Part shown: one piece after another, positions 1 through 64,000 of the stretch | Layout: every line of letters starts with the position of its first letter | Numbering within the stretch: the stretch's first letter is position 1 | DNA from: an uncultured Actinomycetes bacterium | GTDB lineage: Bacteria; Actinomycetota; Thermoleophilia; RBG-16-64-13 | DNA length: 64,000 nucleotides | NCBI GenBank assembly: GCA_963775295.1 | Contig: CAVZIK010000006.1 | Coordinates: 1,813,038 to 1,877,037, forward strand | Direction: 5' to 3' | Position numbers and translations under genes: made by a program | The notes under the pieces: generated by a model | What the model saw: the letters and a program-made list of their open reading frames with translations, nothing else | Database searches by the model: none | Told to the model about the DNA's origin: nothing

Positions 1-1
1 G

Positions 2-1276
2 GCAAACATTCTCATCGACTCGTGCATGCTTTGCGACCTTTGCACGACCGTGTGCCCCGAGGATTTCTCCATGCCTGATCTCTGTCTTTCGGCGCGGCGG
101 GACATGTTCGAGCGCGGAAAGATGCCGCCGTCGGCTCATGAATTTGCTCTCGAAGACTACCGCTGGAGCCACGGCGAGGCCTTCGCGTTCTCGCGTCACC
201 AACCCGGTGCCAACCGTAGCGCATATGTCTTCTTCCCGGGATGCCAATTGCCGGCGTCGAACCCCGGCCAAGTGGAGCAGGTCTACGAATACCTGCGCAG
301 CAGACTTTCCGGCGGAGTGGGCCTGATGCTCGACTGCTGCGGGGCTCCGGCTCACTGGGCCGGCAGACAGGAATTGTTCGAACGGGGAGTATCGGACATC
401 GCCGAACGTTGGGAGGAGTTGGGGTGGCCCACGGTCATATTTGCGTGCCCAACCTGTCTGACATTGCTCAAGACTCGGTTGCCCGAGGCGAGGACAATAT
501 TCTTCACCCAGGTGGTGGAGGAAGTCGGGTTACCGGCGGCAGTCGATGACAGCGTCTCAGGGCCCGCGACCGGTGAGAGCCCCCCATCTCTTCGCGCGCT
601 TCACGACCCCTGCACGACCCGCCACCAGCAGGGGGTGCTGGAGAGCGTGCGCCGGGTGCTCGCTCGGGCAGGGCAACCGGTGGAGGAACTCGCGCTCTCG
701 CGAGAGATGACCGAATGCTGCGGGTGGGGCGGGCTCGAGTCCACAGCCAACCCCGAGTTGGCCAAGAGAGTTGCGGTGAGGCGCGCCGCGGAGAGCGCTC
801 TTGAGTTCGTGACCTACTGCGCCGTCTGCCGCGACAATCTGGCCGCCGTTGGCAAACGGACGGTTCATCTGTTGGATATCCTGTTTCCCGGCGAGCAGGA
901 CTCGGCCGCTCGGCCCAGGCCGGGCTGGTCTGAGCGGAGAGAGAACCGGGCTCGTCTCAGAAGTCGGTTGCTCTCGACAGTATGGCAGGAAGGAGGCCCA
1001 CATTTGGAGCCCTGGCTCGTTATTGAACTCCTCATTTCCCCCGAGGTGCGGGACCTTCTGGAGGTGAGACGGATCCTCGTTGAGGATCTGCAACAGGTCA
1101 TTCACCACGCCGAGACTACTGGTGAGAAGCTCTGCCACAGTGGGACGAGAAGATTCAAGGCCTGTTATCGGCCGCGGGCCGTGACGTTCTGGGTGGAGTA
1201 CTCGCTCCGAGGATCGACGTATGAGGTGCACGACGCGTACTCCCATCGTATGACCGCCGTTAAGGGAACGCCGTGA
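2..1276 (+). CDS. Fe-S oxidoreductase, C-terminal part (ferredoxin motif plus CCG-type cysteine-rich domains); resembles the pyridine nucleotide-disulfide oxidoreductase/dicluster protein of DVU_1557-type clusters; 5'-truncated by window edge
   Basis: Frame open from base 2 (ANILIDSCMLCDLCTTVCP, CxxCxxCxxxCP); FFPGCQL, DCCGAPAHWAG, ACPTC, HDPC, ECCGWGG, YCAVC; C-terminal TFWVEY...HDAYSHRM; GTGA overlap with next gene. Confidence 0.8.
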   Translation, partial: ANILIDSCMLCDLCTTVCPEDFSMPDLCLSARRDMFERGKMPPSAHEFALEDYRWSHGEAFAFSRHQPGANRSAYVFFPGCQLPASNPGQVEQVYEYLRSRLSGGVGLMLDCCGAPAHWAGRQELFERGVSDIAERWEELGWPTVIFACPTCLTLLKTRLPEARTIFFTQVVEEVGLPAAVDDSVSGPATGESPPSLRALHDPCTTRHQQGVLESVRRVLARAGQPVEELALSREMTECCGWGGLESTANPELAKRVAVRRAAESALEFVTYCAVCRDNLAAVGKRTVHLLDILFPGEQDSAARPRPGWSERRENRARLRSRLLSTVWQEGGPHLEPWLVIELLISPEVRDLLEVRRILVEDLQQVIHHAETTGEKLCHSGTRRFKACYRPRAVTFWVEYSLRGSTYEVHDAYSHRMTAVKGTP

Positions 1277-1488
1277 GCGACCTGGGAGGCATAAGCCAGG
1301 ACGACATGCTCTGGACCTGCTGCCGGTGTTCCGTTGCCATGGAGGTCGGTCCGGTGGAGTTGACGTATCTGGGTAATTCGTTTTGGATTGATCTGCCCCG
1401 TTGTCCCAAGTGCGGGCTCTACCTCGTCCCCGAAGAATTGGCTACCGGCCGAATGAACGAGGTGGAACTCTTGCTGGAGGACAAATGA
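1273..1488 (+). CDS. Small CxxC...CxxC redox/metal-binding protein (DVU_1557 family-like)
   Basis: 71 aa; WTCCRC and RCPKCG motifs, ends EVELLLEDK; 4-nt overlaps with both neighbours. Confidence 0.8.
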   Translation: MSDLGGISQDDMLWTCCRCSVAMEVGPVELTYLGNSFWIDLPRCPKCGLYLVPEELATGRMNEVELLLEDK

Positions 1489-2891
1489 CTCTCAGGGTTA
1501 CCGAGACGCTCTGCCCGGTCTGCTTGGCGAAAGTTCCGGCGGCGCTCGTCGCCAAGGACGAAACGGTCTTGCTTGAAGGGCACTGCCCGGAACACGGCAT
1601 GTGGCAGACATCCATTTGGACAGGACCGCCGTCGTGGGAATCGTGGAATGGCGCCGGTTGTAGCGAACTCCCCCGCGTGAACGGCGCGACCATCCCCGCC
1701 AAAGCGGACAGGACCGGCGCCACGTATGCAGCGGCGGAGCCTGCGCCATACGATTCGTGCCCGGGTGAGTGCGGACTTTGTCCCGATCATGGGCAGCACA
1801 CTTGCACCGCGGTTCTCGAGGTGACCCGACGCTGCAATCTTGCGTGCCCGGTTTGTTTCGCTGATTCTTTCACCGACCCGATCGTCGCCGACTCCTCGGT
1901 GGACGACTTGGCCCGGGTCTTGCAGGAATTGTTCGAGAGCCAGGGCCCGGTGAACATTCAGTTGTCAGGCGGAGAGCCTACGATGCGGCGCGATCTCCCG
2001 GAGGTTATCGGCGCTGCGAGGGCGGCCGGTTTCACCTTCGTTCAGGTCAACACCAACGGTCTTCGTCTAGCGGTGGAGCCGGGATACGCCGAGGCGCTGC
2101 GCCGCGCGGGGCTGGAGTCCGTATTTCTCCAGTTCGACGGTCTCCGCGACGAGACGTATCGCACACTTCGCGGACGGCCGCTGCTGGAGCAGAAGTTACG
2201 GGCTCTTCATCACTGCGCAGCGGCGGGACTTGGTGTGGTGCTCGTTCCCACAGTGGTAGCGGGTGTAAACGATGACGAACTCGGCGACTTGGTCCGTTTC
2301 GCCGCGGGACGACCGGGCGTGGTGCGCGGTCTACACCTTCAGCCCGTCAGCTATTTTGGCCGCTTCGGAAACGGTGACCGTCCCCGGCTCACGATGCCGG
2401 AAGTGTTGCGCAGGTTAGAGGCGCAGACCCGAGGCGATCTGAAGACGTCCGATTTCAGGCCCAGCGGTTGCGAACACGTCCGTTGCTCGTTTCGGGCGCG
2501 GTACTGGGTGCGGGAGCATGGGAGGCTGGAACTTGTTCGGTCAGAGGCATCCTGTTGCACTCCCAAGTCAGATCAGCTGGGCGCCGCGGCTAGGCGGGCC
2601 ATCGCCGCCACCTCCCGTCAATGGCGTCGTCGAGCAGGGTCGACCCGCATGGGGCAAGCGGATGGATCGGAGGGGGCGGAGGCGCCGGCCGACACGCTTG
2701 CGAGATTCCTGGACGACGCCGATCGTATTCTCTGTGTCTCGGGGATGCTGTTTCAGGATGCTTGGAGCATCGACCTCGAGCGCATACGGCGATGCTGCGT
2801 GCATTCGGTGGTGCCCGGGCGCGGCCTGGTGCCGTTCTGTCTCTGGAACCTGACAAGCGAATCAGGCGAGAGACTCTACCCTAGGGCCTGA
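1485..2891 (+). CDS. trsS: Radical SAM protein, TrsS-like, with Tes/GDGT-MAS (MJ0619)-type architecture
   Basis: ATG at 1485 overlaps upstream TGA; CPVC...CPEHG, CPGECGLCPDH, CNLACPVC, SGGEPT, NTNG, LQFDG, C-terminal FQDAWSIDLERIRRCCVH...PFCLWN. Confidence 0.8.
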   Translation: MTLRVTETLCPVCLAKVPAALVAKDETVLLEGHCPEHGMWQTSIWTGPPSWESWNGAGCSELPRVNGATIPAKADRTGATYAAAEPAPYDSCPGECGLCPDHGQHTCTAVLEVTRRCNLACPVCFADSFTDPIVADSSVDDLARVLQELFESQGPVNIQLSGGEPTMRRDLPEVIGAARAAGFTFVQVNTNGLRLAVEPGYAEALRRAGLESVFLQFDGLRDETYRTLRGRPLLEQKLRALHHCAAAGLGVVLVPTVVAGVNDDELGDLVRFAAGRPGVVRGLHLQPVSYFGRFGNGDRPRLTMPEVLRRLEAQTRGDLKTSDFRPSGCEHVRCSFRARYWVREHGRLELVRSEASCCTPKSDQLGAAARRAIAATSRQWRRRAGSTRMGQADGSEGAEAPADTLARFLDDADRILCVSGMLFQDAWSIDLERIRRCCVHSVVPGRGLVPFCLWNLTSESGERLYPRA

Positions 2892-2988
2892 GCCCACCTC
2901 GACACATTGCCCGGCTCTTTGGGAGACACGGCCGCGGGGAAGATGATATGTTCCACGCGTGCGGTCCATGCCGACTCGGGGGAAAACA

Positions 2989-3432
2989 ATGGCCACCCAA
3001 GAGAATCCTCGTATCGAAGTCATCCACACTGCGAAGAACGACCCCACATACAATCTTCCGTATTCACCAGCGATCAAAGTGATCGGGGGCAGGTTGTTGT
3101 TCACGGCGGCCATGGCCGCTCCTACCTACCACCACCATCCACACCGGCCGGAGGAGTTCGACCATCTCCCCGAAGATACGGCCGAGCAGGCACGCCTCAC
3201 CATGGAGCAACTCAAAGAGATACTCGCCGCCGCGGGCGGGACGTTGCAGGATGTGGTCTTCGTCACCCGCTTCATCCGGGACATAGCCGAAAATCAAGAC
3301 GCCATCAATCGAGTCTGCGGCGAGTACTTCGGAGACCATCGACCGTCCAGCGTGACCGTGGAAGTGGTCCGCTTGGCGACAGATCCCCGCCTGAAGTTCG
3401 AGATGAGTGTCGTGGCCGTGGTGCCCGAGTAG
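2989..3432 (+). CDS. RidA/YjgF/UK114 superfamily protein
   Basis: YSPAIKVIGGRLLFTAAM, EQARLTMEQLKEILAAAGGTLQDVV, EYFGDHRPSSVTVEV, LKFEMSVVA. Confidence 0.85.
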   Translation: MATQENPRIEVIHTAKNDPTYNLPYSPAIKVIGGRLLFTAAMAAPTYHHHPHRPEEFDHLPEDTAEQARLTMEQLKEILAAAGGTLQDVVFVTRFIRDIAENQDAINRVCGEYFGDHRPSSVTVEVVRLATDPRLKFEMSVVAVVPE

Positions 3433-3520
3433 GACTCCGAGGGAGCAGCGTTGGTCGAGGCCTTGCCGAAAAAATACGAGTCCCGGGGGAGACGCCACGG
3501 CAAAGGATTGTCTTGAAACT

Positions 3521-4129
3521 GTGAGGCCGACGAAGCGTGCGCGGAGCGCCGATCGACGGCGGCAGGTCGCGGAAGTGACTCTCGGTTTGATAGCCAGACA
3601 CGGTCTGCCAGGAGTAAGGTTGGCGCAAATAGCGGACGAGATCGGCATCACCGACGCGGCGCTGTACAAGCACTTCGCCTCCAAGGAAGACATACTCATC
3701 GCCGCCTACGATATTCTTGCCAAAAGGGTTTTCGACTGGATCGACGCGCGCCCCGGTGCGACCGCCATCGAGCGGCTCCAATCCATTGGGGAGACTCATG
3801 CGTCCGCGTTCTCTCGAGACGTCGACGGTTTCAACGTGCCCATGTCGCAGTTCAACGTCTGGATTCCCCAAGATCGTCTTCGCGACCACGTCGACCGCAC
3901 GCACAGGGCGATAATGGACGCCTTTGTCAGACTGCTGGACAAGGGGAAGACCGAGGGTTCCGTGCGGAACGAAGTCGATTCGGAAGTCATCGTGTCCGAA
4001 CTTTACGCGTGGATCTGGTGGGAAGATCTCAGCCATCTTCGCGGACTCGACCCGAGAAGCATTTCCAAAGGCTCGGCCGAGATGTTCAGTCGCATACTGG
4101 CCGATGTTGGGCTCGAACCCGGCCTCTGA
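3521..4129 (+). CDS. TetR/AcrR family transcriptional regulator
   Basis: HTH ARHGLPGVRLAQIADEIGITDAALYKHFASKEDIL; GTG 3521 after AAAGGA, start approximate. Confidence 0.85.
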   Translation: MRPTKRARSADRRRQVAEVTLGLIARHGLPGVRLAQIADEIGITDAALYKHFASKEDILIAAYDILAKRVFDWIDARPGATAIERLQSIGETHASAFSRDVDGFNVPMSQFNVWIPQDRLRDHVDRTHRAIMDAFVRLLDKGKTEGSVRNEVDSEVIVSELYAWIWWEDLSHLRGLDPRSISKGSAEMFSRILADVGLEPGL

Positions 4130-4164
4130 GGGCCTTATTCGCTAGGAGGATCCCGCGTCGCAGA

Positions 4165-4199
4165 CCACCAAAAAGGGTCCCGCTCGCGCGAGACCCTTC
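4165..4199. terminator. Hairpin between convergent genes (possible terminator)
   Basis: AAGGGTC...GACCCTT inverted repeat preceded by an A-run, between the TetR and lipoprotein stop codons. Confidence 0.45.
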
Positions 4200-4256
4200 T
4201 GGCTGCTTCGCCGCCCTCATGCGGCAAGGGCGTTGAAAAGACCCTGTCGTGGCGGC

Positions 4257-5318
4257 CTACTGATTGCTCACCGGAGCAGTGGCCGTGCCGTCCAGTCCCG
4301 CGCCGCCAAGCGCTGCTCCGCCCAGGGTTCCGAGCGGGCCAAGCAGTGACGGGTCGGCCTGAAGAGCCTTCTGGAGCGCGTCCCACGACTCGGCAGAAGC
4401 CGGGGCAACGACAGATACCGGTTGGTTGACGTCTTTCATAGCCAGTGTGAGGGAGAGGTTGATAGCGTTGATCCCCCCAGAGTCCTGCCCGGCGGGCGGA
4501 ACGATCTGGGCACCCAACGAGGCCTTCATGACCGTGAGTCCATCTTCGGCGACCCACAGATCGGCCTTGAGATTGCGGAACATCTCAGGCAACTGAGTCT
4601 CAAGGCCATCCAGACTTTGGAGGCCGGGAAGGCCGCCGTTGGTTCCGGCTGCGGCATTCGTTTGCCCCATCATGCCCGAGAACTGGCCACTCTGCAGGAG
4701 CTTGAAGACGTCGTTGGCGATCGCTGTGAGGTCCGGAGCAGCTTCGAGGTGATAGACCGCTACGCCGTCAAGCGTCTCCTCGCCCACCATCGTAACGTTC
4801 TTCATCCAAGTCGCGGGATTTATGCCCGCATCCGTGAGCATCTTCTGTACGTCAATGGTGGTCGTGGTCTGCGAGGTGGAACCGCCGAGCGTCTGCATCA
4901 TCTCCGCCGGGGCCTCGTACCATTTGCCGGCAACTGACAGGAACAACTTGTCGCCGACCAGCTTTGCGCCAAAGTTCATCGCCTTCCCAGACAGTGAAGC
5001 GTCGACGGTCAGGTCGAGGGCCCGGGTCTGGCTTGCGAAAGTGAGCTGGCCCGATACCTGCATCGGTTGGCCGACGAAAGAAAGCTCATCAGCGGGGACC
5101 TTGGTCTTGTCCAGGTCGAAAGATACTGAGAGATCGAAGTTCGCTTTGGCGCTCGTGATGTTCGAGGTGGCTTCCATCGAGGCAGCCAAGATGCCTGCGG
5201 GGGTCTGGTCGTCGCCGGCCCCGGCGTTCTGGGGAGCGGTACCGCAACCGGCAAGCACTAACCCGAGCGCGAGCACCAATGCAACGACTATCAACGGTGC
5301 GATCAACTGCCTTCTCAC
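4257..5318 (-). CDS. Lipoprotein, LppX/LprAFG-like (lipid-carrier-type) fold suspected
   Basis: Signal peptide with lipobox LAGC; beta-rich pattern, GKWYEAP, VGEETLDGVAVYHL, DVNQPVSVVAP. Confidence 0.65.
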   Translation of the reverse strand: MRRQLIAPLIVVALVLALGLVLAGCGTAPQNAGAGDDQTPAGILAASMEATSNITSAKANFDLSVSFDLDKTKVPADELSFVGQPMQVSGQLTFASQTRALDLTVDASLSGKAMNFGAKLVGDKLFLSVAGKWYEAPAEMMQTLGGSTSQTTTTIDVQKMLTDAGINPATWMKNVTMVGEETLDGVAVYHLEAAPDLTAIANDVFKLLQSGQFSGMMGQTNAAAGTNGGLPGLQSLDGLETQLPEMFRNLKADLWVAEDGLTVMKASLGAQIVPPAGQDSGGINAINLSLTLAMKDVNQPVSVVAPASAESWDALQKALQADPSLLGPLGTLGGAALGGAGLDGTATAPVSNQ

Positions 5319-5664
5319 GGTGACTCCTTTGTTGGCGGCGATACCGTAGTTCTATCGGCTAAAAACTCCCGCAACTTCAGTCATCTGCTCAAATGGGCGT
5401 TTGGAGGTCCGACGTCGCCATGGAAGACATTACGCAATGAGCTTACAGGATATCCCGGCCCTAGCCTTTCGGCCAACCCCGCGGGATTCTTTCGCCAGAG
5501 CCTTGCAATTCAGTGCTTCTTGCTGGACATTGAGCAATCAAATGCGAACTTGCCAGTGAGGCGCCGATGCGGAAGGAGTCGACATGTTCCGGTCATCGCC
5601 CCAGGGGCTCGTCCCCGACCGAAGCATGAGCCCGCTTTGCCTCGACCGGGCGATGAGCTAGCAG

Positions 5665-6246
5665 ATGGAATACGTCGCCTTTGTCCGCGGCATCAACGTA
5701 GGTGGACGCAGGCCGGTCAAAATGACCGGCCTGCGGAGTGCGTTCGAAGCCATGGGCTTTTGGGACGTGCGGACCGTCTTGGCCAGTGGGAACGTGATCT
5801 TCGAAACTGAGCGGCCGGTTCCCGCGGGTGAGGCCGCCGCGTCGGCCGTCGACGACGGTCTGCGCGACAGCGTCGCCCTTGCCGAGCGTGTGGGGCGTGG
5901 TCTGCTGGAGACGTTTGGCCCGTCGCTCTCGGTGTCGGTGCGCACTATCGTCGATATTCGGCGGCTGGTGGACTCTGACCCCTTTCGAGATCTGGCTCCG
6001 ACCCCGAGCACGAGACTCTACATCACCTTTCTCTCACGGCCGGAAGAAGGACGTCTGGATTTCGTGTACGAGTCCCCAAACCGTGATCTCACGATCCGTC
6101 GGATCTCCCCGGGCGAGGTTGCCGGCACCGTGGTTCTCTCGCCGGGGCGCGGGACCACCGACCTGATGAAGCTTCTGGACAAGGAGTTCGGACCGACCGT
6201 GACCACCCGTAACTGGGACACCCTAGTGAAGGTGGCGAAGGCGTGA
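5665..6246 (+). CDS. DUF1697 family protein
   Basis: YVAFVRGINVGG...VRTVLASGNVIF and terminal TTRNWDT. Confidence 0.85.
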   Translation: MEYVAFVRGINVGGRRPVKMTGLRSAFEAMGFWDVRTVLASGNVIFETERPVPAGEAAASAVDDGLRDSVALAERVGRGLLETFGPSLSVSVRTIVDIRRLVDSDPFRDLAPTPSTRLYITFLSRPEEGRLDFVYESPNRDLTIRRISPGEVAGTVVLSPGRGTTDLMKLLDKEFGPTVTTRNWDTLVKVAKA

Positions 6247-6352
6247 CCACTCGAAGCCGAGGGGTAACGTTATAAAGGCCTGATAATTGGCGAGACGGCA
6301 GGGATCTGATACAAGATTGAAAGACTAGCGGTGGACTTGAACGAGGAGCGTG

Positions 6353-6480
6353 ATGGTAGAAGTCCTTGGCATCTCATGCGTGCGACGCATGAGCAACACC
6401 GAGATCCTTGTCGAAGAGGCGCCGATGGGCGCGTATGGGGGCCGAGGTCGAACTCGTCCGCCTGCACGATCTTCATGCTC
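6353..6480 (+). pseudogene. Frameshifted remnant of a flavodoxin-fold (NADPH-dependent FMN reductase/iron-sulfur flavoprotein) gene
   Basis: After GAGGAG: MVEVLGIS..RRMSNTEILVEEA in one frame continues as MGAEVELVRLHDL in another; together they match the family N-terminus (compare 60064..60642); no CxxCxxC follows. Confidence 0.55.
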
Positions 6481-6592
6481 AAGCCGCCGACCAACACGAG
6501 CGAGTTGCCGACGAAGCTGGAGAAGTGCAAGGGAAATCCGCAATACTCGAAACCCTAGCGTTCCCAGGCGCTCGAGCAGCGAAGGAGAAAGC

Positions 6593-6880
6593 ATGCCGGC
6601 CTATGTGATCGCGAAGATCCGCGTGGATGATGCCGAGACTTACGAAGAGTACCGTCGCATGGTTCCTGCCGTCATAGAAAGTTTCGGCGGCCGCTACCTC
6701 GCTCGCGGCGGGCGCCACGAAACTGTCGAGGGCGACGCATCCCCCGGCCGGGTGGTCGTTCTGGAGTTTCCGAGCTACGAGGACGCCCGGCGCTGGTACG
6801 ACTCGCCCGAATACGGGGTCGCGAAGGAGATCCGCCAGCGCTGCTCGGTGGGCGAAGTCCTGATAGTCGAGGGCGTGTAG
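6593..6880 (+). CDS. DUF1330 family protein
   Basis: AAGGAG RBS; PAYVIAKI...FGGRYLARGG...VVVLEFPS...WYDSPEY. Confidence 0.9.
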   Translation: MPAYVIAKIRVDDAETYEEYRRMVPAVIESFGGRYLARGGRHETVEGDASPGRVVVLEFPSYEDARRWYDSPEYGVAKEIRQRCSVGEVLIVEGV

Positions 6881-6944
6881 GGCTGCAGCGCTCCGTAGAA
6901 CTGTCGTCTCGAGGCGGAAGCCGGGTAAGTACTAGAATGGCGCT

Positions 6945-8045
6945 ATGCAAGGCTACCAATACCGCTTCGAGGAACGGCAAACCCTGTTGCCGTGGGTGGG
7001 GCGACCCGTCCCCGTTCCGCCAAGGGTGGACCGGGTGGAGCTGCAGCAACTGGCCGACCGGACCCGTGGCATGTTGCTCGGGGTGGCGATCGGAGACTCT
7101 TTAGGCAATACCAGCGAGGGGATGACCCCAGCTGAGCGGAGTCGACTCTACGGCCAGATTCGCTATTATCTTCCTCACCCTCGCGAGGACATGCGTTGTA
7201 TCGGCTTCCCGTCGGACGATACTCAGCTCGCATTCTGGACGGTGGAATCCTTGCTGCGTCGCGGTTTTCTGGATCCAGCAGACTTGGCCGACACGTTTGT
7301 TGGACCACGCATTTTCGGCCTGGGCAAGGCGGTGACGGACTTCGTTCTCGCCTATCGGTTCGATCACAAGCCGTGGTATGAAGCCGGGAGCCCCAGTGCC
7401 GGTAACGGCGCCTTGATGCGGATCGCCCCTGTGATCCTGCCGCACCTGCGCGACATGACCGCCGACCTCTGGTCCGACGCCGTCGCGGCCACGATCGTAA
7501 CCCACAGGGATGAGGCAGCCGTGGTCGCGGACGCCGGGTTCGTGGGATTGCTCTGCGAATGTCTGGCTTGGTCGGGTGATCAAAGTCCGCCCGCTCATTG
7601 GTGGTCGGAGACCTTTCTGCGCTACGCTCGACCGATGGAGACCGGGCGCGTCTACGCCTCGCGGGTCCTGGGCGACTCGTTCAGAGGCAGCCTCTGCGAT
7701 AGGGTGGAGCAGTCGGTAAGGCCCGCGGTCGAGTCAGGAATGACCGTCCTGCAGGCCGCCGAACTGTGGAACTCGGGGACGTATCTCTTGGAAACGGTGC
7801 CGTGTGCGCTTCACATCCTTGCTCGGCACGGCGCCGACGCGGAAGAGGCCATCGTTCGTTCTGTCAACGACACCAGAGACAACGACACCATAGCCGCCGT
7901 CGTCGGGGCGGCCGTGGGGGCGCTACACGGGCTGCGCAATTTGCCACTCCCTTGGCAGGAAGGACTGCTCGGGCGAACGGTCGAGGACGACGACGGTCGT
8001 GTCCAGGAGTTGGTGGAGAAGGCCGTGCAGGCTTTCGTCGTCTAA
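6945..8045 (+). CDS. ADP-ribosylglycohydrolase family protein
   Basis: GMLLGVAIGDSLG, SDDTQL, GNGALMRIAP, DNDTIAAVVGAAVGALHG. Confidence 0.9.
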   Translation: MQGYQYRFEERQTLLPWVGRPVPVPPRVDRVELQQLADRTRGMLLGVAIGDSLGNTSEGMTPAERSRLYGQIRYYLPHPREDMRCIGFPSDDTQLAFWTVESLLRRGFLDPADLADTFVGPRIFGLGKAVTDFVLAYRFDHKPWYEAGSPSAGNGALMRIAPVILPHLRDMTADLWSDAVAATIVTHRDEAAVVADAGFVGLLCECLAWSGDQSPPAHWWSETFLRYARPMETGRVYASRVLGDSFRGSLCDRVEQSVRPAVESGMTVLQAAELWNSGTYLLETVPCALHILARHGADAEEAIVRSVNDTRDNDTIAAVVGAAVGALHGLRNLPLPWQEGLLGRTVEDDDGRVQELVEKAVQAFVV

Positions 8046-8064
8046 GAGAGGAGATTGGCTGCTG

Positions 8065-9315
8065 GTGATAACTCCTAACGCCTACTTCATAGCAGCTCTG
8101 GCCGGGGTCCTCATAGTGGACGGGCTGGGGAGCGCTGCGGAGGTGCTGAACCTGCGCCGTCTCAGTTCCGATCTTCCTCCCGAATTTTCAGAGGTCTACG
8201 ATGCTGAGACCTATGCCAAGTCCCAGCGTTATACGCGAGTTCAGACCCGATTCGGTTTCTGGGCGGCGGGGTTCGATGTGGTGGCACTGCTCGCGTTCTG
8301 GCTGTCCGGTGGCTTCGGCTGGCTGGACGGTCTGCTGCGAAACCTCGACATGGGCCCGATACTGACCGGGCTCATCTTCTTCGTGGTGCTGGGAGTGGCG
8401 AAGAGCATACTCGATCTCCCTTTCAGCCTCTATGCGGTCTTCGTGATCGAGGAACGCTTTGGTTTCAATCGTACGAGCGGGCGAACCTTCGTCCTGGACT
8501 TGCTCAAAGGGGCGGCGGTGTCGGCGCTGCTGGGACTCCCTCTTCTCGCTGCCTTTTTGGCGATCTTCCAGTACCTCGGCTGGTATGCGTGGCTCATAGC
8601 CTGGGCGGTTGGGGCCGTCACCACTATCGTGCTGCAGGTGATAGTGCCCACCTTCATACTGCCGCTGTTCAACAAGTTCACCCCCTTGGAGGATGGTGAG
8701 CTTCGGTCCGCGATCTTCTCGTATGCGGAAAGGGCAGACTTTCCGCTCAAGGCGGTCTATGTCGTCGATGCGTCCCGTCGCTCTACAAAGGGCAACGCCT
8801 ATTTCACCGGGTTCGGCAAGAGCAAGAGGATCGCCCTTTTCGACACCATCGTGAATCGTCACCCGACTCCGGAGTTGGTCGCCGTCCTGGCCCACGAGAT
8901 AGGGCACTACAAGAAGAAGCACGTGCTCCTGGGAAGTGTGACCGGCGCCGTCGAGATGGGACTGTTCTTGGGGCTATTCTCCATCTTTCTGAAGCAGCAG
9001 GGCTTGTTTGCCGCTTTTGGCGTGTTGCAGCCCTCGGCTTACGTGGGTGTCGTGGCCGTCGCTATCCTGCTCCGTCTCATGCAGTTCGTGCTTTCCATGG
9101 GTAGCGCCGCGCTATCCCGTCATAACGAGCGGCAGGCGGACGCTTTTGCAGCCACGACCACCGACGGCGGAGCACATCTGGCAGACGGTTTGGCGCGACT
9201 GTCCAAGGACAGCCTCTCCAACCTCACGCCTCATCCGTTTTATGTCTTTCTGAACTACTCACATCCACCGGTGCTGGAGAGAGTGCGGAAGTTGCGGGGC
9301 CAGCAGAGAGGATAG
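8065..9315 (+). CDS. M48 family (Ste24-like) membrane zinc metalloprotease
   Basis: Multiple TM segments; SRRSTKGNAYFTGFG, HEIGH, ERQADAF, YSHPP; start approximate (GTG after GAGGAG). Confidence 0.9.
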   Translation: MITPNAYFIAALAGVLIVDGLGSAAEVLNLRRLSSDLPPEFSEVYDAETYAKSQRYTRVQTRFGFWAAGFDVVALLAFWLSGGFGWLDGLLRNLDMGPILTGLIFFVVLGVAKSILDLPFSLYAVFVIEERFGFNRTSGRTFVLDLLKGAAVSALLGLPLLAAFLAIFQYLGWYAWLIAWAVGAVTTIVLQVIVPTFILPLFNKFTPLEDGELRSAIFSYAERADFPLKAVYVVDASRRSTKGNAYFTGFGKSKRIALFDTIVNRHPTPELVAVLAHEIGHYKKKHVLLGSVTGAVEMGLFLGLFSIFLKQQGLFAAFGVLQPSAYVGVVAVAILLRLMQFVLSMGSAALSRHNERQADAFAATTTDGGAHLADGLARLSKDSLSNLTPHPFYVFLNYSHPPVLERVRKLRGQQRG

Positions 9316-9382
9316 GTGGCTTCAGGCCGTGACGAGGTTCGGGATGGTGGCGGAGGCACCGGAACACTGTCTTGGTCAGACG

Positions 9383-9419
9383 GCGGGAGATGCGTCGCGG
9401 ACCGCGACGCATCTCCCGC
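9383..9419. terminator. Perfect ~17-bp-stem hairpin between convergent genes
   Basis: GCGGGAGATGCGTCGCGG-A-CCGCGACGCATCTCCCGC; no U-tail. Confidence 0.6.
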
Positions 9420-9457
9420 ACTGACAACGTCGGCCGCGACGGCCGGTGACGCCGGGA

Positions 9458-10132
9458 TCAATCCCTAACGCGACCGTCCAGCATGTGGATAACTCGGTCG
9501 CAGGTGCCGGCCACGCCTGGGTCGTGGGTGACGAGGACGAAGGTCGTGCCGGTGTCGCGGTTGATCTTGTGCATCATGGCGACGATCTCTTCCGAACTGG
9601 CTGAGTCCAGGTTGCCGGTGGGCTCGTCACCGAAGATCACCTTGGGGCCATTCACGAGGGCCCGGGCGACGGCCACACGCTGCTGCTGCCCACCCGACAG
9701 CTCCGAGGGCTTGTGCTTGTGTCTGTCTGCCAGACCAACCTGAGCTAAAGCCTCCCTGGCGGCCTCGTTCGCAGCCCGACGCCCTTTTCCGGCGTACTGC
9801 GCCGCGAGCGCGACGTTCTCCAGAGCATTAAGGCTCGACACGAGGTTGAATGTTTGGAAGATGAAGCCGACTTCCTTCCGCCTAAGTTCTGTGAGGTCTT
9901 TGCCGTTGAGCGTGTCTACTCGACGCCCCGCGAGCCAAACCTCTCCTTCGTTCAAGGAATCGAGGCAGCCGAGGATATGGAGGAGGGTGGATTTGCCCGA
10001 TCCCGACGGACCCATGATGGAGACCATCTCGCCCTGTTTCACTTCCACCGAAGCCCCTTGAAGGGCGTCGACGTAGTTGTCCTTGCTCATGACGTAGCGT
10101 TTGTGTACGTTCAGTCCTTTGATGAGGGTCAT
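9458..10132 (-). CDS. ABC transporter ATP-binding protein (LolD/MacB-type)
   Basis: GPSGSGKST, LSGGQQQR, DEPTGNLD, VTHD. Confidence 0.92.
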   Translation of the reverse strand: MTLIKGLNVHKRYVMSKDNYVDALQGASVEVKQGEMVSIMGPSGSGKSTLLHILGCLDSLNEGEVWLAGRRVDTLNGKDLTELRRKEVGFIFQTFNLVSSLNALENVALAAQYAGKGRRAANEAAREALAQVGLADRHKHKPSELSGGQQQRVAVARALVNGPKVIFGDEPTGNLDSASSEEIVAMMHKINRDTGTTFVLVTHDPGVAGTCDRVIHMLDGRVRD

Positions 10133-10151
10133 GGGGTCTTCTCCATCCTTC

Positions 10152-11312
10152 TCATTCATAGCGCAGTGCGGCCACCGGCTTCATCCGAGCGGCGTGGAGT
10201 GACGGATAGAGTCCGCTCACCAGCCCGAGGACCACGGCGAACCCCACCGATCCGATGGCGAGTCTGCCCGTCACAAGGAAGAGGTTGAGGTTGGAAGCTT
10301 CCAGGCCCATGTTGGCCAGAGTTACTGCCACCCAGCCCAGCACCAGTCCGGTGAGCCCGCCGATGAGCCCGATCACTCCCGCTTCAGCAAGGAACTGTCG
10401 CACGATCTGCCCGTCGGACGCGCCGATGGCCTTCCGTACACCAATCTCGCGGGTTCTCTCGCTCACCGACATGGTCATGGTGTTGATCACCGACAGCCCG
10501 CCAACAATCAACGAAATAATGGCGATGCCGTAGAGGATGGCGTTGAATATCCCGGTTGTGCTGGCGATTTGCTCCTTGAAGGCGCTGGGACCGGTCGCGC
10601 TGACTCCGGGCACGGAGTTGTTGATGTCTGCGGCGAGAGTCTCCGGATCAGTGCCCTTTGCGGGGTAGACGACGAACGAGGTCACGAGGTCCGCCTGATT
10701 GATCTGGCTCCGGACCATCTCAGGTAGGTCCTTCACATACACGCGCTGCGCATCGGGTAAGGTCATCCAGACAGACGTATCGGGGGCGGTGAGCGTCTTG
10801 TCGAGAATTCCGACCACTTTGAACTGCTCGTCTCTCACGGTTACTGTCCCACCGACCTTCGCAGACAGCTTCTTGACGAGGTCGGAGCCCACCACGACCG
10901 AGCCGACGTCCGCCGAAGTGAGCGCCCGGCCTTGGGCGTAGGTGACCTTGAAGCTCTCCAATTGGTCGCCGCGCATGTCGCTGCCCGCGATCATGGCCGG
11001 CATGCCGAAGGACATGCCCGATTCGGTCGAAAGCAGGGTGCCTATCTGTCCCGAAACCTCGGCGACCCCTGGCACGGCCTTGATTTCGCCGAGTTTGCTG
11101 AGGGAAAGCGGACCACTGGAAAACATGGCGGACGACCCCTCCGCCGAAACCGTGACCTTGTCGGCGTAGTAGCGGGTGCCACCGGAGACCAGCAAATTGA
11201 TCTTCTCGGCCATGCTGCCCATGACCACCAGCGCCAGCACCCCGATCGTGATACCGAATATGGTGAGAAAGACCCTCAGCTTCCGTCTGAACACATTTCT
11301 CAGAATCTGCAT
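10152..11312 (-). CDS. ABC transporter permease (MacB/FtsX family)
   Basis: LRVFLTIFGITIG, periplasmic-type domain, VSERTREIGVRKAIGA, YPSLHAARMKPVAALRYE. Confidence 0.9.
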   Translation of the reverse strand: MQILRNVFRRKLRVFLTIFGITIGVLALVVMGSMAEKINLLVSGGTRYYADKVTVSAEGSSAMFSSGPLSLSKLGEIKAVPGVAEVSGQIGTLLSTESGMSFGMPAMIAGSDMRGDQLESFKVTYAQGRALTSADVGSVVVGSDLVKKLSAKVGGTVTVRDEQFKVVGILDKTLTAPDTSVWMTLPDAQRVYVKDLPEMVRSQINQADLVTSFVVYPAKGTDPETLAADINNSVPGVSATGPSAFKEQIASTTGIFNAILYGIAIISLIVGGLSVINTMTMSVSERTREIGVRKAIGASDGQIVRQFLAEAGVIGLIGGLTGLVLGWVAVTLANMGLEASNLNLFLVTGRLAIGSVGFAVVLGLVSGLYPSLHAARMKPVAALRYE

Positions 11313-11492
11313 GCAATCACTCCCGTCGTTTCGAGACGACGCGCATGCCGCCCCTTCCAAGCAATGCAGCATACCGGAAAGGTCCGGAATCTGTGTTAAC
11401 AAATGGCAGCATTTCCGGACAATCGGCGTCTGGAGAAAACCGATGGGGCCGGAAGGTTCGACCGGGGATCGCGCACCGCGCGAAACGGGCGG

Positions 11493-13040
11493 TCAGCCGG
11501 TTGACGCCGGATTCTTAGGCGTCTTTGCTTTTCGTCCCTGGTCGGCGACGAAGTCTTTCTCGCGGATGAAGAAGAATGACAGTAACGCCGCGGAGAAGGT
11601 CAGCAAAGCCGTGATGAGCAGAATCAGGTTGAGGCCGTCAACGAAACCCATCCGGGTCGCCGCCGACACCGCAGGACGCGCAGACGCGGGAAGGGCCGCC
11701 AGGGTGGGGCCGAGTTGGCCGCTCGCGGCCGCCACCGCTATCGCGTGAGACTGTCCCGCAAGGGCCGTCCCTGCCAGTTGACTGATGACCGTCGACCTGA
11801 TGCGTGCGATAAACAGAGCCCCGAGGACGGCGATCCCCGTCGCAATGCCTATCTGGCGGAAGGTGGAGCTAATGCCCGAAGCCATGCCGGCCCGGCGCGG
11901 CTCAACAACCCCCACGGCGGTGGCAACCAAGGGAACGTTCACCAGTCCGGCGCCCACTCCCGAGACGATCATTCCCGCCAAGAGGTGCGTCCAGGTGGAA
12001 CTCGGAGTCAATCCGCGCATGAGCAGGAGGCCGACCCCAAGAAGCACGAATCCAGGACCGATCAGGAAACGCTTTGAGAGGTTGGCGGTCAGTCGTCCCG
12101 CTATTCCCGCGGCTACGAATATCGAAAGTGACAGTGGAAGGAATCGCACTCCCGTCGAGAAGGCCGAGAGCCCAAGTATGTCTTGCACCCACAACACGAG
12201 ATAGGTCAGGACCGAGAAGATCGAGGCCGAAATGGAGAAGGCCGCCACCAGCCCGCCGTCAAAGGTGGGGACGCGCAGAAGTCCCAAGTCGAACATCGCG
12301 TCCCGCTGCAAAGCTTCAGCGGTGACGAATGCCGCCAACAGGATAGCGGCCGCGACAAGGGAGGCTATGACGGTGACGGAACCCCAGCCCGCGGTGTTGC
12401 TGCGGATGAGCCCAAAGATCAGAGCCCCGAGGCCGGTACTGAAGGTCACGAACCCGAGTAGGTCCAAGCGCTTGGGCGTCGGGTCACGCGATTCGTCGAC
12501 ACGCAGCGCGGTGACGACGAAGACAATCATCCCCACGGGAATGTTGACGAAGAAGATCCACCGCCAACCCAACCCGCTGACCAGGGCGCCGCCGATCACG
12601 GGGCCGATCGCTATCGCCAGCCCCGTCACAGCGCCAAATGCCCCAAAAGCAATCCCGCGTTCCCTGCCTTTGAACGACTCGGACAGCATGGCGAGCGACG
12701 TGGCGAACATGATCGCACCGCCGATACCCTGGAAGGCTCGCGAGATTGTGAGGAACAAGATTCCTGTCGACGCCCCGCACAGGATCGAACCTGCGGTGAA
12801 GACACCAATCCCGATGAAGAAAAGGAGTCGTCGGCCAGATCGGTCGGCCAGGATCCCGGCCGTGAGAAGGAGGGCCGCCAACGCGAGAGAGTAAGCGTCG
12901 ATGACCCACTGCAGTCCGGAGAACGTGGCCCCGAAGGCCTCGGCGATATCGGGAAGGGCCACGTTCACGATTGTGAGGTCTAGGAGTAGCATAAAGACAC
13001 CCGTGCACACCACCCCAAGCGTCCACCACCTACGCGTCAC
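11493..13040 (-). CDS. DHA2 (EmrB/QacA) family MFS efflux transporter
   Basis: LDLTIVNVALPDI, DRSGRR, QGIGGA, WRWIFFVNIPVG; about 14 TM. Confidence 0.9.
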   Translation of the reverse strand: MTRRWWTLGVVCTGVFMLLLDLTIVNVALPDIAEAFGATFSGLQWVIDAYSLALAALLLTAGILADRSGRRLLFFIGIGVFTAGSILCGASTGILFLTISRAFQGIGGAIMFATSLAMLSESFKGRERGIAFGAFGAVTGLAIAIGPVIGGALVSGLGWRWIFFVNIPVGMIVFVVTALRVDESRDPTPKRLDLLGFVTFSTGLGALIFGLIRSNTAGWGSVTVIASLVAAAILLAAFVTAEALQRDAMFDLGLLRVPTFDGGLVAAFSISASIFSVLTYLVLWVQDILGLSAFSTGVRFLPLSLSIFVAAGIAGRLTANLSKRFLIGPGFVLLGVGLLLMRGLTPSSTWTHLLAGMIVSGVGAGLVNVPLVATAVGVVEPRRAGMASGISSTFRQIGIATGIAVLGALFIARIRSTVISQLAGTALAGQSHAIAVAAASGQLGPTLAALPASARPAVSAATRMGFVDGLNLILLITALLTFSAALLSFFFIREKDFVADQGRKAKTPKNPASTG

Positions 13041-13235
13041 GGGACCTCCGCTCTCCGCTGTACACACGCCGCTTCATCGCCTGCCTCAGGGACCGTTCGT
13101 CGCATCTTTGCCCCGGCGAAGGGCTATCGAAACTCGAAGGGTGACAAATCGGCGCGGGGCCGACTGAACATCGGCCCCGCTCGTCGACCGGTCGATCTCA
13201 AACGGCAGCGACCGGGTTGTTTGCAGATAGTCGCA

Positions 13236-15812
13236 CTAACGCGCGGCCAATCCCGTGCAGGTCGCCGGAAGTCCCGTGATGCTTGGAAGTTGGGCTAGCG
13301 AGCCGTCTGCCCGCATCATGAAAGCGCCTATCGCGTCCTCAGTCCCAACTGCCAACGCGTATAGGAAGCGGCCATTCCCGCTGATAGCGAGGTCCAGCGA
13401 ACTTCCGGTAGGCGTTGGTCCTGCCGCGCTCGTGAGAAGCGCAATCTCGCCCGAAGGCTGCACCATGTAGCTGGAAACCGGGCCGCCCCCGTTACCGATG
13501 TATGCATAGCCTCCGCTCGGAGTGGTCGTCACCCAGCAGGGCGCCGTCTGCAGACAGGGGATGGACGAACTGATCGTGTCAAGGCCCGTCGCAGAGATTG
13601 AGTATGAAGAGTTGGCGTTGGCCGCGGCCTCGGAAACAATCAGCGTTCCCGACCGCGAGAAGTCGAACCCGTAAGGGGTCGCGCCATTGGATGGGTAGGA
13701 GACGGCCGGATCGGCTTCACCGTTATCATCCACCGGGTAAACGTCGATCAGGTTTGTGCCCCGCTCCGTGACCACCAGATGAGTGCCGGTTGGGTCGAAC
13801 TTGATCTCCGCCGCATTTGTGCCGCTGGTTGCGCTGAGCGCCTCGATGGAGTCGGGGATAAGGGTGAGGTGTCCGTCGGCGCCGATCGTGAAGCCGGTTA
13901 TGTTGCCAGGGTCACCGGCGTTTAGGACGTAGAGCCAATCTCCGTGGGTGGTCGCGCTGATAGGGAGAGAACCGGCGGTCTGAACTTGATCGACCAGAGT
14001 GAGACCGTCCGCCGCGACCGAGAAAACCGAGATGTCATCGCTCCCGCCGTTGACCGCGAAAAGCCACCGGTTGTCGGAACTCAGGGTTACCGCGCCTTGG
14101 GGATGGCCCACGCCCGTCGCTCCGAGGCCGTTGGTGTCGACAGCTCCAACTTGGGTAAGTGTGCCGTCAAGCCCTCGAGAGAATTCCAAGACTTGGTTCA
14201 TGGAGGGGTTGTTGGTCTGGGTGTAAACCATCCCGGTCGTCATCCAGCTTGCTTCGATCTCTCCACATGCCACCGGAACCGTCGCGTCGAACACATCGTT
14301 GACGGTCAGACCATGCATGACGATGGCTCGATTCGTGAGAGGAGTCGTGCCCAGATCGAGAGATGTCAAATCGGCGCCAGAATACACGTGAGAGTAGAAG
14401 ACACGGCCCGCGCTCCCATGAGCGGTGGGATATGGGTCGTCAAGCGGCCGCAAAACCGGGCCATAGTAGGGCAGACCTTCTGCAAGACTGATAATCCCGT
14501 CCATGTTCGTATCGGCCGTGAGAGGTGGGCATGTGGAATTGCTGCCATTGGCAAGACCATGGATGTGCTGCAAATGCTGGAGACCCGTCTCTAGGCCGTC
14601 GGCGACGGTGATGACCCTCAGCGAGTCGTTTCTCAACCACAAGAACGCTTGACCGCTGACCCCGGAATTGTTCAGCTCGTCAAGGTCGGCGTGATACGCA
14701 AGACTAAGTGCGGTCACTTGGCCGCATGCGACCGGGACGGTCGCGTCGTAGACGCCGTTGACCGTCAGTCCGTGCAGCACGACCACTCGCTTGGTGAGCG
14801 TGACGGTGCTGAGTTGGAGCGCGTCCAGATCGCTCCCCGAATACGTGTGAGAGTAGAAGACCATCCCGTCGGGGCCCTGTGCAGTCGGGTAGGGGTCGTC
14901 AAGCGGACGCAGCACGGGGCCATAGTAGGGCAGTCCTTCCGCCAGGGAGATGATGCCGTCCATGTTGGTGTCCGCCGCGAGTGGGGGACAGTCCGCTTGG
15001 CTGCCGTCCATCATGCCGTGGATGTGCTGCGGGTGTTCCTTCCCGGTCTCCAGCCCGCGGGCGAGGACGAGGGTTCTCAACTGGTCGCCACGGAGGTAGA
15101 GCAGTGCGACCCCGGTGACGCCGGAATTGTTGAGAGAGTCGAGATTTGCCATGTAGACCGAAGCCAGGACTGAAGACGAACGCGCCAGCAAGGCCGCGCC
15201 CTCGATCCTCAGAAGGGTGCCTACCGGCCTCAGATTCCCGCCCGACCCCTGCAGCAACCCCAGCTTGATGGCGATCGCCACTTCGGCTCGGAGCGACGTC
15301 GATATCGAGGAGGCGTCGCCAAATCCTCCGACAGCGTCCGTGACGTCTTCCGAGGCGATGGCGTTCGTATCGAAGCCGTTGGCCTTGGCGATCCAACGGA
15401 CAAGCACAGCCGCCGACTCCTGTCGCGTTATTTCACGGGTGGGGGCGAACATGTTGTCGCCCACCCCTTGGATCAAGCCGGCAGCCACAGCCCCCTCGAT
15501 GTACTGATAATAGATACTGTCCGCCGGCACGTCGGAAAACGTGGGTGACGTTGGATCGGCCAGCGGAATGCCGAAGTTTTCCACCGCCATCTTGACGAAC
15601 TGCTGTCGCGGTAAAGGATTGGACGGAAGCCAAAAGCCACTGGGATAGCCTTGGCTTAGCCCCCGCACCTCCGCTTCTTGCAGACCGTAACCGTTGAGGA
15701 CGTTGGGGCCGAGGTCAGGGAACTGCGACGCAGAGGCTGGAGGGGAGAGGGCCAGAAAGGCCACCAACGTGATGGCGGCGGCCAGCCCAACGAGCAGGAC
15801 CAATCTTCGCAT
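13236..15812 (-). CDS. Secreted SLH-domain protein with two Cu/Zn-SOD/CHRD-like repeats and a C-terminal lactonase-like beta-propeller
   Basis: Signal peptide; SLH motifs FSDVPADS, FAPTREITRQE, LRPVGTLLRIEGA; two repeats with HPQHIHG/HLQHIHG; propeller LFAVNGGSDDISVF, FDPTGTHLVV, ISGNGRFLY. Confidence 0.75.
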   Translation of the reverse strand: MRRLVLLVGLAAAITLVAFLALSPPASASQFPDLGPNVLNGYGLQEAEVRGLSQGYPSGFWLPSNPLPRQQFVKMAVENFGIPLADPTSPTFSDVPADSIYYQYIEGAVAAGLIQGVGDNMFAPTREITRQESAAVLVRWIAKANGFDTNAIASEDVTDAVGGFGDASSISTSLRAEVAIAIKLGLLQGSGGNLRPVGTLLRIEGAALLARSSSVLASVYMANLDSLNNSGVTGVALLYLRGDQLRTLVLARGLETGKEHPQHIHGMMDGSQADCPPLAADTNMDGIISLAEGLPYYGPVLRPLDDPYPTAQGPDGMVFYSHTYSGSDLDALQLSTVTLTKRVVVLHGLTVNGVYDATVPVACGQVTALSLAYHADLDELNNSGVSGQAFLWLRNDSLRVITVADGLETGLQHLQHIHGLANGSNSTCPPLTADTNMDGIISLAEGLPYYGPVLRPLDDPYPTAHGSAGRVFYSHVYSGADLTSLDLGTTPLTNRAIVMHGLTVNDVFDATVPVACGEIEASWMTTGMVYTQTNNPSMNQVLEFSRGLDGTLTQVGAVDTNGLGATGVGHPQGAVTLSSDNRWLFAVNGGSDDISVFSVAADGLTLVDQVQTAGSLPISATTHGDWLYVLNAGDPGNITGFTIGADGHLTLIPDSIEALSATSGTNAAEIKFDPTGTHLVVTERGTNLIDVYPVDDNGEADPAVSYPSNGATPYGFDFSRSGTLIVSEAAANANSSYSISATGLDTISSSIPCLQTAPCWVTTTPSGGYAYIGNGGGPVSSYMVQPSGEIALLTSAAGPTPTGSSLDLAISGNGRFLYALAVGTEDAIGAFMMRADGSLAQLPSITGLPATCTGLAAR
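14256..15155 (-). repeat. Intragenic tandem duplication of a ~147-aa domain (about 15155..14715 and 14696..14256)
   Basis: Both copies contain LNNSGV-GLETG-QHIHG-CPPL-ADTNMDGIISLAEGLPYYGPVLRPLDDPYPTA-HG-DATVPVACG. Confidence 0.9.
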
Positions 15813-16085
15813 GGTAGCTCTCCTTCTTTTGGGGACAATCCTTCGTCCCGGACGTCTGAAGAGATTGCCCGCGCTTCGTCGTCTCTGCGGCTTTTACCCT
15901 TGAGTTCGGTCGTCAAACCGCCGCCCTGCGGAGAGTGCGATAGTCCACGTAGCGATTCCGTTACCCAGCCGATCCGGATATCCAGGCACACGTCAGTGCA
16001 TCTTCATCAACTCCGCGATTCCGGCTCTGGCTTGCATATCTATTCGAAAGGGGACAACACCTCCGTGGGCGTGAGAGGAGACGAA

Positions 16086-16376
16086 ATGTGTCGCAACATA
16101 AAGGTACTGTTCAATTTCGAGCCGCCGGCGACCGAGGAAGAAGTTCGCGCTGCCGCGCTTCAGTACGTGCGGAAGATAAGCGGCTTCGCCAAGCCTTCGG
16201 CGGTCAACCAGGAGGCGTTCGACGCGGCCGTGGCTGCCGTATCGGTGGCGTCCCAGAGCCTGCTGAGTTCGTTGATTACCTCTGCCGCACCGCGGAACCG
16301 TGAAGCAGAAGTCATCCGGGCACACGCTCGGGCGGTCCGCCGCTTCGGTGTACCGGGGCAGTCTCCGAGCGCATAG
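16086..16376 (+). CDS. DUF2277 family protein
   Basis: MCRNIKVLFNFEPPATEEEVRAAALQYVRKISG. Confidence 0.9.
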   Translation: MCRNIKVLFNFEPPATEEEVRAAALQYVRKISGFAKPSAVNQEAFDAAVAAVSVASQSLLSSLITSAAPRNREAEVIRAHARAVRRFGVPGQSPSA

Positions 16377-16432
16377 GGGACGCGAGGTCAAGGTGGGCCT
16401 GGGCTTGGGGGAAGGGTCAGCGAAGCCCGGAC

Positions 16433-16488
16433 TTGACATACAGGCATCAGTCGTTTACGATATGTCACGATATATCGCAAACATATCG
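16433..16488 (+). promoter_or_regulatory. Sigma70-type promoter of the PadR gene with overlapping palindromic operator
   Basis: TTGACA (16433-38), 17-nt spacer, TACGAT (16456-61); CGATATGT...ACATATCG inverted repeat (16458-65/16481-88) around palindrome CGATATATCG (16468-77). Confidence 0.7.
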
Positions 16489-16505
16489 CTGGAAGGAGTC
16501 ATGCG

Positions 16506-17024
16506 ATGCATCATCATATGTGGGGAGAATTTGGACATCACGGGCGCGGAGGCCGGCGGGGATTCTTCGAGAGAGGTGGAATCATCCTCGTTATCCTGGA
16601 TCTTTTGAAGGAACAGCCTCGGCACGGATACGACATCATCCGCGAGTTGGAGGAGCGGTCCGGCGGGTTCTACAGTCCGAGCCCAGGAGTCGTCTACCCG
16701 ACGCTCCAGTCGCTGGAAGACAGGGACTTCGTCACCGCCGTGGCAGAACCCGGGGGCAAGAAGATCTATTCCATCACCGATGCCGGTACCGCCTGGTTGG
16801 ACTCTCACAAGGAGGAAGCGACGCGTACCCGCGAGCATATGGCCTCCTTTGGCGGCCGGATGGGCGCCGGTCAGTGGCCGGGCGCGATGGACGACATGAG
16901 GTGGTTCTTCCGCGACGTGGCGCAGGCTATGCGCCGGACCATGAACGATCCCGAGAAGATCCGCGCGATACGCGAGGTCATCGTCGACGCAAAGAAGAGG
17001 ATCGACGACATCGTCGCGGGCTAG
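16506..17024 (+). CDS. PadR family transcriptional regulator
   Basis: LLKEQPRHGYDIIRELEERSGGFYSPSPGVVYPTLQSLED...KKIYSITDAG; GGAGT RBS. Confidence 0.92.
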   Translation: MHHHMWGEFGHHGRGGRRGFFERGGIILVILDLLKEQPRHGYDIIRELEERSGGFYSPSPGVVYPTLQSLEDRDFVTAVAEPGGKKIYSITDAGTAWLDSHKEEATRTREHMASFGGRMGAGQWPGAMDDMRWFFRDVAQAMRRTMNDPEKIRAIREVIVDAKKRIDDIVAG

Positions 17025-17261
17025 GCTCGGCCTCCGCGAGCGCCCGGAGGGACCGATCTCGGGATGACGCCGGAGCCGCGACTTCGCGGCAGTCACCGCC
17101 GCATCCGGCGAGAGCCGCCGTCAGTGTCGACGGTTTGACGTGGAAGAGACTCTTACCGGGCTGGCCGCCGTCGTGGCGGCCAGCCCCACCCTCATTAGAT
17201 TGGCATCACGGCCCTTCTTGACCGCTGCCGGTCCCCGTGCTAAGAATGGTCTGCTTCGATA

Positions 17262-17468
17262 CGGAGCTGGGTGTCGCCGGGTATCCTTGGATGTCCGGCG
17301 GAGAATAGGGAATCGGGTGTGAGTCCCGAACGGTCCCGCCACTGTGAACGGGGAGTGAGCCCGCAGAAAAGCCACTGTGTCACCGCCGTCGCCGGTTTTC
17401 CGGGGAGGTAAGGGGGATGGGAAGGCGCGGGTAAGCCGAGATCCGTCAGTCAGTAGACCTGCCCGGCA
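17262..17468 (+). ncRNA. Cobalamin (AdoCbl) riboswitch
   Basis: AATAGGGAA (17304-12), P4 TCGGGTGTGAGTCCCGA, CCCGCCACTGTG, second GCCACTG, GGGAAGG, B12-box AGTCAGTAGACCTGCC (17448-63); P1 GCTGGGT/GCCCGGC. Confidence 0.92.
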
Positions 17469-17514
17469 TTCTGGTTAGGACCCTCAAGGAAGGGTCACGA
17501 CTGGAGATGATGGC

Positions 17515-17555
17515 AAAGTCTCCGGCCCTCTGGGCTGGGGACTTTCTTGTTTGTT
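17515..17555 (+). terminator. Intrinsic terminator forming the riboswitch expression platform
   Basis: 14-bp stem AAAGTCTCCGGCCC/GGGCTGGGGACTTT (two G-U pairs) followed by CTTGTTTGTT; upstream CTGGAGA can pair with TCTCCGG as an alternative. Confidence 0.75.
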
Positions 17556-17599
17556 GCGCCCCGCCTCGAGATTGTTCTCTTTGTCATAAGGGAGGCGGA

Positions 17600-18466
17600 T
17601 TGCGGACAACTGCCAATGATTCTCTGCCTGCCGAGCGATCGCTCTCGGCTGAACGACGGCTTCAAGGTGAGCCGCAACCCGCGCGTGAGCGTCGGGTCAA
17701 GAAGCGGGAGTTCCCCGCCGCCCTGGTGGGCATTCTGATACTGGTCGCGGCGTGGGAGTTGATCGTGCGAGCGGCCAGGGTCCAGGCGTTCGTGGTTCCT
17801 CCGCCCTCGGCCGTGTTGCGCGAGTTGGTCACGCAACCGGGCGTCTTTGCCACGGCCACCCTCGCGACGTTGGCCGAGGCTGTGGGTGGGTTCTTCCTGG
17901 CTGCCGTCGCGGCTCTGGTCTTTGCCGTGGGAGCTCTCCACTCTCGCCTGTTCGACAGGGTTGTCACGCCGCTCGTGGTCATCAGCCAAACGATTCCGGT
18001 AATCACCCTTGCGCCGCTGCTGATCCTGTGGTTCGGGTACGGGACGCTGCCCCTTGTCGTGGTGTGTGCCTTGGTAGCGTTCTTCCCCATGGCTGTGACC
18101 GGTCTGGAAGGATTCCGCTCAGCCGATCCGGAGCTCGTGTTGTTTCTCCGATCCGTGGATGCCTCGCGTTGGGACGCCTTCTGGAAGGTGAGGCTGCCCC
18201 ATGCCGGGCCGTTTCTTGCGGCCGGCGCGCGAACAAGCGCCACTCTCAGCCTCGTGGGAGCCGTGGTCGCCGACTGGATGGGGTCGGGTCGAGGTCTCGG
18301 CTACATCGTGCTCAGTGCCAATTCGCGGCTCGCGACGGCGCAAGCGTTAGCGGCCGTAGTCGTGATCTGCCTTCTTGGACTCGCTGCTTATGGGTGCGTG
18401 GGTTTTCTCGAAAGGCGGATCGGATGGTGGAACCGTTCCGATCCCAGTATGAAAAGGATGTTCTGA
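17600..18466 (+). CDS. ABC transporter permease, NitT/TauT/SsuC (ThiX-like) family
   Basis: TTG start after AGGGAGG; VPPPSAV, SQTIPVITLAPLLILWFGYG, LSLVGAVVADW...GLGY. Confidence 0.9.
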   Translation: MRTTANDSLPAERSLSAERRLQGEPQPARERRVKKREFPAALVGILILVAAWELIVRAARVQAFVVPPPSAVLRELVTQPGVFATATLATLAEAVGGFFLAAVAALVFAVGALHSRLFDRVVTPLVVISQTIPVITLAPLLILWFGYGTLPLVVVCALVAFFPMAVTGLEGFRSADPELVLFLRSVDASRWDAFWKVRLPHAGPFLAAGARTSATLSLVGAVVADWMGSGRGLGYIVLSANSRLATAQALAAVVVICLLGLAAYGCVGFLERRIGWWNRSDPSMKRMF

Positions 18467-19566
18467 TGAAACAAATAGCGCGCGATTATCGCTGCCCTGC
18501 GACGGTTGCCTTCGCCCTGCTGCTTGCGGCGGGCGTGTTGTTGGGAGGGTGTGGAAGTGTCCAACCCCCAACCACCACCGTCTCTTCGGACGGCGCCTCC
18601 GCCGCGACCGCGAGCACCGCAGCCGAGACCGGGACCACCACCGGCCCCAAGGTTGAGATGCAGCAAGTAGACCTGATGATGGATTGGATTCCCTGGGTCC
18701 TCGACATCCCGGTTGACGTGGCCCAAGTAAAGGGATTCTACGAGCAGCAAGGCCTGAGGGTCCGTCAATCAGTTCCTGCCGAAGCTACGGACGTAGTGAA
18801 GTTCGTGTCCACCGGTAGGAGCCAGTTCGGCCTCTACTACTCCCCCGACATGCTGATGGCTCTGGATGAGGGCGCCCAACTGGTTTCGGTGGGCAGCCTA
18901 ATGTCCCACGCTCCTGTGGGGATGGCTCTCAGGCCGGGTCTCACCGCGGATTCGCCCGCGGCGCTCAAAGACAAGGTGGTCTCGGTGCCGCTCATTCCGT
19001 CCACACGCGCCTCCTTCACCTCGATGCTGGACGCCGCCGGCGTGGATTCAAGGACTGTGAAAGTCGTCGATCCCGGCTTCGAACTGGTGGCACCGCTGCT
19101 GAAGGGGACGGTCGACGCCGCCGCCTTCACCGAGTTCGGGGAGTTGGTCGAGGCTGAGGCTCAGGGGCAGAAGCTTGACTATCTGGACTTCCGCGACTGG
19201 GGCACTCCCGACTACGCTTTTCTGGACGTGATTACGACTCAAGAATTCGCCGCATCCAATCCCGAGACAACCCGTGCATTTCTGCGCGCCACATACGAAG
19301 GGCTGGCCTATGCCGTTGCCAGTCCCGAGGCCGCCGTTGCTCTTTACGTGAAGGCGCACCCGGAACTCGACGAGGGATTGTTGCTTGCCCAATGGAAAGC
19401 CGCCGTCCCTTTTCTCGCCGTTGCCGCCAGCGGCCGTCCCGCCGGCTGGCAGGACAGTGAGGGCTGGGGAAGGCTCAAGGTGTGGATGAAGAGCGCCGGT
19501 TTGCTGAAGACCGAAGTCGATCTTGTCCCGGCCGTGAAGAACGACTATCTCGACCCCGCCAACTAG
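18466..19566 (+). CDS. ABC substrate-binding lipoprotein, NMT1/THI5/SsuA (ThiY-like) family
   Basis: Lipobox LLGGC, Thr/Ala linker, LMMDWIPW, AQVKGFYEQQGLRV, GTPDYAFLDVITT. Confidence 0.88.
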   Translation: MKQIARDYRCPATVAFALLLAAGVLLGGCGSVQPPTTTVSSDGASAATASTAAETGTTTGPKVEMQQVDLMMDWIPWVLDIPVDVAQVKGFYEQQGLRVRQSVPAEATDVVKFVSTGRSQFGLYYSPDMLMALDEGAQLVSVGSLMSHAPVGMALRPGLTADSPAALKDKVVSVPLIPSTRASFTSMLDAAGVDSRTVKVVDPGFELVAPLLKGTVDAAAFTEFGELVEAEAQGQKLDYLDFRDWGTPDYAFLDVITTQEFAASNPETTRAFLRATYEGLAYAVASPEAAVALYVKAHPELDEGLLLAQWKAAVPFLAVAASGRPAGWQDSEGWGRLKVWMKSAGLLKTEVDLVPAVKNDYLDPAN

Positions 19567-19763
19567 AGGGCGGCTGAAAAACGAAACCATGGCTGCCAAG
19601 ACACGCTGGCCGGCACGATGAAGCCTCCTCGGTCGCGCGAATAGCTCTGCCATTTGCCCTCCCTGGGTTCTTTCCCCGTCCGCGGCGGGAGTGCCCTGAC
19701 AGCGCAGAGACATTCTCCACCAGCCTGCCAGACGGGCCGGGCGATCGGACAAGCGCCCGAGGC

Positions 19764-20624
19764 GTGCACTTGCTCGCAACCGATCTCACCCTTGGCTACG
19801 CGAGCGGAGCCGGCGCACGGCTGGAACCTGACTCCCGACCCGTCATCCGGAACGTGAGCCTGACGCTTCGCCCGGGAGAGCGGGTGGCTGTGGTTGGGGC
19901 CAGCGGTAGCGGCAAGACCACTCTGTTGCACGCTTTGGCGGGCTTGTTGCCGCCCGTGGCGGGGCGCGTGATCGTCGACGGGGCCAGCGTGGCTTCACCT
20001 AAGGGTCCCTGCACGTCGCGGCACGCCGCATACATGTTCCAGCGGGACCTGCTTCTCCCGTGGCGGACCGCCCGAGACAACGCCGCTCTGGCGCTTACAG
20101 TCGCGCGGCCCGCACCCGCGGGGCTCAACTCCGCGGCATTGAAGACGCGGGCGCGCGAGCAGGCTGAAGCCCTATTGACGGAGTTCGGCCTGGGGAACGC
20201 TCTTGATGCTTACCCGTACCAGCTTTCGGGCGGCATGCGGCAGCGCGTGGCGCTCGCCCGGACCCTGCTGCTCGAGAGAGGGCTCGTCCTGCTCGATGAA
20301 CCCTTTGCCGGGCTTGACGCCCTGACCCGTGACGACCTGGGGGTATGGATGAGGGGGGTGATGAACACGCACTCCGCGACCTGGGTACTGGTGACCCACG
20401 ATATCCGCGAGGCTGCGTCATTGGCAGATAGGGTGGCGGTGCTGGGTGGAAATCCGGCTGGAGTGGTGGGCTGGGTGGAGACGCGGGATGGCTCTGATAA
20501 GGCCATCGGCGAGCTGCAGCGGCTATTGGCGGAAGCTCGGGCACCAGCGGGGCGCGGCCCGTCCTCGCCAGTCGTTATCATGGGAGGCCATGAAAGTGAC
20601 ACGCCACGATACGACCAGTCTTGA
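19764..20624 (+). CDS. ABC transporter ATP-binding protein, TauB/SsuB (ThiZ-like)
   Basis: GASGSGKTT, FQRDLLLPWRT, LSGGMRQR, LDEPFAGLD, VTHD. Confidence 0.9.
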   Translation: MHLLATDLTLGYASGAGARLEPDSRPVIRNVSLTLRPGERVAVVGASGSGKTTLLHALAGLLPPVAGRVIVDGASVASPKGPCTSRHAAYMFQRDLLLPWRTARDNAALALTVARPAPAGLNSAALKTRAREQAEALLTEFGLGNALDAYPYQLSGGMRQRVALARTLLLERGLVLLDEPFAGLDALTRDDLGVWMRGVMNTHSATWVLVTHDIREAASLADRVAVLGGNPAGVVGWVETRDGSDKAIGELQRLLAEARAPAGRGPSSPVVIMGGHESDTPRYDQS

Positions 20625-22542
20625 ATCCGGAGCCAGTCCCGAGCAAATCCTTTCCAGGGTCTTCGGCTACTCCGAGTTCCGCTGCAATCAGAGGCAGGTC
20701 ATCGACACGGTGCTGGCCGGTGACGACGCTTTCGTTCTCATGCCCAGTGGGGGCGGCAAGTCGCTCTGCTATCAGATTCCGGCCATGCTGCGTCCAGGGA
20801 CGGGCATCGTGGTGTCGCCGCTCATCTCTTTGATGAAGGACCAGGTCGACGCTCTGCGTGCCAACGGCGTTCGAGCGGCGGCCTACAACTCGTCGCTGGA
20901 TGCGGCCACGGCGCGTAAGGTTCTGGCCGACCTTGCGAAAGGACGCCTCGATCTTCTCTACGTCTCGCCGGAGCGAGTGACCAGCGAGGGTTTTCTCAAC
21001 CGGTTGGCAGGTTTGGGCGACGGCGACGGGAGCGGCCCGAGACCGGCGCCGGATGGGGTTGGTCTCGCTCTCATCGCGGTGGACGAAGCCCACTGCATTT
21101 CCCAGTGGGGGCACGACTTCCGGCCCGAGTACGTGGCCCTCGGTATGCTGCGCGGCCGTTTTCCCGGCGTGCCGATCGTGGCCCTCACAGCCACAGCAGA
21201 TCCACATACCCGCGAAGACATTCGCGACAAGCTGGGGCTGCAGCACTCGGCCTGCTTCGTGTCCAGCTTCGATCGGCCAAACATCCGTCTCGAGGTGGTG
21301 GAAAAGCATAATCCTCATATTCAGCTTCAGCGTTTTCTGTCTGGGCACGCGGACGATGCCGGCATCATCTACTGCTCCACCCGCAAGCGCACGGACGATC
21401 TGGCCGCTCATCTGCGAGGGCGGGGTATCGCCGCGGCGGCCTACCACGCGGGGCTGCCGGCGGAGGAGCGGGACCGGGTTCAAGAAGCGTTCATTTTCGA
21501 CGACATCCAGATCGTGGTGGCGACTGTGGCCTTCGGGATGGGTATCGACAAGACCAACGTCCGTTTCGTGGTCCACTGGGACCTGCCACAACATCTCGAA
21601 GGCTACTACCAGGAGATCGGCCGGGCGGGCCGGGACGGGTTGCCGGCGGAGGCGATGCTGCTGTTCGGTTGGGAGGATGTTCCCCGGGTGCGGGCACTCA
21701 TTGAATCGGGGGAAAACGTTGAACGGGTCGCTATCGAGCGGCACAAGTTCGGGGCACTTCTCAGCTTCGTTCAGGCGCTCTCCTGCCGGCGCCGGGCTCT
21801 TCTCGGATACCTGGGTGAGGGCATGGATCGCGATTGTTGTAACTGTGACGTCTGCCTCGAGCCGCCCGAACTGTACGACGCGACCGAAGACGCCCGCATG
21901 GCGCTCTCTTGCGTCTACCGGGTGCGAGAGCGCTTCGGGGTGGGGCACGTGGTTGACGTGCTTCGCGGATCGAAGAACCAGCGCGTCATCGACCTCCGAC
22001 ACGACCATCTCTCCACCTACGGGATCGGAGCGCATCTCAGCGGGGAAGCTTGGCGAAGCTTGCTGCGGCAACTGGTCCATCTGGGGTACCTCCGCCAGGA
22101 CATAGGCGAGTATCCGGTGCTCACGCTTGCTTCGGCCGCGGCTCCACTGCTGCGTGGGGAGGAGTCGCTCATGCTGGCCAAGCCTCGGGTTAGAGTCATC
22201 CCGGCGAAAGAGCCAAAAACCAAGCGGGGGCGGAGCGCCCGACTTGATAGCATCCTCGGCGGGGAACCGCGAAGCGGACCGTCGGACTCCGGCGGCGTCG
22301 AAGACGCCGTTGAGATCCTTTTCGAAGAACTGCGCACGCTCAGACGGCAGATCGCCGACCGGGAGCGTGTGCCGGCCTACGTCATCTTCCACGACTCCAC
22401 TCTGCGGGAGATGGCGGTATTGCGCCCCCTGGATGCCGACGGGCTGCTCGAGGTCGGCGGGGTGGGCGTCAAGAAATTGGAAAAATATGGGGAAGAGTTT
22501 CTCGCACTGCTGCGCGGCAGTCCGCCCGTCGACTTGGAGTAG
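20590..22542 (+). CDS. recQ: ATP-dependent DNA helicase RecQ
   Basis: MPSGGGKSLCYQIP, VDEAHCISQWGHDFRPEY, ATVAFGMGIDK, YYQEIGRAGRDG, Zn-binding CRRR..CCNCDVC, RQC, HRDC (PAYVIFHDSTL). Confidence 0.95.
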   Translation: MKVTRHDTTSLESGASPEQILSRVFGYSEFRCNQRQVIDTVLAGDDAFVLMPSGGGKSLCYQIPAMLRPGTGIVVSPLISLMKDQVDALRANGVRAAAYNSSLDAATARKVLADLAKGRLDLLYVSPERVTSEGFLNRLAGLGDGDGSGPRPAPDGVGLALIAVDEAHCISQWGHDFRPEYVALGMLRGRFPGVPIVALTATADPHTREDIRDKLGLQHSACFVSSFDRPNIRLEVVEKHNPHIQLQRFLSGHADDAGIIYCSTRKRTDDLAAHLRGRGIAAAAYHAGLPAEERDRVQEAFIFDDIQIVVATVAFGMGIDKTNVRFVVHWDLPQHLEGYYQEIGRAGRDGLPAEAMLLFGWEDVPRVRALIESGENVERVAIERHKFGALLSFVQALSCRRRALLGYLGEGMDRDCCNCDVCLEPPELYDATEDARMALSCVYRVRERFGVGHVVDVLRGSKNQRVIDLRHDHLSTYGIGAHLSGEAWRSLLRQLVHLGYLRQDIGEYPVLTLASAAAPLLRGEESLMLAKPRVRVIPAKEPKTKRGRSARLDSILGGEPRSGPSDSGGVEDAVEILFEELRTLRRQIADRERVPAYVIFHDSTLREMAVLRPLDADGLLEVGGVGVKKLEKYGEEFLALLRGSPPVDLE

Positions 22543-22603
22543 GCCCAGGCCACGGCTTCATGCCGAGGGGTGGAGTGGGCCGGTTACGCCGCCTGGGTGC
22601 TTC

Positions 22604-24130
22604 TCATTGGCCCAGCTGTCCAGTTCCCTGCCCGGCGACAAAGTCTTTCTCCCTCACAAGGAAGAACGAGAGAATCGCCGAAACAAAGGCGAGAATGGCT
22701 GCTATCACCATGATCAAGTTCAATCCATGAACAAAACCCAGTTTGGTCGCCGCGGCCACGGTTGCGCGCGCCGACGGGGGCACGGAGCCCATGATCTGAC
22801 CGATGCGTCCGCTTGCCGCCGCGGACGCTATCTCCTGAGCCTGCCCCGCTACCGGAGTTCCCGCCAGCTGCGCCACGACCGTGGAGCGGATGTGCGAGAC
22901 GAACACCGCTCCCAGGACGGCGATGCCCGTCGCGATCCCCACCTGGCGGAACGTGGAGTTGATGCCCGACGCCATGCCCGCGCTTTGCGGCTCCACTACA
23001 CCCACCGCCGTGGCCACCAAGGCTACATTCACCAAGCCTCCGCCGATACCGCCAACGATCATCCCCGGTAATAGATGCATCCAGGTGGATGCCGCGGTCA
23101 CGCCGCCCATCAGGAGCAGTCCCACTCCCATTATGACGAACCCCGGCGCGATGAGCAGGCGCTTGGGCATAGTGGACGTGAGACGTCCGGTTGCGGCCGC
23201 TGCCACAAAGAGGCAGAGCGATAGCGGAAGGAACCGTATGCCCGTCGAAAGGGCCGAAAGGCCGAGAATGTTCTGCAGGTAGATGGTCAGATAAGTGAAG
23301 ACCGAGAACAGGGACGCCGATATCGCGAAAGCGGCCACCAAGCCACCGTCGAACGTGGGCACACGCAGAAGGTGGAAGTCGAACATGGGGTCGCGGCGCA
23401 GCAACTCCAGAGCCACAAACGTCACGAGTAGGACCATCGAAGCGACGAGCGAAGAGATCACCGTCACCGAAGTCCATCCGGTGGTGTTACTGCGGATGAG
23501 ACCGAATATCAGCGCTCCCAGGCCGATGCTGAAGGTCGCGAAGCCGGGGAGATCCAGGCGCCGTGGGGTAGGATCGCGAGACTCATCCACCTTGAACGAG
23601 GTCGTCACGAAGAGGATCACTCCCACGGGGATGTTGACCAGGAAGATCCAGCGCCAGCCAAGGCCGCTGACCAAGGCCCCTCCGATGACCGGTCCCACGG
23701 CAACCGCCAAGCCTGTGATGGCACCGTAGGCGCCGAAGGCTATCCCTCGTTCCCGTCCTTGGAACGACGCTGACAACATCGCGAGAGACGTGGCGAACAT
23801 AACGGCGCCGCCAACGCCTTGGAAGGCACGGGCGAGGGCGAGAAACACGATCCCGGTGGAGGTTCCGCACAGGATGGAACCGACCGTGAAGATGCCGATG
23901 CCGATAAGAAAAAGGAGACGGCGGCCAGCCCTGTCTGCCAGTATCCCTCCCGTGAGAAGCACCGCGGCCAATGCAAGCGTGTAAGCGTCGATTACCCACT
24001 GCAGTCCCGAGATACTGGCCCCAAAGGAACCGGCGATGTCGGGAAGGGCCACATTCACGATCGTAATGTCGAGAAGCAGCATGAACGTGCCGAGGCATAC
24101 CGCCCCCAGGGTCCACCATCTACGGGTCAC
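22604..24130 (-). CDS. DHA2 (EmrB/QacA) family MFS efflux transporter, close paralog of 11493..13040
   Basis: MTRRWWTLG, LDITIVNVALPDI, DRAGRR, WRWIFLVNIPVG. Confidence 0.9.
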   Translation of the reverse strand: MTRRWWTLGAVCLGTFMLLLDITIVNVALPDIAGSFGASISGLQWVIDAYTLALAAVLLTGGILADRAGRRLLFLIGIGIFTVGSILCGTSTGIVFLALARAFQGVGGAVMFATSLAMLSASFQGRERGIAFGAYGAITGLAVAVGPVIGGALVSGLGWRWIFLVNIPVGVILFVTTSFKVDESRDPTPRRLDLPGFATFSIGLGALIFGLIRSNTTGWTSVTVISSLVASMVLLVTFVALELLRRDPMFDFHLLRVPTFDGGLVAAFAISASLFSVFTYLTIYLQNILGLSALSTGIRFLPLSLCLFVAAAATGRLTSTMPKRLLIAPGFVIMGVGLLLMGGVTAASTWMHLLPGMIVGGIGGGLVNVALVATAVGVVEPQSAGMASGINSTFRQVGIATGIAVLGAVFVSHIRSTVVAQLAGTPVAGQAQEIASAAASGRIGQIMGSVPPSARATVAAATKLGFVHGLNLIMVIAAILAFVSAILSFFLVREKDFVAGQGTGQLGQ

Positions 24131-24241
24131 GAGGCCTCCACTCAGCGAAAAAGTTCACAACAAACCCGCATGTTACCTGATGAGGGTCCCCAAATGTCCG
24201 GTACACCTCCCGGCAGAATGATAAGGTTGGATCTGAAAAGT

Positions 24242-27200
24242 ATGTTGCGCTTCTTCAGAACACCCAGCATGACCCCAACGCGGGTCGAGGCGGTCATCGC
24301 GATCGTCGAACGGGTCGTAGGGCGGCCTGTCGGGCAGGTGGGTACGGAGTATTGCTTCTACGTCGAGCAGACGGACGAGCCGCTTGAGACTCAGGATGTC
24401 ACCGTTCTCCGCTACCTGCTGTCGGAGACCTTCGAACCCCAGCAATTCGGGTCGGCAAGCTTTCTGGACGGGCGCTTCGTCACGGTGATCGAGTACGGTC
24501 CCCGTCTGAATTTCGAAACCGCTTGGTCCTCCGCCGCGGTGGAGATCTGTCGACGGTCCGGTGTTCGGGCCGTGCGCCGCCTCGAGCGATCCACGCGAAT
24601 AGGATTCTCGGCAGCCGTCGACGACGAGCAGGTGGATGAGCTGCTGGCCCCTCTCCATGACCGCATGACCGAGATGAGATACTGCGCGCCTCTGTCCTCG
24701 TTCGAGACGGGTCTTTCGCCTCAGCCCGTGAGGGCGATCCCGCTGTTGGCAGAAGGGATCGCCGCCCTCCAGGAATTCAACTGCGAACGCGGGTGCAGTT
24801 GGGATACCAGCGATCTGGATTTCATTGCAGGAATCTTCCAAAGGTTGGAGCGAGATCCCACTGATGTCGAACTGTTTCAAATCGCGCAGGCCAACTCCGA
24901 GCACTCTCGGCACTGGGTCTTCAAGGGCGAACTCTGGGTCGACGGTGTGCGCGTGCCAGAGCGGAACCTGATGGACATCGTCAGGCAGCCCCTCGACTCT
25001 TCCGCTCCCAACTCGGTGATAGCTTTCCGCGACGACAGTTCGGCTATCAGAGGAACCAAGGTAAACGCCCTCACGGCGTCGGAACCGCTGGGCCCATCGC
25101 CCCTGGCGCCCACGCCGGTGGTGTTGCACCCCACACTCACCGCTGAGACTCACAACTTCCCGTCGGGTGTCGCTCCCTATCCGGGCGCGGAAACAGGTGG
25201 GGGAGGGCGGATTCGCGACAATCAAGCGGTTGGCCAAGGCGGGCTCGTTTGCGCCTCGGGTGCGGCCTACTGCGTCGGTAATCTGCACATCCCGGGCTAC
25301 GCGCTCCCCTGGGAGGAAGACGGTCATTCCCATCCTTCCGATCTCGCGTCGCCGCTGGAGATCTTGGTCGAGGCCAGCAACGGCGCTTCCGACTACGGCA
25401 ACTGCTTCGGCGAGCCTCTCATCTACGGCTTCACTCGCACCTTTGGCCTCGAGCTGCCCGACGGCTACCGCTCCTGGTACAAGCCCATCATGTACAGCGT
25501 GGGGGCGGGCCAGATAAGAGACGAGCACACGGTCAAGGGAAAGCCGGAGAAGGACATGCTCGTGGTCCAGGTGGGCGGGCCGGCATATCGCATCGGTATG
25601 GGCGGCGGGGCCGCGAGCAGCATGGAGCAGGGCGAGAACGTCCAGGAACTCGACTTCAACGCCGTCCAGCGCGGCGACCCGGAGATGGAGCAGCGCGTCA
25701 ACCGGGTCATGCGCGCTTGCGTGGAACTTGGAACCGCGAATCCCATCATATCGGCTCACGACCTGGGGGCCGGGGGCGACTGTAACGCTCTGCCCGAGAT
25801 CGTGGAACCGACCGGGGCCGTCATCGACCTGCGGGCCATTCCCGTGGGCGACCAGACTCTCTCCGTCCTCGAGATTTGGGGCAACGAGTCACAGGAAAGA
25901 AACGCCCTTCTCATCATGCCGGCCAAACTTGAGGTCCTCGAGACCATGGCTGCGCGGGAGAACGTCCCGCTGGCGGTCGTGGGTCGAGTCACGGGCGATG
26001 GGTTGCTGGTGCTGCACGACTCGGTCGACGACAGCAGGCCCGTTGAACTCCCCTTGGACGACATTTTGGGGCAGCTCCCGCCGAAGAAATACGAGTTCGA
26101 GCGCCTCGTCCGCGAACTCGAGCCTCTGGTCCTGCCCCCGACCGCGGACCTCCACCGGGTGCTCCACATGGTTCTCCGGCTTCCCGGCATCGGTTCCAAG
26201 CGCTTCCTCACCAACAAGGTCGATCTCGATGTCACCGGGCTTGTCATCCAGCGGCAGTTGGTGGGGCCGCGGCATCTGCCCCTGTCCGATTATGCACTGA
26301 TCGCCCAGAGTTATGCCGATCCTTCGGGCACCGCTCTGAGCCTGGGCGAACAGCCCATCAAGGGGATCATCAGTCCGCGGGCCGGCGTGAGAATGGCCGT
26401 CGCAGAGGGGCTCTTGAACCTGGCGGGCGTCGTGATCTCCGACATCAGCGAGATAAAGTGTTCGGCCAACTGGATGCTGCCGGTGAGGCAGCCCGGCGAA
26501 GGGGCTTGGCTCTACGACGCGGCCTGCGCGCTGCGCGACATCTTGATCGCGCTCGGCATGGCGATCGACGGTGGCAAGGACAGCCTCTCTATGGCAAGCC
26601 AGGGAGTGACCCCGGACGGGAGCAGCGAACTGGTGAAAGCGCCCGGGGAGATGGCCATTTCTCCTTACGCCCTTGTCTCGGATGTCGGTGCTCGCGTGAC
26701 CTGCGATCTCAAGCGGGAAGGCAACAGACTTCTGCTGCTGTCCGTAGGAGATAAGAAGCGGTTGGGGGGGAGCGCGTTCGCTCAGGTCCTTTCCCAACTT
26801 GGAGACGAGACCCCCGATATCGAAGATCCGGGGGCCCTGAAGGCCGTATTCCAGGCGGTTCAGGACATGGTCGCAGGCCGGGCGATCATCTCGTGCCACG
26901 ACGTGAGCGACGGCGGGCTTGTCGTCACTCTCTTGGAAATGGCGTTCGCGGGGGACAGGGGCTGGAATGTGGACCTTAGGGGCGACGAGCTGTTCGCATC
27001 TCTGTTTGCAGAGGAGGCAGGGGTCGTCGTGGAGGTCGCGGACGACGATGGTGCACGTCGCGTTCTCGAACGCCACGGAGTACTTGCGACGGAATTGGGG
27101 CGCGTCGAAGGCGACATGGTTGAGTTGGCCTTCAACGACCAAGTTGTCCTGAAGGAGTCGGTCCGCGGGTTGCATGCCATATGGGAGGAAACCAGTTACC

Positions 27201-28129
27201 AACTCGAGCGTCTGCAGCGGAACGCCGAGTGCGCGGAGCAGGAGTGGAGTTCCCATCGGTTTGCGGCAGGCACAAAGCCATATCGCCTCGGTTTCGACCC
27301 CGATCTGGATCCCTTCGCGGGCACTCGGCAGGGCCTTTCCAGCGTCAAGCCGAAGGCGGCCATCCTGCGCGAAGAGGGCAGTAACGGCGACCGGGAAATG
27401 GCTGCCTCGTTTCTGGCCGCCGGGTTCGAGCCCTGGGACGTAACCATGACCGACCTCATCAGCGGCGCCGTCACCCTGAACGAATTCCAGGTGATCGCTT
27501 TCGTGGGCGGGTTCTCGTTCGGCGACGTTCTGGATTCCGCCAAGGGGTGGGCGTCCGTCATCCGCAACAACCAACGCCTGTCGGAGCAGTTCGACCGCTT
27601 CTTCGCACGCCCGGACACGCTGTCGCTGGGAGTGTGTAACGGCTGTCAGCTGATGGCGCTGCTGGGCATTCCCGGCTTCGATCTCTCCGACGCTTTCATG
27701 CCCCGGTTCATCAAGAATCAGTCGGAACGCTTCGAGTCGCGGTTCACCACAGTCCGCATCGACAGAAGCCCGGCCGTCATGCTGAAGGGGATGGAGGACT
27801 CAGTGCTGGGGATCTGGGTGGCTCACGGCGAGGGCAGGCTGCACGTTCCCGATGCGGCGACTCAGGATTGGATCGTTCAGAACCGTCTGGCACCCGTGCG
27901 CTACGTCGATCCCGACGGCAATCCCACCGTCGCCTACCCATTCAACCCCAACGGCAGTCCCCTGGGCATAGCAGCGCTCTGCTCTCCCGACGGTCGCCAC
28001 CTGGCCATCATGCCTCATCCCGAGAGGAGCTTCCAACTTCGCCAGTGGCCCTGGGTGCCGCCCGAGTGGAACTGTCGAAACAGCCCGTGGCTGAGGATGT
28101 TTCGGAACGCCAAGGCGGCTTGGCGCTAG
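24242..28129 (+). CDS. purL: Phosphoribosylformylglycinamidine synthase, large single-chain type
   Basis: AQANSEHSRHWVF, AETHNFPSGVAPYPGAETG, AHDLGAGG, DGGKDSLSM, HDVSDGG, GGFSFGD, GVCNGCQ, MPHPER; start may be 24218. Confidence 0.95.
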   Translation: MLRFFRTPSMTPTRVEAVIAIVERVVGRPVGQVGTEYCFYVEQTDEPLETQDVTVLRYLLSETFEPQQFGSASFLDGRFVTVIEYGPRLNFETAWSSAAVEICRRSGVRAVRRLERSTRIGFSAAVDDEQVDELLAPLHDRMTEMRYCAPLSSFETGLSPQPVRAIPLLAEGIAALQEFNCERGCSWDTSDLDFIAGIFQRLERDPTDVELFQIAQANSEHSRHWVFKGELWVDGVRVPERNLMDIVRQPLDSSAPNSVIAFRDDSSAIRGTKVNALTASEPLGPSPLAPTPVVLHPTLTAETHNFPSGVAPYPGAETGGGGRIRDNQAVGQGGLVCASGAAYCVGNLHIPGYALPWEEDGHSHPSDLASPLEILVEASNGASDYGNCFGEPLIYGFTRTFGLELPDGYRSWYKPIMYSVGAGQIRDEHTVKGKPEKDMLVVQVGGPAYRIGMGGGAASSMEQGENVQELDFNAVQRGDPEMEQRVNRVMRACVELGTANPIISAHDLGAGGDCNALPEIVEPTGAVIDLRAIPVGDQTLSVLEIWGNESQERNALLIMPAKLEVLETMAARENVPLAVVGRVTGDGLLVLHDSVDDSRPVELPLDDILGQLPPKKYEFERLVRELEPLVLPPTADLHRVLHMVLRLPGIGSKRFLTNKVDLDVTGLVIQRQLVGPRHLPLSDYALIAQSYADPSGTALSLGEQPIKGIISPRAGVRMAVAEGLLNLAGVVISDISEIKCSANWMLPVRQPGEGAWLYDAACALRDILIALGMAIDGGKDSLSMASQGVTPDGSSELVKAPGEMAISPYALVSDVGARVTCDLKREGNRLLLLSVGDKKRLGGSAFAQVLSQLGDETPDIEDPGALKAVFQAVQDMVAGRAIISCHDVSDGGLVVTLLEMAFAGDRGWNVDLRGDELFASLFAEEAGVVVEVADDDGARRVLERHGVLATELGRVEGDMVELAFNDQVVLKESVRGLHAIWEETSYQLERLQRNAECAEQEWSSHRFAAGTKPYRLGFDPDLDPFAGTRQGLSSVKPKAAILREEGSNGDREMAASFLAAGFEPWDVTMTDLISGAVTLNEFQVIAFVGGFSFGDVLDSAKGWASVIRNNQRLSEQFDRFFARPDTLSLGVCNGCQLMALLGIPGFDLSDAFMPRFIKNQSERFESRFTTVRIDRSPAVMLKGMEDSVLGIWVAHGEGRLHVPDAATQDWIVQNRLAPVRYVDPDGNPTVAYPFNPNGSPLGIAALCSPDGRHLAIMPHPERSFQLRQWPWVPPEWNCRNSPWLRMFRNAKAAWR

Positions 28130-28213
28130 TAGGCCGCTGAAGAATGGCCCCGAACCGTCAGGAGACGATCGCTGCGACTGAGGGCGCTCCGTCGCGCCGA
28201 CTCGTTGCCGGCT

Positions 28214-29005
28214 TCAGGACAGTCGGACGCCCCGGTCCAACGAATCCAGTGCCGCCATGTCCTCGTCGCTGAGAGAGAAATCGAACACCGCCAGATCTTC
28301 CTCGATGTGATTTCGGTTTATCGACCTTGGGATCGGAACGAAATCGTGCTGAAGGTGCCAGCGTAGGACTACTTGTGCGGGCGTGCGCCCGTGTTTCTTC
28401 GCAATCCGGTCGACAGTTTGGTCGAAAAGACGCATCCCTTGGTTGAGCGGACTGTAGGACTCCACTTGTATCCCGTGGGCCGCGCAGAACGTCACCAGCC
28501 CGCGTGGAAGCAGGAAGGGGTGTAGCTCGATCTGGTTTACGGCCGGCACCACTCCCCCTTGTTCGAGAAGCTCTTTGAGGTGGCCGACCGTGTAGTTGCT
28601 GACGCCGATCGCCCGGCACGGTTCGTTCTCCAGCACCTCTTCCATGGCCTTCCACGTCTCTATCCAATCGCTTCCGGGCCAGTGCACTAGGTAAAGGTCG
28701 ATGTAGCCGATGTCTAGCTTGGCCAGGCTGCGCCGAAACCCCCGCGTGGCCCCACCGGAACCGTGATCCTCACCCTCCAGCTTGGTGGTCACGAAGATCT
28801 GCTCCCGCGGTATCCCCGAATCGCGCACAGCCTGTCCCACCTCCCGCTCGTTCCAATAGTTGAGGGAGGTATCGATGAGGCGATAGCCGGTCTGGAGCGC
28901 CCACAGAACGGCTGCTCGAGTGTCGCGGGCCGGAACCTGCCACGTGCCGAACCCGATGCTTGGCATCCGCACGCCGTTGTTTAGGGTGATTGCCTCTGCG
29001 AGCAT
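28214..29005 (-). CDS. Aldo/keto reductase (2,5-DKG reductase-like)
   Basis: IGFGTWQ, GYRLIDTSLNYWNE, IFVTTKL, DLYLVHWP, IGVSNY, NQIELHP, YSPL, IPRS. Confidence 0.93.
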   Translation of the reverse strand: MLAEAITLNNGVRMPSIGFGTWQVPARDTRAAVLWALQTGYRLIDTSLNYWNEREVGQAVRDSGIPREQIFVTTKLEGEDHGSGGATRGFRRSLAKLDIGYIDLYLVHWPGSDWIETWKAMEEVLENEPCRAIGVSNYTVGHLKELLEQGGVVPAVNQIELHPFLLPRGLVTFCAAHGIQVESYSPLNQGMRLFDQTVDRIAKKHGRTPAQVVLRWHLQHDFVPIPRSINRNHIEEDLAVFDFSLSDEDMAALDSLDRGVRLS

Positions 29006-29073
29006 GCGTCTATTGTTGCCGCAAAGAGGGCAACGCGAAACCTCCTAGCGGTAGTGGCCGGTCTCGTGACGTG

Positions 29074-29829
29074 CTACTCGCTTTGGGCGTCTTGGAAGGC
29101 CGCTTCGCGCAGTCGTGCCTCGCGCTCTCGGAAGGCCTCAGGTCCTTCGGCGTAGGACGGCAGCACCCACTTCATTACCTTTAGGTTGTCGAGCACTACC
29201 TTCATCTTGTCCCATGGCAGGGAGATTAACATCAACCCCTCCGGAAACACTCGTTTTGCCTTGGACCCAAAGCTCATCCCGGTCGCCATGTAGTTGACCT
29301 TTCCGGTGAGGTAGGGGTAGTTGTAGATCCACGCGCATCCCATCACCGGCGTCTTCTTCGACTCCCATAGCTCTCCGGAGGCGTAGCTGAGCGCTCGCAT
29401 TATGATCTCTGCCTGGGAAACGGTGACCATGAAGATAAGCAGGTCCGGCTCGAAGGTGAGCGCGTCCACGATAGAGTAGGCCACGTAGTTGACCGTGCCT
29501 TTGGGGAATTTCACGATGTGCTGGTAGATGCGCTGATTGGCCCGCGGCTCGTCGAAGATCTCGAAGGCTTCCCCCAGCTCGCCAGCCTCGGCGAATGCCG
29601 GCACGTCGACCATGCCAAGGGTCATGGTCCCGAAACAATCTTCATTCTCTTTGGCAAAGTAAAAAGGCGTCTTTCTCTCCTGCGCTTCTCGGATCATTCC
29701 GCAGAAGGGCAATTGTTTGTCCAACTGTTCGATCCCTTCGGGTCTCTTGAAGAGGAATTTCACGCCCACGGGTGCGTAGTTGAAGTCAAAGCCCTTGAGT
29801 ATCGACATGTCGGTGCGAAGCGGTTTCAC
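29074..29829 (-). CDS. DUF169 family protein
   Basis: PVGVKF, FCGMI..A, EDCFG, EPDLLIF, GCAW, VNY...G; GTG start after GGAGG. Confidence 0.75.
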   Translation of the reverse strand: MKPLRTDMSILKGFDFNYAPVGVKFLFKRPEGIEQLDKQLPFCGMIREAQERKTPFYFAKENEDCFGTMTLGMVDVPAFAEAGELGEAFEIFDEPRANQRIYQHIVKFPKGTVNYVAYSIVDALTFEPDLLIFMVTVSQAEIIMRALSYASGELWESKKTPVMGCAWIYNYPYLTGKVNYMATGMSFGSKAKRVFPEGLMLISLPWDKMKVVLDNLKVMKWVLPSYAEGPEAFREREARLREAAFQDAQSE

Positions 29830-30028
29830 TGTAGCCTCCAAGGCGGTTGGGGATAGTCAGCGAGCGCAATCCGAACCTGTTGCGGCCGGTCCCGGCGGGG
29901 GTTTTTACAAGCTTCTTGGGGCACGGCCCGATTCCTCCAAGACGAAGTAGTCACGCCGCCCACGGTTCGAAGGATTTTAGTCGGGGTAATAGGACAGCGA
30001 CCGTGCTCGCAAGAAAGGAGAACTAGCG

Positions 30029-30850
30029 ATGCCGACCATCGTCATGAAGGATGGCACCTCGATCTATTACAAGGACTGGGGCGAAGGGCAGCCCGTGGTC
30101 TTCAGCCATGGGTGGCCACTGAGCGCCGATGCCTGGGAAGACCAGATGATCTTCCTTGCCGGACACGGGTACCGATGCATCGCGCACGACCGTCGGGGTC
30201 ACGGCCGGTCCGATCAGCCGTGGACCGGCAATGAAATGGACACCTACGCGGACGATCTCGCGACCCTCGTGGACAATCTCGATCTCGAGAACGCTGTATT
30301 CGTCGGTCACTCCACTGGCGGCGGTGAGGTGGCCCGCTACATCGGCAGGCACGGCACCAAGCGAGTCGCCAAGACGGCTCTGATCGGCGCGGTCCCGCCG
30401 CTCATGTTGAAGACCCCGGCCAACCCCGGGGGGTTGCCCATGGAGGCGTTCGACGAAATCCGTGATGGGGTGATCAGAGATCGCTCGCAGTTCTTCAAGG
30501 ACCTCAGCATTCCTTTCTACGGGGCGAACCGGCCCGGCAGCGATATCTCCCAGGGCTTGAAAGACTCCTTCTGGCTCCAAGGGATGATGTGCGGGCACAG
30601 GGCGGCGTACGAGTGCATCAAGGCCTTTTCGGAAACGGACTTCACGGAAGATCTGAAGAAGATCGACGTGCCGACGCTCATCCTTCACGGAGACGACGAT
30701 CAGATCGTACCCATCGCCGACTCTGCGCTCCTCTCGGCGACTTTGGTCGAGCCGTCAACACTTCGGACAATACCGGGTGCACCTCACGGTATGTGCTCCA
30801 CCCACAAGCTGCGGATCAACGAGGAATTGCTCGCGTTTCTTCAATCCTGA
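30029..30850 (+). CDS. Alpha/beta hydrolase, non-heme chloroperoxidase/arylesterase type
   Basis: [50 protein letters not shown]. Confidence 0.92.
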
Positions 30851-30866
30851 TTAGAGGAGAGTAGCC

Positions 30867-31742
30867 ATGGCCGAATCGTTCGAACACGAGTACGAGTTGG
30901 TGCAGCAAATTAACTCTTCGGGACGTCCACCGGTGGTGTTCATCCATGGACTGTGGCTGCTGCCCAGCAGTTGGGACCGATGGGCTAAGCTCTTCGAATC
31001 CGCGGGCTACGCGACCATTACTCCCGGGTGGCCCGACGATCCCGAGACCGTGGAAGAGGCGAAGGCCCATCCGGAAGTTTTCGCACACAAGTCCATAGAG
31101 CAGGTGGCGAAGTACTTCGCGGACATCATCTGGGAGTTGGGGAAGAAGCCGGCCGTAATCGGCCACTCTTTCGGCGGGCTGATCACCCAGATCATTGCCG
31201 GACGGGAATTGGCCGCCGTTTCGGTGGCGATCGATCCGGCGCCGTTCCGGGGGGTGCTGCCTCTGCCGATCTCGGCTTTGAAGTCGGCGTCGCCCGTACT
31301 CGGAAATCCGGCCAATCGCAACCGGGCGGTGCCGCTCACGTACGATCAATTTCGATATGCTTTTGCGAACGCTGTGAGCGAGGAAGAGGCCAAAGAGCTG
31401 TATGACACCTTCGCAGTTCCGGCGTCCGGGAAGCCGCTCTTCCAGGCTGCGGCCGCCAATCTTAACCCCTGGACCGAAGCCAAGGTGGACACCGAAAACC
31501 TCGAACGCGGACCGTTGCTCATAATCTCTGGCGACAAGGACCACACCGTACCGCCGGCCATCGCCCACGCCGCGTACAACAAGCAGAAGGACAACAAGAG
31601 TGTCACGGAGTTGGCCGACATGCCGAACAGAGGCCACGCTCTCACCATCGACAGCGGCTGGCCGGAAGTTGCTGAGACGGCTCTCAACTTCGTGAAGCGG
31701 TTTCTGCCGCCCGGTAGGGCTGCGTTCGACGTAGCCAAGTAG
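30867..31742 (+). CDS. Alpha/beta hydrolase
   Basis: VVFIHGLW, GHSFGG, GDKDHTVP, RGHALTID. Confidence 0.9.
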   Translation: MAESFEHEYELVQQINSSGRPPVVFIHGLWLLPSSWDRWAKLFESAGYATITPGWPDDPETVEEAKAHPEVFAHKSIEQVAKYFADIIWELGKKPAVIGHSFGGLITQIIAGRELAAVSVAIDPAPFRGVLPLPISALKSASPVLGNPANRNRAVPLTYDQFRYAFANAVSEEEAKELYDTFAVPASGKPLFQAAAANLNPWTEAKVDTENLERGPLLIISGDKDHTVPPAIAHAAYNKQKDNKSVTELADMPNRGHALTIDSGWPEVAETALNFVKRFLPPGRAAFDVAK

Positions 31743-31919
31743 CCATAAGCAGCCAATCGGGGGCCGTCGGACATCGGCAACCATTGAGCCCCAACGGCAT
31801 GCGGAGAGTTACGCGGGGTCTCGCCCCGGCCGCACCAGGCTCGTGTACACCGGCTCCACTGAACGGGCAGGGCAGATGGGAAGGGGCGTTGTCTCACTCA
31901 GCGATAGTTGCTACTATTT

Positions 31920-31949
31920 GATAGTAACAGTCAGATAACTGTAACTATC
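31920..31949. promoter_or_regulatory. Inverted repeat, probable TetR operator of the MFS-tetR operon
   Basis: GATAGTAACAG (31920-30) / CTGTAACTATC (31939-49), one mismatch, in an AT-rich patch just upstream of the MFS RBS. Confidence 0.6.
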
Positions 31950-31965
31950 AGCAAGGGAGAGAGGC

Positions 31966-33522
31966 GTGGCTCCTTCTAGGAACGGAAAATGGTGGGCGTT
32001 GGCGGCGCTGTCGCTGACGAGCCTGGTTGTGGGTCTGGACGCCACCGTGCTCAATCTGGCCCTGCCCACGTTGGCCACGGAGCTCAAGGCCTCGACGGCA
32101 TCGCTTCAGTGGTTCGTCGTCGCCTACAGCCTGGTTTTTGCGGCCTTGCTCATACCGGCCGGACTTCTCGGAGACCGGTACGGGCGAAAGAGGCTGCTGC
32201 TCAGCATGCTGGCTCTATTCGGTGCGGCTTCGCTGGGGTGCGCGTTCTCCCCGTCGGCGGGCGCGCTTATCGCGGCCCGCGCGGTCCTCGGCATCGGTGC
32301 GGCCTTCTTGCTCCCCTTGTCGATGGCCGTGCTGCCCGTCATCTTCCCTGAGGAGGAGCGGTCCAAGGCGATCGCGGTCTGGGTGGCGTCGACGGCCATC
32401 AGCTTCCCCATCGGGCCGATCCTGGGAGGTTGGTTGCTCAGCAACTACTGGTGGGGTTCGGTGTTTCTCATCAACGTGCCCGTTGTCGCGGTGGCGCTCG
32501 TGGCCGTGGCAGTATTCCTGCCTGAATCGAAGAGCTCCACGGCCCCCAAAGTGGACCTGGTGGGCGCGGCAAGCTCCAGTCTGGGCCTGGCCGCCTTCGT
32601 CTACGGCGTTATCCAGGGCGGCGATAAGGGATGGACCAGCGCTGAGGCTCTGGCCTTCCTGTGCGCGGGCGTACTGGTGCTCGCGTTCTTCATGCTGTGG
32701 CAGCGCCGGCAGGGAAGAAATCCTGACCGGCAGCCACTCGTCGATCCCTGGCTGTTTCGCTCGCGGAGTTTCGCCTGGGGGGCGATCCTGGCCACGCTGG
32801 TCTCCTTTGCCATGTTCGGCGTCCTTTTCACCCTGCCTCAATATCTCCAGGAGGTTACGGGTGAAAGCCCGCTCGGCACCGGCCTTCGCTTACTGCCGAT
32901 GATCGGCGGCCTGTTCGTGGCGTCCCAACTCGGCGAGCAGTTGGCCCGCCGGGCAGGGGCCAAGGTGGTGGTGGCCTTGGGATTCGTGATGCTCGCCGGA
33001 TCCCTGATGATGGGGGCGGCGACATCGTACGGCGACCCGTACTCCTTCGTAGCGATCTGGCTGAGCGCAATGGGTCTCGGTCTGGGCTTCGCCTTGCCGA
33101 CCTCCATGGACGCGGCCCTGGGCGCGCTGTCTGTGGAGCGGAGCGGTGTGGGATCCGGAGTGGTCATGGCGCTGCGGCAGGTGGGGGGAACAATCGGCGT
33201 TGCCATCCTGGGCGCGGTTCTGGCCTTTGGCTACCACAGCGGGCTCGATCTTACGGGCGTACCCGCGACTGCTGCGGGGGCGGCGAAGCAGAGCGTCTCG
33301 GCCGGGGTGGCAGTGGCCGGACAGCTTGGCTCCACCCAGTTGCTGGACTCGGCCCGAAGCGCCTTCGTGCACGGCATGGACATGACTCTTTGGGTCTGTG
33401 GCGGGCTGATGGTTCTGGGCATCCTGCTGGCCCTGGCCTTCCTTCCCCAACGGATCACCTCCCGGGAGCCGGAGACTTCTCATTTGATACCATCAGCGAA
33501 TGAGTGTCTCGCCGATGAGTGA
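31966..33522 (+). CDS. DHA2 family MFS efflux transporter
   Basis: LDATVLNLALP, GDRYGRKR, WWGSVFLINVP. Confidence 0.9.
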   Translation: MAPSRNGKWWALAALSLTSLVVGLDATVLNLALPTLATELKASTASLQWFVVAYSLVFAALLIPAGLLGDRYGRKRLLLSMLALFGAASLGCAFSPSAGALIAARAVLGIGAAFLLPLSMAVLPVIFPEEERSKAIAVWVASTAISFPIGPILGGWLLSNYWWGSVFLINVPVVAVALVAVAVFLPESKSSTAPKVDLVGAASSSLGLAAFVYGVIQGGDKGWTSAEALAFLCAGVLVLAFFMLWQRRQGRNPDRQPLVDPWLFRSRSFAWGAILATLVSFAMFGVLFTLPQYLQEVTGESPLGTGLRLLPMIGGLFVASQLGEQLARRAGAKVVVALGFVMLAGSLMMGAATSYGDPYSFVAIWLSAMGLGLGFALPTSMDAALGALSVERSGVGSGVVMALRQVGGTIGVAILGAVLAFGYHSGLDLTGVPATAAGAAKQSVSAGVAVAGQLGSTQLLDSARSAFVHGMDMTLWVCGGLMVLGILLALAFLPQRITSREPETSHLIPSANECLADE

Positions 33523-34105
33523 TCGACCTGCCGGCCTTCGCGAACGCAAGAAGGCGAAGACCCATGCGGCCATCCAGGAGCATGCGCTTCGCCTTTTCAA
33601 AGAGCGGGGTTACGAGGCCACCACCATCGAGCAGATTGCCGAGGCCGCCGAGGTATCGCCGAGCACCTTCTTCCGCTATTTCCCCACAAAGGAAGATGTC
33701 GTTCTGCACGACGCGTTGGACCCGCTAATGATCGAGGAACTGCGGAAGCAACCGCTCGATCTGACCCCGATACAGGCCCTGCGTGCGACCCTTCGCGTCA
33801 TACTCGCCGAGCTTTCGCCCGAGCAGCGCGAACTGGAGGAAGAGCGCGAAGCTCTCATACTCACCGTTCCGGAGCTCAGGGCCAAGTCGCTCAACTCGCT
33901 GGCGAGCGCCGTCGGCATGATCGCCGAACTGATTGCGGCTCGAGTGGGTCGAAATCCCTCAGACTTCGAAGTTCGTAATTTCGCGGGCGCCATCGCGGGC
34001 ATAGCCATCGCTGCCGTGTACGGCGAGCCCAGAGGATCTTTCGGCGACTATATGCAACGCATGGATGCCGGAATGGCGCATCTGGAGGCCGGGCTACCGC
34101 TGTAG
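33515..34105 (+). CDS. TetR family regulator
   Basis: GLRERKKAKT...GYEATTIEQIAEAAEVSPSTFFRYFPTKEDV. Confidence 0.92.
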   Translation: MSDRPAGLRERKKAKTHAAIQEHALRLFKERGYEATTIEQIAEAAEVSPSTFFRYFPTKEDVVLHDALDPLMIEELRKQPLDLTPIQALRATLRVILAELSPEQRELEEEREALILTVPELRAKSLNSLASAVGMIAELIAARVGRNPSDFEVRNFAGAIAGIAIAAVYGEPRGSFGDYMQRMDAGMAHLEAGLPL

Positions 34106-34126
34106 CTGTAGCCGAAGAGGGGCTTC

Positions 34127-34939
34127 TTAGTCCCCCTTGACGTACCTCCGTATGGCGTCGGCAACCTCTTGGGGCCGATCTCGTTGAGGGGTGTGAGCTC
34201 CTCCCAAAGAAATCACCTCTGTTCCCAGCCGCGCGGCCAGCCATTCCGCCGCGGGACGGAAGAACGGCGCGCTCTCCTTGCCGGCGAGAAGCACGACCGG
34301 CCGCGACACCGCGGCCATTTCCTCGTCGGATGGGCGGTACCACTCGTAGCGATCGAACTCGTGAACGAGGAAGGTCGAGGCTCCCGCGAGAAGCCGCTCC
34401 CGCTGATCCTCGGGAAGCGCAGCATAGTTGGCTTCGCCCATGCCCGCCCTCAGAAATGCTTCCCGGCCTCCGCGCAGCCCGCCGGTCGCCTTGCCCTCGC
34501 TCACCACGCGGCGCAGATGGGCCATGCCCTCGGTCGGGTCAGGCAGACCGGCCAGAAGAGGCGGCTCGTGAAGCATCACCTTCGTCACCACCTCGGGGTG
34601 GTGCAGCAGGAGACTCAGCCCCGTCAGGGCCCCGATGCTATTGCCGTACACGGCCGCGGGCGCGAGTCCGAGTGCGTTCAACAAGGCGGCGGCGTCGTCG
34701 GCCTGCTGATCCACCCACGTCCACGTCGCGCCTTCGGGCCAAGGGCTGCGCGCATAACCACGCCGGTCGTATGTGATCGTGGTGAACTCGTCGGCGAGCA
34801 GCGCCGCTACCCCGGCAAAGTCCGCGGCGTCTCCTCCGGCCCCCACTATGAACAGCAAGGGCGGTCCATCGCCCCGCCTCTCGTAATACAGCGAGGTACC
34901 GTTGGCTTCGACCATCCCGCTGGTGCGTGGCGCACTCAT
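34127..34939 (-). CDS. Alpha/beta hydrolase
   Basis: AAGGAG RBS; LYYERRGDGPPLLFI, YDRRGYARS, GNSIGA, GAH. Confidence 0.88.
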   Translation of the reverse strand: MSAPRTSGMVEANGTSLYYERRGDGPPLLFIVGAGGDAADFAGVAALLADEFTTITYDRRGYARSPWPEGATWTWVDQQADDAAALLNALGLAPAAVYGNSIGALTGLSLLLHHPEVVTKVMLHEPPLLAGLPDPTEGMAHLRRVVSEGKATGGLRGGREAFLRAGMGEANYAALPEDQRERLLAGASTFLVHEFDRYEWYRPSDEEMAAVSRPVVLLAGKESAPFFRPAAEWLAARLGTEVISLGGAHTPQRDRPQEVADAIRRYVKGD

Positions 34940-35188
34940 CTGCATCTCCTTGGGTGAACTTGCGGAGCCGCCGCACACCACGACGGGTGAGGTCGGTCCC
35001 TCGAGTAACTCATGCGCCAGGATACACCAGCACTATTGAGTGAGGGCCATCGCAAAGATAGAGAAGTTCAGCAAGTACTGCGGCCGACACAATCTGCGGG
35101 GCGGTGTCGAGACTCGCTGCCAGTCAGCGCTGTCTAGGCATCCGTGTATAGACCTTGACCTGAGGTTTATGCAGAATCCGAAGGAAAC

Positions 35189-35368
35189 ATGCGGAAGATC
35201 CGGCTTGTCATCGCCTTGCAGCACCGCCCGGAGTTCCTGACCCTGGAGGAATCCGCCTCTGGTCTCGGCCCTCTGGTTCACATCATCGGTGAGGCTCGCT
35301 CGGGCGACCCGGGCGGTCGTCCACCCGTGGGCTCGTCCGAACTGCCCATCTGGGCAGTGGAAGACTGA
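35189..35368 (+). other. 59-codon ORF upstream of the radical SAM operon (response-regulator receiver remnant or small peptide)
   Basis: AAGGA RBS, ATG 35189, TGA 35366-68; MRKIRLVIALQHRPEF...VHIIGEARSG resembles a receiver-domain start; below the 60-aa ORF-track cutoff. Confidence 0.35.
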
Positions 35369-35460
35369 CCTGGAGGGGGAAGCGGCTCGGCGCCGTTGCG
35401 CCTAAGATTCGAGTTGGAAAGAACGTACTCTTCCGCAGACGTCTGAGGCGAGGTGACGGG

Positions 35461-36699
35461 ATGAGCAATGATACCCACACAGGAGTGAAGGCCGAGAAGC
35501 TCGCGACCGCCCGCGTCCTCGCGGCCAATCCCGACATGATCCGAGTCCGGCCCGGAGCGGCGACCTTCATGGCGCGGTACATGCGCAAGTTTCCGGCCAG
35601 GCGGTTCGGCGACAACCTGATTCTTCACTCGCACCTCCCACCGCTCACGAGTCGGGCCTACTCGCGTTTCGTGTCGCACCACTTGGTCAAGCGCCTACCC
35701 GGGTCTTCGCATGCGCAAATCGGGGTGACGAACGCTTGCCCGCAGGATTGTGAATACTGCTACAACAAAGGTCGCGTGGGGCGACCGATGGACACGCCTA
35801 CCATCTTGAGGGCTATCGACGACCTCAGGGACGCGGGCGTCGCCTGGCTGGGCCTCACCGGCGGTGAGCCGCTTCTGAATCCCGATCTTGCGGAGATCGT
35901 CGCTCACGGGTCACCGGACATGGCGGTCAAACTCTTCACCACCGGGGTGGGGCTCACCCCGCAATCCGCCCGCGAGTTGGCGGAAGTAGGACTTTTCTCG
36001 GTGGCCGTCAGTCTCGACCATTGGGAACCCGCCCGCCACGACGCCTCCCGCCGCTACGAGGGTGCTTTCGAGGCTGCGCTTCGGGCCATTTCCATCTTCC
36101 AGCAGGTGCCGGGGTTGCACGTGAGCGTTTCGTCGGTACTCAGCCGGAAGGCGATCCGGAACGGCGACACGGAGAGGCTGGTGGCGTTTCTCGATTCTCT
36201 GGGCGTGCACGAGGCCTGGCTCAGCGAACTCAAGCCCACATTGCGCGACTTCTGGTCGGAGGAGAACGTCATTACCGAGGAGGACCGTAAATACCTGGCG
36301 CATCTGCAGGACGAACGCAACCGCGCGGTCCGCGATTCCGGCGGGGTGGTGATCAACTACCTCGGTCACTTCGAGGGATGCGAGAACTTCGGGTGCAACG
36401 CCGGCTGCAAGATGGTGTACGTGGACGCCTTTGGGGAAGTGAGCCCGTGTGTGTTCCTGCCCATGTCGTTCGGTAACGTTCGCGAGCGGCCGCTGGCCGA
36501 TATCCTGCAGGACATGCGCGACAAGTTCCCCGGGGAGTCCGCGTGCTTCGTCAACAGGAACTATCAGGCGCTCGGCGCCGGTGAGGGCGCGAGTCTCCCC
36601 CTCGATCGAGAGCGAACCATCGACCTACTCGAAGGGGTGACGTTCGGCCCGCCGTCGGAGTTCAATCAGCGGCTGTACGGGAGGAGGGTTGCGGCATGA
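35461..36699 (+). CDS. Radical SAM protein with SPASM/Twitch-type C-terminus
   Basis: CPQDCEYC, TGGEPLL, FTTG, SLDH, GCNAGCKMVYVDAFGEVSPC..SFGN. Confidence 0.9.
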   Translation: MSNDTHTGVKAEKLATARVLAANPDMIRVRPGAATFMARYMRKFPARRFGDNLILHSHLPPLTSRAYSRFVSHHLVKRLPGSSHAQIGVTNACPQDCEYCYNKGRVGRPMDTPTILRAIDDLRDAGVAWLGLTGGEPLLNPDLAEIVAHGSPDMAVKLFTTGVGLTPQSARELAEVGLFSVAVSLDHWEPARHDASRRYEGAFEAALRAISIFQQVPGLHVSVSSVLSRKAIRNGDTERLVAFLDSLGVHEAWLSELKPTLRDFWSEENVITEEDRKYLAHLQDERNRAVRDSGGVVINYLGHFEGCENFGCNAGCKMVYVDAFGEVSPCVFLPMSFGNVRERPLADILQDMRDKFPGESACFVNRNYQALGAGEGASLPLDRERTIDLLEGVTFGPPSEFNQRLYGRRVAA

Positions 36700-37112
36700 C
36701 CGGCGCCCATTCAACTCGAATGGTGGGGACGGGCTTGGCGGTAACCTTCGCGGTCGTGGGCGTAATCTTCCTGGCGATTCCGGGCAAGGTGCTGGCCGCG
36801 TTCAACTGGCTGGCCGCCGGTCTGGATTGGCCCTTGTCCACGACGCAGCCTTACACGCTCTTCTTGGCGCTCGCCCTCGGCTACATGTACGTGGTGACGC
36901 TGCTTGCCTGGCAAATGGCGCGCCATCCGGAGATGCGGGTGTATCCGTGGCTGCTCGCCCAGGCGAAAGGAGCCAGTGCGGTGATCTGTCTGGGGCTGTT
37001 CGCACTTCAGGATCAGTATCTCCTCTATCTGGCCAACTTCGTGGTCGACGGCGCAATCGCCTCGTTCGTGTGGACGTTGTGCCTGCGGTCGCGGCCCAAA
37101 GAATCCCGATGA
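36696..37112 (+). CDS. Small integral membrane protein (about 4 TM)
   Basis: Hydrophobic helices; ATGA overlaps with both neighbours. Confidence 0.75.
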   Translation: MTGAHSTRMVGTGLAVTFAVVGVIFLAIPGKVLAAFNWLAAGLDWPLSTTQPYTLFLALALGYMYVVTLLAWQMARHPEMRVYPWLLAQAKGASAVICLGLFALQDQYLLYLANFVVDGAIASFVWTLCLRSRPKESR

Positions 37113-37663
37113 ACGTGCGTCTGGCCCTCTTCAGACCCGCCCTGGCTTCGGGTCTGAAGCTGCGCATGTTGAACGAGCTTGCGGTTGTGACGGCCCTGGC
37201 ATTCCAGGTCGACGTACCGATATGGGCGGGCAGGACATTTCGCTCCCGGCTGACGGAATACGCTCGTTTTACCGCCGAACGAGCCGAACTGCTTGCGTCC
37301 ACCGGGGACACCTCGGCGATCGAAGCGGCCAAAGAGCGTCTTCGGTCTGGTGCTCTCGACCTCGGAGCCTCCTTGCGGCGAACGCTTCACACTCGTAACG
37401 CGGAACAGGCCTTTGAGGCTCTGACCATCCTGTACGGCGGAATGGGGATAGACATGCGTGCAGAAGCCGACGGCGAGGTCGCCGTCGCTCGCTGCTTCTT
37501 CGCCGGCTTCTACCGCCCGGACGTCTGCCGGATCGTGGAGGCACTCGACCAAGGCTTGGTCTCCGGTCTGTTCGACGGCGCGTCGCTCGAGTTCAGCCGG
37601 CGTCTCACCGAAGGCCGATCGCAGTGCCGAGCCTGCCTGCGTCTCGCCGAGGCCGAAGCGTGA
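37109..37663 (+). CDS. V4R/ATC-hydrolase-like small-ligand-binding protein
   Basis: RCFF...VCRIVEALDQGLVSGL...LTEGRSQC pattern; operon-embedded. Confidence 0.55.
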   Translation: MNVRLALFRPALASGLKLRMLNELAVVTALAFQVDVPIWAGRTFRSRLTEYARFTAERAELLASTGDTSAIEAAKERLRSGALDLGASLRRTLHTRNAEQAFEALTILYGGMGIDMRAEADGEVAVARCFFAGFYRPDVCRIVEALDQGLVSGLFDGASLEFSRRLTEGRSQCRACLRLAEAEA

Positions 37664-38967
37664 AGCGCGCGATCGTGATCGGTAGCGCCGCCGGGGGAGC
37701 GATGGCCGCCCGGGAACTGGCGGCCGCGTTCGATGTCACAGTGGTCGAGGCAGGGCCCGAGTTCAAACCCTTCGGCGGCAATCTCGAGCGTCTCGCCAGG
37801 ATCCGCTCGTCGGGGCTGTTCATCGATCCGCGGATGATCCGGGCCCTGTTTCCCGTCATGCACGTGAAGATGGTCGCAGACCGCATGGCCTTGGTGTACG
37901 GCGTCGCGACGGGAGGGACTACCACTCTTGCCACCGCCAACGCGCTCCGTTGTGACGACGAACTGCAGCGCATAGGCATCGACCTGGGACCTGAGTTCGA
38001 CGCCCTTTTCTCCGAACTGCCCATTTCCACCGAGCACGAGCGGCGATGGCGGCCGGTCACCCGGGAATTGTTCTCAGCCTGCGACACGCTCGGTCTGAAG
38101 CCCGCGGTGACCCCGAAGTTGGTTGACGACTCGCGTTGCGTGCGGTGCGGCCGCTGCGTGCTGGGCTGCGGCACCGGGGCCAAATGGGACAGCCGGAATC
38201 ATCTTCGGCAGGCAGTAGCGCGGGGTGCCTCCCTGCTCACGGGTGTGAAGGCCGAACGGCTGCTGGCGGAGACGTCTACAGGAAGCACCGGTAGGGCCAC
38301 CGGGGTCCTTGTCCGTCGCAAGGGACACACCGAGGTCATTTCCGCTGATCTGGTCGTCCTCGCCGCCGGCGGCTTGGGAACTCCGGCCATCCTGGCGAGA
38401 TCGGGGCTGCCGGCCCAGGACCGCCTCTTCGTCGACCCGGTGCTCTGCGTCGCCGCGCCTGCCGAAGGCTGTCTCTCCGATCGAGAAGTGCCCATGCCCT
38501 TCTATGTCCAGGGCGACGGCTACATCATCTCGCCCTACTTCGACTACCTAAGTTTCTTCTTCGAACGGACCTGGAGGCGTCCCCGCCACGACATCGTGTC
38601 GCTCATGATCAAGTTCGCCGACTCGGAGACCGGTTCCGTGAGTGCCCGGCAGAAGCTGTCCAAGGGCTTGAGTTCGCGCGACAAGCGACGGATGGCTTCT
38701 GCTTCCGAGTCCTGCGTGGAGATCCTCACGCGTTTCGGCGCCCGCCGGGATTCCGTGTTCCTGGGAATGCTGAACGGCGGTCACCCGGGCGGCACCATGC
38801 CGCTCACGGGACTGGAACGCGATCACCTGCATGCCGACGAGCTTCCGGCAAACGTCTACGTCGCCGATGCTTCGCTCTTGCCGCGGTCTCTCGGAAAGCC
38901 GCCCAGTCTCACCATCATGGCCCTGGCCAGGCGGGTAGCCAGCGTCTGCAAGGAGCGCTTTGCCTGA
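37660..38967 (+). CDS. GMC-family FAD oxidoreductase with Fe-S-like cysteine motif
   Basis: IVIGSAAGG..VVEAG, GGTTT, CVRCGRCVLGC.TGAKW, VLAAGGLGTPAIL, HPGGT, VADASLLP...PSLTIMALA. Confidence 0.85.
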   Translation: MKRAIVIGSAAGGAMAARELAAAFDVTVVEAGPEFKPFGGNLERLARIRSSGLFIDPRMIRALFPVMHVKMVADRMALVYGVATGGTTTLATANALRCDDELQRIGIDLGPEFDALFSELPISTEHERRWRPVTRELFSACDTLGLKPAVTPKLVDDSRCVRCGRCVLGCGTGAKWDSRNHLRQAVARGASLLTGVKAERLLAETSTGSTGRATGVLVRRKGHTEVISADLVVLAAGGLGTPAILARSGLPAQDRLFVDPVLCVAAPAEGCLSDREVPMPFYVQGDGYIISPYFDYLSFFFERTWRRPRHDIVSLMIKFADSETGSVSARQKLSKGLSSRDKRRMASASESCVEILTRFGARRDSVFLGMLNGGHPGGTMPLTGLERDHLHADELPANVYVADASLLPRSLGKPPSLTIMALARRVASVCKERFA

Positions 38968-39047
38968 GGCGCGACTCCCTCCTGCGGCCGGCGGCTTCCA
39001 GCGCAACCGCTCTTCGTCGTATAGTGCTGTAGGAGATCAGCCAAGGA

Positions 39048-40196
39048 TTGGGGCAGGCGTTGAGACATCTCCGTTGGTGGCTGTCGGGTTTCGGCATCCT
39101 TGTGGCCGCGGCGGCAGTCGCGGCCGTGGTGGTTTTGGTGGTTCCGCATTTTGGCGGCAATGGCGGTCCGCGGGTGGTGGGCCTTCTCGGCTCGCCCAAC
39201 AACTGGGCCGAAGTGCGCGCGCCCAAGGGATCCACTCCCCCTCCGCGGGACAACGCCTGCATGGTCTACGATCCGGCGATAGACCGCGTGCTTCTCTTCG
39301 GTGGCAACAGCCCGCTGGGGAACGACACCTGGTCCTACGACCTCGACTCGAACACCTGGACCAACATGCAGCCTGCCGGACCCGCGCCTATGGCTCGCTA
39401 CGGTCCCGCTCAAGCCGTCCTGGCCGTCCCTGGATCGTATCTGAACGGCCGAGTGGTCATGTTTGGGGGCTACAACAGGGAGAAAAGCCTCTCCTTGAAC
39501 GACACCTGGATGTACGACCCAACGGAGAACAGGTGGCAAATCGTCATCGCGAGCGACGAGAATTCACACGCGCTTCCCACTCCGCGCCTGGGGGCGAGCA
39601 TGGAATACGATCCGGCATCGGGCCTGGTCTTCATGTTCGGAGGATGGAACGCCGCGAAGTACAAGCTCTTCAACGATCTCTGGGCCTACGACCCGGTTAA
39701 GAACACCTGGACCCAGCTCGAGCCCGACGGCCCGCTGCCGCCTGTGCGCGACGGCTCGGGCTTCGTCCGGGACCCCAAGACCGGAAAGATCGTTCTCTTT
39801 GCGGGGGTGGGCTTCGATTCCGCCCGCAATTTGGTCGAGTTGGGCGACACATGGACGTATGATCCTATGAGCAATGCGTGGACGGAACTCTCGCCGGCGA
39901 CCGCTCCGAGCCCTCGCGACGGCATGTTCATGGTCTCCGACCCGGGTCATGGACTCATGCTCCTCTTCGGCGGCGGCGAGGAGGGCGACAACGTCAAGAA
40001 CGACACCTGGGCCTACGACCCGGCGGCGAACACCTGGAGAAACCTCAACCCTACCGGCTTGCTGCCGTCGGCCCGTATGAACTACAACATGGTCTTCGAC
40101 AGCAAGCGCGGTCGCGTGGTCCTATTCGCCGGCGCCTACGACCACTGGAACGTGCTCCTGGGCGATACCTGGATCTACACTCCTCCGGGAGTCTAA
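39048..40196 (+). CDS. Membrane-anchored Kelch-repeat beta-propeller protein
   Basis: N-terminal TM; about six repeats of (YD)..LFGG..NDTWxYD..N.W; start approximate. Confidence 0.88.
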   Translation: MGQALRHLRWWLSGFGILVAAAAVAAVVVLVVPHFGGNGGPRVVGLLGSPNNWAEVRAPKGSTPPPRDNACMVYDPAIDRVLLFGGNSPLGNDTWSYDLDSNTWTNMQPAGPAPMARYGPAQAVLAVPGSYLNGRVVMFGGYNREKSLSLNDTWMYDPTENRWQIVIASDENSHALPTPRLGASMEYDPASGLVFMFGGWNAAKYKLFNDLWAYDPVKNTWTQLEPDGPLPPVRDGSGFVRDPKTGKIVLFAGVGFDSARNLVELGDTWTYDPMSNAWTELSPATAPSPRDGMFMVSDPGHGLMLLFGGGEEGDNVKNDTWAYDPAANTWRNLNPTGLLPSARMNYNMVFDSKRGRVVLFAGAYDHWNVLLGDTWIYTPPGV

Positions 40197-40969
40197 ATCG
40201 ACCTCCGGTAGACGCGGAACGCCCGTGCCGCCAGCCAGGCGCAGACTAGAAGGAAGGCAAGCAACGCCAACATCCGCGGCCAGATGATGTTCCAGTCCGG
40301 GGTGGCCAGCAGCGCCTCCCGGCCCGAGACCACCGCCCAGTCCACCGGGTTGTAGCGGGCGATGGCCTGCATCCAACCGGGCATGAGGTTCGGTGCCATG
40401 AACACCGAGGACAAGAAGGTCAACGGCAGGAGCACGAAGTTCGAGGCCGCGATCATGGTCTCCTCGCGTCGCGATAGCACGGCGATGGAGTTTGAGAGTC
40501 CGCCTATGCCTGTGCCGAGCATGACCGACCCGACCACCAGCACCAGGATCCCCACGAATCCGCCGGGGAATTTCGCGCCGATGATCAGCGCCAATACCAG
40601 GATGATCGCCGACTGCACCACCGCGACGAGCGCGCCCTGGATAAGCCGGCCCCATATCAACGCGCCCGGTCGGACGGGGGAGACCAGGAAGCGGTCGATG
40701 ATGCCGTGGTTGATGTCGTCGATGAGACCCATGCCGCTCCAACCGGCCGAGAACAGGGCGGTCATCACCACGATGCCGGGGGTGAGGAAGTCGACGTAGG
40801 AGCCGGTGCCGAATCCCGGCAGCTCCACGATCCTGCGGAAAAGCGCCCCGTAGAGCAGCAGCCACACGATCGGCTGGACGAGGCTGATGAGGATCCATGC
40901 CGGCTGGCGGAAAAGGTTCATGAGATGCCGTTTGGTCATGAACCAGGAGTGGGCGAGGGTGGCGGTCAT
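40193..40969 (-). CDS. ABC-2 type (DrrB-like) permease
   Basis: ISLVQPIVWLLLYG, YVDFLTPG, GIIDRFLVSP, FLSSVF, NPVDWAV. Confidence 0.9.
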   Translation of the reverse strand: MTATLAHSWFMTKRHLMNLFRQPAWILISLVQPIVWLLLYGALFRRIVELPGFGTGSYVDFLTPGIVVMTALFSAGWSGMGLIDDINHGIIDRFLVSPVRPGALIWGRLIQGALVAVVQSAIILVLALIIGAKFPGGFVGILVLVVGSVMLGTGIGGLSNSIAVLSRREETMIAASNFVLLPLTFLSSVFMAPNLMPGWMQAIARYNPVDWAVVSGREALLATPDWNIIWPRMLALLAFLLVCAWLAARAFRVYRRSI

Positions 40970-41934
40970 TTCTTCACCTCCGAGTCGGCCTGGGCAAACG
41001 CCCGACCGGCGTGGCGTAGATACACGTCGTCAAGGGAGGGCCGGGACACGGTGACCGACTGGACAATCATGCCCTCCGCCTCCAGTTCGGCGATGGCCAG
41101 GGGCAGAGCGCGCGCACCCACGTCGGCCCGGGCGCGTACGGTCCGCTCCTCCACGCCGACCTCGCTCACTCCCGCCACCCGAGCCAGCACTTCGCGCACT
41201 CGCTCCAGCCGCCCCGGCGCTTCCAGTTGCATGACGATGGCATCTCCCTGCAGCTCGCTCTTGAGCTCGTCCGGAGTGCCCTCGGCCACCACTTTTCCCT
41301 TGTCCACGATGGCCAAGCGCTGGGCGAGTCTGTCCGCCTCCTCCAGGTAGTGCGTGGTCAGGAGGATGGTGAGGCCTTCGTCGCCGGCCAGATGGGCCAT
41401 CTCGGTCCACATGTCCACCCGGGCCTCGGGGTCGAGGCCGGTGGTGGGCTCGTCGAGGAAAAGTACTTGGGGACGGTGCATGAGCCCCACGGCCACGTCC
41501 AGCTTGCGCTTCATGCCGCCGGAGTAGGTCCGCACCACCCGCTTGCCCGCTTCGGCGATGCCCAGCCGCTCCAGCAGTTCGTCTGCGCGGCTGTTGAGCG
41601 TACCGCCTGACATGCCGTAGACCCGGCCCTGCAGGATGAGGTTCTCGCGCCCGGTGGCGTTGACGTCCAGCCCGGAATTCTGGGCCACGACCCCGATCAT
41701 TTTTCGCACCTTCGCCGGTTCGCGCAGCACGCTGAGTCCGCCGACCCACGCCTCCCCGGAGTCGGGGTGGGACAGCGTGGTGAGTATCTTCACCGCGGTC
41801 GACTTGCCCGCTCCGTTCGGTCCCAGCAACCCGAACACCGTCCCCGGCGCGGCCACCAGGCTGACGCCGTCCAAGGCCCGTATGCCTCCCCGGTAGGTCT
41901 TGACCAGATCCCGGGCTTCTATCGCATTGTCCAT
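40966..41934 (-). CDS. ABC transporter ATP-binding protein (DrrA-like)
   Basis: GPNGAGKST, YSGGMKRKLD, LDEPTTGLD, TTHYLEEAD. Confidence 0.93.
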   Translation of the reverse strand: MDNAIEARDLVKTYRGGIRALDGVSLVAAPGTVFGLLGPNGAGKSTAVKILTTLSHPDSGEAWVGGLSVLREPAKVRKMIGVVAQNSGLDVNATGRENLILQGRVYGMSGGTLNSRADELLERLGIAEAGKRVVRTYSGGMKRKLDVAVGLMHRPQVLFLDEPTTGLDPEARVDMWTEMAHLAGDEGLTILLTTHYLEEADRLAQRLAIVDKGKVVAEGTPDELKSELQGDAIVMQLEAPGRLERVREVLARVAGVSEVGVEERTVRARADVGARALPLAIAELEAEGMIVQSVTVSRPSLDDVYLRHAGRAFAQADSEVKK

Positions 41935-42066
41935 ATGGGGTTTCCCTTCGTGATCTCGAATCCTGAGCAATAGTTTAGGCAGAGTCTCTTTCGATTGTCA
42001 AACAGTTGCATGATTAAAAAGTATCTGTTATAAAAAGGATGATCACGTTCAAGAAGGGAGGTGCCC

Positions 42067-43188
42067 ATGGCACCGGGTAACGACACGCGAACTGAACTCA
42101 TCGAGGAAGTGGGCCTGGAATTCACCGAACTGCGCCAGGCGGCCGACAGGCTGGACGAGGCGGTGGCGGCTCTGTACGGACTCAACCGCACCGACCTGCG
42201 CTGCCTGGGCATCCTGTATCGACGGGGGAGAGTGACCGCGGGCGAACTGGCCGAAGAGAGCGGACTCACTCCTGGAGCCATCACTACCGCGCTCGACCGG
42301 CTGGAGAAGAGCGGCTATGCCAACCGAGTGGCCGATCCGGAAGACCGGCGCCGCGTGCTGGTGCTCTCGACAGTCGCCGCGCGCGAGGTCGGCGCGCGCC
42401 TCTACGGCGAGGTGGAGGTGGCCGGTCACCGTCTACTCGAGCCGCGAAGCGCGGACGAACTCACGGCCATTCGAGACTACCTGCGGGGGACCCGCCAGGT
42501 CTACGAGTCTCAAACGGGGCAGATCGCCGTCACCCTTTCGGGCGGAGAAGCTGTGTCGGCCGAGGGCGGCGCTGGAGAGAACCTGGAATTCTCGGCTCCT
42601 CTCGCGAAGGTTGACCGCGCCAGCTTCTATTTCGTCAAAGGGATCTCCCGGCTTTCCCTCCGTGGTGACCCCACGCTCAAGGACCTCTACCGCGGCCGGT
42701 TTGACGGTCAGGCCCCCGAGGTGAGCGTGCGGGGAAACACCGTGGCCATGCAGTACAAGCGCCGGTTCAGTCCGTTCACCTGGGGCGCCCAATCGTCCGA
42801 CGTCACCCTGAACGCGAACATCCCCTGGTCGATAACGCTGAAGGGTGGCCTGTCCAGCCTCAGCGCCGACCTGCGCACCCTGCGGATCGAATCGCTCGAA
42901 ATCAGCGGCGGGGCGAGCGAGGTAGAGGTCTGGTTGCCTGCGGCCCAAGGGAAGGTGCCGGTACGTCTGTCCGGCGGCGCGAGCAACGTGACGCTGCACC
43001 GCCCCGCGGGCGTGGCCATGCGCGCGGACATGAACGGCGGAGCCAGCCAGCTCATCTTCGACGGCCAACGCGCGAGCGCGCTGGGGAGTAGGACTCACTT
43101 TGAGACTCCCGGCATCAATGAGGCCGCCGATCGGTACGAGGTGTCGTTTTCCGGGGGGGCCAGTCAGATCACGATTGATGTGGTGTAG
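42067..43188 (+). CDS. MarR family regulator fused to a C-terminal DUF4097/adhesin-like beta-repeat domain
   Basis: GLNRTDLRCL...TAGELAEESGLTPGAITTALDRLEKSGYANR..DPEDRRRV; C-terminal GG(A/L)S.... repeats. Confidence 0.8.
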   Translation: MAPGNDTRTELIEEVGLEFTELRQAADRLDEAVAALYGLNRTDLRCLGILYRRGRVTAGELAEESGLTPGAITTALDRLEKSGYANRVADPEDRRRVLVLSTVAAREVGARLYGEVEVAGHRLLEPRSADELTAIRDYLRGTRQVYESQTGQIAVTLSGGEAVSAEGGAGENLEFSAPLAKVDRASFYFVKGISRLSLRGDPTLKDLYRGRFDGQAPEVSVRGNTVAMQYKRRFSPFTWGAQSSDVTLNANIPWSITLKGGLSSLSADLRTLRIESLEISGGASEVEVWLPAAQGKVPVRLSGGASNVTLHRPAGVAMRADMNGGASQLIFDGQRASALGSRTHFETPGINEAADRYEVSFSGGASQITIDVV

Positions 43189-43319
43189 GGAGGGCGCGAA
43201 GACCCGGAAGCTTTCCGCCAAGCAACAAATAGTTGTATTGTGGCCTCGCGCCATGTAATGACCAGACGCATCCCGGACATTCCAGGGATGTAGGAGTCGT
43301 CGCAATGCGAGGGGGAAGC

Positions 43320-43646
43320 ATGACGGACTACGATCCCATGGCGCCGAGCCCAATCTCCAGCCGGCGTTGGAGTCCTTATAGCTCTGTCGGTCGTGGCCTG
43401 GTCGCCGCGGTAGCCCTCATCGCTGCATCGCGCTCGGCTGGTTATGCCATCGTGGGTGTCGCCATTCTTCTCGCCATGTGGGCTCGAGTGGGTCAGGCTG
43501 GCTTTCAGCACAAGCAGACCACGGTCGAACTGTGGAAACTAAGATCGGGGAGGGAAGTGCCCAAGATCCAATCGGAAGGCGTCGGGACGCGCAGATTCGA
43601 CCCGCCAATAGACATGGAAGGAAACCCGGAGAAGTTCTCATGGTGA
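43320..43646 (+). CDS. Hypothetical small membrane protein
   Basis: ATG after GGGGGA, two hydrophobic stretches, stop overlaps next start; no recognised family. Confidence 0.35.
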   Translation: MTDYDPMAPSPISSRRWSPYSSVGRGLVAAVALIAASRSAGYAIVGVAILLAMWARVGQAGFQHKQTTVELWKLRSGREVPKIQSEGVGTRRFDPPIDMEGNPEKFSW

Positions 43647-44224
43647 ACAGGGGTGGCTTCTCCTGGAAGAGGGCGGTGGGTATCACTCGGGCGAAGCAGC
43701 GGGTCTCAAGGGCCACTGGTATTCCGTGGACTAAGTCGGGTCGACAGCGCAAGGTCGGGAAGTTACTGACTGGCGGCTGCGTGGTTCTTCCCGGGATCGT
43801 TCTTCTGCTCTGCGCTCTTGTGTTCGGGATATTCTTCCTGGTTGGCTGTGGGGGGCCATCCGAGTCTCTTGATCTGATCGTTACCACATCATCGGCCCCC
43901 GCCACTTCTGAGGCGCCCCCCAACTCCGTGACAACCACTGAGGCACCTTCGACGACCACGATTGTTGAGGTCAGCACAACGGTTGGCGCGATCGCAACCA
44001 CGACGACGACGGAACCGGCGACGACAACCACTGCGAAGCTGACAACGACCTCGCTCGCGGCGGTTGCCGCAGATGACGACCCGACGGTCTATATCACCAA
44101 GACCGGCGAGAAGTATCACCGCGCGACCTGCCGCTACCTGAAGGAGAGCAAGATCCCCATTAGCCTGAGCGAAGCGAAGAATCAAGGATACGAACCGTGC
44201 AAGGTCTGCAAACCGCCGAACTGA
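43640..44224 (+). CDS. Membrane/lipoprotein with basic N-terminus, Thr-rich linker and C-terminal Cys/His metal-binding (Ada-like) module
   Basis: GGFSWKRAVGIT...KSGRQRKVG; FFLVGC; TTT-rich tract; VYITKTGEKYHRATC...GYEPCKVCKPP. Confidence 0.7.
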   Translation: MVNRGGFSWKRAVGITRAKQRVSRATGIPWTKSGRQRKVGKLLTGGCVVLPGIVLLLCALVFGIFFLVGCGGPSESLDLIVTTSSAPATSEAPPNSVTTTEAPSTTTIVEVSTTVGAIATTTTTEPATTTTAKLTTTSLAAVAADDDPTVYITKTGEKYHRATCRYLKESKIPISLSEAKNQGYEPCKVCKPPN

Positions 44225-44690
44225 CGAATGGCTAAGCTGCGATGAGGAGCGTCCGGCACAAGAGTGGGCGGAGTGAGGCTTTTGCGGCGTCTGTGGCAAT
44301 GTGGAGCCTGTCGAACCTGAATCGCCGAAGGAGGAACTATCCGTGGCAAGTGGACAGAAAAAGCAGGTGGCGCCAAGCCATAAGGGACATCAAGAACTAC
44401 GGACTTCCGACGGACAGCTCGAGTGCCGATAGTTGAGTGCGCCACTCCCGTCTTTGTGGGTGGCCAGCTACCGAGCCGGACTTGGCAAGGTCGGTCGACG
44501 CGTAACGATACCAAGGCCACGGGTCCCCAGGGCGAAGCGCAGATTGCAAGTGTTCATCCCCATCCGGCTGCCCGTGAAGAAGAAGCAAAGAAGAGGCCAC
44601 AATCTATTCGGCTAACGCGAGAACTCCCGATTCTCTCGCCGCTTTCGGACCTCTTCAGTCGGCTTAGGGCCGTCGGGCCAGGGTCCTCCC

Positions 44691-45359
44691 CTAAACCCTA
44701 TGCTCCTCCCGCACCACCTTACGCGCCCCGGCATGCCAGGAACAGCTCCAGTCCTTGGCCGGGAGGATCTCGTCGAGCCGGTCCAGCTGGCCGATATTCT
44801 CAAGGCGCTTATAGATCAACTGCCAGGCACAGGGACGATCCGGGTCCACTTCGCAGTGATCTTCGGTCGAGCCGCCGCAGGGGCCGTTCAGTAGGCGCTT
44901 GGCGCAGCGGGTCACCGGGCAGATGCCGCCGAACTGGGCCAGCATGCAGTCGCCGCAGCCCAGGCATTTCTCGGTCCAGACGGCCTGCTCCTCCAGGGTC
45001 CCCATGAATTGGGTATTCAGTCCGGCGTAGACCGGTTTGTTGGGGAACCTCTCGGCGATGGCTTGCACGCCCACGCCGCAGCCGAACGACACGATTGCGT
45101 CGACGTCGGCCGCCTCTTCCGCCAGGTCCTTGATGAACTCGTTCTCGCATTGGCGTTCGATGGTGACCTGGGTCAGCTCCAGGGATTCGCCCTCGAGCTT
45201 GCGGGCCATGCGGATGGCGTAGGAAGCAATGCCCACCTCGCGCTCGCCGCCGGCCAGGCAGACGGTGACACAGGTGCCGCAGCCCACAAAAAGGACCTTC
45301 TTGTGGCCTGTAATGAGGCTCTTCAGCTCGGTGATCGATTTAGGGGAAGCGACAATCAT
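44691..45359 (-). CDS. metV: Methylene-THF reductase Fe-S/Zn partner subunit MetV
   Basis: GCGTCVTVC..GGERE, QCE.EF, GCGVGVQ, CLGCGDC, CPVTRCAKRLLNGPCGG...CE...CAW. Confidence 0.9.
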   Translation of the reverse strand: MIVASPKSITELKSLITGHKKVLFVGCGTCVTVCLAGGEREVGIASYAIRMARKLEGESLELTQVTIERQCENEFIKDLAEEAADVDAIVSFGCGVGVQAIAERFPNKPVYAGLNTQFMGTLEEQAVWTEKCLGCGDCMLAQFGGICPVTRCAKRLLNGPCGGSTEDHCEVDPDRPCAWQLIYKRLENIGQLDRLDEILPAKDWSCSWHAGARKVVREEHRV

Positions 45360-45361
45360 TG

Positions 45362-45826
45362 CTATCCTTCACTTTCCAATTGCTGGGACTCATCGGAGCC
45401 CGCCGCCCTGAGCGGGCTCGGTCCCAGGGCCCTGACCGTCTCCACCATCTCCTGCACGGATTTCACGAACGTGGGGGCTTCTGCGGCGGACAGATTCACC
45501 ATCTTGAGCCGATCTTCGCCCACGCCGATCTCGGCCAGCATCTCGCGGATGCGGTTCGTGCGCTTGCGCGCGCGCAGGTTGCCTTCCAGGAAGTGACAGC
45601 CGCCTTCCAGGCAGCCCGCCACCAAAATCCCGTCGATACCCTTTGTGAAGGCATCGAGGATGTGCTCCATCTCGATCTTGCCCGTGCACGGCGCATGGAT
45701 CACGCGCACGTTGACCGGGTATTGCATGCGTTTCGATCCCGCCAGATCGGCTGCGGCGTACGCGCAATAGTTGCACGCGAAGACGATGATCTCCGGCTCC
45801 CAGCCGTTTCCGTTGGAGGCCGTCAT
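45362..45826 (-). CDS. mvhD: MvhD/FlpD [2Fe-2S] subunit
   Basis: FACNYCAYAAADLAG, PCTGK, GCLEGGCHFLEGN. Confidence 0.93.
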   Translation of the reverse strand: MTASNGNGWEPEIIVFACNYCAYAAADLAGSKRMQYPVNVRVIHAPCTGKIEMEHILDAFTKGIDGILVAGCLEGGCHFLEGNLRARKRTNRIREMLAEIGVGEDRLKMVNLSAAEAPTFVKSVQEMVETVRALGPSPLRAAGSDESQQLESEG

Positions 45827-48800
45827 GCTTTCACTCCGTCCACGAGCAGTTCGTCCAGCATGGCGACCAGCGCGTCGTCTTCCTGATGCTGCAGGGTGAT
45901 CGCCCTGGCCGGGCACGACGCGGCGCAACTGCCGCAGCCCATGCACATGGCGCCCTGTATCTCCGCCTTACCGAGCACGTTGATCATGGGAGCGCCGTAG
46001 GGACAGACCTTGACGCAGGTGGCACACGCCACGCAGTTCTCCGGATCGACCTTGGCTACCTGTCCCGGGATCTCCAGATGCGTCTTGGAGAGGACGGTCG
46101 TGGCGCGGCCCACCGTGGCCTGAGCCTGGGCGATGGTCTCGTCCATGAACCTGGGGGAGTGAGCGAGGCCGCACAGGAACTCACCCTCGTTGGCTAGATC
46201 GACCGGGCGGAGCTTGGGATGCGCCTCCAAGAAGAATCCGTCGGCGGTGAGGGCGCTGCGCAGTTGTCCGGAGAGCACCGGGTTTCCCTCGGCCGGAGCG
46301 ATGCCGGTGGAGAGCACCAGCAGGTCGGGGCGCAAGACCAGGTCGCGATTATTCGACGCGTCGTTCACCGTCACTTTGAGCCGCCCGCCGTCTTCGACCA
46401 CGATGGGGTCGTTCTTCTCGGGATAGCGCACGAACAGCACGCCTTCTTCTCTGGCTTTTTGGAAGAATGTCTCGCGGAATCCGTAGGTGCGGATGTCCCG
46501 CCCCAGGACCGCCACGTTGGCGTCGGGTAGACGGCGCTTGATCTCGAGGGCGTTCTTGACCGCCTCCGAGCAGCACACCCGGCTGCAGTACTGGTGTTCG
46601 TCGTTGCGGCTCTCCACGCACTGGATCATCACCACTGTGGGATTCTGCTTGCCCTGCAGTTCCGCCGGTAGAGCGCCGTCCAGCAGAGCCGCCTCCAGCT
46701 TGCTCTGGGTGGTCACGTGCGGGTTCTTGCCGTGCAGGTACAACTCGGTTTGCCGTTCCCGGCCGCCGGTCGCGACGATGATCACTCCGTGGCTGATGGG
46801 CACTTCCGTGCCGGCCGCGTTGAGGACGCTCTTGAAGTCGCCCACATGTCCACTGAGGCTCGCCGCCGTGGTGTTGAGATAGACCGTGATGCCGGGATGG
46901 GCCTGGACCTTCTCCACCAGTTCGCGGAGATAGGATTCGACGTCGGCTCCTTCGAGCGTGCCGTGGACCTCGCGCAGCAGGCCGCCCAGGGCCGGTTGCT
47001 TCTCCACCAGGTGGACGGCGAAGCCTTGGTCGGCGATGCCCAGAGCCGCGGTCATGCCGGCCAGCCCGCCGCCGAGGACGAGCGCCGAGGCCGTTACCGG
47101 AAGTTGCCCGGTCTGCAGGGCCTTGAGATGCCGGGCCCGTCCCACGGCCATGCGGGTGAGGTCGACGGCTTTGTCGGTCGCCCCCACGGGGTCGTCCTTG
47201 TGCACCCAGGAACCCTGATCGCGGATGTTGGCCATCGTGAATAGATACTGGTTGAGACCGCTCTCGCGCAGCGTCTCCTGGAAGAGGGGCTCGTGCGTGC
47301 GCGGCGAGCAGGAGGAGACCACCAACCTATTGAGGTGATGCTTCGCGATCATGTCCTTGATGTGCTGCTGGTTGGTATCCGAGCAGGTGTAGATGCTGGT
47401 CTCGGCATGGGCGACGTTGGGCATGGTGGAGGCCTGCTGGGCCACCCGTTCCACGTCGATGACCGAGGCGATGTTCTGGCCGCAATGGCAGATAAAGACG
47501 CCCACCCGCGGCTCTTCGTCGGTGATGTCGCGTTCCCAGGGGTACTCGTGCCGTTGGATGAGGTTGCCCCGAACCTGGGCCAGTTGGTCCATGGCGCACG
47601 CCGCCGCCGCAGATGCTTGAGCCACCGACTCGGGGATGTCCTTGGGTTCCTGGAAGGCGCCCGCCACGTAGAGACCGGGCTTCGAGGTCGCAAGCGGGGC
47701 CAGTCGGTCGGTCTGGGCGAAGCCGAACTCGTTGAGGTCCACTCCCAGCCTGGCCGCGGTTTCGCGGACGCTGTTGGGGACCTGGATGCCCACGCTCAGT
47801 ACCACCAGGTCGAATTCCTTCTCCTGCTCGGTCCCGTCCGGGTCGAAGTAGCGGACCCGCGGGTTCTTCGTGCCGGGCATCTCGACCACGCGCGAGGGAA
47901 TGGCCCGGATGTATTTGACGCCATGCTCGTCGCGGGCGCGGTTGACGTAGCTGTCGAACTCCTTGCCGAAGGCTCGGACGTCCATGCAGAAGATGGAGAC
48001 GTCGAGGTCTCTCCCGTGCGCATGCTCCATGGCGACCATGGCTTCCTTGGTGGCGCTCATGCAGCAGATGGAAGAGCAGTATCCCTTGCCTCGGGCGGTG
48101 TCGCGGCTGCCCACGCATTGGATGAAGGCGATCCGTTCCACTTCCCCGCCGTCCGAAGGCCGCTCCACGTGTCCGCCGGTGGGACCCGCGGCCGAAAGCA
48201 TGCGCTCGAACTGGACGCTGGACAGCACATTGGAGTAGCGGCCGTGGCCGAACTCGCCCCGTCCCGCACCCTGGAACTCTTCGAAGCCGGGGGTGACGAT
48301 CACGCTGCCCGCATCGATCTCGATCTCCGTGGGCTGCATGTCGTGTTGCACCGCGCCGACGGTGCAGACCTTCACGCACTGCATGCATTCGCTGCACATA
48401 CCGCAGGCCAGGCAGCGCTTGGCTTCGGCGACGGCCTGTTCCTCGGTGAAGCCTTCACTCACTTCGCCCCAGTTGTGGCGGCGCTCGCCTCCCGGATGTT
48501 CGGTCATGTGCAGGCGCGGCGCCCGGGCGATTCTGGCCAGTTCGGTTTCGTCGGGGCGGGCGTCGGGCATCAGCTCGCCCCCGAAGGCGACCAGCTGCTT
48601 GCCGCGCAGATAGTTGTGGATGTTGGCCGCGGCCTTGCGGCCGGCGGCTATGGCTTCGATCGCCGTGAGCGGACCTTGCGGGGCCGCGTCGCCGCCGGCG
48701 AATACGCCGGGGCGGCCGGTGGCCATAGTGGTGTCGGTAATCTTGATGGCGTTGCCCTCGATCTCGACGCCTTCCAGCGAGGTTCCCTCGGTGCCTCTGG

Positions 48801-50355
48801 CGAAGTCGTCCACCAGTGCCTGCCCGATGGCGAAGATCACCGTATCGCACGGGATCTCGAAGAAGTCGCCGGGGATGGGCTCCGGACGGCGGCGGCCTTT
48901 CTCGTCGGGTTCGCCCAGCTTGTTCCGCTGGAACTTGACCCCGCTCACCTTGCCGCCACTGCCGATGATCTCCACCGGCGCGGCCAGGAATTCCACTTTC
49001 ACCTGTTCGGCGAGGCCTCCCTCGATCTCGTCGGGCGTAGCCGGCATCTCCTCGCGCGTGCGGCGATAGGCGACGGTGACCTCGGGGGACTTCCCGTTGA
49101 CGGACTTGAGACGCGAAGCGGCGCCCGCGGTATCGAAGGCCACGTCGCCGCCACCGATGACGACCACGCGATCGCCCACCGGCAGGGGCCGACCCAGGTT
49201 GACCGCCTGCAGGAACTCGACCGCCTTAATGCAGCCGTCGAGATCGTCGCCCTTGGCAGGAGCCGGGGCGCTGGCGTGCAGGCCTGGGGCTAAGAAGACG
49301 GCACGGTAGCCCTCTTCGAGCAGTCCGTCGACGGTGAAGTCGGTCCCGCAGCGCTGGTTGACCCGCAGGTCGACGCCGAGGGCGCAGATGTTGTCGATCT
49401 CGCCCTGAAGGACGTCCTGGGGCATGCGGTAGTCGGGAATGCCCACCCGCAACATGCCGCCGGCGACCGGAAGGGCTTCGAAGATGGTGGTTGCGTAGCC
49501 GTACTGGGCCAGGTCGCGGGCGCAGCTGAGGCCGGCCGGACCGCCGCCTATGATCGCCACCTTGTCTTCGTAGACGAGCGGCAGCTTCGCCGGCTGGTCG
49601 TCGGGGGTGCCGTGATCGGAGACGTAGCGCTTCAGACTGGCGATTGAGATGGGCTCGTCCACCGAGCCCCTCGTGCAGGCGGTCTCGCAGGGATGCGGGC
49701 ACACCCGGCCGCAGGCGGCAGGCAGCGGGCAGTCCTCGCGGACCAACTCGTAGGCTTCCTTGAACTTGGAGGCGGCGATGAGGGCCACGTAGCCCTGGGC
49801 GTTGACGCCCGCTGGGCATGAGGACTTGCAGGGAGCGCGCCCTTCACGCTTGGATATCCCAAAGACGTTGGGGATGGCCTGCGGATAGGGGCGGAAGATC
49901 GCCTTGCGGGTGCCGAGATTGCGGTCGAACTCGTTGGGCAGGTCGACCGGGCAGGCGTCGACGCAGTCGCCGCAGGCGTTGCACTTCTCCAGATCCACGT
50001 AGCGCGGGGCCTGCAGGAGCTTCACCTTGAAATTGCCCGGCTCTCCGGAAATGCCCTGGACGTCGGCCATGGTGATGATCTCGACGTTCTTGTTACGGGC
50101 TACCTCCACCAGCTTGGGGGAGAGGATGCACATGGCGCAGTCGCCGGTGGGGAAGGTCTTGTCCAGCTGCGACATCCTTCCGCCGATGGCCGGGGAGGAG
50201 TCCACCAGGTAGACCTTGAAACCGCTCTCGGCCAGGTCCAGTGAGGCCTGGATGCCGGTGATGCCCGCGCCACAGACCATGACGGCGCCAACCGGCTCGG
50301 TGGCGGTCGCCCCGCTGCCGGCGCCGTTCCCGTTGCTTTTGATGATCTCGCTCAT
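45823..50355 (-). CDS. hdrA: Large HdrA-like flavoprotein (HdrL type): two HdrA FAD modules plus an embedded GltD/NfnA-like NAD(P)H module and ferredoxin domains
   Basis: GAGITG, LDKTFPTGDCAMC, QCVGSRD, YCSSICCMSATK, PKDIPES; insert CKSSCPAG..CGRVCPHPCE.AC.R, GGGPAG, GGGDVA, YRR; second module FICHCG, CSPRTHE, GGGLAG, YCSRVCCSEAVK; C-terminal 2x CxxCxxCxxxCP. Confidence 0.93.
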   Translation of the reverse strand: MSEIIKSNGNGAGSGATATEPVGAVMVCGAGITGIQASLDLAESGFKVYLVDSSPAIGGRMSQLDKTFPTGDCAMCILSPKLVEVARNKNVEIITMADVQGISGEPGNFKVKLLQAPRYVDLEKCNACGDCVDACPVDLPNEFDRNLGTRKAIFRPYPQAIPNVFGISKREGRAPCKSSCPAGVNAQGYVALIAASKFKEAYELVREDCPLPAACGRVCPHPCETACTRGSVDEPISIASLKRYVSDHGTPDDQPAKLPLVYEDKVAIIGGGPAGLSCARDLAQYGYATTIFEALPVAGGMLRVGIPDYRMPQDVLQGEIDNICALGVDLRVNQRCGTDFTVDGLLEEGYRAVFLAPGLHASAPAPAKGDDLDGCIKAVEFLQAVNLGRPLPVGDRVVVIGGGDVAFDTAGAASRLKSVNGKSPEVTVAYRRTREEMPATPDEIEGGLAEQVKVEFLAAPVEIIGSGGKVSGVKFQRNKLGEPDEKGRRRPEPIPGDFFEIPCDTVIFAIGQALVDDFARGTEGTSLEGVEIEGNAIKITDTTMATGRPGVFAGGDAAPQGPLTAIEAIAAGRKAAANIHNYLRGKQLVAFGGELMPDARPDETELARIARAPRLHMTEHPGGERRHNWGEVSEGFTEEQAVAEAKRCLACGMCSECMQCVKVCTVGAVQHDMQPTEIEIDAGSVIVTPGFEEFQGAGRGEFGHGRYSNVLSSVQFERMLSAAGPTGGHVERPSDGGEVERIAFIQCVGSRDTARGKGYCSSICCMSATKEAMVAMEHAHGRDLDVSIFCMDVRAFGKEFDSYVNRARDEHGVKYIRAIPSRVVEMPGTKNPRVRYFDPDGTEQEKEFDLVVLSVGIQVPNSVRETAARLGVDLNEFGFAQTDRLAPLATSKPGLYVAGAFQEPKDIPESVAQASAAAACAMDQLAQVRGNLIQRHEYPWERDITDEEPRVGVFICHCGQNIASVIDVERVAQQASTMPNVAHAETSIYTCSDTNQQHIKDMIAKHHLNRLVVSSCSPRTHEPLFQETLRESGLNQYLFTMANIRDQGSWVHKDDPVGATDKAVDLTRMAVGRARHLKALQTGQLPVTASALVLGGGLAGMTAALGIADQGFAVHLVEKQPALGGLLREVHGTLEGADVESYLRELVEKVQAHPGITVYLNTTAASLSGHVGDFKSVLNAAGTEVPISHGVIIVATGGRERQTELYLHGKNPHVTTQSKLEAALLDGALPAELQGKQNPTVVMIQCVESRNDEHQYCSRVCCSEAVKNALEIKRRLPDANVAVLGRDIRTYGFRETFFQKAREEGVLFVRYPEKNDPIVVEDGGRLKVTVNDASNNRDLVLRPDLLVLSTGIAPAEGNPVLSGQLRSALTADGFFLEAHPKLRPVDLANEGEFLCGLAHSPRFMDETIAQAQATVGRATTVLSKTHLEIPGQVAKVDPENCVACATCVKVCPYGAPMINVLGKAEIQGAMCMGCGSCAASCPARAITLQHQEDDALVAMLDELLVDGVKA

Positions 50356-51245
50356 GATCGCGCTCCAACCGGCTGAGCCGGCTTACCGCCGAGCCCTTTG
50401 GATTCCAGCAGCTTCCGCGGATCCACTATGAGGCTGTCGAGCGACACCTCGCTCGCCGAGCAGCCCATGGCCAGACCCAGCAGTTGCGTGAAGTAGAAGA
50501 TGGGCATGTCGTAACGCCGCCCGTACTTCGCCGCGACGTCCTTCTGCCTCATGTCCAGATTGAGCTGGCAGAGCGGGCAGGCGGTGGCGATGCAGTCCAC
50601 GCCCGACGCCTGCGCCATGGCAAGGATCCTGTCGGTGAGTTCCACCACGATGCTCGAATCGGCGATGGAGAAGCTCGCTCCGCAGCACTCGGTCTTGTGC
50701 GGCCAGTCGACGACGGTGGCTCCCGCGGTCTCGAGGAGGCGATCCATCAGCGTGGGATTCTCGGGGTCGTCGAATTGGGTGACTTCCGGCGGACGGGTCA
50801 GCAGACAGCCGTAGTAGCAGGCCACTTTCAGGCCGGTGAGCGGGCGGCGGATGGCAGCGGCGATCTCGTTCTGCATGTCCTGGCCCATAATCTCCAGCAT
50901 GTGTCGCACGGGCGTGTTGCCGTCGTAGTCGCCGCCGACCACTTGAGCCACCCTGGTCCGCACCTCGGCGTCGCCGGCGATGTGATGATTGGCCATCTTC
51001 AAGCGGCTGTAGCAGGCCGCGCAGGAGACCGCGACCGTGGTGCCGTTCGCCGCGCGCAGGTTCTGCGCCGGCAGGGCGTCTGCAAGCAGCGGGTCGCTGC
51101 TGTGGGCCGCGGTGGAACCGCAGCAAATCCAGTCCTTTATCTCGGGGAGTTCCAGTTCCAGCTTGGATGCGACTGCCAGGGTGGAACGATGGAAGTCTTT
51201 GGCCGTGCCCTCGAGCGAACAACCTGGGTAGAAGACGTAGTTCAA
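50352..51245 (-). CDS. hdrB: Heterodisulfide reductase subunit B
   Basis: YPGCSLEG, WICCGS, CAACY, YYGCLL.RP, ECCGAS, CPLCQLNLD: two complete CCG domains. Confidence 0.93.
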   Translation of the reverse strand: MNYVFYPGCSLEGTAKDFHRSTLAVASKLELELPEIKDWICCGSTAAHSSDPLLADALPAQNLRAANGTTVAVSCAACYSRLKMANHHIAGDAEVRTRVAQVVGGDYDGNTPVRHMLEIMGQDMQNEIAAAIRRPLTGLKVACYYGCLLTRPPEVTQFDDPENPTLMDRLLETAGATVVDWPHKTECCGASFSIADSSIVVELTDRILAMAQASGVDCIATACPLCQLNLDMRQKDVAAKYGRRYDMPIFYFTQLLGLAMGCSASEVSLDSLIVDPRKLLESKGLGGKPAQPVGARS

Positions 51246-51808
51246 GGCTTACCTCCCTGGGCCGCCCGGCGGAACAGCTTCTCGCGCTCGCTTCGCCCGC
51301 GCATCCGCGTCCCGAACAGGGGCAGCTTGCCCTTTCTCAACATCGTGGGGGCTTTGTCGAAGTCCTCGAAGAACCGCTTCGTACGAAGCTTGAAGCTCGC
51401 CATGAGGCTGAGCTCGTGCACGCGACCGCGTTTGCGGACGCTGTTCAGGAAGATCTCCGTAAAAGCGGGTACGGCCGAGCCCGCAGCCATCTTCCTCTCG
51501 GCGAGACTCAGGGCTCGCAGAGCGTCGTTCATGGCGGCGATGTCCACTTTCTGCGGGCAGCGAGTAATGCAAGTCTGACACGACGTGCATTCCCAGATGA
51601 GGCGGCTGCGCAGCGCGGCTTCGCGTTGGTTGGTCTGAACGAGCCGCACGAGTTCGTGCGGCCTGATATCCGTGCGGCCGGCCACGGGGCAGCCGCTGGA
51701 GCACTTGGTGCATTGGAGGCAGCTCATGGGGGATACGCCGCTGGAGCTCTTCACCTGGTTGGCCAGGTTGCCGCCGATCTCTTGGATCTCTATCGTCAGG
51801 GGGGTCAC
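51242..51808 (-). CDS. hdrC: Heterodisulfide reductase subunit C
   Basis: CLQCTKCSSGCP, WECTSCQTCITRCP, GRVHE; GTG after GAAGGAG. Confidence 0.9.
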   Translation of the reverse strand: MTPLTIEIQEIGGNLANQVKSSSGVSPMSCLQCTKCSSGCPVAGRTDIRPHELVRLVQTNQREAALRSRLIWECTSCQTCITRCPQKVDIAAMNDALRALSLAERKMAAGSAVPAFTEIFLNSVRKRGRVHELSLMASFKLRTKRFFEDFDKAPTMLRKGKLPLFGTRMRGRSEREKLFRRAAQGGKP

Positions 51809-54408
51809 TTCTTCTCCTTCGAGCCGGCGAGCACCGTCAGCTTGACCGCTGTCACCTTGCGGTAGACGTCTTGCGGGTTGCGGAGTTGGCCGTCCACCGT
51901 GAGCAGGTCCTCGACTCGGATGCCGAAGAGCCGCTCGTTCTCCTCCAGGTAGCCGCGGATCAACCGCCAATCCTTCTCGTCGATGGAGGAGACCACGCCT
52001 CCGTTCAGTTGGCGATCGACCACCTGATCGTGAGGATCGCGGATGTAGATGGCGCCGCCGCTGGCCAGCGAGAACAGGTTGCTGCCCGGATATGGCGACG
52101 CCTGAGGAACGATCTGGCCGCAACCGTCGAACTCGATGCCGTTGAGGATGACGAATCCGCCTCCCGCCAGGGGATCTCCGGCCATGAAGGACTCAGCCAG
52201 GAAGTCCAGGCAGGTGCCGTTGATGACCACTCGCGGCCGTCCCACGGCGTTGATGAGCGGGCGGCCCGCTCCGTTACCGAGGACGAAGACGTCGCCGCCT
52301 TTGGCGCCGTACATGAAGGTCTGGCCCACGTCGCCGTAGATGACCAGCTTGCCGCGCTTGGCGATCTGGGCCAGCTGATCTTGCGCGTTGCCGTGGATAT
52401 AGAGCTCGAGGCCGTCCATGCCGCTCGCGGTGTAGTCGCCGTTGGAACCGTACAGGTCGATGCGGACGCCGTCGGTCCCTGCTCCCAGACCTGCTCCATG
52501 GAAACGTTGCCCGCGCAGGCGATAAACGATGAACCGCTTCCAACCCAAGCGGTATCCGGCGCGGAGCAGGACTGCGTCGCAGTCGTCGCCCTCCGGCGGG
52601 AACCCCTCGGCGTCGATGCAGAGCACGTCTTCGCCGGTTTGCGGCGCCGCCAGGCTGTCGCGCGTGTCCCAGGTGATCCTTCGCCAATAACCGGTGGCAG
52701 GCTCTCCGAAGAGCGGAGCTTGGTCGAACAGGTCGTCGAGGGTCTCCTCGAGCACCTGGACGACAGTGGCGCGGCGTTTGTCCCCCGTGGGGAAGCGGCG
52801 GTCGTGAAGTTTCGTGAGCAATTCGACGGCGGCGGCGCGGGACTTGGAGTTGTCCGTTCCTCCGAGCACCGCCCGGCAGAACTGGCGCAGCCGGTCGGCC
52901 GGCCACGAAGGCATGTCGCGTACGACCTCCGCGAAGAGGCCTTCCACGTCGCCTTGGCGCAGCTTCTCGGCAAGACCCTCGATGGGGCTCGCCTGATCGA
53001 CGTCGGCACACGGTAGGTCACAGCGCACCGTGCCCACCTCGTTCTTGACCTCGCGGCCGAACTTGTCGGCGCATGAAAGTCGCATCTTGCCGCTGTCGCC
53101 GTTGCTGCCGGGCGCCACCGTGAAGATGAAGGCGCCGCCATCGGTGGAGGAGCCGCCGCGGGCGTTCCAGTACTTGTCGGCCACCGGGCAGAAGCGCGGG
53201 TCTTCCTCGGCCAGGCTGCGCAACGTGGCGTCGATGGCCTGCTTCTCCGAGCATATGAGCCCGATCTGAACGTCTCCGCTGTCGGAAAGCGCGAAGACCT
53301 GCGGGCGGAGCATGGCGGTGTCGGTGATGCCCATGAGCTGGAACCTGTCTCCCTGGCTCCGGGCGATGATGAAGAACCACGGACCGTCCGGCGACGCGTG
53401 GATATGGGTCGCCTGGATCTGCCGGTAGATGGCTTGCTTCTCGGAAGGCAAGTTGTCGAAGTCGAGTTCGGTGGTGGGAGCCAGCGCCTCGATGATGTAC
53501 TCCAGCGGATACTGGTAGACACGGTCCCACAGATCGAAGAGTTGGACCGAGACCTCCGTGTCGGTGAGGAACTGTTGCCGGATGTTGCGTTGGCGCAGGT
53601 ACTCGCAGACCGAATGGTAGTTGGCGAAGTCGCCATTGTGCACCAGCGCCTCGTTCACTCCCACAAAGGGGTGGGCTCCACCTGGGTGCCAGACGCGGCC
53701 CTTGGTCGGGTAGCGCTGGTGGGCGATCCACACATGCGCCTTGAAGTCTTGGAGCTTGTAGTACTCCACGTTCTGCTCGGCGTATCCCACCATCTTGAAG
53801 ACGAGCAGGTTCCGGGAGTGGGAGAGTACGAATGCGCGTTTCTCGCCCAGCGAGGCGTAGTACGTATCGTTGAGCCGATAGGTGTTGCGGAACATGAACT
53901 CGTCTTCGAGCGCGCGTGGGGCCAGGTCCTGCAGCCCCGCGGATTCGGCAAAAGCCCTCAACGCGGCCGGCTTAGCGCGCACCACATAGCGGTGCACGTC
54001 GGGCGGGCGCACTTCCAGGCCGATGTCGCGATAGTCTTCGATGTGCTCCTGCCTAGTGGACAGGGCCACGTCGAAGTTGGGGAGGATGAACTCACGCTCA
54101 AGTTCAGCGTGACAGTCGTCGTCGAGCAAGGCTATCTGCAGCAGGTTGTGGCTTTCGAGTAACTCCGAGGAGATGCCCAGTTGCTCGGGGACGAGGCCCG
54201 CCGCTGCGATGCCGCCCCCCTTGCCGTTGCCACGGTTCTGCATCTGCTTGGAAGGCTCGTAGATGAACTTTCCCTTCACCGGAACGGTGCAGGCAAAGCC
54301 GGTGACGCCGCAGCCGCCTTCTTCCACCCGCTCGGCTCCGATGGGCTCTTCCGGACGGGTGTAGACCTGTGACCTGCTGGCCAGTAGACGTTCGGCATAA
54401 TCGCTCAT
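51805..54408 (-). CDS. gltB: Glutamate synthase-like subunit: class II glutamine amidotransferase domain fused to GXGXG (GltB3/FwdC-like) domain
   Basis: EEGG|CGV Ntn cysteine site, NRGNGKGGG, HQRYPT, HNGDF, TDTE; C-terminal GNAQDQ, GDVGQTFMYGAKGG, LAESFMAG, SLASGGAIY. Confidence 0.88.
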   Translation of the reverse strand: MSDYAERLLASRSQVYTRPEEPIGAERVEEGGCGVTGFACTVPVKGKFIYEPSKQMQNRGNGKGGGIAAAGLVPEQLGISSELLESHNLLQIALLDDDCHAELEREFILPNFDVALSTRQEHIEDYRDIGLEVRPPDVHRYVVRAKPAALRAFAESAGLQDLAPRALEDEFMFRNTYRLNDTYYASLGEKRAFVLSHSRNLLVFKMVGYAEQNVEYYKLQDFKAHVWIAHQRYPTKGRVWHPGGAHPFVGVNEALVHNGDFANYHSVCEYLRQRNIRQQFLTDTEVSVQLFDLWDRVYQYPLEYIIEALAPTTELDFDNLPSEKQAIYRQIQATHIHASPDGPWFFIIARSQGDRFQLMGITDTAMLRPQVFALSDSGDVQIGLICSEKQAIDATLRSLAEEDPRFCPVADKYWNARGGSSTDGGAFIFTVAPGSNGDSGKMRLSCADKFGREVKNEVGTVRCDLPCADVDQASPIEGLAEKLRQGDVEGLFAEVVRDMPSWPADRLRQFCRAVLGGTDNSKSRAAAVELLTKLHDRRFPTGDKRRATVVQVLEETLDDLFDQAPLFGEPATGYWRRITWDTRDSLAAPQTGEDVLCIDAEGFPPEGDDCDAVLLRAGYRLGWKRFIVYRLRGQRFHGAGLGAGTDGVRIDLYGSNGDYTASGMDGLELYIHGNAQDQLAQIAKRGKLVIYGDVGQTFMYGAKGGDVFVLGNGAGRPLINAVGRPRVVINGTCLDFLAESFMAGDPLAGGGFVILNGIEFDGCGQIVPQASPYPGSNLFSLASGGAIYIRDPHDQVVDRQLNGGVVSSIDEKDWRLIRGYLEENERLFGIRVEDLLTVDGQLRNPQDVYRKVTAVKLTVLAGSKEKK

Positions 54409-56039
54409 CGAGACACCTGCCCCGCCGCCGCCGGCTCGTCGTCGGAGAGCGGCTCGTCGCTGATGTAGCACAGCACGTCGCTGCGCCCGCGAAGTTCACG
54501 GATGGACTTCATTCCCAGGCGCGACAGCACGGCGATCATTTGTTCTTGCCAGGCGTTGTTGAGGTTGATAAGCCGCTGAGTGGACCACTCCAGGCTCATC
54601 TGCGTCATGAGGTCGGGGTCGGTGGTGGCGATACCGCGCGGGCAACCCCGGCCGCTCTCGCAGCAGGCGCAACGCACGCAACCCAGCGCAACCAACTCGA
54701 CAGTCCCCACCACCACGCCGTCCGCGCCGAGAGCGATGGCCTTCAAGGCATCGTAGGCCGTGCGGATGCCGCCCGAGGCGATCAGCGTGATCTGGTCGCG
54801 TATGCCTTCGGCCACGAGAAACTTGTGTACTTTGGGAATCGCGAACTCGATGGGCATGGCGATGTTCTTCTTGGCGATGTCGGGGGCCGCGCCGGTGCCG
54901 CCGTAGCTGCCGTCCAGGTGGATGATGTGCGCCCCGGCGTAGTAGCTGCCCACGGCGACCATATCGACATCGGTGGGGGTCGACACCTTCACGCTCACCA
55001 GACAGTCGGGATTGACTTCCTTTATCCAATCGAGGTGCTTCTTGTGGTCCTCCACGCTGTAGACGCTGTGGAAGGGAAACGGGCTGAACAGCGCGTTGCC
55101 GGCCACGGCCTCACGCATGCGGGCGACTGGAGGAGTATTTTTGTCGCCCAGGAGGTGCCCGCCCAAGCCGGGCTTGGCGCCCTGCGCGTACTTGAACTCC
55201 ACGATGCGCACGCGCTGGATGGTCTCGTCGCGCACCCCGAAGAGGCCCGTGGCCACCTGGGTGATGACGTGGTTGTCGTAAGGCCTGAGGCGGTCGTGAT
55301 ACCCGCCCTCGCCGGTGCAGGTGAAGCTGTTCCAGGCGGCGGCGGCGCGGGCCTTACCCAGGATGGCGTGGATACTCACGCTTCCGAAGCTCATTCCCCC
55401 GCCGTAGACGGGAATATCCAGGTGCACCTGCGGACGGCCGTCGCTGCGTTGGTTCAGGTCCAGACTCATGTCGATGTCTTCAGCGGGAACCGGTTCGACG
55501 GCGCTCGTCTCGTTCTCGAACCCCTGGACCTCGAACTTGAAGCGCATCTTGTCGAACCCGCCTCCCGAGAGGCCGGTGCGAGATTCGAGATGCGGCGGGG
55601 CGGCATGGCCGGTGGCGGCCTGATGCCAGGTGGAGATGATCAGGTCACCGGGCCAGCGCGGATCGCCCATACAATCGGCGGCGGGGTTGCGCCGCACCGA
55701 AAGCGCGTTCTGCGGGCATTGGGCAATGCAGGACTCGCGCGAATTGGCGCATTCGGGGCCGATGCAGAGGTGATCCTTCGGCCGCAGGGTGAAGGCGTAG
55801 CCCTCGGGCTTGACGTGCACCCCGTATTGGCAGACTTCGACGCACCGGCCGCAGGATATGCAGCTGGCGAGACGGTCGACCTTGTATTTGCCCACGGCGT
55901 TACGGTAGCGGTCGGGAGCGGGGCGGACCTCGCGGTCCACCTTCTCACCAGGCCACTCGCTCTGGCCGAGATGTGTGACCGGCGCTCGCGCCGGTTCGCC
56001 CTGGACTTCGGCAGGAATGGTTTCAAGTTCGATCGTCAT
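54405..56039 (-). CDS. gltB: Glutamate synthase FMN-binding (GltB2-type) subunit with N-terminal ferredoxin domain
   Basis: GGGMSFGS, TGEGG, QVATGLFGV, KYAQGAKPGLGGHLLGDK, VSVKV, DGSYGGTGAAP, SGGIR, GCVRCACCESGRGCPRGIATTDP. Confidence 0.9.
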   Translation of the reverse strand: MTIELETIPAEVQGEPARAPVTHLGQSEWPGEKVDREVRPAPDRYRNAVGKYKVDRLASCISCGRCVEVCQYGVHVKPEGYAFTLRPKDHLCIGPECANSRESCIAQCPQNALSVRRNPAADCMGDPRWPGDLIISTWHQAATGHAAPPHLESRTGLSGGGFDKMRFKFEVQGFENETSAVEPVPAEDIDMSLDLNQRSDGRPQVHLDIPVYGGGMSFGSVSIHAILGKARAAAAWNSFTCTGEGGYHDRLRPYDNHVITQVATGLFGVRDETIQRVRIVEFKYAQGAKPGLGGHLLGDKNTPPVARMREAVAGNALFSPFPFHSVYSVEDHKKHLDWIKEVNPDCLVSVKVSTPTDVDMVAVGSYYAGAHIIHLDGSYGGTGAAPDIAKKNIAMPIEFAIPKVHKFLVAEGIRDQITLIASGGIRTAYDALKAIALGADGVVVGTVELVALGCVRCACCESGRGCPRGIATTDPDLMTQMSLEWSTQRLINLNNAWQEQMIAVLSRLGMKSIRELRGRSDVLCYISDEPLSDDEPAAAGQVSR

Positions 56040-57460
56040 GTGCACACCTGACCCTGAGGCACGCGGGCAAGATCGCCGAATGCCTCTTTCTCGATGTCTT
56101 CCATAAAAATGGCGCGTCCTACTTCGCCGCGCAGGCGGCGGACTTCTCGGATACCCATTGCCCCCAACACCTCGATGAGTTGCCCATGCCACGCACCCAT
56201 GAGGTTGACCATGCGCTGGGAGGCATAATCGGTGTCGACCGAGGCGATATGGGCCGGACAGGCCCTGGCAGCGTCGCACTCACCGCCGCCACCGCACACG
56301 CGGCAGCCCAGGGCGACTAGGAGCGGTGTGCCCACGGCTATGAGGTCGGCACCGCAGATGATCGACTTGGCCATGTGCTCCGCCAGAGCGATCCCGCCGG
56401 CGATAATGAGGGTCACCTCGTCTCGCAGACCTTCCTTGACCAGTCGCCCGTGAGTCTCCCGGAGAGCGTCCTTGATGTGCCGCCCGGGCTTCCCGTTGGC
56501 CAAGCGCTCGCGGCCGTGCGTGTCGGCACACAGGTGGAACACCTTTACACCCGCCTGCGACAACTCGACGATGCGATCGGCGGTCTTGGGGGTGAGTGCC
56601 AGGCGCACGGAGATCACTAACTGGGGGTTGATGCTTCGAATCCGGGCGATGAGTGGAGCCGCGTCCGGGCCGTCCATTACCTGCACCATGCGTATCGCCT
56701 CGAGGAGGCGCGGGTGCCGCTCGATGTCGCCCACGCCCATGACGGGCACGACGTGGGACAGTTGCTCCGAGGGCAGATCTTCGGTGTCGTCGGCCGGCAT
56801 CACGGCCACGGAGTCGAGGGCCACGGCCGCTTCGGCCCGTGCGGCGGCCAGATGCTCGCTCTTGACGGGCCAAGCCGGCATGTCCAGGATGACGGGAAGT
56901 TGGATCTCCAAGAGACCGGCAGCCGGAGTAATCAGGGCGCCGTCGGGCGAGAAGCTCAAGCGCATGGGCTTGGGGCCTATGTCCACCGAGGTGGATATGT
57001 ACTCGCGCCCGTGGATGCCGTCGCGGGTGGGGCGGACGATCTCGGACATGTCCGTCCAGATGGAATCGAAGCCCGGACCGCTGAAGCGACCCCGATAACC
57101 GGCACCCGAGACGGGAATTCGGCCGTTGTCGGCCTGGTTCCAGGTGGTGAGAAGAATGTCGCCCTTCCAGTAATCGTCGCCCATGTCCGAATAGGTGGGG
57201 TTGACCGAGACGCTCAACAGGCCCTTGGTGCAGCCCTGGACGCACGATAGACACGCCTTGCATTGGTCGAGCGTTTCGGTGGAGGTATGCGGATCGCGGT
57301 TGAACGCTGCCTCGTGCGTGTACACGTCGTAGAGGCAACGCAGCTTGACGCAGTTGGTGCAGCGAGAACAGTCCTCACGCCAGTCGACGTTACCGAACTT
57401 GCCCACGCGATGGAATCGGGGAGCCACCGGAGCGGTGTGGATGTGGTAGCGGTCGGGCAT
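56036..57460 (-). CDS. Degenerate paralog of the glutamate synthase FMN subunit with N-terminal 2x[4Fe-4S]-type domain
   Basis: CSRCTNCV..C / CKACLSCVQGC; GFDSIWTDMSEIVRP; AGGI..KSIICGAD..GCRVC; MGIREVRRLRGEVG; lacks GMSFGS, TGEGG and QGAKPG. Confidence 0.82.
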   Translation of the reverse strand: MPDRYHIHTAPVAPRFHRVGKFGNVDWREDCSRCTNCVKLRCLYDVYTHEAAFNRDPHTSTETLDQCKACLSCVQGCTKGLLSVSVNPTYSDMGDDYWKGDILLTTWNQADNGRIPVSGAGYRGRFSGPGFDSIWTDMSEIVRPTRDGIHGREYISTSVDIGPKPMRLSFSPDGALITPAAGLLEIQLPVILDMPAWPVKSEHLAAARAEAAVALDSVAVMPADDTEDLPSEQLSHVVPVMGVGDIERHPRLLEAIRMVQVMDGPDAAPLIARIRSINPQLVISVRLALTPKTADRIVELSQAGVKVFHLCADTHGRERLANGKPGRHIKDALRETHGRLVKEGLRDEVTLIIAGGIALAEHMAKSIICGADLIAVGTPLLVALGCRVCGGGGECDAARACPAHIASVDTDYASQRMVNLMGAWHGQLIEVLGAMGIREVRRLRGEVGRAIFMEDIEKEAFGDLARVPQGQVCT

Positions 57461-57471
57461 GCCGATCCGCC

Positions 57472-58344
57472 TTACGCCAGTTGGGCGGCGGAAATGACCT
57501 CGCCGGCCAGCGCTTCGAACCCACCGCAGAGGATGTGAATGCCACGTACGCCCGGAATCGCCTTGATCTGCGCAGCTAGAGCGGCCGCCATGGCGAGACC
57601 CTCCTTGGCCGCGTCGGAGGCCTCGCTCAATTTGGTGACCACCGACTCATCCAGCGGGCCGTAGGTCTGCTGCTTGTGCAGGGACCGGGCTTGCTCTGCG
57701 CTCTGAAGGGGAAGCACGCTCGCGATAATGGAGGTTCGTCCGTCCAAACCGGCCGCCCGAACTGCATCCATCCACCCGGCAAAACCGGCCACGTCGAAAA
57801 CAGGCTGGGTGAGGAGGAAGTCCGCACCGGAGGCGATCTTCTTCCTGAGACGGAGCAGGTTCAACTCCAGCGGCTGCAGGTAAGGATGGGCTATCGCTCC
57901 GACGACCATGTCGGGAAGCTCCAGGCTCTTCACGGCCTGAGTGAGTTGCAGGGAGTCGAGATCGTTCGCCGAGGCCGCCTGCGGGCAGGCGCCGAGAGAT
58001 TGATGGTTGCCGCTCAGGCAGAGAATGGCGCTGACCCCGAGGGCAGACGCTCCCAGGGCATCACTTTCGAGGGCGATGCGGTTGCGGTCCCGGGTGGTCA
58101 TGGTGACCACAGAGTCGCGGCCTTCGCGGGCCAGGAGAGCCGCACACGCCAATGCCGAACCATGGATTTCGTCAGGGTTGTCCGCCACCACCACCGCATC
58201 GAGGCCGGAAGCCAGTACGTTGGAAAGCTTCTTGACCGCTTCCACGCCGCCCGTGCGCGGCGGCAGGCATTCGGCCGTAAGCACCAGCCGGCCCGAACTC
58301 AGTGCCTGAGCGAACCTACTCTTCGTTGTCGTCATCGCTTGCAT
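57472..58344 (-). CDS. metF: Methylenetetrahydrofolate reductase-family flavoprotein (divergent MetF)
   Basis: TAECLPP, DNP, TTRDRNRIALESDALGA..LG..ILCLSG, KKIASGADFLLTQPVFD, GIHI; start may be 58335. Confidence 0.85.
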   Translation of the reverse strand: MQAMTTTKSRFAQALSSGRLVLTAECLPPRTGGVEAVKKLSNVLASGLDAVVVADNPDEIHGSALACAALLAREGRDSVVTMTTRDRNRIALESDALGASALGVSAILCLSGNHQSLGACPQAASANDLDSLQLTQAVKSLELPDMVVGAIAHPYLQPLELNLLRLRKKIASGADFLLTQPVFDVAGFAGWMDAVRAAGLDGRTSIIASVLPLQSAEQARSLHKQQTYGPLDESVVTKLSEASDAAKEGLAMAAALAAQIKAIPGVRGIHILCGGFEALAGEVISAAQLA

Positions 58345-58924
58345 CCAATTCTTGGTAAGCCTCTTCGGCCTCTTCGGCTGTCGGCCCGGTGTACAGGGGA
58401 TTTGGGGCCAGGCGGTCCAAGGCCCGTAGTACTTCCTCGCGGATGGCAGCTATTCGGGGGTCTTCTATTTCGACCGCACAAACCGACTGGTGGTTTCCGG
58501 CATCCAGCGCCATGTCTTCGGCCGCGGTGCCGGGGAGATGGAACAGCATGAGGCGCTCGGCACCCAGTCCGACCTCATCGAGAATGTCCCGGAGAAAGTC
58601 CACCCGGCGGGCACAGCGTTTGCTACCCTCGAGCGTGTGACAATTGTCTTCCGCGCAGGCCACGGCGCAGACCAAATCGGCGCCCAACTCGAACGCCTTG
58701 AGGATGTGTTCCGGCTGAAGGCGGCCTGTACAGGGCACAAGCACTTCCTGGACCGAGAAGGGCCAGCCGAAGTCGGGCGCGGTGGGACGAGAACGCCCTG
58801 CGCTGTCGGGGGCGCTGCCGGGGCGGGCGCAATTGGCACAAATGAAGGCTGTGACGGCCGTGGTGGCGTCATCAGCACGGGTGGGCAGCTGGAGATCGCT
58901 GTAAGTCGGCAAAAGAGCTATCAA
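58316..58924 (-). CDS. mvhD: Second MvhD/FlpD-like [2Fe-2S] protein
   Basis: FICANC, VPCTGRL.PEHILKAFELGAD, ACAEDNCH..EGS..C.RR, GLGAERL.LF; start uncertain (TTG 58924). Confidence 0.8.
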   Translation of the reverse strand: MIALLPTYSDLQLPTRADDATTAVTAFICANCARPGSAPDSAGRSRPTAPDFGWPFSVQEVLVPCTGRLQPEHILKAFELGADLVCAVACAEDNCHTLEGSKRCARRVDFLRDILDEVGLGAERLMLFHLPGTAAEDMALDAGNHQSVCAVEIEDPRIAAIREEVLRALDRLAPNPLYTGPTAEEAEEAYQELDASDDDNEE

Positions 58925-59155
58925 AGCCCATGCCCTCCTCTAAGGCCTTTTTAGGGTCCATGAGAATACCAGTATCCGTATCAGGATGGCTTGTCCGGAT
59001 GGCCAAGACTTTGGAGCTGGGGCTTGTACGTTTGGACAGCGCCCCAGATCCAGAGCGATTATTCGCTGACAGCTTTGGCCAGAACAGGTAACCTTCAAAT
59101 CCGAGCGTATCATGGGACAGAGCCCGGGCCGGCACCGACACTGGGGGATGAAGAG

Positions 59156-60016
59156 ATGACTCGTTCTATCGACCCGATCGTCTCGACCGACTGGCTGCAG
59201 AGCCAACTGCCCAGCGGCGAGTTGGCGATTATCGACATCAGGTGGCCTGAGGAATACCAGGCGGGTCATATCCCGGGCGCGATCTCGGTGCCTTTCGGCC
59301 TCAATTCAGTCTGGGCCGAGTCGGACGACGAACTCATTCTCGAACTCCCCGCCGATGAAGACCTGTTCAAGGTGATCGGGGACTGCGGGCTCACGAAGGA
59401 TTCGAGGGTGGTCGTCGTGGGCAGGGTGGAGGAACCGCCCGCTCCGCCATATCCGCTCGCCGACGCTGTCAGAGTCGCAGTGACCCTCATCTACGCTGGA
59501 GTCGTGAACGTGGCGGTTCTGGCCGGCGGGCACGCGAAGTGGGACGCGGAGGGGGGAGAGACCACCACCGCACTCCCCGTCATCGCGCCCCTTACATACA
59601 GCGGAGTGCCGGATAAGCGATCGTGGGTTTCGACCGAGTACGTGAAGGCCCACATCGGCACGTCGGTCATCATCGATGCGCGCGACCCCGACCAGTACTT
59701 CGGAACCTCCATCGACCCGTTCACCGACATGCGTGGTCACGTTCCCACCGCCCGCAGCCTTCCTTTGATCTGGGTGTGGGAGGCAGACGGCACCTACAGG
59801 CCCATCGAACTGATCGAAGGGATGGCGGCAGGTGTCATTGGCAACGACAAGGGGCAGGAAGTGATCGCGTACTGCGGGGTCGGCGGTTACGCCAGCACCT
59901 GGTGGTTCCTTCTCACGCAACTTCTCGGATTCACGAATGTCAAGATCTACGACGGTTCTATGGAGGCTTGGGCAGACGGGCAGAATCCCCTGGTGCGCTA
60001 CAGTTGGAATCTCTAG
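59156..60016 (+). CDS. Tandem-domain rhodanese/sulfurtransferase
   Basis: IVSTDWL, GHIPGA, LAGGHAKW.AEG, IIDARDP.QY.G, GHVPTARS, active-site YCGVG, YDGSMEAW. Confidence 0.9.
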   Translation: MTRSIDPIVSTDWLQSQLPSGELAIIDIRWPEEYQAGHIPGAISVPFGLNSVWAESDDELILELPADEDLFKVIGDCGLTKDSRVVVVGRVEEPPAPPYPLADAVRVAVTLIYAGVVNVAVLAGGHAKWDAEGGETTTALPVIAPLTYSGVPDKRSWVSTEYVKAHIGTSVIIDARDPDQYFGTSIDPFTDMRGHVPTARSLPLIWVWEADGTYRPIELIEGMAAGVIGNDKGQEVIAYCGVGGYASTWWFLLTQLLGFTNVKIYDGSMEAWADGQNPLVRYSWNL

Positions 60017-60063
60017 CCTCAACCGTTCGACCGTTTGATGTCGAAGGAGAACAGAGAGGTTCA

Positions 60064-60642
60064 ATGAAAGTTCTGGGCATAAACGGCAGCCCTCACAGGA
60101 ACGGCAACACGGCGGTCATGCTCGGCTGGGCTCTGGACGAGCTTCAGGCCAACGGCGTCGAGACCGAACTGTTCGAGTTGGCGGGCAAGCCTATCGCCGG
60201 ATGCATCGATTGTCGTCGCTGCTTCAGCAACAAGGACAGGAGGTGCGCGGTGACTTCGGACGCGTTCAACGAGATTTTGGAGAAGATCCTGGCGGCCGAC
60301 GGCGTTCTCATTGCTGCGCCTACGTATGTGGCAAACATCCCGGCCAACGTCAAGGCGGTCATCGAAAGAGCGGCCTACGTCAACAAAGCCAACGACTGGA
60401 TGCTCAAACGGAAGATCGGGGCCTCGGTGATAGCGGCCCGGCGGGGCGGCGCCATAGATGCGTTCAACGCCATCAACCATTTGTTTCTCCACGCCCAGAT
60501 GATCATTGCTGGGTCTTCCTACTGGAACATGGGTTACGGCTGGCGCGACCAAGACGTTCTCGAGGACGCCGAGGCCCACGCGACTATGCGCACCCTGGGA
60601 CAGAACGTGGCCTGGTTGCTGGAGAAGACCGTCGAAGGGTGA
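60064..60642 (+). CDS. Flavodoxin-fold iron-sulfur flavoprotein / NADPH-dependent FMN reductase
   Basis: KVLGINGSPHRNGNT, GCIDCRRC..N...C, APTY, RRGG, SSYWN. Confidence 0.9.
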   Translation: MKVLGINGSPHRNGNTAVMLGWALDELQANGVETELFELAGKPIAGCIDCRRCFSNKDRRCAVTSDAFNEILEKILAADGVLIAAPTYVANIPANVKAVIERAAYVNKANDWMLKRKIGASVIAARRGGAIDAFNAINHLFLHAQMIIAGSSYWNMGYGWRDQDVLEDAEAHATMRTLGQNVAWLLEKTVEG

Positions 60643-60673
60643 GTCGCCGCGGCGCGGCCCCTGGCCACAGTCG

Positions 60674-61225
60674 CTAGCGAGGGACTCCGGCCGGTAAGCG
60701 GGCATCGGCGGCGTCAAGGACGAGATTCAGCAATGCGGTCGAATGGCCGTCGTCCATGAAGGCGGGCAGTCCCATGAGGCAGCTCATGTTTTCGCCCCAC
60801 AGCACCGTCTGCCATTGCCAGACCAACCTGTCCGAGTCCACCAGCGGCCGGATGGCACCGTCGGCCTTTCCCTGTTCAACCAGACCCTTTAGCATGGAAA
60901 AAGCTCTAACCTGAACCATCGCCACTTCGGGGCCCAGGCCCTCGTGCATTCCCGCCGCGACAAACTCCATCCAAGCACGAACAAAACTGCGGCCGCTCTT
61001 CATGAGTTCCGCGTGGCGCCGTACCTCTTCTCTGATGCGATCGATGGGGTGGGGCTCGGTGACATTGAGAAAGAGGGCCTCCATTTGGGCAAATATCTCG
61101 TCCAGTGCGGCGGCGAACATCTCCCGCCGGCTTGCGAAGTACTTGTAGAGCGTTCCCTGCGAGACGCTGGCGGCTCTGGCCAAGCGCGCCGTCGATGCGC
61201 CGGAAACCCCGTGCTCGCCGACGAC
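60674..61225 (-). pseudogene. 5'-truncated TetR family regulator
   Basis: GEHGVSGASTARLARAASVSQGTLYKYFASRREM HTH without first helix or start; C-terminus resembles TetR at 3521..4129. Confidence 0.65.
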
Positions 61226-61390
61226 TACGAAGCCTACACCGGCGATCAGTGGACCGCCGCCATGGCCGGCTATTCCAAGTTTGAGTGGGCGATTGACGTG
61301 TTCAAACGTGCCGCTGACCCCGAGGATAAGGAGAAGGTCGTCGACGCCATCCTGGCGACCAACATGACCACCATGCAGGGCCCGATCAAC
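61214..61390 (+). pseudogene. Internal fragment resembling the C-terminal part of an ABC (branched-chain amino acid type) substrate-binding protein
   Basis: LADDYEAYTGDQWTAAMAGYSKFEWAIDVFKRAADPEDKEKVVDAILATNMTTMQGPIN; no start and no own stop. Confidence 0.5.
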
Positions 61391-61391
61391 A

Positions 61392-61781
61392 GCCCTGAAG
61401 ATCATGGTGGCCCAGAAGAGTGGGAAGATCATCAACATCTCGTCCATATGGGGCTTTGTAGGTTCCTCGTTGCTCCAATCTTGTCCCGCGTACAACGCGG
61501 CCAAGGGCGCCCTTGTGAACCTCACTCGAGAAATGGCCCTCTGCTACGCCCCCTATGGCATCAACGTAAATGCCATCTGCCCGGGCTTCACCAAGACGAA
61601 GATAGGCAATAGCTGTTCGGACGATCCGGAGTGGCGTAAACAGGCCGAACCTCTGGTGCCACTGGGCCGGATAGGGATGCCGGACGAGTTGAAGGGGCTG
61701 GCCCTTCTCCTGGCCTCTGACGCAGGCAGCTACATCTGCGGCGATTGCATCGCGGTGGATGGGGGTTATCTGGCGGGCTAG
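61392..61781 (+). pseudogene. C-terminal half of a short-chain dehydrogenase/reductase
   Basis: ALKIMVAQKSGKIINISS, YNAAKG (YxxxK), INVNAICPG, PLGRIG.PDEL, DGGY; TGxxxGxG Rossmann N-terminus absent. Confidence 0.8.
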
Positions 61782-61954
61782 CAGCACACCCTGACCGAAT
61801 GGCCAGTGAAAGTACCGGCCTTTGGCTCAGCATGGATTCCCAACCGCTGTCCGGGGCGCGGATGCGCTCGACACCATACTCTGTTGCTAGGTGAACGGTG
61901 GGCGACCTGATCGCCTCGGCCGCGGGAGAGCCAGCAACAGGAATGGGGTGCGTC

Positions 61955-64000
61955 ATGATGAAGTTCGGTCTTGGATCAATCGCTCGGGCCTGCGCCCGTC
62001 ACCCATGGAGAACCCTGGGGGCTTGGGCCGTCATACTGATCTGTGCAGGTGCCGTCACCGTCTTGTACCTGGGCGGAGCTCTCAGCAACGAGCAGCGTTT
62101 CACCAACGACCCCGAATCATCGCGGGCCACCGCTCTCATCAGCGCCGCCTTCCCCGGCAACGACCAGTCAAGGGAAATAGTCATCGTTCGTTCGCCCGGA
62201 CTCACCGTCGACGACCCGCAGTTTCGCGAGCAGGTAAAGAGGGTCACGACTCAGGTCATGGCGCTCGGCCCTGGGGTTGTGAAGGCCGGCGTCGACTACA
62301 CGGCCAATCTCTCACCGGTTCTTATCTCCACCGACCGGCACGCCGCCCTCGCGTTCTTCGACATGGCGAGTGCGCCCGACAACGCCACCGCCGACGCCAC
62401 TGCGCTCGAGGCCGCGGCTCGCAGCGCCGCCGGATCCTCGGGTTTCGAAGTCCTAGTCACGGGTGAGGCGAGTATCAACGGCGACTTTGGCACCACGGCG
62501 GAGAGCGATCTGCGCACGGGTGAGATCTTCGGCGTGGGAATCGCCTTGGTAATCCTGGTCCTAGTGTTTGGGGCCTTGGTGACGGCAGTGGTCCCTCTGA
62601 TACTGGCGCTGGCATCCATCCTCCTGGCCATGGGAATCACCGCCGGGGTAGGGCATTTCATGGACCTATCCTTCTTCATTACGAACATGATCACAATGAT
62701 CGGGCTGGCGATGGGTATCGACTACTCGCTCTTCGTGGTCTCCCGTTACCGGGAAGAGAGGGCCGCCGGGCACGACAAGGTCGAGGCCGTGGGACGCGCC
62801 GGCTCGACGGCCAGCCGTTCGGTGCTCTTTAGCGCCATGGCAGTCATCCTCGCCCTCGGCGGGCTCTTTCTGGTGCCGTCCACCCTGTTTCATAGCATGG
62901 CCATGGGCGCCATCATCGCAGTCTTTACCGCGCTGCTCGCCGCACTTACCCTGCTGCCCGCTTTGCTAGGTGCCCTGGGTGACCGAGTGAACGCGCTACG
63001 CGTACCCTTCCTGCGCAAGGCCACCGGTGGGGCCGGGCGGCCGGGGGGGTTCTGGGACCGGCTGAGTAACGGTGTCATGCGCCGCCCGGTCATCAGCCTG
63101 GCAGCAGCCGCGGCCGTGCTCGGGGTCATCGCCGGACTCTACTTCTCCATCGATCTGGGCTCCGCCGGGGTCGACACGTTGCCGGCCTCTATGGCTTCCC
63201 GTCAAGGGTTCGAGGTGCTGCAGAGCGACTTTCCGGGGGCTTCTCTTGAGCCGGTCGAGGTCACCGTAATCGGCGACGCCACGTCTCCGGCCGTAGCGAG
63301 GGGCATCGGGAACCTGCGGGCCATCCTCTCCACGGATGCCGCCTTCGCCGGGGCCGGAACCACTCGGACGAGCGCGGACGGGGGCCTCACCGTCCTATCC
63401 TTAGTGGTCGCCGGTCAGCCGAACGGCGAGGGGGCGCAGGCGTCCGTGAGGAGCCTGCGCGCCGACTATCTGCCCCGGGCCTTCTCCGGGACGGGGCTGA
63501 TCGCTGGAAGTGACGTTCTCACCACGGGTCAGACATCCTTTGTCATCGACTACCTCGACACGATCAACGGAGCCACACCCTGGGTCTTCCTCTTCGTCCT
63601 CGGCCTGTCCTTCGTGCTTCTGATGGTGGTCTTCCGCTCGCTGATAGTCCCGCTCAAGGCCATTATCATGAACTTGCTTTCCGTCGGCGCGGCCTACGGT
63701 CTCATGGTCGCCGTGTTCCAGAAGGGCTGGGGAGCGGATCTCCTCGGGTTACAGAAGGTGGACTTCGTCGAAGCCTGGGTGCCTCTCTTCCTGTTCGCGG
63801 TGCTCTTCGGCACCTCCATGGACTATCACGTGTTCCTTCTCAGTCGGATTCGCGAGCGTTTCGACCGGACCGGCGACAACCGGGAGTCGGTAGCATTCGG
63901 TCTGCGCCGGACCGGTGGGATCATCACCGGAGCGGCCCTGATCATGGTCGCGGTCTTTGGCGGCTTCGCGGCGGGCGATTTGGTCATGTTCCAGCAATTG
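61955..64000 (+). CDS. MMPL (RND) family transporter, 3'-truncated by window edge
   Basis: Frame open to the end: ARACARHPWR, MIGLAMGIDYSLFVVSRYREE, LTLLPALL, VLFGTSMDYHVFLLSRIRE, TGGIITGAALIMVAVF; absent from ORF track because it has no stop. Confidence 0.92.
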   Translation, partial: MMKFGLGSIARACARHPWRTLGAWAVILICAGAVTVLYLGGALSNEQRFTNDPESSRATALISAAFPGNDQSREIVIVRSPGLTVDDPQFREQVKRVTTQVMALGPGVVKAGVDYTANLSPVLISTDRHAALAFFDMASAPDNATADATALEAAARSAAGSSGFEVLVTGEASINGDFGTTAESDLRTGEIFGVGIALVILVLVFGALVTAVVPLILALASILLAMGITAGVGHFMDLSFFITNMITMIGLAMGIDYSLFVVSRYREERAAGHDKVEAVGRAGSTASRSVLFSAMAVILALGGLFLVPSTLFHSMAMGAIIAVFTALLAALTLLPALLGALGDRVNALRVPFLRKATGGAGRPGGFWDRLSNGVMRRPVISLAAAAAVLGVIAGLYFSIDLGSAGVDTLPASMASRQGFEVLQSDFPGASLEPVEVTVIGDATSPAVARGIGNLRAILSTDAAFAGAGTTRTSADGGLTVLSLVVAGQPNGEGAQASVRSLRADYLPRAFSGTGLIAGSDVLTTGQTSFVIDYLDTINGATPWVFLFVLGLSFVLLMVVFRSLIVPLKAIIMNLLSVGAAYGLMVAVFQKGWGADLLGLQKVDFVEAWVPLFLFAVLFGTSMDYHVFLLSRIRERFDRTGDNRESVAFGLRRTGGIITGAALIMVAVFGGFAAGDLVMFQQL

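What the first reader, a model, noticed from the sequence alone, without database searches (positions are those of the whole stretch)
17262..20624. Cobalamin riboswitch controls a ThiXYZ/NMT1-type ABC importer: candidate cobamide lower-ligand transporter
Seen: a clear AdoCbl riboswitch plus terminator sits directly upstream of permease, NMT1/THI5-like binding lipoprotein and TauB-like ATPase; there are no BtuF/BtuCD-type features. Known: this transporter class usually imports aminopyrimidine thiamin precursors under TPP riboswitches (ThiXYZ) or sulfonates, while B12 riboswitches normally head btu, cbi/cob or B12-independent isoenzyme genes. Inference: B12 feedback on a small-heterocycle binder suggests salvage of benzimidazoles, alpha-ribazole or purine-type lower ligands, for which dedicated ABC importers are poorly defined.
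Basis: partly seen in the sequence, partly recalled or inferred. Interest (0 to 1): 0.72.

Follow-up and report, generated by a model that had tools for sequence, protein, structure and literature searches.

The report
B12-switched importer for lower-ligand bases
A vitamin-B12-sensing RNA switch controls a three-gene nutrient importer that in related genomes sits beside, or inside, the operons that make and attach the benzimidazole "lower ligand" of B12, so it is a strong candidate for a dedicated uptake system for that building block, for which no ABC importer has been described.

Summary
A full-length cobalamin riboswitch (Rfam RF00174, 107 bits) lies at 17252-17480. A 14-bp terminator hairpin with a U-tract follows it. 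Next come a TauC-like permease, an NMT1/THI5-type lipoprotein binding protein and a TauB-like ATPase. No BtuF/BtuCD features are present.

- All 25 homologous loci in species-representative genomes carry a cobalamin riboswitch in the same place; none carries a TPP riboswitch. So do 21 of 23 assessable metagenome loci.
- 18 of the 25 genome loci have cobT within 8 kb.
- In six loci the transporter lies inside a bza operon: riboswitch-bzaF-permease-SBP-ATPase-cobT-bzaC-bzaD-bzaE. In six others it heads cobT-bzaC(-D-E) with no bzaF. Most of the rest abut a second riboswitch driving cobU-cobT-cobS-cobC-cbiB.
- Three close relatives carry a separate riboswitch-controlled btuF(CD), so this system is not the corrinoid importer.
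- The binding protein forms a tight, isolated clade. Its closest solved structures are ThiY-FAMP and a thiamin-bound SBP (25-26% identity). It has replaced the DWxPNxxH signature that those thiamin-pyrimidine binders share.

Best reading: a B12-repressed importer of free benzimidazole bases. The ligand is unproven.

The parts
17218..17247 (+). sigma-70-like promoter candidate (TTGACC-18 nt-AAGAAT)
   Evidence: It matches 9 of 12 consensus positions and ends 5 nt before the aptamer. This is a consensus match only.
17252..17480 (+). cobalamin riboswitch aptamer (RF00174), B12 box at 17371-17377
   Evidence: 107.3 bits, E 6.8e-26, full model. Homologous aptamers lie at the same position in 25 of 25 genome loci.
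17515..17555 (+). intrinsic terminator of the expression platform (14-bp stem, loop TCT, tail CTTGTTTGTT)
   Evidence: about -24.6 kcal/mol. A hairpin plus U-tract is conserved in every related leader.
17590..17599 (+). ribosome-binding site GGGAGGCGGA
   Evidence: The RBS plus TTG start is conserved in L001 and L002.
17600..18466 (+). ABC permease (TauC/SsuC/SaoP-like, BPD_transp_1), probable TTG start
   Evidence: PF00528 2e-29. It is 57-76% identical to the permease in all related loci.
18466..19566 (+). substrate-binding lipoprotein, NMT1/THI5 fold, 366 aa (lipobox LLGGC, Thr/Ser/Ala-rich linker, mature domain from about residue 62)
   Evidence: PF09084 8.9e-48. (ThiY 3ix1, 7e-30). (AF2 model pLDDT 86.8; Foldseek top hits 4nmy and 3ix1).
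19764..20624 (+). ABC ATPase (TauB/NtrCD-like); Walker A GASGSGKTT, signature LSGGMRQR, Walker B LLLDEPF
   Evidence: PF00005 8e-34.

Best explanation
This is a cobalamin-riboswitch-repressed, binding-protein-dependent ABC importer of the NitT/TauT architecture. Its substrate is most likely a free lower-ligand base of cobamides, probably a benzimidazole such as 5-hydroxybenzimidazole, 5-methoxybenzimidazole or DMB.

Proposed mechanism when AdoCbl is scarce:
- The aptamer stays empty and RNA polymerase reads through the leader terminator.
- The cell makes the membrane-anchored lipoprotein binder, the permease and the ATPase.
- The binder captures the base outside the cell and ATP hydrolysis drives import.
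- CobT phosphoribosylates the base to alpha-ribazole phosphate.
- In relatives that carry bzaC, bzaD and bzaE, the base is methylated on towards DMB.
- CobS joins it to AdoCbi-GDP.

When AdoCbl is plentiful, the liganded aptamer lets the 14-bp terminator form and transcription stops before the permease.

Shown: the RNA motif, the terminator, the protein families, the synteny, and the separation from ThiY-type proteins. Inferred: the ligand identity, the OFF direction of the switch, and coupling to CobT in this particular organism.
For: 1. Regulation is a family property. A cobalamin riboswitch lies on the same strand upstream in 25 of 25 genome loci and in 21 of 23 assessable metagenome loci. 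No TPP riboswitch was found in any of them.
2. Gene linkage:
- CobT (TIGR03160, 451 bits) lies within the locus in 18 of 25 genome loci.
- L009, L015, L025, L018, L047 and the truncated L003 read riboswitch-ThiC-like bzaF-permease-SBP-ATPase-cobT-bzaC-like (Dimerisation+Methyltransf_2+DUF2284)-BzaD-like-B12-rSAM. Junctions are 6 nt, 47 nt and 4-nt overlaps.
- L004, L019, L028, L042, L045 and L046 have the same operon without bzaF, with the transporter at its head.
- At least 17 loci abut a second riboswitch or cobU-cobT-cobS-cobC-cbiB.
- At least four different architectures keep the proximity, which argues for functional coupling rather than inherited synteny.
3. Operons with and without bzaF interleave within the same SBP subclades.
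4. It is not the corrinoid importer. L001, L002 and L022 carry a separate riboswitch-controlled btuF(CD).
5. The fold falls in the heterocycle-binding branch. Foldseek top hits are the thiamin-bound SBP 4nmy and ThiY-FAMP 3ix1 (E about 1e-26); TauA and SsuA score much lower.
6. The family is discrete. Among 1.84 billion 50%-identity representatives there is one full-length representative at 425 bits. The next is at 151 bits or less and 30-35% identity.
7. The nearest outgroups are not B12-linked. L067 is a TPP riboswitch followed by ATPase-permease-SBP-ThiD/ThiN.
8. The signature shared by ThiY, 4nmy and the TPP-controlled P0373 (DWxPNxxH and Ser124) is replaced by invariant DW(I/V)PWVLD and Tyr124. 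Glu181 of ThiY and 4nmy is Arg here.
Against: - No cob, bza or btu gene lies in the 64-kb window. The flanking genes are PadR and RecQ.
- Two CobT searches found no hit on the window's 3.56-Mb contig among the top 120 results.
- Benzimidazoles are generally assumed to cross membranes unaided, so the need for an importer is not obvious (general knowledge).
- Identity to any liganded structure is only 25-26%. The pocket could not be inspected in 3D and the ligand cannot be read from sequence.
- Every member is from an uncultured MAG, so no experimental data exist.
- bzaF could lie elsewhere in the genomes whose operon lacks it.
- Alternative pairings in the leader do not by themselves prove an OFF switch.
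Confidence: 0.6

Rival explanations
1. The system imports alpha-ribazole, the riboside of the lower ligand, and so is functionally analogous to the ECF component CblT. It does not import the free base.
For: The closest structure, 4nmy, binds whole thiamin, so the fold can hold a ligand larger than a bare base. Alpha-ribazole salvage is a known route (PMC6461909).
Against: Salvaged alpha-ribazole needs a kinase (CblS). The linked gene in 18 of 25 loci is CobT, which acts on free bases. The position between bzaF and cobT, or heading cobT-bzaC, fits a CobT substrate. The loci were not scanned specifically for CblS.
Confidence: 0.12
2. The system imports some other small molecule needed for cobamide assembly. 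Candidates are aminopropanol or ethanolamine phosphate, a purine or AIR-riboside precursor, cobalt, or a corrinoid fragment.
For: B12 riboswitches also control cobalt importers such as CbtJKL (PMC7689651). Many loci adjoin cobU and cbiB, which act on the aminopropanol arm. The TauA relatives of this fold bind aminoethyl-phosphonate.
Against: CbtJ is BtuF-like, not NMT1-type. The tightest linkage, within a single operon, is to bzaF, cobT and bzaC, not to cbiB or chelatases. The SBP is far closer to ThiY and 4nmy than to TauA. A separate BtuFCD is present. A type I permease with an NMT1 pocket is too small for corrinoids (inference).
Confidence: 0.15
3. It is a genuine ThiXYZ importer of HMP/FAMP (the thiamin pyrimidine), as JGI and KEGG-style annotation says, and merely happens to be under B12 control.
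For: JGI names many members 'putative hydroxymethylpyrimidine transport system substrate-binding protein'. The best sequence match in the PDB is ThiY. The linked bzaF scores above NCBIfam's ThiC cut-off.
Against: There is no TPP riboswitch in 25 genome loci, and none of the loci shows tenA or thiD. By contrast the 32%-identical outgroup L067 has a TPP riboswitch and ThiD/ThiN. The signature N77/H80/S124 shared by the three thiamin-linked SBPs is replaced. The ThiC-like gene is followed by cobT, bzaC-like, BzaD-like and B12-rSAM genes under a cobalamin riboswitch, which is a bza operon.
Confidence: 0.04
4. It imports an unrelated nutrient whose demand rises when B12 is scarce. Examples are a methionine-related or organosulfur compound, by analogy with B12-riboswitch control of metE or nrd isoenzymes.
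For: The permease and ATPase match taurine/sulfonate transporters best in NCBIfam. In the window the operon stands alone, away from cob genes.
Against: The SBP scores far below every SsuA and TauA cut-off (35 bits against 163-490). Repeated, architecture-independent linkage to lower-ligand genes would be unexplained.
Confidence: 0.07

Closest known systems
ThiXYZ, the HMP/FAMP (thiamin pyrimidine) ABC importer; ThiY structure 3IX1, and the thiamin-bound SBP 4NMY
   Same: It has the same three-component architecture and NMT1/THI5 SBP fold (Foldseek E about 1e-26, TM about 0.84 on the target). Both are vitamin-precursor salvage systems switched by the riboswitch for the finished cofactor.
   Different: Control is by a cobalamin riboswitch, not a TPP riboswitch. 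Identity is only 25-26%. The clade is separate and isolated. N77W, H80D and S124Y replace the residues shared by thiamin-pyrimidine binders. The neighbours are cobT, bza and cobUSC genes, not thiD or tenA.
CblT (with the kinase CblS), the ECF-type alpha-ribazole transporter of Firmicutes
   Same: It is the only described uptake route for the lower-ligand moiety, and it is also under cobalamin riboswitches (PMC6461909, PMC9600662, PMC8123684).
   Different: CblT is a single membrane S-component with no binding protein. It takes the riboside and needs CblS. Here there is a binding-protein-dependent ABC system linked to CobT, which implies a free base.
BtuFCD, the corrinoid ABC importer
   Same: It is an ABC importer controlled by a cobalamin riboswitch. 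It lies divergently adjacent in L001.
   Different: BtuF is PF01497 and BtuC is a FecCD type II importer. None of those domains is present here. The two systems co-occur, so they are not redundant.
CbtJKL, the cobalt ABC importer of Sinorhizobium meliloti
   Same: It is an ABC importer under an AdoCbl riboswitch that supplies a B12 building block (PMC7689651).
   Different: CbtJ is BtuF-like. Its substrate is Co(II). It has no linkage to cobT or bza genes.
bza operon (bzaF or bzaAB, cobT, bzaC, bzaD, bzaE), the anaerobic benzimidazole pathway
   Same: In six related loci the transporter is an internal part of this riboswitch-led operon. In six more it takes bzaF's place at the head.
   Different: Published bza operons, as summarised in PMC8123684, list no transporter. 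The window's copy is detached from any bza gene.

Membership tests
Cobalamin riboswitch (RF00174) | Covariance-model score above the gathering threshold over the full aptamer, with a B12 box | tested here: met
   107.3 bits against 31.5, model positions 1-189 of 189. GCCACTG lies at 17371-17377.
Cobalamin riboswitch (RF00174) | An expression platform able to gate the downstream gene | tested here: met
   A 14-bp terminator plus U-tract lies at 17515-17555. An equivalent element is conserved in all related leaders.
Cobalamin riboswitch (RF00174) | Binds AdoCbl or other cobamides and represses expression | not testable with these tools
   This needs in-line probing or a reporter assay. The OFF direction is inferred by analogy.
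NitT/TauT-type binding-protein-dependent ABC importer | NMT1/SsuA-fold SBP, BPD_transp_1 permease and ABC ATPase in one operon | tested here: met
   PF09084 8.9e-48, PF00528 2e-29, PF00005 8e-34.
ThiXYZ (HMP/FAMP importer) | TPP riboswitch control and/or linkage to thiamin salvage genes (thiD, tenA, ylmB) | tested here: not met
   There is no RF00059 hit in the window or in 25 genome loci. The same scan finds TPP plus ThiD/ThiN at the outgroup locus L067.
ThiXYZ (HMP/FAMP importer) | SBP orthologous to ThiY and sharing its conserved pocket-loop signature | tested here: not met
   Identity is 26%. The clade is separate. DWxPNxxH and S124, shared by 3ix1, 4nmy and the TPP-linked P0373, are DW(I/V)PWVLD and Y124 here. 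That these residues contact the ligand is assumed, not checked in 3D.
BtuFCD corrinoid importer | BtuF-type SBP (PF01497) and FecCD-type permease | tested here: not met
   Searches give no such hit. A real btuF(CD) exists separately in L001, L002 and L022.
CblT-type alpha-ribazole transporter | ECF S-component membrane protein without an SBP, paired with the CblS kinase | tested here: not met
   The architecture is SBP plus permease plus ATPase. The linked enzyme is CobT. The loci were not scanned specifically for CblS.
Lower-ligand (benzimidazole base) importer, a proposed new functional class | Binds and transports free benzimidazole bases | not testable with these tools
   Only genomic association supports this.
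Lower-ligand (benzimidazole base) importer, a proposed new functional class | The carrier genome encodes CobT and CobS to use the imported base | tested here: inconclusive
   This is met in 18 of 25 relatives within 8 kb.

The most novel reading that the evidence does not exclude
This is the first dedicated high-affinity importer for free benzimidazole lower-ligand bases. It can stand in for the radical-SAM enzyme BzaF as the entry point of the anaerobic DMB pathway. Organisms with the riboswitch-transporter-cobT-bzaC-bzaD-bzaE operon and no bzaF would import 5-hydroxybenzimidazole made by neighbours and finish it to DMB themselves. That would be a 'salvage-and-finish' division of labour. The transporter would have been recruited from a ThiXYZ-like ancestor, in parallel with the recruitment of BzaF from ThiC.
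Probability: 0.35. Interest if true: 0.82.

Novelty: new variant of a known kind. Interest (0 to 1): 0.7.

Why it matters
- How bacteria acquire free lower-ligand bases is an open gap in cobamide biology. DMB and other benzimidazoles are exchanged in microbial communities and decide which cobamide an organism builds. In the literature searched here, the only uptake system described for this moiety is the alpha-ribazole ECF component CblT.
- A binding-protein-dependent importer would imply scavenging at very low concentrations.
- It would give a genomic marker for lower-ligand salvagers among soil, sediment and peat Actinomycetota.
- It would correct a widespread mis-annotation as an 'HMP transporter'.
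- It would provide a natural benzimidazole-binding protein usable as a sensor.
- The operons that have the transporter but no bzaF make cross-feeding of 5-hydroxybenzimidazole directly testable.

Tried and rejected
- Work-around for that check: I searched two CobT types and looked for a hit on the 3,560,348-nt contig. None appeared among the top 120 results of either search. The lists were saturated at 73% or more and 56% or more identity, so absence is not shown.
- tblastn of CobT, CobS, CobU, CobC, CbiB, BzaF, BzaC, BzaD, BzaE and BtuFCD against the window gave only generic ABC-ATPase hits.
- The ThiY structure paper (Bale 2010, PMC2957805) is not held. Ligand-contact residues could therefore not be taken from it. 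Model coordinates are not exposed, so no 3D pocket analysis was possible.
- PDB search with the ThiC-like protein returned only ThiC entries and no BzaF structure. Its BzaF identity therefore rests on context and on the near-threshold BzaB model.
- Leader folding shows a possible relay. The P1 3' strand can pair with CUGGAGAUG, which can pair with the terminator 5' arm. I could not decide the switching logic from thermodynamics, so I keep OFF by analogy.
- Cobalt importer hypothesis (CbtJKL): rejected, because CbtJ is BtuF-like.
- Corrinoid importer hypothesis: rejected, because a separate btuFCD is present.
- Literature searches for an NMT1-type or ABC lower-ligand transporter found none.
- My first crude gene caller merged SBP and ATPase ORFs. 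I replaced it with tblastn mapping.
Full report
**1. The observation**

cmscan finds one Rfam family in the whole 64-kb window: the cobalamin riboswitch RF00174 at 17252-17480 on the + strand. It scores 107.3 bits against a gathering score of 31.5 (E 6.8e-26) and matches the whole model. The B12 box GCCACTG lies at 17371-17377.

A promoter-like site, TTGACC-18-AAGAAT, ends 5 nt before the aptamer. A 14-bp G+C-rich hairpin at 17515-17545 is followed by CTTGTTTGTT. Folding gives about -24.6 kcal/mol for this hairpin.

Three genes follow:
- A BPD_transp_1 permease whose best NCBIfam matches are SaoP, TauC and SsuC.
- A 366-aa NMT1/THI5 protein (PF09084, 8.9e-48). It has a signal peptide, the lipobox LLGGC and a Thr/Ser/Ala-rich linker.
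- A TauB/NtrCD-like ATPase with intact Walker A, signature and Walker B motifs.

No BtuF (PF01497) or FecCD domain is present. The long ORF that starts inside the terminator (MMAKSPAL...) is an artefact. The likely permease start is TTG 17600, behind the RBS GGGAGGCGGA, a pairing conserved in the closest relatives. The SBP start overlaps the permease stop (TGATG).

**2. Surroundings in the window**

A PadR regulator (16506-17024) lies upstream. RecQ (20578-22542) and an MFS transporter lie downstream. tblastn with CobT, CobS, CobU, CobC, CbiB, BzaF, BzaC, BzaD, BzaE and BtuFCD finds nothing specific in the 64 kb. In this genome the operon stands alone.

**3. Relatives: regulation**

The SBP belongs to a family found almost only in uncultured Thermoleophilia-like Actinomycetota. 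JGI often labels its members 'putative hydroxymethylpyrimidine transport system substrate-binding protein'.

A scan of one genome per species found 25 loci. Rfam finds a cobalamin riboswitch on the same strand upstream of the operon in all 25. It finds no TPP riboswitch in any of them.

A metagenome scan added 37 loci. An nhmmer profile built from these riboswitches found the element in 21 of the 23 loci with enough upstream sequence. The two exceptions, L036 and L037, are near-identical contigs in which the 5' part of the permease and the leader have been replaced.

Every leader carries a terminator hairpin plus U-tract, in two sequence designs. The window shares its design with the bza-linked loci.

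**4. Relatives: neighbours**

I annotated representatives with NCBIfam and Pfam and mapped them by tblastn.

(a) L009, L015, L025, L018, L047 and the truncated L003 read, in order:
- riboswitch;
- a ThiC-like gene (ThiC 581 bits; BzaB exception model 531 bits, below its 700 cut-off);
- permease, SBP and ATPase;
- CobT;
- a Dimerisation+Methyltransf_2+DUF2284 methyltransferase, bzaC-like;
- a BzaD-like protein (TIGR04385, 380 bits);
- a second B12-binding radical-SAM protein.

Junctions are 6 nt, 47 nt and 4-nt overlaps, and no internal riboswitch is present. The transporter is an internal part of a bza-type operon for anaerobic benzimidazole synthesis.

(b) L004, L019, L028, L042, L045 and L046 have the same operon with no bzaF. 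The transporter is the first cistron after the riboswitch.

(c) A second riboswitch, or cobU directly, follows the ATPase and heads cobU-cobT-cobS-cobC-cbiB in L005-L008, L011, L012, L014, L016, L017, L020, L023, L024, L030, L033, L034, L036 and L056.

(d) In L001 a second riboswitch faces the other way and drives btuF-btuC-btuD, with cobT-cobC-cobU-cobS beyond it. L002 and L022 also carry the divergent riboswitch-btuF.

CobT lies within the fetched 8-kb flanks in 18 of the 25 genome loci. Several others are truncated contigs. Shared contig lengths between the SBP hits and the CobT hits add further co-localisations, for example 247251, 57973, 33847 and 17292 nt.

At least four different architectures preserve the proximity. 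This is the pattern expected of functional coupling, not of inherited gene order alone.

**5. What the binding protein is like**

An AlphaFold2 model built on a 25-sequence alignment has pLDDT 86.8 for the whole chain and above 90 for most of the mature domain. Foldseek against the PDB ranks the hits as follows (sequence search):
- first, the thiamin-bound SBP of C. difficile (4nmy) and ThiY with FAMP (3ix1), at 25-26% identity;
- then the HMP-P synthase Thi5;
- much lower, TauA, SsuA and PqqT.

It therefore belongs to the branch of this fold that binds vitamin-type N-heterocycles.

The family is tight and isolated. Among 1.84 billion 50%-identity representatives the full-length family collapses to one representative at 425 bits. 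The next full-length proteins score 151 bits or less at 30-35% identity. In a maximum-likelihood tree the family is monophyletic (100/99) on a very long branch from ThiY and 4nmy.

I looked up the nearest outgroup proteins. None has a cobalamin riboswitch:
- L067 has a TPP riboswitch (70.5 bits) followed by ATPase-permease-SBP-ThiD/ThiN. That is a real ThiXYZ-type system.
- L065 and L066 sit among Rieske dioxygenases.
- L064 sits beside ECH and 3HCDH genes.

The three thiamin-linked SBPs (3ix1, 4nmy and the TPP-controlled P0373) share DWxPNxxH and Ser124. The cobalamin-linked family has invariant DW(I/V)PWVLD (N77W, H80D) and Tyr124. Glu181 of ThiY and 4nmy is Arg181 here. The family also has many further invariant aromatic and acidic residues: F224, D241, F242, W245, F252 and W310. 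I assume, but could not verify in 3D, that these residues line the cleft.

**6. Mechanism proposed**

At low AdoCbl the aptamer is empty and the polymerase reads through the terminator. The lipoprotein binder, permease and ATPase are made, and a free lower-ligand base is captured and imported. CobT, which is linked in relatives, converts it with NaMN to alpha-ribazole phosphate. Where bzaC, bzaD and bzaE are present the base is methylated towards DMB. CobS and CobC complete the nucleotide loop. At high AdoCbl the terminator forms.

Why a free base and not the riboside: the partner gene is CobT, not a CblS kinase, and the transporter sits exactly where BzaF's product enters the pathway.

Why not the corrinoid itself: BtuFCD co-occurs under its own riboswitch, and the architecture is a type I importer with a small-ligand SBP.

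Why not cobalt: the known riboswitch-controlled cobalt ABC system CbtJKL uses a BtuF-like binder (PMC7689651), and linkage here is to lower-ligand genes, not chelatases.

Operons with and without bzaF interleave in the same SBP subclades. This suggests that import can replace BzaF as the source of 5-hydroxybenzimidazole. It remains unproven, because bzaF might lie elsewhere in those genomes.

**7. Weak points**

- The contig-length trick with two CobT queries found nothing on the 3.56-Mb contig among the top 120 hits. That result is inconclusive.
- The ligand is inferred from association only.
- Benzimidazoles are commonly assumed to be membrane-permeant.
- The leader allows an alternative relay of pairings. 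The OFF logic is therefore by analogy with other cobalamin riboswitches and with known riboswitch-led bza operons.

**8. Comparison with what is known, and novelty**

The system works like ThiXYZ: salvage of a cofactor's heterocyclic precursor, switched by the riboswitch for the finished cofactor. It fails the ThiXYZ membership tests on riboswitch type, neighbours, clade and signature. It is not BtuFCD, CbtJKL or CblT.

Full-text searches found no description of an NMT1-type or any ABC importer for lower ligands. Reviews list only cblT/cblS for this moiety (PMC8123684; PMC6461909).

An earlier AI note of this scan on another genome (e1-1529956) reached the same reading. I treat it as a lead, not as evidence. 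The analysis here was done independently on this window's family.

**9. Verdict**

- Novelty class: a new variant of a known kind, namely a ThiXYZ-type ABC importer re-purposed, by prediction, for cobamide lower-ligand bases.
- Confidence in the base-importer reading: about 0.6.
- Interest: 0.7.

Noticed in passing
L007:9965-12412; also L010, L020, L024, L030, L048, L050, L056, L062: An 815-917-aa secreted protein lies between the transporter ATPase and the second riboswitch in about nine loci, so it is probably co-transcribed with the transporter. It combines a clostripain-like peptidase C11 domain with a Ycf48/BNR beta-propeller. Its function is unknown. It might release bound corrinoids or bases from extracellular material.
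   Followed up: partly
window 17495-17545 and the leaders of L001-L004, L009, L015, L018, L019, L022, L025: The sequence GGAGAUGAUGGCAAAGUCUCC is conserved even in its loop, just before and overlapping the terminator 5' arm. It creates the spurious ORF 'MMAKSPAL'. It can form a 7-bp hairpin that competes with the terminator, and it may be the regulatory (kissing-loop) helix of the platform. A second group of loci uses an unrelated terminator sequence.
   Followed up: partly
L001:6362-6859: Two cobalamin riboswitches lie back to back, 130 nt apart. One drives btuF-btuC-btuD leftwards. The other drives the NMT1-type transporter rightwards. cobT-cobC-cobU-cobS lies beyond btuD.
   Followed up: partly
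L036:5900-6260 and L037:500-900: In two near-identical metagenome contigs, homology to the intact locus L033 begins about 215 nt inside the permease gene. The riboswitch and the permease 5' end are replaced by unrelated sequence. This looks like a rearranged or decaying copy.
   Followed up: yes
L004:9786-10910 versus L006:11013-12098: There are two CobT types. The CobT inside bza-type operons is only about 50-54% identical to the CobT of the cobU-T-S-C operons. Its nearest database relatives outside this group are from Bacillota, Desulfobacterota and Chloroflexota (about 60% identity). This hints that the bza module was acquired horizontally.
   Followed up: no
L005:9800-10244 and L034:8430-8915: These loci have no detectable second riboswitch in the roughly 400-nt gap between the ATPase and cobU. 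One riboswitch may therefore control all eight genes, transporter plus cobU-T-S-C-cbiB.
   Followed up: no
window 19567-19763: A 197-nt non-coding gap separates the SBP stop from the ATPase start. This is longer than in most relatives, and no Rfam hit or convincing ORF lies in it.
   Followed up: partly
L002:3074-6555 and L022:2612-6197: purM-purN-purH lie directly upstream of the transporter's riboswitch in two close relatives. PurM makes AIR, the substrate of BzaF. This is probably coincidental housekeeping synteny.
   Followed up: no
L021 (contig labelled Candidatus Eisenbacteria): One locus with the same riboswitch-transporter arrangement sits at the end of a 1.72-Mb contig binned as Eisenbacteria. 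All the other loci are Actinomycetota. This could be horizontal transfer or a mis-assembly at the contig end.
   Followed up: no

What the first reader, a model, noticed from the sequence alone, without database searches (positions are those of the whole stretch)
44691..58924. Ten-gene operon merging the MetFV-HdrABC-MvhD module with a split glutamate-synthase-like enzyme
Seen: mvhD-metF-gltB2'-gltB2-gltB1/3-hdrC-hdrB-hdrA(L)-mvhD-metV. Six junctions are 4-nt stop/start overlaps; the others are a 29-nt overlap and gaps of 11 and 2 nt, implying translational coupling. Known: Moorella thermoacetica has hdrCBA-mvhD-metVF, encoding an NADH-linked methylene-THF reductase complex proposed to bifurcate electrons. 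Here metF is moved to the front and three GltB-type genes sit between metF and hdrC. Inference: one redox complex or pathway links C1-folate chemistry, Hdr flavin bifurcation and glutamate/amine chemistry. It could be an Hdr-powered glutamate synthase, or an anaerobic analogue of N-methylglutamate synthase (MgsABC uses the same GATase, GXGXG and FMN domains) feeding methylene/methyl-THF. I know of no characterised system with this layout.
Basis: partly seen in the sequence, partly recalled or inferred. Interest (0 to 1): 0.88.

Follow-up and report, generated by a model that had tools for sequence, protein, structure and literature searches.

The report
Glutamate synthase wired to Hdr/MetFV
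Ten tightly packed genes appear to encode an undescribed form of glutamate synthase, the enzyme that puts ammonia into amino acids, which takes its electrons from heterodisulfide-reductase and folate-reductase-type proteins instead of the usual small subunit; the same design recurs in hundreds of uncultured soil and sediment bacteria.

Summary
Ten minus-strand genes (44691-58924) have exactly the reported order, domains and junctions.

The glt trio looks like a real glutamine-dependent glutamate synthase (GOGAT):
- the amidotransferase keeps its catalytic cysteine and glutamine-site residues;
- GltB2 is about 45% identical to the FMN domain of Azospirillum GltS;
- at least 28 of 80 relatives have amtB-glnK-glnA, GSIII, NtrC-like or carAB-purF genes alongside.

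The core is GltB2'-GltB2-GltB1/3. Its electron-donor module is interchangeable: MvhD alone, MvhD+MetVF, the window's Hdr set, or a GlcD-type flavoprotein that is sometimes fused to GltB2'.

In the window's clade MetF is among the fastest-evolving subunits, and its three folate-site residues are relaxed (E-N-Q here; A-A-D, E-Y-H and others elsewhere). A folate (C1) reaction is therefore doubtful in this operon. The N-methylglutamate idea has no support.

Most likely route: NADPH enters at HdrL, passes along an Fe-S/flavin wire to GltB2' and GltB2, and makes glutamate. Electron bifurcation to ferredoxin is possible. None of this is tested biochemically, and I found no paper describing it. Earlier agents in this scan reached the same view on other genomes.

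The parts
58316..58924 (-). mvhD1: divergent MvhD/FlpD-type [2Fe-2S] adaptor, 202 aa, acidic C-terminal tail
   Evidence: PF02662 at 82 bits. Cys29/32/65/90/95 are invariant in 14 orthologues. It has the lowest mean identity of the ten proteins, 60%. TTG start with GGAGGG upstream.
57472..58344 (-). metF': MetF-family flavoprotein with the folate-site triad E25-N113-Q (E. coli E28-D120-Q183)
   Evidence: PF02219 at 75 bits. Alignment to E. coli MetF structures 3fst/1zp3. The triad is relaxed in the window-type clade. It forms a separate deep clade in the MetF tree. Mean identity is 61.5%.
56036..57460 (-). gltB2': full-length paralogue of GltB2 that lacks the substrate/FMN-ring motifs; proposed electron-entry subunit
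   Evidence: PF01645 matches the C-terminal half only, at 60 bits. It is 27.7% identical to GltB2 over the whole length. Twelve Cys are invariant: eight in two N-terminal ferredoxin-type motifs (enough for two [4Fe-4S] clusters), plus C369/386/389/401. The AF2 model is an FMN-type TIM barrel. It is fused to GltB2 or to a GlcD-type flavoprotein in other genomes.
54405..56039 (-). gltB2: catalytic FMN/2-oxoglutarate (synthase) subunit with an N-terminal ferredoxin domain
   Evidence: PF01645 at 299 bits. About 45% identical to Azospirillum GltS residues 857-1172, with AQGAKPG-GG, GGTGA-P, GG(I/L) and the cluster cysteines kept. The Cys pattern is conserved.
51805..54408 (-). gltB1/3: class II glutamine amidotransferase fused to the GXGXG beta-helix domain, 867 aa, with a 32-residue leader before Cys33
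   Evidence: PF13522 and PF01493. Cys33 aligns with PurF Cys1; the R-Y-P-T, H-N-G and D motifs are kept. The motif AEEGGCGVTGF is conserved across phyla. More than 7,600 database clusters match.
51242..51808 (-). hdrC: 2x[4Fe-4S] subunit
   Evidence: TIGR03290 and Fer4 families. Eight Cys are invariant. GTG start in a 4-nt overlap.
50352..51245 (-). hdrB: two CCG domains
   Evidence: PF02754 twice; TIGR03288 at 182 bits. Both CCG motifs are invariant.
45823..50355 (-). hdrL: HdrA unit interrupted by a GltD/NfnL/StnC-like NAD(P)H module (about residues 171-690), followed by a second complete HdrA unit
   Evidence: HdrA2 922 bits; PRK12771 507 bits. PDB matches: HdrA 8rvu/5odc; GltD-like part nearest 9bov_A, 8oh5_C (which I take to be StnC), NfnA 9n5u and NfnI-L 5jca. 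Three FAD GxGxxG motifs, one GGGDVA plus YRRT, two C[VI][GE]SR motifs and four ferredoxin motifs.
45362..45826 (-). mvhD2: canonical MvhD
   Evidence: PF02662 at 163 bits. Mean identity 79%.
44691..45359 (-). metV: Fe-S subunit of MetFV type
   Evidence: PF12225 at 128 bits. Thirteen Cys are invariant. It is the most conserved of the ten proteins, mean 82%. It groups with glt-linked MetV, not Moorella-type MetV.

Best explanation
The ten genes most likely encode one multi-subunit, glutamine-dependent glutamate synthase (GOGAT) of an uncharacterised class.

Catalytic core. It consists of the GATase+GXGXG fusion (GltB1/3), the FMN/2-oxoglutarate subunit GltB2, and its paralogue GltB2'. GltB2' has lost the substrate motifs but keeps twelve invariant cysteines, enough for three Fe-S clusters. 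I read it as the port through which electrons enter.

Electron supply. The usual small subunit GltD is replaced by a heterodisulfide-reductase-type module:
- HdrL oxidises NAD(P)H at its embedded GltD/Nfn-like domain. The motif suggests NADPH.
- Electrons then pass through the HdrA flavins and clusters, MvhD2, MetV, the MetF-derived flavoprotein and MvhD1 into GltB2'.
- They continue to the FMN of GltB2. That FMN reduces the 2-iminoglutarate formed from 2-oxoglutarate and the ammonia released from glutamine.

What is shown: the gene set, the domains, the intact catalytic residues, the conservation of the cluster, its nitrogen-assimilation neighbourhood in relatives, and the interchangeability of the donor module.

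What is inferred: that the proteins form one physical complex, the order of the electron path, and NADPH as donor.

Sub-claim, about 0.3 on its own: the HdrA flavin bifurcates, so that the very exergonic glutamate-forming branch drives ferredoxin reduction.
For: 1. All defining GOGAT parts are present and look active.
2. The core order gltB2'-gltB2-gltB1/3 is kept in all loci that are long enough. GltB2' and GltB2 are fused into one protein in L038, L076, L077 and several database representatives.
3. mvhD/metV/metF stay with the core through at least three different gene orders. The full ten-gene order is kept in four phyla.
4. At least 28 of 80 loci have nitrogen-assimilation or glutamine-using genes alongside: amtB, glnK, glnA, GSIII, NtrC/NifA-like regulators, or carAB-purF.
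5. In a fifth cluster type a GlcD/VAO-type FAD protein with a dicluster domain replaces every mvhD/met/hdr gene. It is either encoded just upstream of GltB2' or fused to its N-terminus. This marks GltB2' as the entry point and shows the donor module is exchangeable.
6. In the window's clade the MetF folate-site triad is relaxed, and MetF and MvhD1 evolve fastest while MetV evolves slowest. That fits an electron-wire role for this branch rather than folate catalysis.
7. HdrL carries an NADPH-type motif. Its GltD-like part is closest to the matching modules of Nfn-type enzymes and of 9bov_A/8oh5_C, which I take to be the Stn transhydrogenase.
8. Six 4-nt start/stop overlaps suggest coupled translation.
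9. Thermodynamics (textbook values, my own knowledge). The 2-oxoglutarate+NH4+/glutamate couple lies near -0.13 V, close to the heterodisulfide couple near -0.14 V that HdrABC uses as its high-potential acceptor. The Hdr chemistry could therefore be re-used.
Against: - There is no biochemical, proteomic or structural evidence that these proteins form a complex.
- The window has no amt, glnK or glnA gene and no recognisable GlnR-type site upstream.
- I could not check whether this genome also has a canonical gltBD or a second metF, because the genome search was shut.
- HdrB keeps both CCG motifs. That implies a disulfide-type substrate, which the model does not explain.
- In cluster types I and II the MetF triad is fully conserved, so there MetF may do real folate chemistry and the family's ancestral logic may differ.
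- The window's own MetF keeps E and Q and has only D to N.
- Transcript evidence comes from relatives only.
Confidence: 0.6

Rival explanations
1. A true C1-nitrogen link. MetFV is catalytically active, and the complex couples the methyl-THF/methylene-THF pair to glutamate synthesis. Either methyl-THF (about -0.2 V) serves as reductant for GOGAT, or one Hdr module serves two reductases (MTHFR and GOGAT).
For: - MetV-MetF stay attached to the glt core in two independent orders (types I and II). There the E28/D120/Q183 equivalents are 100% conserved.
- Type I MetF groups with the Moorella-type MetF of the same genomes.
- The alternative donor module is a GlcD-type dehydrogenase. Its usual substrates (D-lactate, glycolate, 2-hydroxyglutarate; my knowledge) have similar mid-range potentials. 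MetF could therefore likewise be a substrate-oxidising entry point.
- The window's MetF still has E and Q.
Against: - In the window-type clade the triad is replaced in many members by residues that cannot do this chemistry (AAD x4, ARR, ELD, EYA, EYH, GNQ, ANQ), yet the cluster stays intact.
- MetF is among the least conserved subunits.
- Minimal clusters and GlcD-type clusters lack MetVF altogether.
- No Wood-Ljungdahl or folate gene recurs near the cluster.
- D120N in E. coli MetF slows the folate half-reaction about 150-fold (my knowledge: Trimmer et al. 2001).
Confidence: 0.15
2. Two independent enzymes that merely share an operon: a Moorella-type Hdr-MvhD-MetFV reductase and a ferredoxin-dependent archaeal-type GOGAT, with no electron exchange between them.
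For: - Both gene sets exist on their own elsewhere. The Moorella hdrCBA-mvhD-metVF operon is described in PMC5736913 and PMC7325909.
- Glt-only clusters occur in L042, L052, L063, L064, L075 and L076.
- Syntrophorhabdaceae carry a complete second hdrCB-hdrL-mvhD-metVF set directly after the glt cluster.
Against: - In the window metF and metV are separated by the glt and hdr genes, so neither 'enzyme' is a contiguous unit.
- There is only one metF and one metV for two mvhD genes.
- Six 4-nt overlaps run across the supposed boundary.
- The association survives three different rearrangements over many phyla.
- The window-type MetV groups with glt-linked MetV, not with Moorella-type MetV.
- The glt core needs an electron donor. 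Where the met/hdr genes are absent, another flavoprotein sits at, or is fused to, GltB2'.
Confidence: 0.13
3. The Glt-like trio does not make glutamate. It catalyses a related amine/imine reaction, for example an anaerobic N-methylglutamate synthase, or some other reductive amination.
For: - MgsABC uses the same three domain types (my knowledge; PMC6237917 uses the GltB1-3 naming for it).
- GltB2' carries an invariant block of unknown function, WTDMSEIVRPTRDGIHGREY. It has no counterpart in the solved GltS structures.
- The amidotransferase domain matches GltB models only weakly.
Against: - No gmaS- or mgdABCD-like family recurs in the 80 neighbourhoods.
- The neighbouring GS proteins pass the GlnA equivalog cut-off.
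- Neighbours include PII, AmtB, NtrC-like regulators and carAB-purF.
- GltB2 keeps the 2-oxoglutarate/FMN motifs of GltS at about 45% identity.
Confidence: 0.05

Closest known systems
MetFV-HdrABC-MvhD methylene-tetrahydrofolate reductase of Moorella thermoacetica (Mock et al. 2014, as described in PMC5736913 and PMC7325909)
   Same: The gene set hdrC, hdrB, hdrA, mvhD, metV and metF is the same. NAD(P)H oxidation is assigned to the HdrA subunit. Flavin-based bifurcation with an unknown second acceptor is suspected but unproven.
   Different: - Three glutamate-synthase genes and a second mvhD are inserted.
- metF is moved 12 kb away from metV.
- HdrA is a 1510-aa HdrL with a GltD-like insert and a second HdrA unit.
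- The MetF folate-site Asp is Asn here, and the site is relaxed across the clade.
- There is no Wood-Ljungdahl context.
- Relatives have nitrogen-assimilation neighbours.
Bacterial NADPH-glutamate synthase GltBD (Azospirillum brasilense; PDB 1ea0, 2vdc, 6s6s)
   Same: It shares the Ntn amidotransferase with an N-terminal Cys, the FMN/2-oxoglutarate barrel with an adjacent Fe-S cluster, the GXGXG beta-helix, and a GltD-type NADPH-binding flavin module that supplies electrons.
   Different: - The alpha subunit is split into three proteins in a different arrangement (GATase fused to GXGXG).
- No central domain is detectable; a degenerate FMN-domain paralogue with three clusters stands in its place.
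- The GltD-like module is embedded in an HdrA protein.
- Six further redox proteins lie between it and the synthase site.
Archaeal-type split glutamate synthase (separate GltB1, ferredoxin-fused GltB2 and GltB3; my own knowledge, electron donor largely unknown)
   Same: The large subunit is split, the FMN subunit has an N-terminal 2x[4Fe-4S] ferredoxin domain, and there is no central domain.
   Different: GltB1 and GltB3 are fused. The extra paralogue GltB2' is always present. The cluster is always encoded with a dedicated flavoprotein/Fe-S donor module.
HdrL of Desulfobacterium autotrophicum HRM2 (PMC2702500) and 'type III HdrA' with an inserted GltD domain (PMC12054007)
   Same: It is a large HdrA with an embedded GltD-like NAD(P)H-binding module, followed by an mvhD gene.
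   Different: Those proteins sit next to dsr, fdh or methanogenesis genes, not next to glt genes. The window's motif is GxGxxA, which is NADP-type by the rule quoted in PMC12054007. The archaeal type III proteins there have GxGxxG.
Electron-bifurcating Nfn-type NADPH modules (NfnI 5jca, NfnA 9n5u); also 9bov_A and 8oh5_C, which I take from memory to be StnC of the Stn transhydrogenase
   Same: The GltD-like part of HdrL matches these far better than it matches true GltD: E-values of 1e-119 to 1e-82 against 1e-45.
   Different: These are transhydrogenases. Here the module is one domain of an Hdr protein encoded alongside an amino-acid-forming enzyme.
N-methylglutamate synthase MgsABC of methylotrophs
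   Same: It has the same three domain types: GATase-like, GXGXG and FMN.
   Different: No gmaS or mgd partner genes are present. The neighbours are those of general nitrogen assimilation. The cluster has extra Fe-S and Hdr proteins. Mgs needs no external reductant (my knowledge).

Membership tests
Glutamine-dependent glutamate synthase (GOGAT, GltS alpha-type chemistry) | Class II (Ntn) amidotransferase with a catalytic N-terminal Cys and the glutamine-site residues Arg, Asn-Gly and Asp | tested here: met
   Cys33 aligns with PurF Cys1. The QRYPT, HNG and TDTE motifs are kept. CGVTGF is conserved in 94% of 81 orthologues. The Cys follows a 32-residue leader, so processing must be assumed.
Glutamine-dependent glutamate synthase (GOGAT, GltS alpha-type chemistry) | FMN/2-oxoglutarate 'synthase' barrel (PF01645) with its substrate and FMN motifs | tested here: met
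   GltB2 scores 299 bits against a cut-off of 20.4. Its alignment to 2vdc_A residues 857-1172 keeps the motifs.
Glutamine-dependent glutamate synthase (GOGAT, GltS alpha-type chemistry) | Fe-S cluster next to the FMN (the three Cys of the GltS [3Fe-4S] cluster) | tested here: met
   C454, C460 and C466 align with the GltS cysteines. An extra conserved C457 suggests a [4Fe-4S] cluster instead.
Glutamine-dependent glutamate synthase (GOGAT, GltS alpha-type chemistry) | C-terminal GXGXG beta-helix domain | tested here: met
   PF01493 scores 46.3 bits against a cut-off of 32.5, at residues 638-807 of the fusion protein.
Glutamine-dependent glutamate synthase (GOGAT, GltS alpha-type chemistry) | Central domain (PF04898) between the amidotransferase and the FMN domain | tested here: inconclusive
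   No protein reaches the PF04898 cut-off. GltB2' orthologues give only weak central-domain hits. GltB2' may stand in for this domain.
Glutamine-dependent glutamate synthase (GOGAT, GltS alpha-type chemistry) | Formation of two glutamate from glutamine, 2-oxoglutarate and two electrons | not testable with these tools
   This needs an enzyme assay.
Glutamine-dependent glutamate synthase (GOGAT, GltS alpha-type chemistry) | Works with glutamine synthetase in nitrogen assimilation (gene context or regulation) | tested here: inconclusive
   Met in relatives: at least 28 of 80 loci have amtB, glnK, glnA, GSIII, NtrC-like or carAB-purF genes alongside. Not met in the window itself.
Moorella-type MetFV-HdrABC-MvhD methylene-THF reductase | All six gene types present (hdrC, hdrB, hdrA, mvhD, metV, metF) | tested here: met
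Moorella-type MetFV-HdrABC-MvhD methylene-THF reductase | Contiguous hdrCBA-mvhD-metVF unit with metV directly before metF | tested here: not met
   metF (57472-58344) lies 12 kb upstream of metV (44691-45359), with three glt genes and hdrCB-hdrL-mvhD between them.
Moorella-type MetFV-HdrABC-MvhD methylene-THF reductase | MetF active-site residues for folate (E. coli Glu28, Asp120, Gln183) | tested here: not met
   The window has E25, N113 and Q. In the window-type clade the Asp120 position is N in 17, D in 7, A in 5, Y in 2 and H, R or L in one each. Glu28 and Gln183 are also replaced in several members. Types I, II and the Moorella type keep all three.
Moorella-type MetFV-HdrABC-MvhD methylene-THF reductase | Part of a Wood-Ljungdahl / C1 pathway | not tested
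   The genome-wide search was shut. No C1 gene lies in the window flanks I read, and none is among the recurrent neighbour families.
HdrL / type III HdrA (HdrA with an inserted GltD domain) | HdrA FAD and Fe-S domains, plus an internal GltD-like FAD/NAD(P)H module, followed by mvhD | tested here: met
   mvhD2 overlaps the hdrL stop by 4 nt. Here a second full HdrA unit is also present.
N-methylglutamate synthase MgsABC | Clustered with gmaS and mgdABCD (the N-methylglutamate pathway) | tested here: not met
   No such family appears among the neighbour families that recur in three or more of the 80 loci. The adjacent GS proteins pass the GlnA equivalog model. Neighbours found in a single locus were not all annotated.
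Flavin-based electron-bifurcating enzyme | One donor and two acceptors of widely split potential, with demonstrated coupled ferredoxin reduction | not testable with these tools
   Only the parts are present: HdrA-type flavins, an Nfn-like module and C-terminal ferredoxin domains.

The most novel reading that the evidence does not exclude
The operon encodes a flavin-based electron-bifurcating glutamate synthase. HdrL takes a hydride from NADPH and splits the electron pair. One electron runs downhill through MvhD, MetV and the MetF-derived flavoprotein into GltB2'/GltB2, where it drives the strongly exergonic glutamine-dependent reduction of 2-oxoglutarate. The other is pushed uphill onto ferredoxin, or onto whatever partner HdrBC serves. 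Energy-starved anaerobes would then recover, as reduced ferredoxin, free energy that ordinary GOGAT throws away. On this reading the MetF of this clade is a former folate enzyme turned into a pure electron-transfer flavoprotein. GltB2' would be a universal socket that accepts different flavoprotein donor modules.
Probability: 0.3. Interest if true: 0.9.

Novelty: new variant of a known kind. Interest (0 to 1): 0.76.

Why it matters
The GS-GOGAT route is the main path by which ammonia enters biomass. Only two well-characterised bacterial/plant electron-supply solutions are established: the GltD subunit and ferredoxin; an F420-dependent form has also been proposed.

This cluster points to a further solution. 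It is widespread: the GATase/GXGXG subunit has more than 7,600 protein clusters at 90% identity. More than 588 stretches matched across a collection holding one genome per species, and homologues are transcribed in soil and wetland metatranscriptomes.

If the Hdr module bifurcates, nitrogen assimilation in anoxic soils, peat and sediments would be partly energy-conserving. That would change energy budgets for these organisms and add a new member to the short list of bifurcating enzyme types.

The cluster also offers a natural series for study:
- MetF with an intact catalytic triad, with a partly decayed one, and with a lost one;
- a donor module swapped for a GlcD-type flavoprotein.

This series could show how redox modules are recruited and how an enzyme turns into a wire. 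The same work may also help with a long-open question, the unknown second acceptor and the role of HdrBC in the Moorella-type MTHFR complex.

Tried and rejected
1. My first count of MetF active-site columns from a MAFFT alignment suggested that all glt-linked MetFs had lost Asp120. Inspecting the alignment showed a misplaced gap. I replaced it with motif-anchored mapping. Only the window-type clade is relaxed.
2. The look-up of the window's own GltB1/3 protein found no record, so gene calls for the window's contig were not available.
3. The whole-genome search was shut. I could not test for a canonical gltBD, a GDH, a second metF or Wood-Ljungdahl genes in this genome.
4. A search for an actinobacterial GlnR-type box (GTnAC-n6-GnAAC, one mismatch allowed) gave 31 hits against 35 expected, and none upstream of the operon. 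Reading the upstream region by eye showed no sigma-54 -24/-12 element.
5. The promoter and terminator scan showed nothing above background.
6. The sequencing-run search found no run that holds this organism at high identity (shares 0.04-0.06). Co-transcription of this copy therefore could not be shown.
7. N-methylglutamate synthase: rejected on gene context.
8. The PDB holds no MetV relative, so no structural template exists for the MetFV part.
9. The GltB2' fold search gave only generic FMN TIM barrels and the GltS FMN domain. It does not explain the invariant block.
10. Eight literature searches with various term combinations found no paper that links glt genes with metFV, mvhD or hdr.

Full report
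**1. The observation**

The region 44691-58924 carries ten co-directional minus-strand ORFs. With the start codons that give the tightest packing, the junctions are a 29-nt overlap, an 11-nt gap, six 4-nt start/stop overlaps and a 2-nt gap.

Pfam and NCBIfam scans confirm each assignment:
- MvhD/FlpD, twice
- MTHFR (MetF)
- Glu_synthase, twice: one strong hit (299 bits) and one on the C-terminal half only (60 bits)
- GATase_6 plus GXGXG in one 867-aa protein
- an HdrC-type dicluster protein
- HdrB with two CCG domains
- a 1510-aa HdrA-type protein with an internal GltD-like module
- MetV (DUF5981)

The first gene starts at a TTG with GGAGGG about 8 nt upstream. No excess of terminator-like or promoter-like sites interrupts the block. 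The flanks are unrelated. A rhodanese-like gene is divergently transcribed upstream. A small secreted protein, a MarR-type regulator and an ABC exporter lie downstream.

**2. Conservation**

A scan of one genome per prokaryotic species with the GATase/GXGXG protein gave more than 588 confirmed relatives. I kept the best 80 loci. Mapping all ten window proteins onto them and an independent ORF clustering show five recurring layouts:
- **Type III (the window's):** mvhD-metF-gltB2'-gltB2-gltB1/3-(hdrC-hdrB)-hdrL-mvhD-metV. It occurs in Actinomycetota, Acidobacteriota, Myxococcota and Planctomycetota. Some Acidobacteriota lack hdrCB, and four lack all hdr genes.
- **Type I:** mvhD-metV-metF-gltB2'-gltB2-gltB1/3. 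It occurs in Desulfobacterales, Syntrophorhabdaceae, Syntrophus and Dehalococcoidia.
- **Type II:** mvhD-gltB2'-gltB2-gltB1/3-metV-metF.
- **Minimal:** (mvhD)-gltB2'-gltB2-gltB1/3 with no metVF.
- **Type V:** found later through GltB2' (see section 5).

Identities of 75-84% for the large subunits between phyla suggest that the whole operon moves horizontally. The protein family is large, with more than 7,600 clusters at 90% identity. GltB2' alone has 249 representatives at 50% identity with E ≤ 1e-30.

**3. Is the Glt part a real glutamate synthase?**

The evidence points to yes.
- GltB2 aligns over its whole catalytic domain with Azospirillum GltS residues 857-1172 at about 45% identity. It keeps the AQGAKPG-GG, SP-P-H-YS-ED, GGTGA-P and GG(I/L)-T motifs and the three cluster cysteines, plus an extra conserved cysteine.
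- The N-terminal domain of the 867-aa protein aligns with PurF and GlmS. Cys33 matches the catalytic Cys1, and the R-Y-P-T, H-N-G and D motifs are present. The motif AEEGGCGVTGF is conserved across phyla after a roughly 30-residue leader.
- The GXGXG domain passes its Pfam cut-off.

Gene context in relatives points to nitrogen assimilation:
- amtB-glnK-glnA directly upstream in Actinomycetota, Syntrophorhabdaceae, Desulfobacteraceae and Dehalococcoidales
- a type III glutamine synthetase in a Desulforapulum MAG
- a sigma-54 NtrC/NifA-like activator in seven Acidobacteriota
- carA-carB-purF downstream in Desulfobacterales

The GS, Amt and PurF proteins pass NCBIfam equivalog cut-offs. In all, at least 28 of 80 loci have such neighbours, and many of the rest are cut short by contig ends. 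The window itself has none of these genes. I also found no GlnR-type box upstream. No gmaS- or mgd-type genes recur, so the N-methylglutamate idea has no support.

**4. GltB2'**

This protein is a full-length paralogue of GltB2, 27.7% identical over 531 columns. It has lost the substrate and FMN-ring motifs. It keeps the GG(I)A/GAD phosphate-binding region and twelve invariant cysteines. Eight lie in two ferredoxin-type motifs, and four lie at the position of the GltS cluster.

An AF2 model (mean pLDDT 75.5, pTM 0.78) has a confident FMN-type TIM barrel. Its best-superposing hits include the GltS FMN domain. A profile of 42 orthologues matches GltS structures only over the C-terminal half.

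One block, GAGYRGxFxGPGFDxxWTDMSEIVRPTRDGIHGREYIST, is invariant from Actinobacteria to Chloroflexota, even where overall identity is only 35-40%. In the monomer model it has pLDDT below 50. Its role is unexplained. It could be an interface or a tunnel element that orders only in the complex.

GltB2' and GltB2 are fused into one polypeptide of about 990 aa in several lineages. They are therefore subunits of one enzyme.

**5. The donor module is interchangeable**

Among the GltB2' representatives are proteins of 1176-1218 aa. In these a GlcD/VAO-type FAD domain (PF01565 + PF02913) and a dicluster ferredoxin domain are fused to the N-terminus of GltB2'. At least 15 such clusters exist, mostly in Chloroflexota.

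Three of their loci read [GlcD-like-Fer4-GltB2'] or [GlcD-like-Fer4][GltB2'], followed by GltB2 and GltB1/3; a fourth (L085) is cut by the contig end after the start of gltB2. None has a homologue of MvhD, MetF, MetV or Hdr.

So the invariant unit is GltB2'-GltB2-GltB1/3. What sits in front of GltB2' is, in the types that carry a donor beyond MvhD, a flavoprotein plus Fe-S clusters. This is the strongest comparative evidence that GltB2' is the electron-entry subunit. It also indicates that the MvhD/MetFV/Hdr proteins of the window are its electron supply rather than bystanders.

**6. MetF**

Alignment to E. coli MetF structures maps Glu28, Asp120 and Gln183 to E25, N113 and a conserved Q.

My first column count was distorted by an alignment gap. 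Motif-anchored mapping gives the following:
- Types I and II and the Moorella-type MetF keep E-D-Q in every sequence where the motifs were found.
- The 34 scorable window-type sequences are E-D-Q (7), E-N-Q (15, including the window), E-A-Q, A-A-D (4), A-N-Q, G-N-Q (2), E-H-Q, A-R-R, E-L-D, E-D-S, E-Y-A and E-Y-H.

Window-type MetF is a separate deep clade. Over 17 complete loci MetF (61.5%) and MvhD1 (60%) are the least conserved of the ten proteins. MetV (82%) is the most conserved. Window-type MetV groups with the glt-linked MetV of type I, not with Moorella-type MetV.

From the literature as I recall it (Trimmer et al. 2001), D120N in E. coli MetF slows the folate half-reaction about 150-fold, and E28Q abolishes it. 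I conclude that folate catalysis is not under selection in this clade. MetF here most likely serves as a flavin relay or scaffold. In types I and II it may still be an active enzyme. This is why I keep the C1-link as a rival and do not discard it.

**7. HdrL and HdrBC**

HdrL consists of:
- an HdrA unit interrupted by a module of about 520 residues (FAD GxGxxG at 270; GGGDVA at 401, followed by YRRT)
- a second complete HdrA unit

It has two C[VI][GE]SR motifs and four ferredoxin motifs.

The inserted module matches 9bov_A and 8oh5_C (which I take to be StnC of the Stn transhydrogenase), NfnA and the large subunit of NfnI far better than it matches true GltD. By the rule quoted in PMC12054007, GxGxxA indicates NADP. 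HdrA proteins with a GltD insert are known as HdrL (PMC2702500) or type III HdrA (PMC12054007), but not next to glt genes.

HdrB keeps both CCG motifs. Its substrate, if it has one, is unknown. hdrCB is dispensable in several Acidobacteriota variants.

**8. Mechanism proposed**

NADPH is oxidised at the GltD-like module of HdrL. Electrons travel through the HdrA flavins and clusters, MvhD2, MetV, MetF' and MvhD1 into the three clusters of GltB2'. From there they reach the clusters and FMN of GltB2. Ammonia from glutamine hydrolysis at GltB1 is added to 2-oxoglutarate, and the imine is reduced to glutamate.

The parts list and the entry point are supported by comparative data. The order of carriers and the donor are inference.

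The 2-oxoglutarate/glutamate couple lies near the heterodisulfide couple (textbook values), and glutamine hydrolysis adds driving force. The Hdr flavin could therefore bifurcate and reduce ferredoxin. I give this about 0.3.

**9. Earlier notes of this scan**

Look-ups by sequence and by words showed that agents have already followed up this cluster in at least 26 other genomes. They reached the same general reading: 'Hdr/MetFV-wired split glutamate synthase, uncharacterised, possibly bifurcating'. These are AI notes and not independent support.

- the clade-specific decay of the MetF triad together with the rate ranking of the subunits
- the GlcD-type donor variant and its fusion to GltB2'
- the invariant GltB2' block

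**10. Limits**

- The genome-wide tools were shut. I could not ask whether this genome has another GOGAT, a GDH or a second MetF.
- No sequencing run holds this organism at high identity. Metatranscriptome contigs of relatives cover all ten genes.
- No biochemical data exist in the held literature.

**Verdict**

The cluster is a new variant of a known kind of enzyme, with a plausible and testable energy-conserving twist.

Noticed in passing
L086:8001-15867; L085; L087:6886-15567; L088 and L089:7001-14704: A fifth cluster type. A GlcD/VAO-type FAD flavoprotein with a dicluster domain is fused to GltB2' or encoded just before it, followed by GltB2 and GltB1/3 (L085 is cut after the start of gltB2). 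No MvhD, MetFV or Hdr genes are present. Its substrate is unknown; D-lactate, glycolate or D-2-hydroxyglutarate are guesses from the family.
   Followed up: partly
window 56999-57115 (GltB2' residues 116-154): The block PVSGAGYRGxFxGPGFDxxWTDMSEIVRPTRDGIHGREY is invariant across phyla and across donor-module types. It has no match in solved GltS structures and gets pLDDT below 50 in the AF2 monomer model. Its function is unknown.
   Followed up: partly
L082-L084 (Syntrophorhabdaceae), about 1-22050: One 22-kb run carries amt-glnK-glnA-GATase1-x-mvhD-metV-metF-gltB2'-gltB2-gltB1/3-hdrC-hdrB-hdrL-mvhD-metV-metF, so it has two complete metVF pairs. It looks like the unreduced form from which the window's layout (one metF, one metV) could derive.
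   Followed up: partly
L038, L076, L077 (about 7000-10000 in each): GltB2' and GltB2 are fused into single proteins of about 990 aa. Several database representatives (P0121, P0127, P0128, P0132, P0138) are similar fusions.
   Followed up: yes
L001-L041 compared with the window: The large Glt subunits are 75-84% identical between Actinomycetota, Acidobacteriota and Myxococcota. This is far more than expected for vertical descent between phyla, so the whole operon seems to spread horizontally among soil and wetland bacteria.
   Followed up: no
L042:2357-3931, L046:14404-15996, L076:9700-11283: A third, distinct Glu_synthase-like FMN protein of about 527 aa, with an N-terminal CxxCxxGCxxxC motif, lies near the cluster in three loci. 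Its role is unknown.
   Followed up: no
window 58991-60016 (+): A two-domain rhodanese-like (sulfurtransferase-like, by eye) gene is divergently transcribed from the operon. The shared intergenic region is short.
   Followed up: no
window 42061-43188 (+) and 40193-41970 (-): A MarR-type regulator with a long C-terminal extension lies next to a two-gene ABC exporter. Neither is related to the operon.
   Followed up: no

What the first reader, a model, noticed from the sequence alone, without database searches (positions are those of the whole stretch)
45823..50355. HdrA carries an embedded GltD-like module next to GltB genes that have no gltD
Seen: roughly aa 175-650 of the 1510-aa HdrA is a complete GltD/NfnA/SudA-like unit (CxxxCP..CGRVCPHPCE..C, GGGPAG, GGGDVA, YRR). 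It is flanked by two HdrA FAD modules, each retaining CxxxCCxxxxK; that Lys corresponds to the one next to the bifurcating FAD in methanogen HdrA. No separate gltD occurs in the window. Known: HdrL-type proteins with NAD(P)H modules occur in sulfate reducers. Inference: this HdrA may serve as the glutamate synthase beta subunit, giving a potentially bifurcating, three-flavin electron input.
Basis: partly seen in the sequence, partly recalled or inferred. Interest (0 to 1): 0.68.

Follow-up and report, generated by a model that had tools for sequence, protein, structure and literature searches.

The report
Moorella-type giant HdrA beside glutamate synthase
The 1510-residue protein is a known kind of giant NAD(P)H-oxidising HdrA, first described in the methylene-folate reductase of the acetogen Moorella, but here it sits in a ten-gene operon with an unusual three-piece glutamate synthase, which it probably supplies with electrons.

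Summary
Residues 173-660 of the 1510-aa HdrA are a complete Fe-S/FAD/NAD(P)H module. It is inserted in the ferredoxin domain of a first HdrA flavin module and followed by a second HdrA. Both HdrA modules keep the Glu/Lys pair used as a bifurcation signature. This architecture is already published for Moorella thermoacetica HdrA, HdrL and "type III" HdrA. The insert is closer to NfnB/StnC-type modules than to GltD.

The context appears undescribed in the papers searched. The operon is mvhD'-metF'-gA-gB-gC-hdrC-hdrB-hdrL-mvhD-metV, with six consecutive 4-nt start/stop overlaps.

- The glutamate-synthase-like trio always travels with MvhD'/MetF'/MetV', often without HdrL.
- It is the only glutamate synthase homologue in several anaerobes.
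- More distant HdrL relatives sit in Moorella-type clusters without the trio.
- The HdrL of merged operons forms one clade across five phyla.
- In that clade the MetF' catalytic residues decay, while the glutaminase and FMN-site motifs stay invariant.
- This genome has no canonical gltD, but it has a separate archaeal-type GOGAT next to glnA and a separate MetVF in its C1 cluster.

Best reading: HdrL acts as the NAD(P)H input, GltD-like in function but not in ancestry. Bifurcation is untested.

The parts
58316..58924 (-). mvhD' (first MvhD/FlpD-like [2Fe-2S] protein, first gene of the operon; start codon uncertain)
   Evidence: Pfam FlpD 82.2 bits. An MvhD-like gene at 26-40% identity precedes metF'/metV' in nearly all related loci that have upstream flank.
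57472..58344 (-). metF' (divergent MTHFR-fold flavoprotein)
   Evidence: Pfam MTHFR only 75 bits, against 227 and 138 bits for the genome's two other MetF genes. The position of E. coli Asp120 is Asn (LSGN); the Glu28 and Gln183 equivalents are kept.
56036..57460 (-). gA: 2x[4Fe-4S]-type N-terminus plus degenerate glutamate-synthase FMN-domain paralogue
   Evidence: Pfam Glu_synthase 60 bits, covering only profile positions 183-368. Cys motifs are visible in the translation. ATGA overlap with gB.
54405..56039 (-). gB: ferredoxin-like N-terminus plus catalytic glutamate-synthase FMN domain
   Evidence: Pfam Glu_synthase 298.6 bits. Aligns over residues 215-527 with the Azospirillum GltB FMN domain 857-1172, and the Fe-S cluster Cys are kept. 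The motif KYAQGAKPGLGGHL is invariant in 67 homologues.
51805..54408 (-). gC: class-II (Ntn) glutamine amidotransferase fused to a GXGXG beta-helix domain, 867 aa
   Evidence: Pfam GATase_6 and GXGXG. The Cys1, Arg, Asn-Gly and Asp equivalents of PurF are present and near-invariant across 81 homologues. At least 588 relatives in species-representative genomes.
51242..51808 (-). hdrC (GTG start overlapping the gC stop as GTGA)
   Evidence: NCBIfam CoB_CoM_SS_C 58.6 bits, Pfam Fer4_8. Junction sequence.
50352..51245 (-). hdrB (two CCG domains)
   Evidence: Pfam CCG 80.2 bits with 2 stretches; TIGR03288 181.9 bits. TTGA and ATGA overlaps at its two ends.
45823..50355 (-). hdrL: Moorella-type giant HdrA, 1510 aa
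   Evidence: Orthologues of 1470-1530 aa with the same architecture.
49840..50355 (-). HdrL aa 1-172: FAD-binding start of HdrA/TrxR-like module 1 (GAGITG 29-34) and first half of the inserted ferredoxin domain (CNACGDCVDACP 125-136)
   Evidence: This segment is 79-87% identical to the nearer orthologues (L012-L021, L025, L040, L042, L045).
48376..49839 (-). HdrL aa 173-660: NfnB/GltD-type cassette (2x[4Fe-4S], FAD, NAD(P)H; AYRR = NADPH-type motif)
   Evidence: It is only 46-49% identical to the cassette of orthologues whose flanks are 79-88% identical, so the cassette was replaced.
47509..48375 (-). HdrL aa 661-949: second half of the inserted ferredoxin domain and the rest of TrxR-like module 1 (E717, K770)
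   Evidence: Aligns to HdrA residues 301-565 (9sfi_A, 5odc_A). E717 falls on E356 and K770 on K409.
45823..47508 (-). HdrL aa 950-1510: second HdrA (N-terminal 4-Cys domain, TrxR-like module 2 with E1221/K1267, C-terminal 2x[4Fe-4S]); inserted ferredoxin domain absent
   Evidence: Aligns to HdrA 8rvv_A at 2-229 and 313-640, skipping residues 230-312.
45362..45826 (-). mvhD (second MvhD; ATGA overlap with the hdrL stop)
   Evidence: Pfam FlpD 162 bits. Junction.
44691..45359 (-). metV' (last gene of the operon)
   Evidence: Pfam DUF5981/MTHFR_C 127.9 bits. Groups with the merged-operon MetV clade at 100/95 support.
2..1276 (+). C-terminal part (Fer4_17 + CCG) of a 777-aa protein whose truncated GltD-like head lies just upstream of the window; not a canonical gltD

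Best explanation
**Identity (shown).** The gene encodes a Moorella-type giant HdrA ('HdrL'). A first HdrA/thioredoxin-reductase-like FAD module has its inserted ferredoxin domain split by an NfnB/GltD-type cassette (two [4Fe-4S], FAD, NAD(P)H site). It is fused to a second complete HdrA that lacks the inserted ferredoxin domain.

**Context (shown).** The gene lies in one translationally coupled ten-gene operon: mvhD'-metF'-gA-gB-gC-hdrC-hdrB-hdrL-mvhD-metV'. The core MvhD'/MetF'/MetV'/gA/gB/gC is a widespread split glutamate synthase with intact glutaminase and FMN sites. The hdrCB-hdrL-mvhD block joined it once, in a clade now spread over five phyla.

**Function (inferred).**
- In this merged clade HdrL is the pyridine-nucleotide entry point. 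Here that is probably NADPH, from the AYRR motif.
- Electrons would pass from the cassette FAD through its Fe-S clusters and the HdrA flavins.
- They would then pass through MvhD, MetV'/MetF' and the ferredoxin-like domains of gA/gB to the FMN of gB.
- There 2-iminoglutarate, made with ammonia from the gC glutaminase, would be reduced to glutamate.

HdrL thus does the job of a GltD beta subunit without being one by descent. The cassette was already part of HdrL before the merger. Whether the two HdrA flavins also bifurcate to a low-potential acceptor is open.
For: **Architecture.**. It matches the description of M. thermoacetica HdrA: 1487 aa, GltD domain interrupting an extra TrxR-like domain, 3 FAD, E/K in both modules, NADH:benzyl viologen activity (PMC9430772).

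**Operon unity.** Six consecutive 4-nt overlaps run from gA to mvhD, including GTGA at gC|hdrC.

**Conservation.** About 30 loci show the same gene order. Merged-operon HdrL is one side of a 100% SH-aLRT branch: 27 rows from 5 phyla against 14 Moorella-type rows. Merged-operon MetV is one clade at 100/95.

**Only one MetF and one MetV.** The merged operon has a single pair, whereas loci that merely juxtapose the two systems (L056, L081) keep two pairs.

**Catalytic sites.**
- The gC glutaminase residues and the gB motifs KYAQGAKPGLGGHL, SPFPFHSVYS(V/I)ED and DG(S/G)YGGTGAAP are invariant or nearly so in both clades.
- The MetF' equivalents of E. coli E28/D120/Q183 are strictly kept in non-merged loci.
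- They vary in the merged clade: D120 to N, A, H, L, Y or R; E28 to A or G; Q183 to D, S or H.

**MTHFR and GOGAT duties are covered elsewhere in this genome.**
- fdhA-fhs-fchA-folD-metV-metF cluster
- a canonical metF
- an archaeal-type GOGAT next to glnA

**The trio is a real glutamate synthase.** It is the only PF01645 homologue in five genomes, one of them a complete chromosome. In Desulfobacterales it is followed by carA-carB-purF.
Against: - There is no biochemical or structural evidence that HdrL contacts the MetF'V'/gABC proteins.
- In the one purified relative (Moorella) the HdrA complex serves methylene-THF reduction, not glutamate synthesis.
- In this genome MetF' keeps the Glu28 and Gln183 equivalents and has a conservative Asp-to-Asn change. 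It may still turn over a folate, so NAD(P)H to methylene-THF remains possible.
- Bryobacterales members of the merged clade keep all three MetF residues.
- The trio works without HdrL in many genomes. One acidobacterial lineage lost hdrCB and then hdrL, so HdrL is accessory.
- Merged-clade genomes also carry a canonical 1520-1580-aa GltB, so the role of a second glutamate synthase is unclear.
- The role of HdrBC is unexplained.
- No expression data could be found.
Confidence: 0.5

Rival explanations
1. Two enzymes share one transcript. The first is a Moorella-type NAD(P)H-dependent methylene-THF reductase (HdrCB-HdrL-MvhD-MetV-MetF'). The second is an independent ferredoxin- or MetF-linked split glutamate synthase (MvhD'-gA-gB-gC). 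They are co-regulated but do not exchange electrons.
For: Each system exists alone elsewhere. There are 12 Moorella-type clusters without the trio and many trio operons without HdrL. Juxtaposed but complete sets occur in L056 and L081. The window's MetF' keeps two of its three catalytic residues. Moorella HdrA is documented in an MTHFR context (PMC9430772).
Against: - The merged operon has only one MetF and one MetV for both systems.
- MetF' catalytic residues are lost in several merged lineages, for example A/A/D in Myxococcota, while the operon stays intact.
- Translational coupling runs across the gC|hdrC boundary.
- The genome already has MetVF inside its fhs-folD cluster.
- Gene order has been kept since a single merger, across five phyla.
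Confidence: 0.25
2. One reading: an electron-bifurcating glutamate synthase. NAD(P)H is oxidised at HdrL. One electron path runs downhill to the Gln/2-oxoglutarate reaction. The other is pushed uphill to ferredoxin or another low-potential acceptor by one of the three flavins.
For: Both HdrA modules keep the E/K pair aligned with HdrA E356/K409. The cassette is most similar to the NADPH-binding modules of the NfnI, Stn and NfnABC-type enzymes; that these enzymes bifurcate is from general knowledge. By my own estimate from textbook free energies (not computed here), the glutamate synthase reaction is strongly exergonic with NAD(P)H, so it could serve as the high-potential branch. The HdrBC and second MvhD components have no assigned role.
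Against: The usual ferredoxin-docking inserted domain is absent from module 2 and is occupied by the cassette in module 1 (see PMC12054007). No ferredoxin reduction was found for the Moorella enzyme (PMC9430772, PMC5736913). No ferredoxin or other low-potential partner is encoded in the operon. The E/K signature is also present in enzymes not shown to bifurcate.
Confidence: 0.15
3. The supercomplex links one-carbon and nitrogen metabolism directly. Methyl-THF is oxidised at MetF', or methylene-THF is reduced there, and the glutamate synthase site is the electron partner. HdrL adds or removes the balance of electrons as NAD(P)H (confurcation or redox balancing).
For: MetF' catalytic residues are strictly conserved in the non-merged trio operons, where no pyridine-nucleotide module is encoded. 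There MetF' is the only other substrate site. From general knowledge, methyl-THF/methylene-THF lies near -200 mV, which is compatible with donation to the glutamate synthase FMN.
Against: In the merged clade, to which this window belongs, the MetF' triad is relaxed. Acetogen MetFV enzymes are known only as reductases, with ferredoxin or viologens as donors (PMC9430772). Nothing here shows folate binding.
Confidence: 0.1

Closest known systems
HdrA of the Moorella thermoacetica HdrCBA-MvhD-MetVF complex (Hdr-type / 'type IV' methylene-THF reductase; Mock et al. 2014 as summarised in PMC9430772)
   Same: Length (1487 vs 1510 aa). Extra N-terminal TrxR-like module interrupted by a GltD-type Fe-S/FAD/NAD(P)H domain. 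Second HdrA without the inserted ferredoxin domain. Three FAD sites. E/K pair in both modules. Co-encoded hdrC, hdrB, mvhD, metV and metF.
   Different: - Here three glutamate-synthase-like genes and a second mvhD lie between metF and hdrC.
- MetF is a divergent paralogue with Asp120 replaced by Asn.
- The cassette carries a YRR (NADPH-type) motif, whereas the Moorella enzyme uses NADH.
- HdrL of merged operons forms a clade separate from Moorella-type cluster HdrL.
[quoted passage not shown]
   Same: Large HdrA with an NAD(P)H-binding GltD-like region, followed by mvhD.
   Different: HdrL1-3 sit next to dsr, fdh or other genes and often contain selenocysteine. The window protein has no in-frame stop and sits with MetFV and the glutamate synthase genes.
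Type III HdrA / ANME-1 HdrA-NfnB fusions (PMC12054007, PMC9012536)
   Same: A GltD/NfnB module of about 500 aa inserted in the inserted ferredoxin domain of HdrA. It is proposed to replace ferredoxin docking by NAD(P)H input.
   Different: The archaeal proteins have a single HdrA module and work in CoM-S-S-CoB contexts. Here there is a tandem HdrA in a bacterial MetFV/glutamate synthase operon.
NfnB-type large subunits and the NfnB-like modules of Stn / NfnABC enzymes (PDB 5jca_L, 4ylf_B/4yry, 8oh5_C, 9n5u_A, 9bov_A)
   Same: Best sequence matches of the cassette (286-402 bits), with two [4Fe-4S], FAD, a GGGxxA fold and the YRRTREEMPA motif.
   Different: The cassette is embedded in HdrA rather than paired with NfnA/NuoEF-type partners. 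No [2Fe-2S]/FAD NfnA-like small subunit is present.
GltD, beta subunit of bacterial NADPH-glutamate synthase (PDB 6s6s_G, 2vdc_G)
   Same: Same fold family and cofactor set. It may have the same role, NAD(P)H to Fe-S to the FMN subunit of a glutamate synthase.
   Different: - Much weaker similarity (137-163 bits).
- Below every NCBIfam GltD cut-off.
- Not a free subunit.
- The partner is a split enzyme with its own ferredoxin-like domains and no central domain.
- The linkage arose secondarily.
Archaeal-type split glutamate synthase (separate GATase, Fer4-FMN and GXGXG proteins), present in this genome next to glnA
   Same: Split domains, ferredoxin-like N-terminus on the FMN subunit, no GltD.
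   Different: In the operon the GATase and GXGXG domains are fused (gC). A degenerate FMN paralogue (gA) is added. MvhD'/MetF'/MetV' always accompany the enzyme.

Membership tests
Moorella-type giant HdrA (Hdr-type MTHFR HdrA) | Tandem HdrA/TrxR-like FAD modules in one polypeptide | tested here: met
   The NCBIfam HdrA2 model restarts at aa 950. Both halves align to solved HdrA.
Moorella-type giant HdrA (Hdr-type MTHFR HdrA) | GltD/NfnB-type Fe-S/FAD/NAD(P)H domain interrupting the first module | tested here: met
   aa 173-660, flanked by the two halves of a ferredoxin domain.
Moorella-type giant HdrA (Hdr-type MTHFR HdrA) | Second module lacks the inserted ferredoxin domain; E/K pair in both modules | tested here: met
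   The alignment skips HdrA residues 230-312. E717/K770 and E1221/K1267 align to E356/K409.
Moorella-type giant HdrA (Hdr-type MTHFR HdrA) | Encoded with hdrC, hdrB, mvhD, metV and metF | tested here: met
   However, metF is divergent and is separated from the rest by three glutamate-synthase-like genes.
Moorella-type giant HdrA (Hdr-type MTHFR HdrA) | NADH:viologen and methylene-THF reductase activity of the complex | not testable with these tools
   Needs enzyme assays.
Glutamate synthase beta subunit (GltD) | N-terminal 2x[4Fe-4S] domain plus FAD and NADPH Rossmann domains | tested here: met
   Fer4_20, Pyr_redox_2, GGGPAG, GGGDVA, AYRR.
Glutamate synthase beta subunit (GltD) | Scores as GltD by curated models, and GltD is the nearest solved relative | tested here: not met
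   TIGR01317 189 bits vs cut-off 447.7; TIGR01318 254 vs 483; PRK12814 385 vs 916. PDB GltD chains score 137-163 bits against 286-402 for Nfn/Stn-type chains.
Glutamate synthase beta subunit (GltD) | Free subunit of about 50 kDa encoded next to a full-length GltB | tested here: not met
   The module is embedded in a 1510-aa HdrA. The neighbouring enzyme is split into gA, gB and gC.
Glutamate synthase beta subunit (GltD) | Transfers NAD(P)H electrons to the glutamate synthase FMN subunit | not testable with these tools
   Supported only indirectly by operon coupling and the pattern of residue conservation.
NfnB-type bifurcating NADPH module | High similarity to NfnB/StnC modules, including the YRR motif | tested here: met
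   In the printed alignment to 9bov_A the chain's YRRTREEMPA lines up with the window's AYRRTREEMPA.
NfnB-type bifurcating NADPH module | Partner NfnA-type [2Fe-2S]/FAD subunit, or a NuoEF-type partner | tested here: not met
   None among the operon's ten genes.
Split glutamate synthase (neighbouring gA/gB/gC) | Ntn glutaminase nucleophile and oxyanion residues; FMN/2-oxoglutarate-site motifs; Fe-S cluster Cys | tested here: met

The most novel reading that the evidence does not exclude
The merged operon encodes an electron-bifurcating glutamate synthase. HdrL oxidises NAD(P)H. The strongly exergonic glutamine-dependent reduction of 2-oxoglutarate serves as the high-potential branch. A low-potential carrier, ferredoxin or flavodoxin, is reduced by the other electron, so that nitrogen assimilation would yield low-potential reductant. 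A corollary is that a glutamate-synthase-like acceptor might be a lead to the still unknown second acceptor of Moorella-type HdrA complexes.
Probability: 0.15. Interest if true: 0.85.

Novelty: new variant of a known kind. Interest (0 to 1): 0.55.

Why it matters
The giant HdrA itself is known. Its physiological partners are not: the Moorella-type complex still has an unidentified second electron acceptor.

This operon places the same HdrA, by one ancient merger that has since spread through five phyla, in a translationally coupled unit with a catalytically intact but undescribed split glutamate synthase. The folate-site residues of the accompanying MetF decay in that clade.

That gives a concrete, testable idea: HdrA-type flavin/Fe-S modules can serve as the reductase of glutamate synthase.

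It also shows that the NAD(P)H cassette is exchangeable between a YRR and a CLE form. That is a natural experiment on cofactor specificity.

Tried and rejected
- **Canonical gltD elsewhere in the genome.** Searched with PF14691. None was found; all 11 modules are fusions.
- **Donor of the window's NfnB-like cassette among the genome's own paralogues.** The best match is only 43% identical, so no internal donor exists.
- **Origin of the merged-operon MetV.** It could derive from the trio-linked or the Hdr-linked lineage. The MetV tree does not resolve this, so my earlier idea that it is 'V-prime type' was dropped.
- **Acidobacterial operons without the Hdr block as the ancestral state.** Rejected: they nest inside the merged clade and are secondary losses.
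- **Sigma-54 promoter upstream of the operon**, suggested by notes on other genomes. No site was found near 58900-59060, and window-wide matches are at chance level.
- **Sigma-70 and terminator scan.** Nothing above the shuffled expectation.
- **Public sequencing runs for expression evidence.** None were listed.
- **Literature searches for a described gltB-MetFV-Hdr cluster.** None was found in the held library.
- **Structure prediction.** Not run.


Full report
**1. What is at the coordinates**

The minus-strand ORF 45823-50355 encodes a 1510-aa protein.
- Pfam finds Fer4_20 (aa 173-248) and Pyr_redox_2 (aa 265-572). It also finds further FAD-binding hits near aa 25 and aa 1090, and a C-terminal 2x[4Fe-4S] domain.
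- NCBIfam HdrA models match in four stretches, and the HdrA2 model restarts at aa 950. Models of the GltD/NfnB family cover aa 172-683. None reaches its curated cut-off.

Alignment to solved HdrA structures gives three results.
- aa 661-949 correspond to HdrA residues 301-565, with E717 on E356 and K770 on K409.
- aa 950-1510 correspond to a whole HdrA, except that the inserted ferredoxin domain (residues 230-312) is missing. E1221 and K1267 fall on the same two positions.
- The cassette sits between the two halves of the first module's inserted ferredoxin domain, CNACGDCVDACP at 125-136 and CLACGMCSECMQCVKVC at 648-664.

**2. The architecture is already known**

- Kremp et al. 2022 (PMC9430772) describe M. 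thermoacetica HdrA (1487 aa) of the HdrCBA-MvhD-MetVF methylene-THF reductase. It has an extra TrxR-like domain interrupted by a GltD domain, three FAD sites, no inserted ferredoxin domain in the C-terminal HdrA, and E/K pairs in both modules. It has strong NADH:benzyl viologen activity.
- HdrL of D. autotrophicum was called a heterodisulfide reductase/glutamate synthase fusion in 2009 (PMC2702500).
- NfnB or GltD insertions into HdrA are described for ANME-1 and as 'type III HdrA' (PMC9012536; PMC12054007).
- At least 7750 database proteins of similar length match at E <= 1e-50.

The cassette is also not a close GltD relative. Solved Nfn/Stn-type chains score 286-402 bits, and true GltD chains 137-163 bits.

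**3. The operon**

Reading the minus strand from 58924 to 44691, the genes are:
- mvhD'
- metF'
- gA (ferredoxin-like N-terminus plus degenerate FMN domain)
- gB (ferredoxin-like N-terminus plus FMN domain)
- gC (GATase-II fused to GXGXG)
- hdrC
- hdrB
- hdrL
- mvhD
- metV

Six consecutive junctions from gA to mvhD are 4-nt start/stop overlaps. They include GTGA between gC and hdrC.

**4. Is there a gltD, and another glutamate synthase, elsewhere?**

The genome has 11 Fer4_20 modules, all inside large fusion proteins. The partners are NuoF-like, NuoG-like, a selenocysteine formate dehydrogenase, a second HdrA, and three Fer4_20/FAD/Fer4_17/CCG proteins. One of those three ends at window position 1276. 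There is no canonical stand-alone gltD.

There is a second, better-scoring glutamate synthase at C6:2885178-2888946. It consists of GATase, Fer4-FMN (467 bits) and GXGXG. It is followed directly by glnA and preceded by an HdrD-like protein.

The genome also has three MetF homologues:
- a canonical one (227 bits);
- one in an fdhA-corrinoid-fhs-fchA-folD-metV-metF-lpd cluster (138 bits);
- the divergent operon copy (75 bits).

Ordinary nitrogen assimilation and the C1 pathway are thus served by other genes.

**5. Comparative genomics from the trio's side**

The gC fusion has at least 588 relatives in species-representative genomes, 58-84% identical over the 80 loci kept, across many phyla. In the 80 loci fetched:
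- the constant neighbours are an MvhD-like gene, MetF, MetV, gA and gB;
- about half of the loci continue with hdrC-hdrB-hdrL-mvhD-metV as in the window;
- some Acidobacteriota have hdrL-mvhD but no hdrCB;
- many loci have no HdrL within 10 kb, including Desulfobacterales, Syntrophorhabdaceae, Dehalococcoidia and four Acidobacteria.

In five of the non-merged genomes, one a complete chromosome, gB and gA are the only PF01645 homologues. Fourteen of the fifteen merged-clade genomes searched also carry a canonical glutamate synthase FMN domain (482-522 bits), twelve of them in an open frame of 1520-1580 aa; the fragmentary MAG G321 (L012) shows none. In Desulfobacterales the trio is followed by carA, carB and purF.

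The catalytic residues of gC (Cys1, Arg, Asn-Gly, Asp) and the gB FMN-site motifs are invariant or nearly so in all clades. The trio is therefore a genuine glutamine-dependent glutamate synthase. Its universal partners are MvhD'/MetF'/MetV', not HdrL.

**6. Comparative genomics from HdrL's side**

Genomes whose trio operon lacks HdrL mostly encode full-length HdrL (46-50% identical) elsewhere. All 12 such loci fetched are Moorella-type clusters, (hdrCB)-hdrL-mvhD, followed by metV-metF wherever the contig continues, with no trio.

In a tree of full-length HdrL, the merged-operon proteins (27 rows) are separated from the Moorella-type ones (14 rows) by a 100% SH-aLRT branch. The merged rows come from Actinomycetota, Acidobacteriota, Myxococcota, Planctomycetota and Armatimonadota.

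The MetV tree gives one merged clade at 100/95. The four Acidobacteria without the Hdr block nest beside Acidobacteriota that kept hdrL-mvhD but lost hdrCB.

The merger therefore happened once and spread by transfer. Only 3 of 301 sampled genomes of the window's own phylum have gC. In one lineage the merger was partly undone.

**7. What changes after the merger**

- In non-merged operons MetF' strictly keeps the equivalents of E. coli Glu28, Asp120 and Gln183.
- In the merged clade these positions vary by lineage. Asp120 becomes N, A, H, L, Y or R. Glu28 becomes A or G. Gln183 becomes D, S or H.
- The window has E/N/Q.
- Loci that only juxtapose the two systems keep two MetV-MetF pairs. Merged operons keep one.

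The glutamate synthase sites are invariant, and the pyridine-nucleotide cassette is the only other substrate site conserved in the merged operons that retain HdrL. The simplest reading is that NAD(P)H oxidised at HdrL became the electron source for the glutamate synthase, and that MetF' was reduced to an electron-transfer or structural role. This is inference; no assay or interface model exists.

**8. A mobile cassette**

The window's cassette is 46-49% identical to that of orthologues whose HdrA flanks are 79-88% identical. It is 75-77% identical only to two other Actinomycetota loci, L025 and L040.
- The window type carries AYRR and GRRRPEP, as in NADPH-binding Nfn-type modules.
- The commoner type carries ACLE(S/K)R, an acidic residue typical of NADH sites.
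- Both types are scattered through merged and Moorella-type HdrL.
- No donor paralogue exists in this genome.

The assignment of cofactor specificity is inferred from the motifs.

**9. Verdict on the interpretation**

There is no canonical gltD, and one HdrL clade is firmly associated with the trio. The idea still needs reframing on four points:
- the GltD-like cassette was part of HdrL before any link to glutamate synthase;
- the trio never has a GltD and works without HdrL in many organisms;
- HdrL is accessory;
- the cassette is Nfn-like.

Bifurcation remains possible because the E/K pairs are kept and the cassette is Nfn-type. Two points count against it. Neither HdrA module offers the usual ferredoxin-docking domain, and no low-potential partner is encoded.

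**10. Relation to earlier notes of this scan**

Two notes seen served as leads and were checked here. One calls the trio a glutamate synthase with a dead twin. The other reports MetF folate-site substitutions.

Notes seen, after my analysis, describe the same operon type in other genomes and the Moorella-type HdrA with a YRR motif. They agree with this report but are not independent evidence. Their sigma-54 promoter does not apply here.

Noticed in passing
window 48376-49839 (HdrL aa 173-660); loci L012-L105: The NAD(P)H cassette of HdrL is exchangeable. The window, L025 and L040 share a YRR-type cassette that is only 46-49% identical to the CLE-type cassette of orthologues whose HdrA flanks are 79-88% identical. 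Both motif types are interspersed across merged and Moorella-type HdrL. This suggests repeated swaps between NADPH and NADH forms.
   Followed up: partly
own genome C6:1702454-1714527 (L092): A C1 (Wood-Ljungdahl methyl-branch) cluster. It holds a 1411-aa formate dehydrogenase fused to a 2Fe-2S plus GltD-like NAD(P)H module, with an in-frame TGA in CART*H (likely selenocysteine). The other genes are a corrinoid protein, a GntR regulator, fhs, fchA, folD, metV, metF and lpd.
   Followed up: partly
own genome C6:2883820-2890312 (L011): An archaeal-type split glutamate synthase (GATase, Fer4-FMN, GXGXG) lies directly upstream of glnA. It is preceded by an HdrD-like CCG/Fer4_8 protein, which may be its own Hdr-type electron input.
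   Followed up: partly
own genome C6:427098-433494 (L110): A second, split version of HdrL: mvhD, an 895-aa HdrA module with an NfnB-like insert, a separate 637-aa second HdrA, and a CCG protein. It follows two-component and ArsR-type regulators and has no MetFV or glutamate synthase genes.
   Followed up: partly
window 2-1276 (+), plus own genome C6:1801456-1803858 and C6:835032-837350: Three paralogous proteins of about 750-785 aa combine a Fer4_20 domain, a single FAD Rossmann domain, Fer4_17 and a CCG domain. They are a truncated GltD head fused to an HdrD-like tail. Function unknown.
   Followed up: partly
loci L024, L028, L030, L031, L048, L051 versus L034-L036, L041: Stepwise reduction of the merged operon within Acidobacteriota. 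One group lost hdrC and hdrB but kept hdrL-mvhD. A nested group lost hdrL-mvhD as well. The genome of L041 keeps a separate Moorella-type cluster (L102).
   Followed up: partly
loci L061, L073 (Desulfobacterales); genomes G304-G308: In these genomes the mvhD'-metV-metF-gA-gB-gC operon is the only glutamate synthase homologue. In Desulfobacterales it is followed by carA, carB and purF. MetF' keeps all folate-site residues there, so the electron donor of this enzyme is an open question.
   Followed up: partly
genomes G305, G306, G309, G310, G316-G319: Many Moorella-type HdrL genes of Desulfobacterota carry one in-frame TGA. This is consistent with the selenocysteine-containing HdrL reported for D. 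autotrophicum.
   Followed up: no
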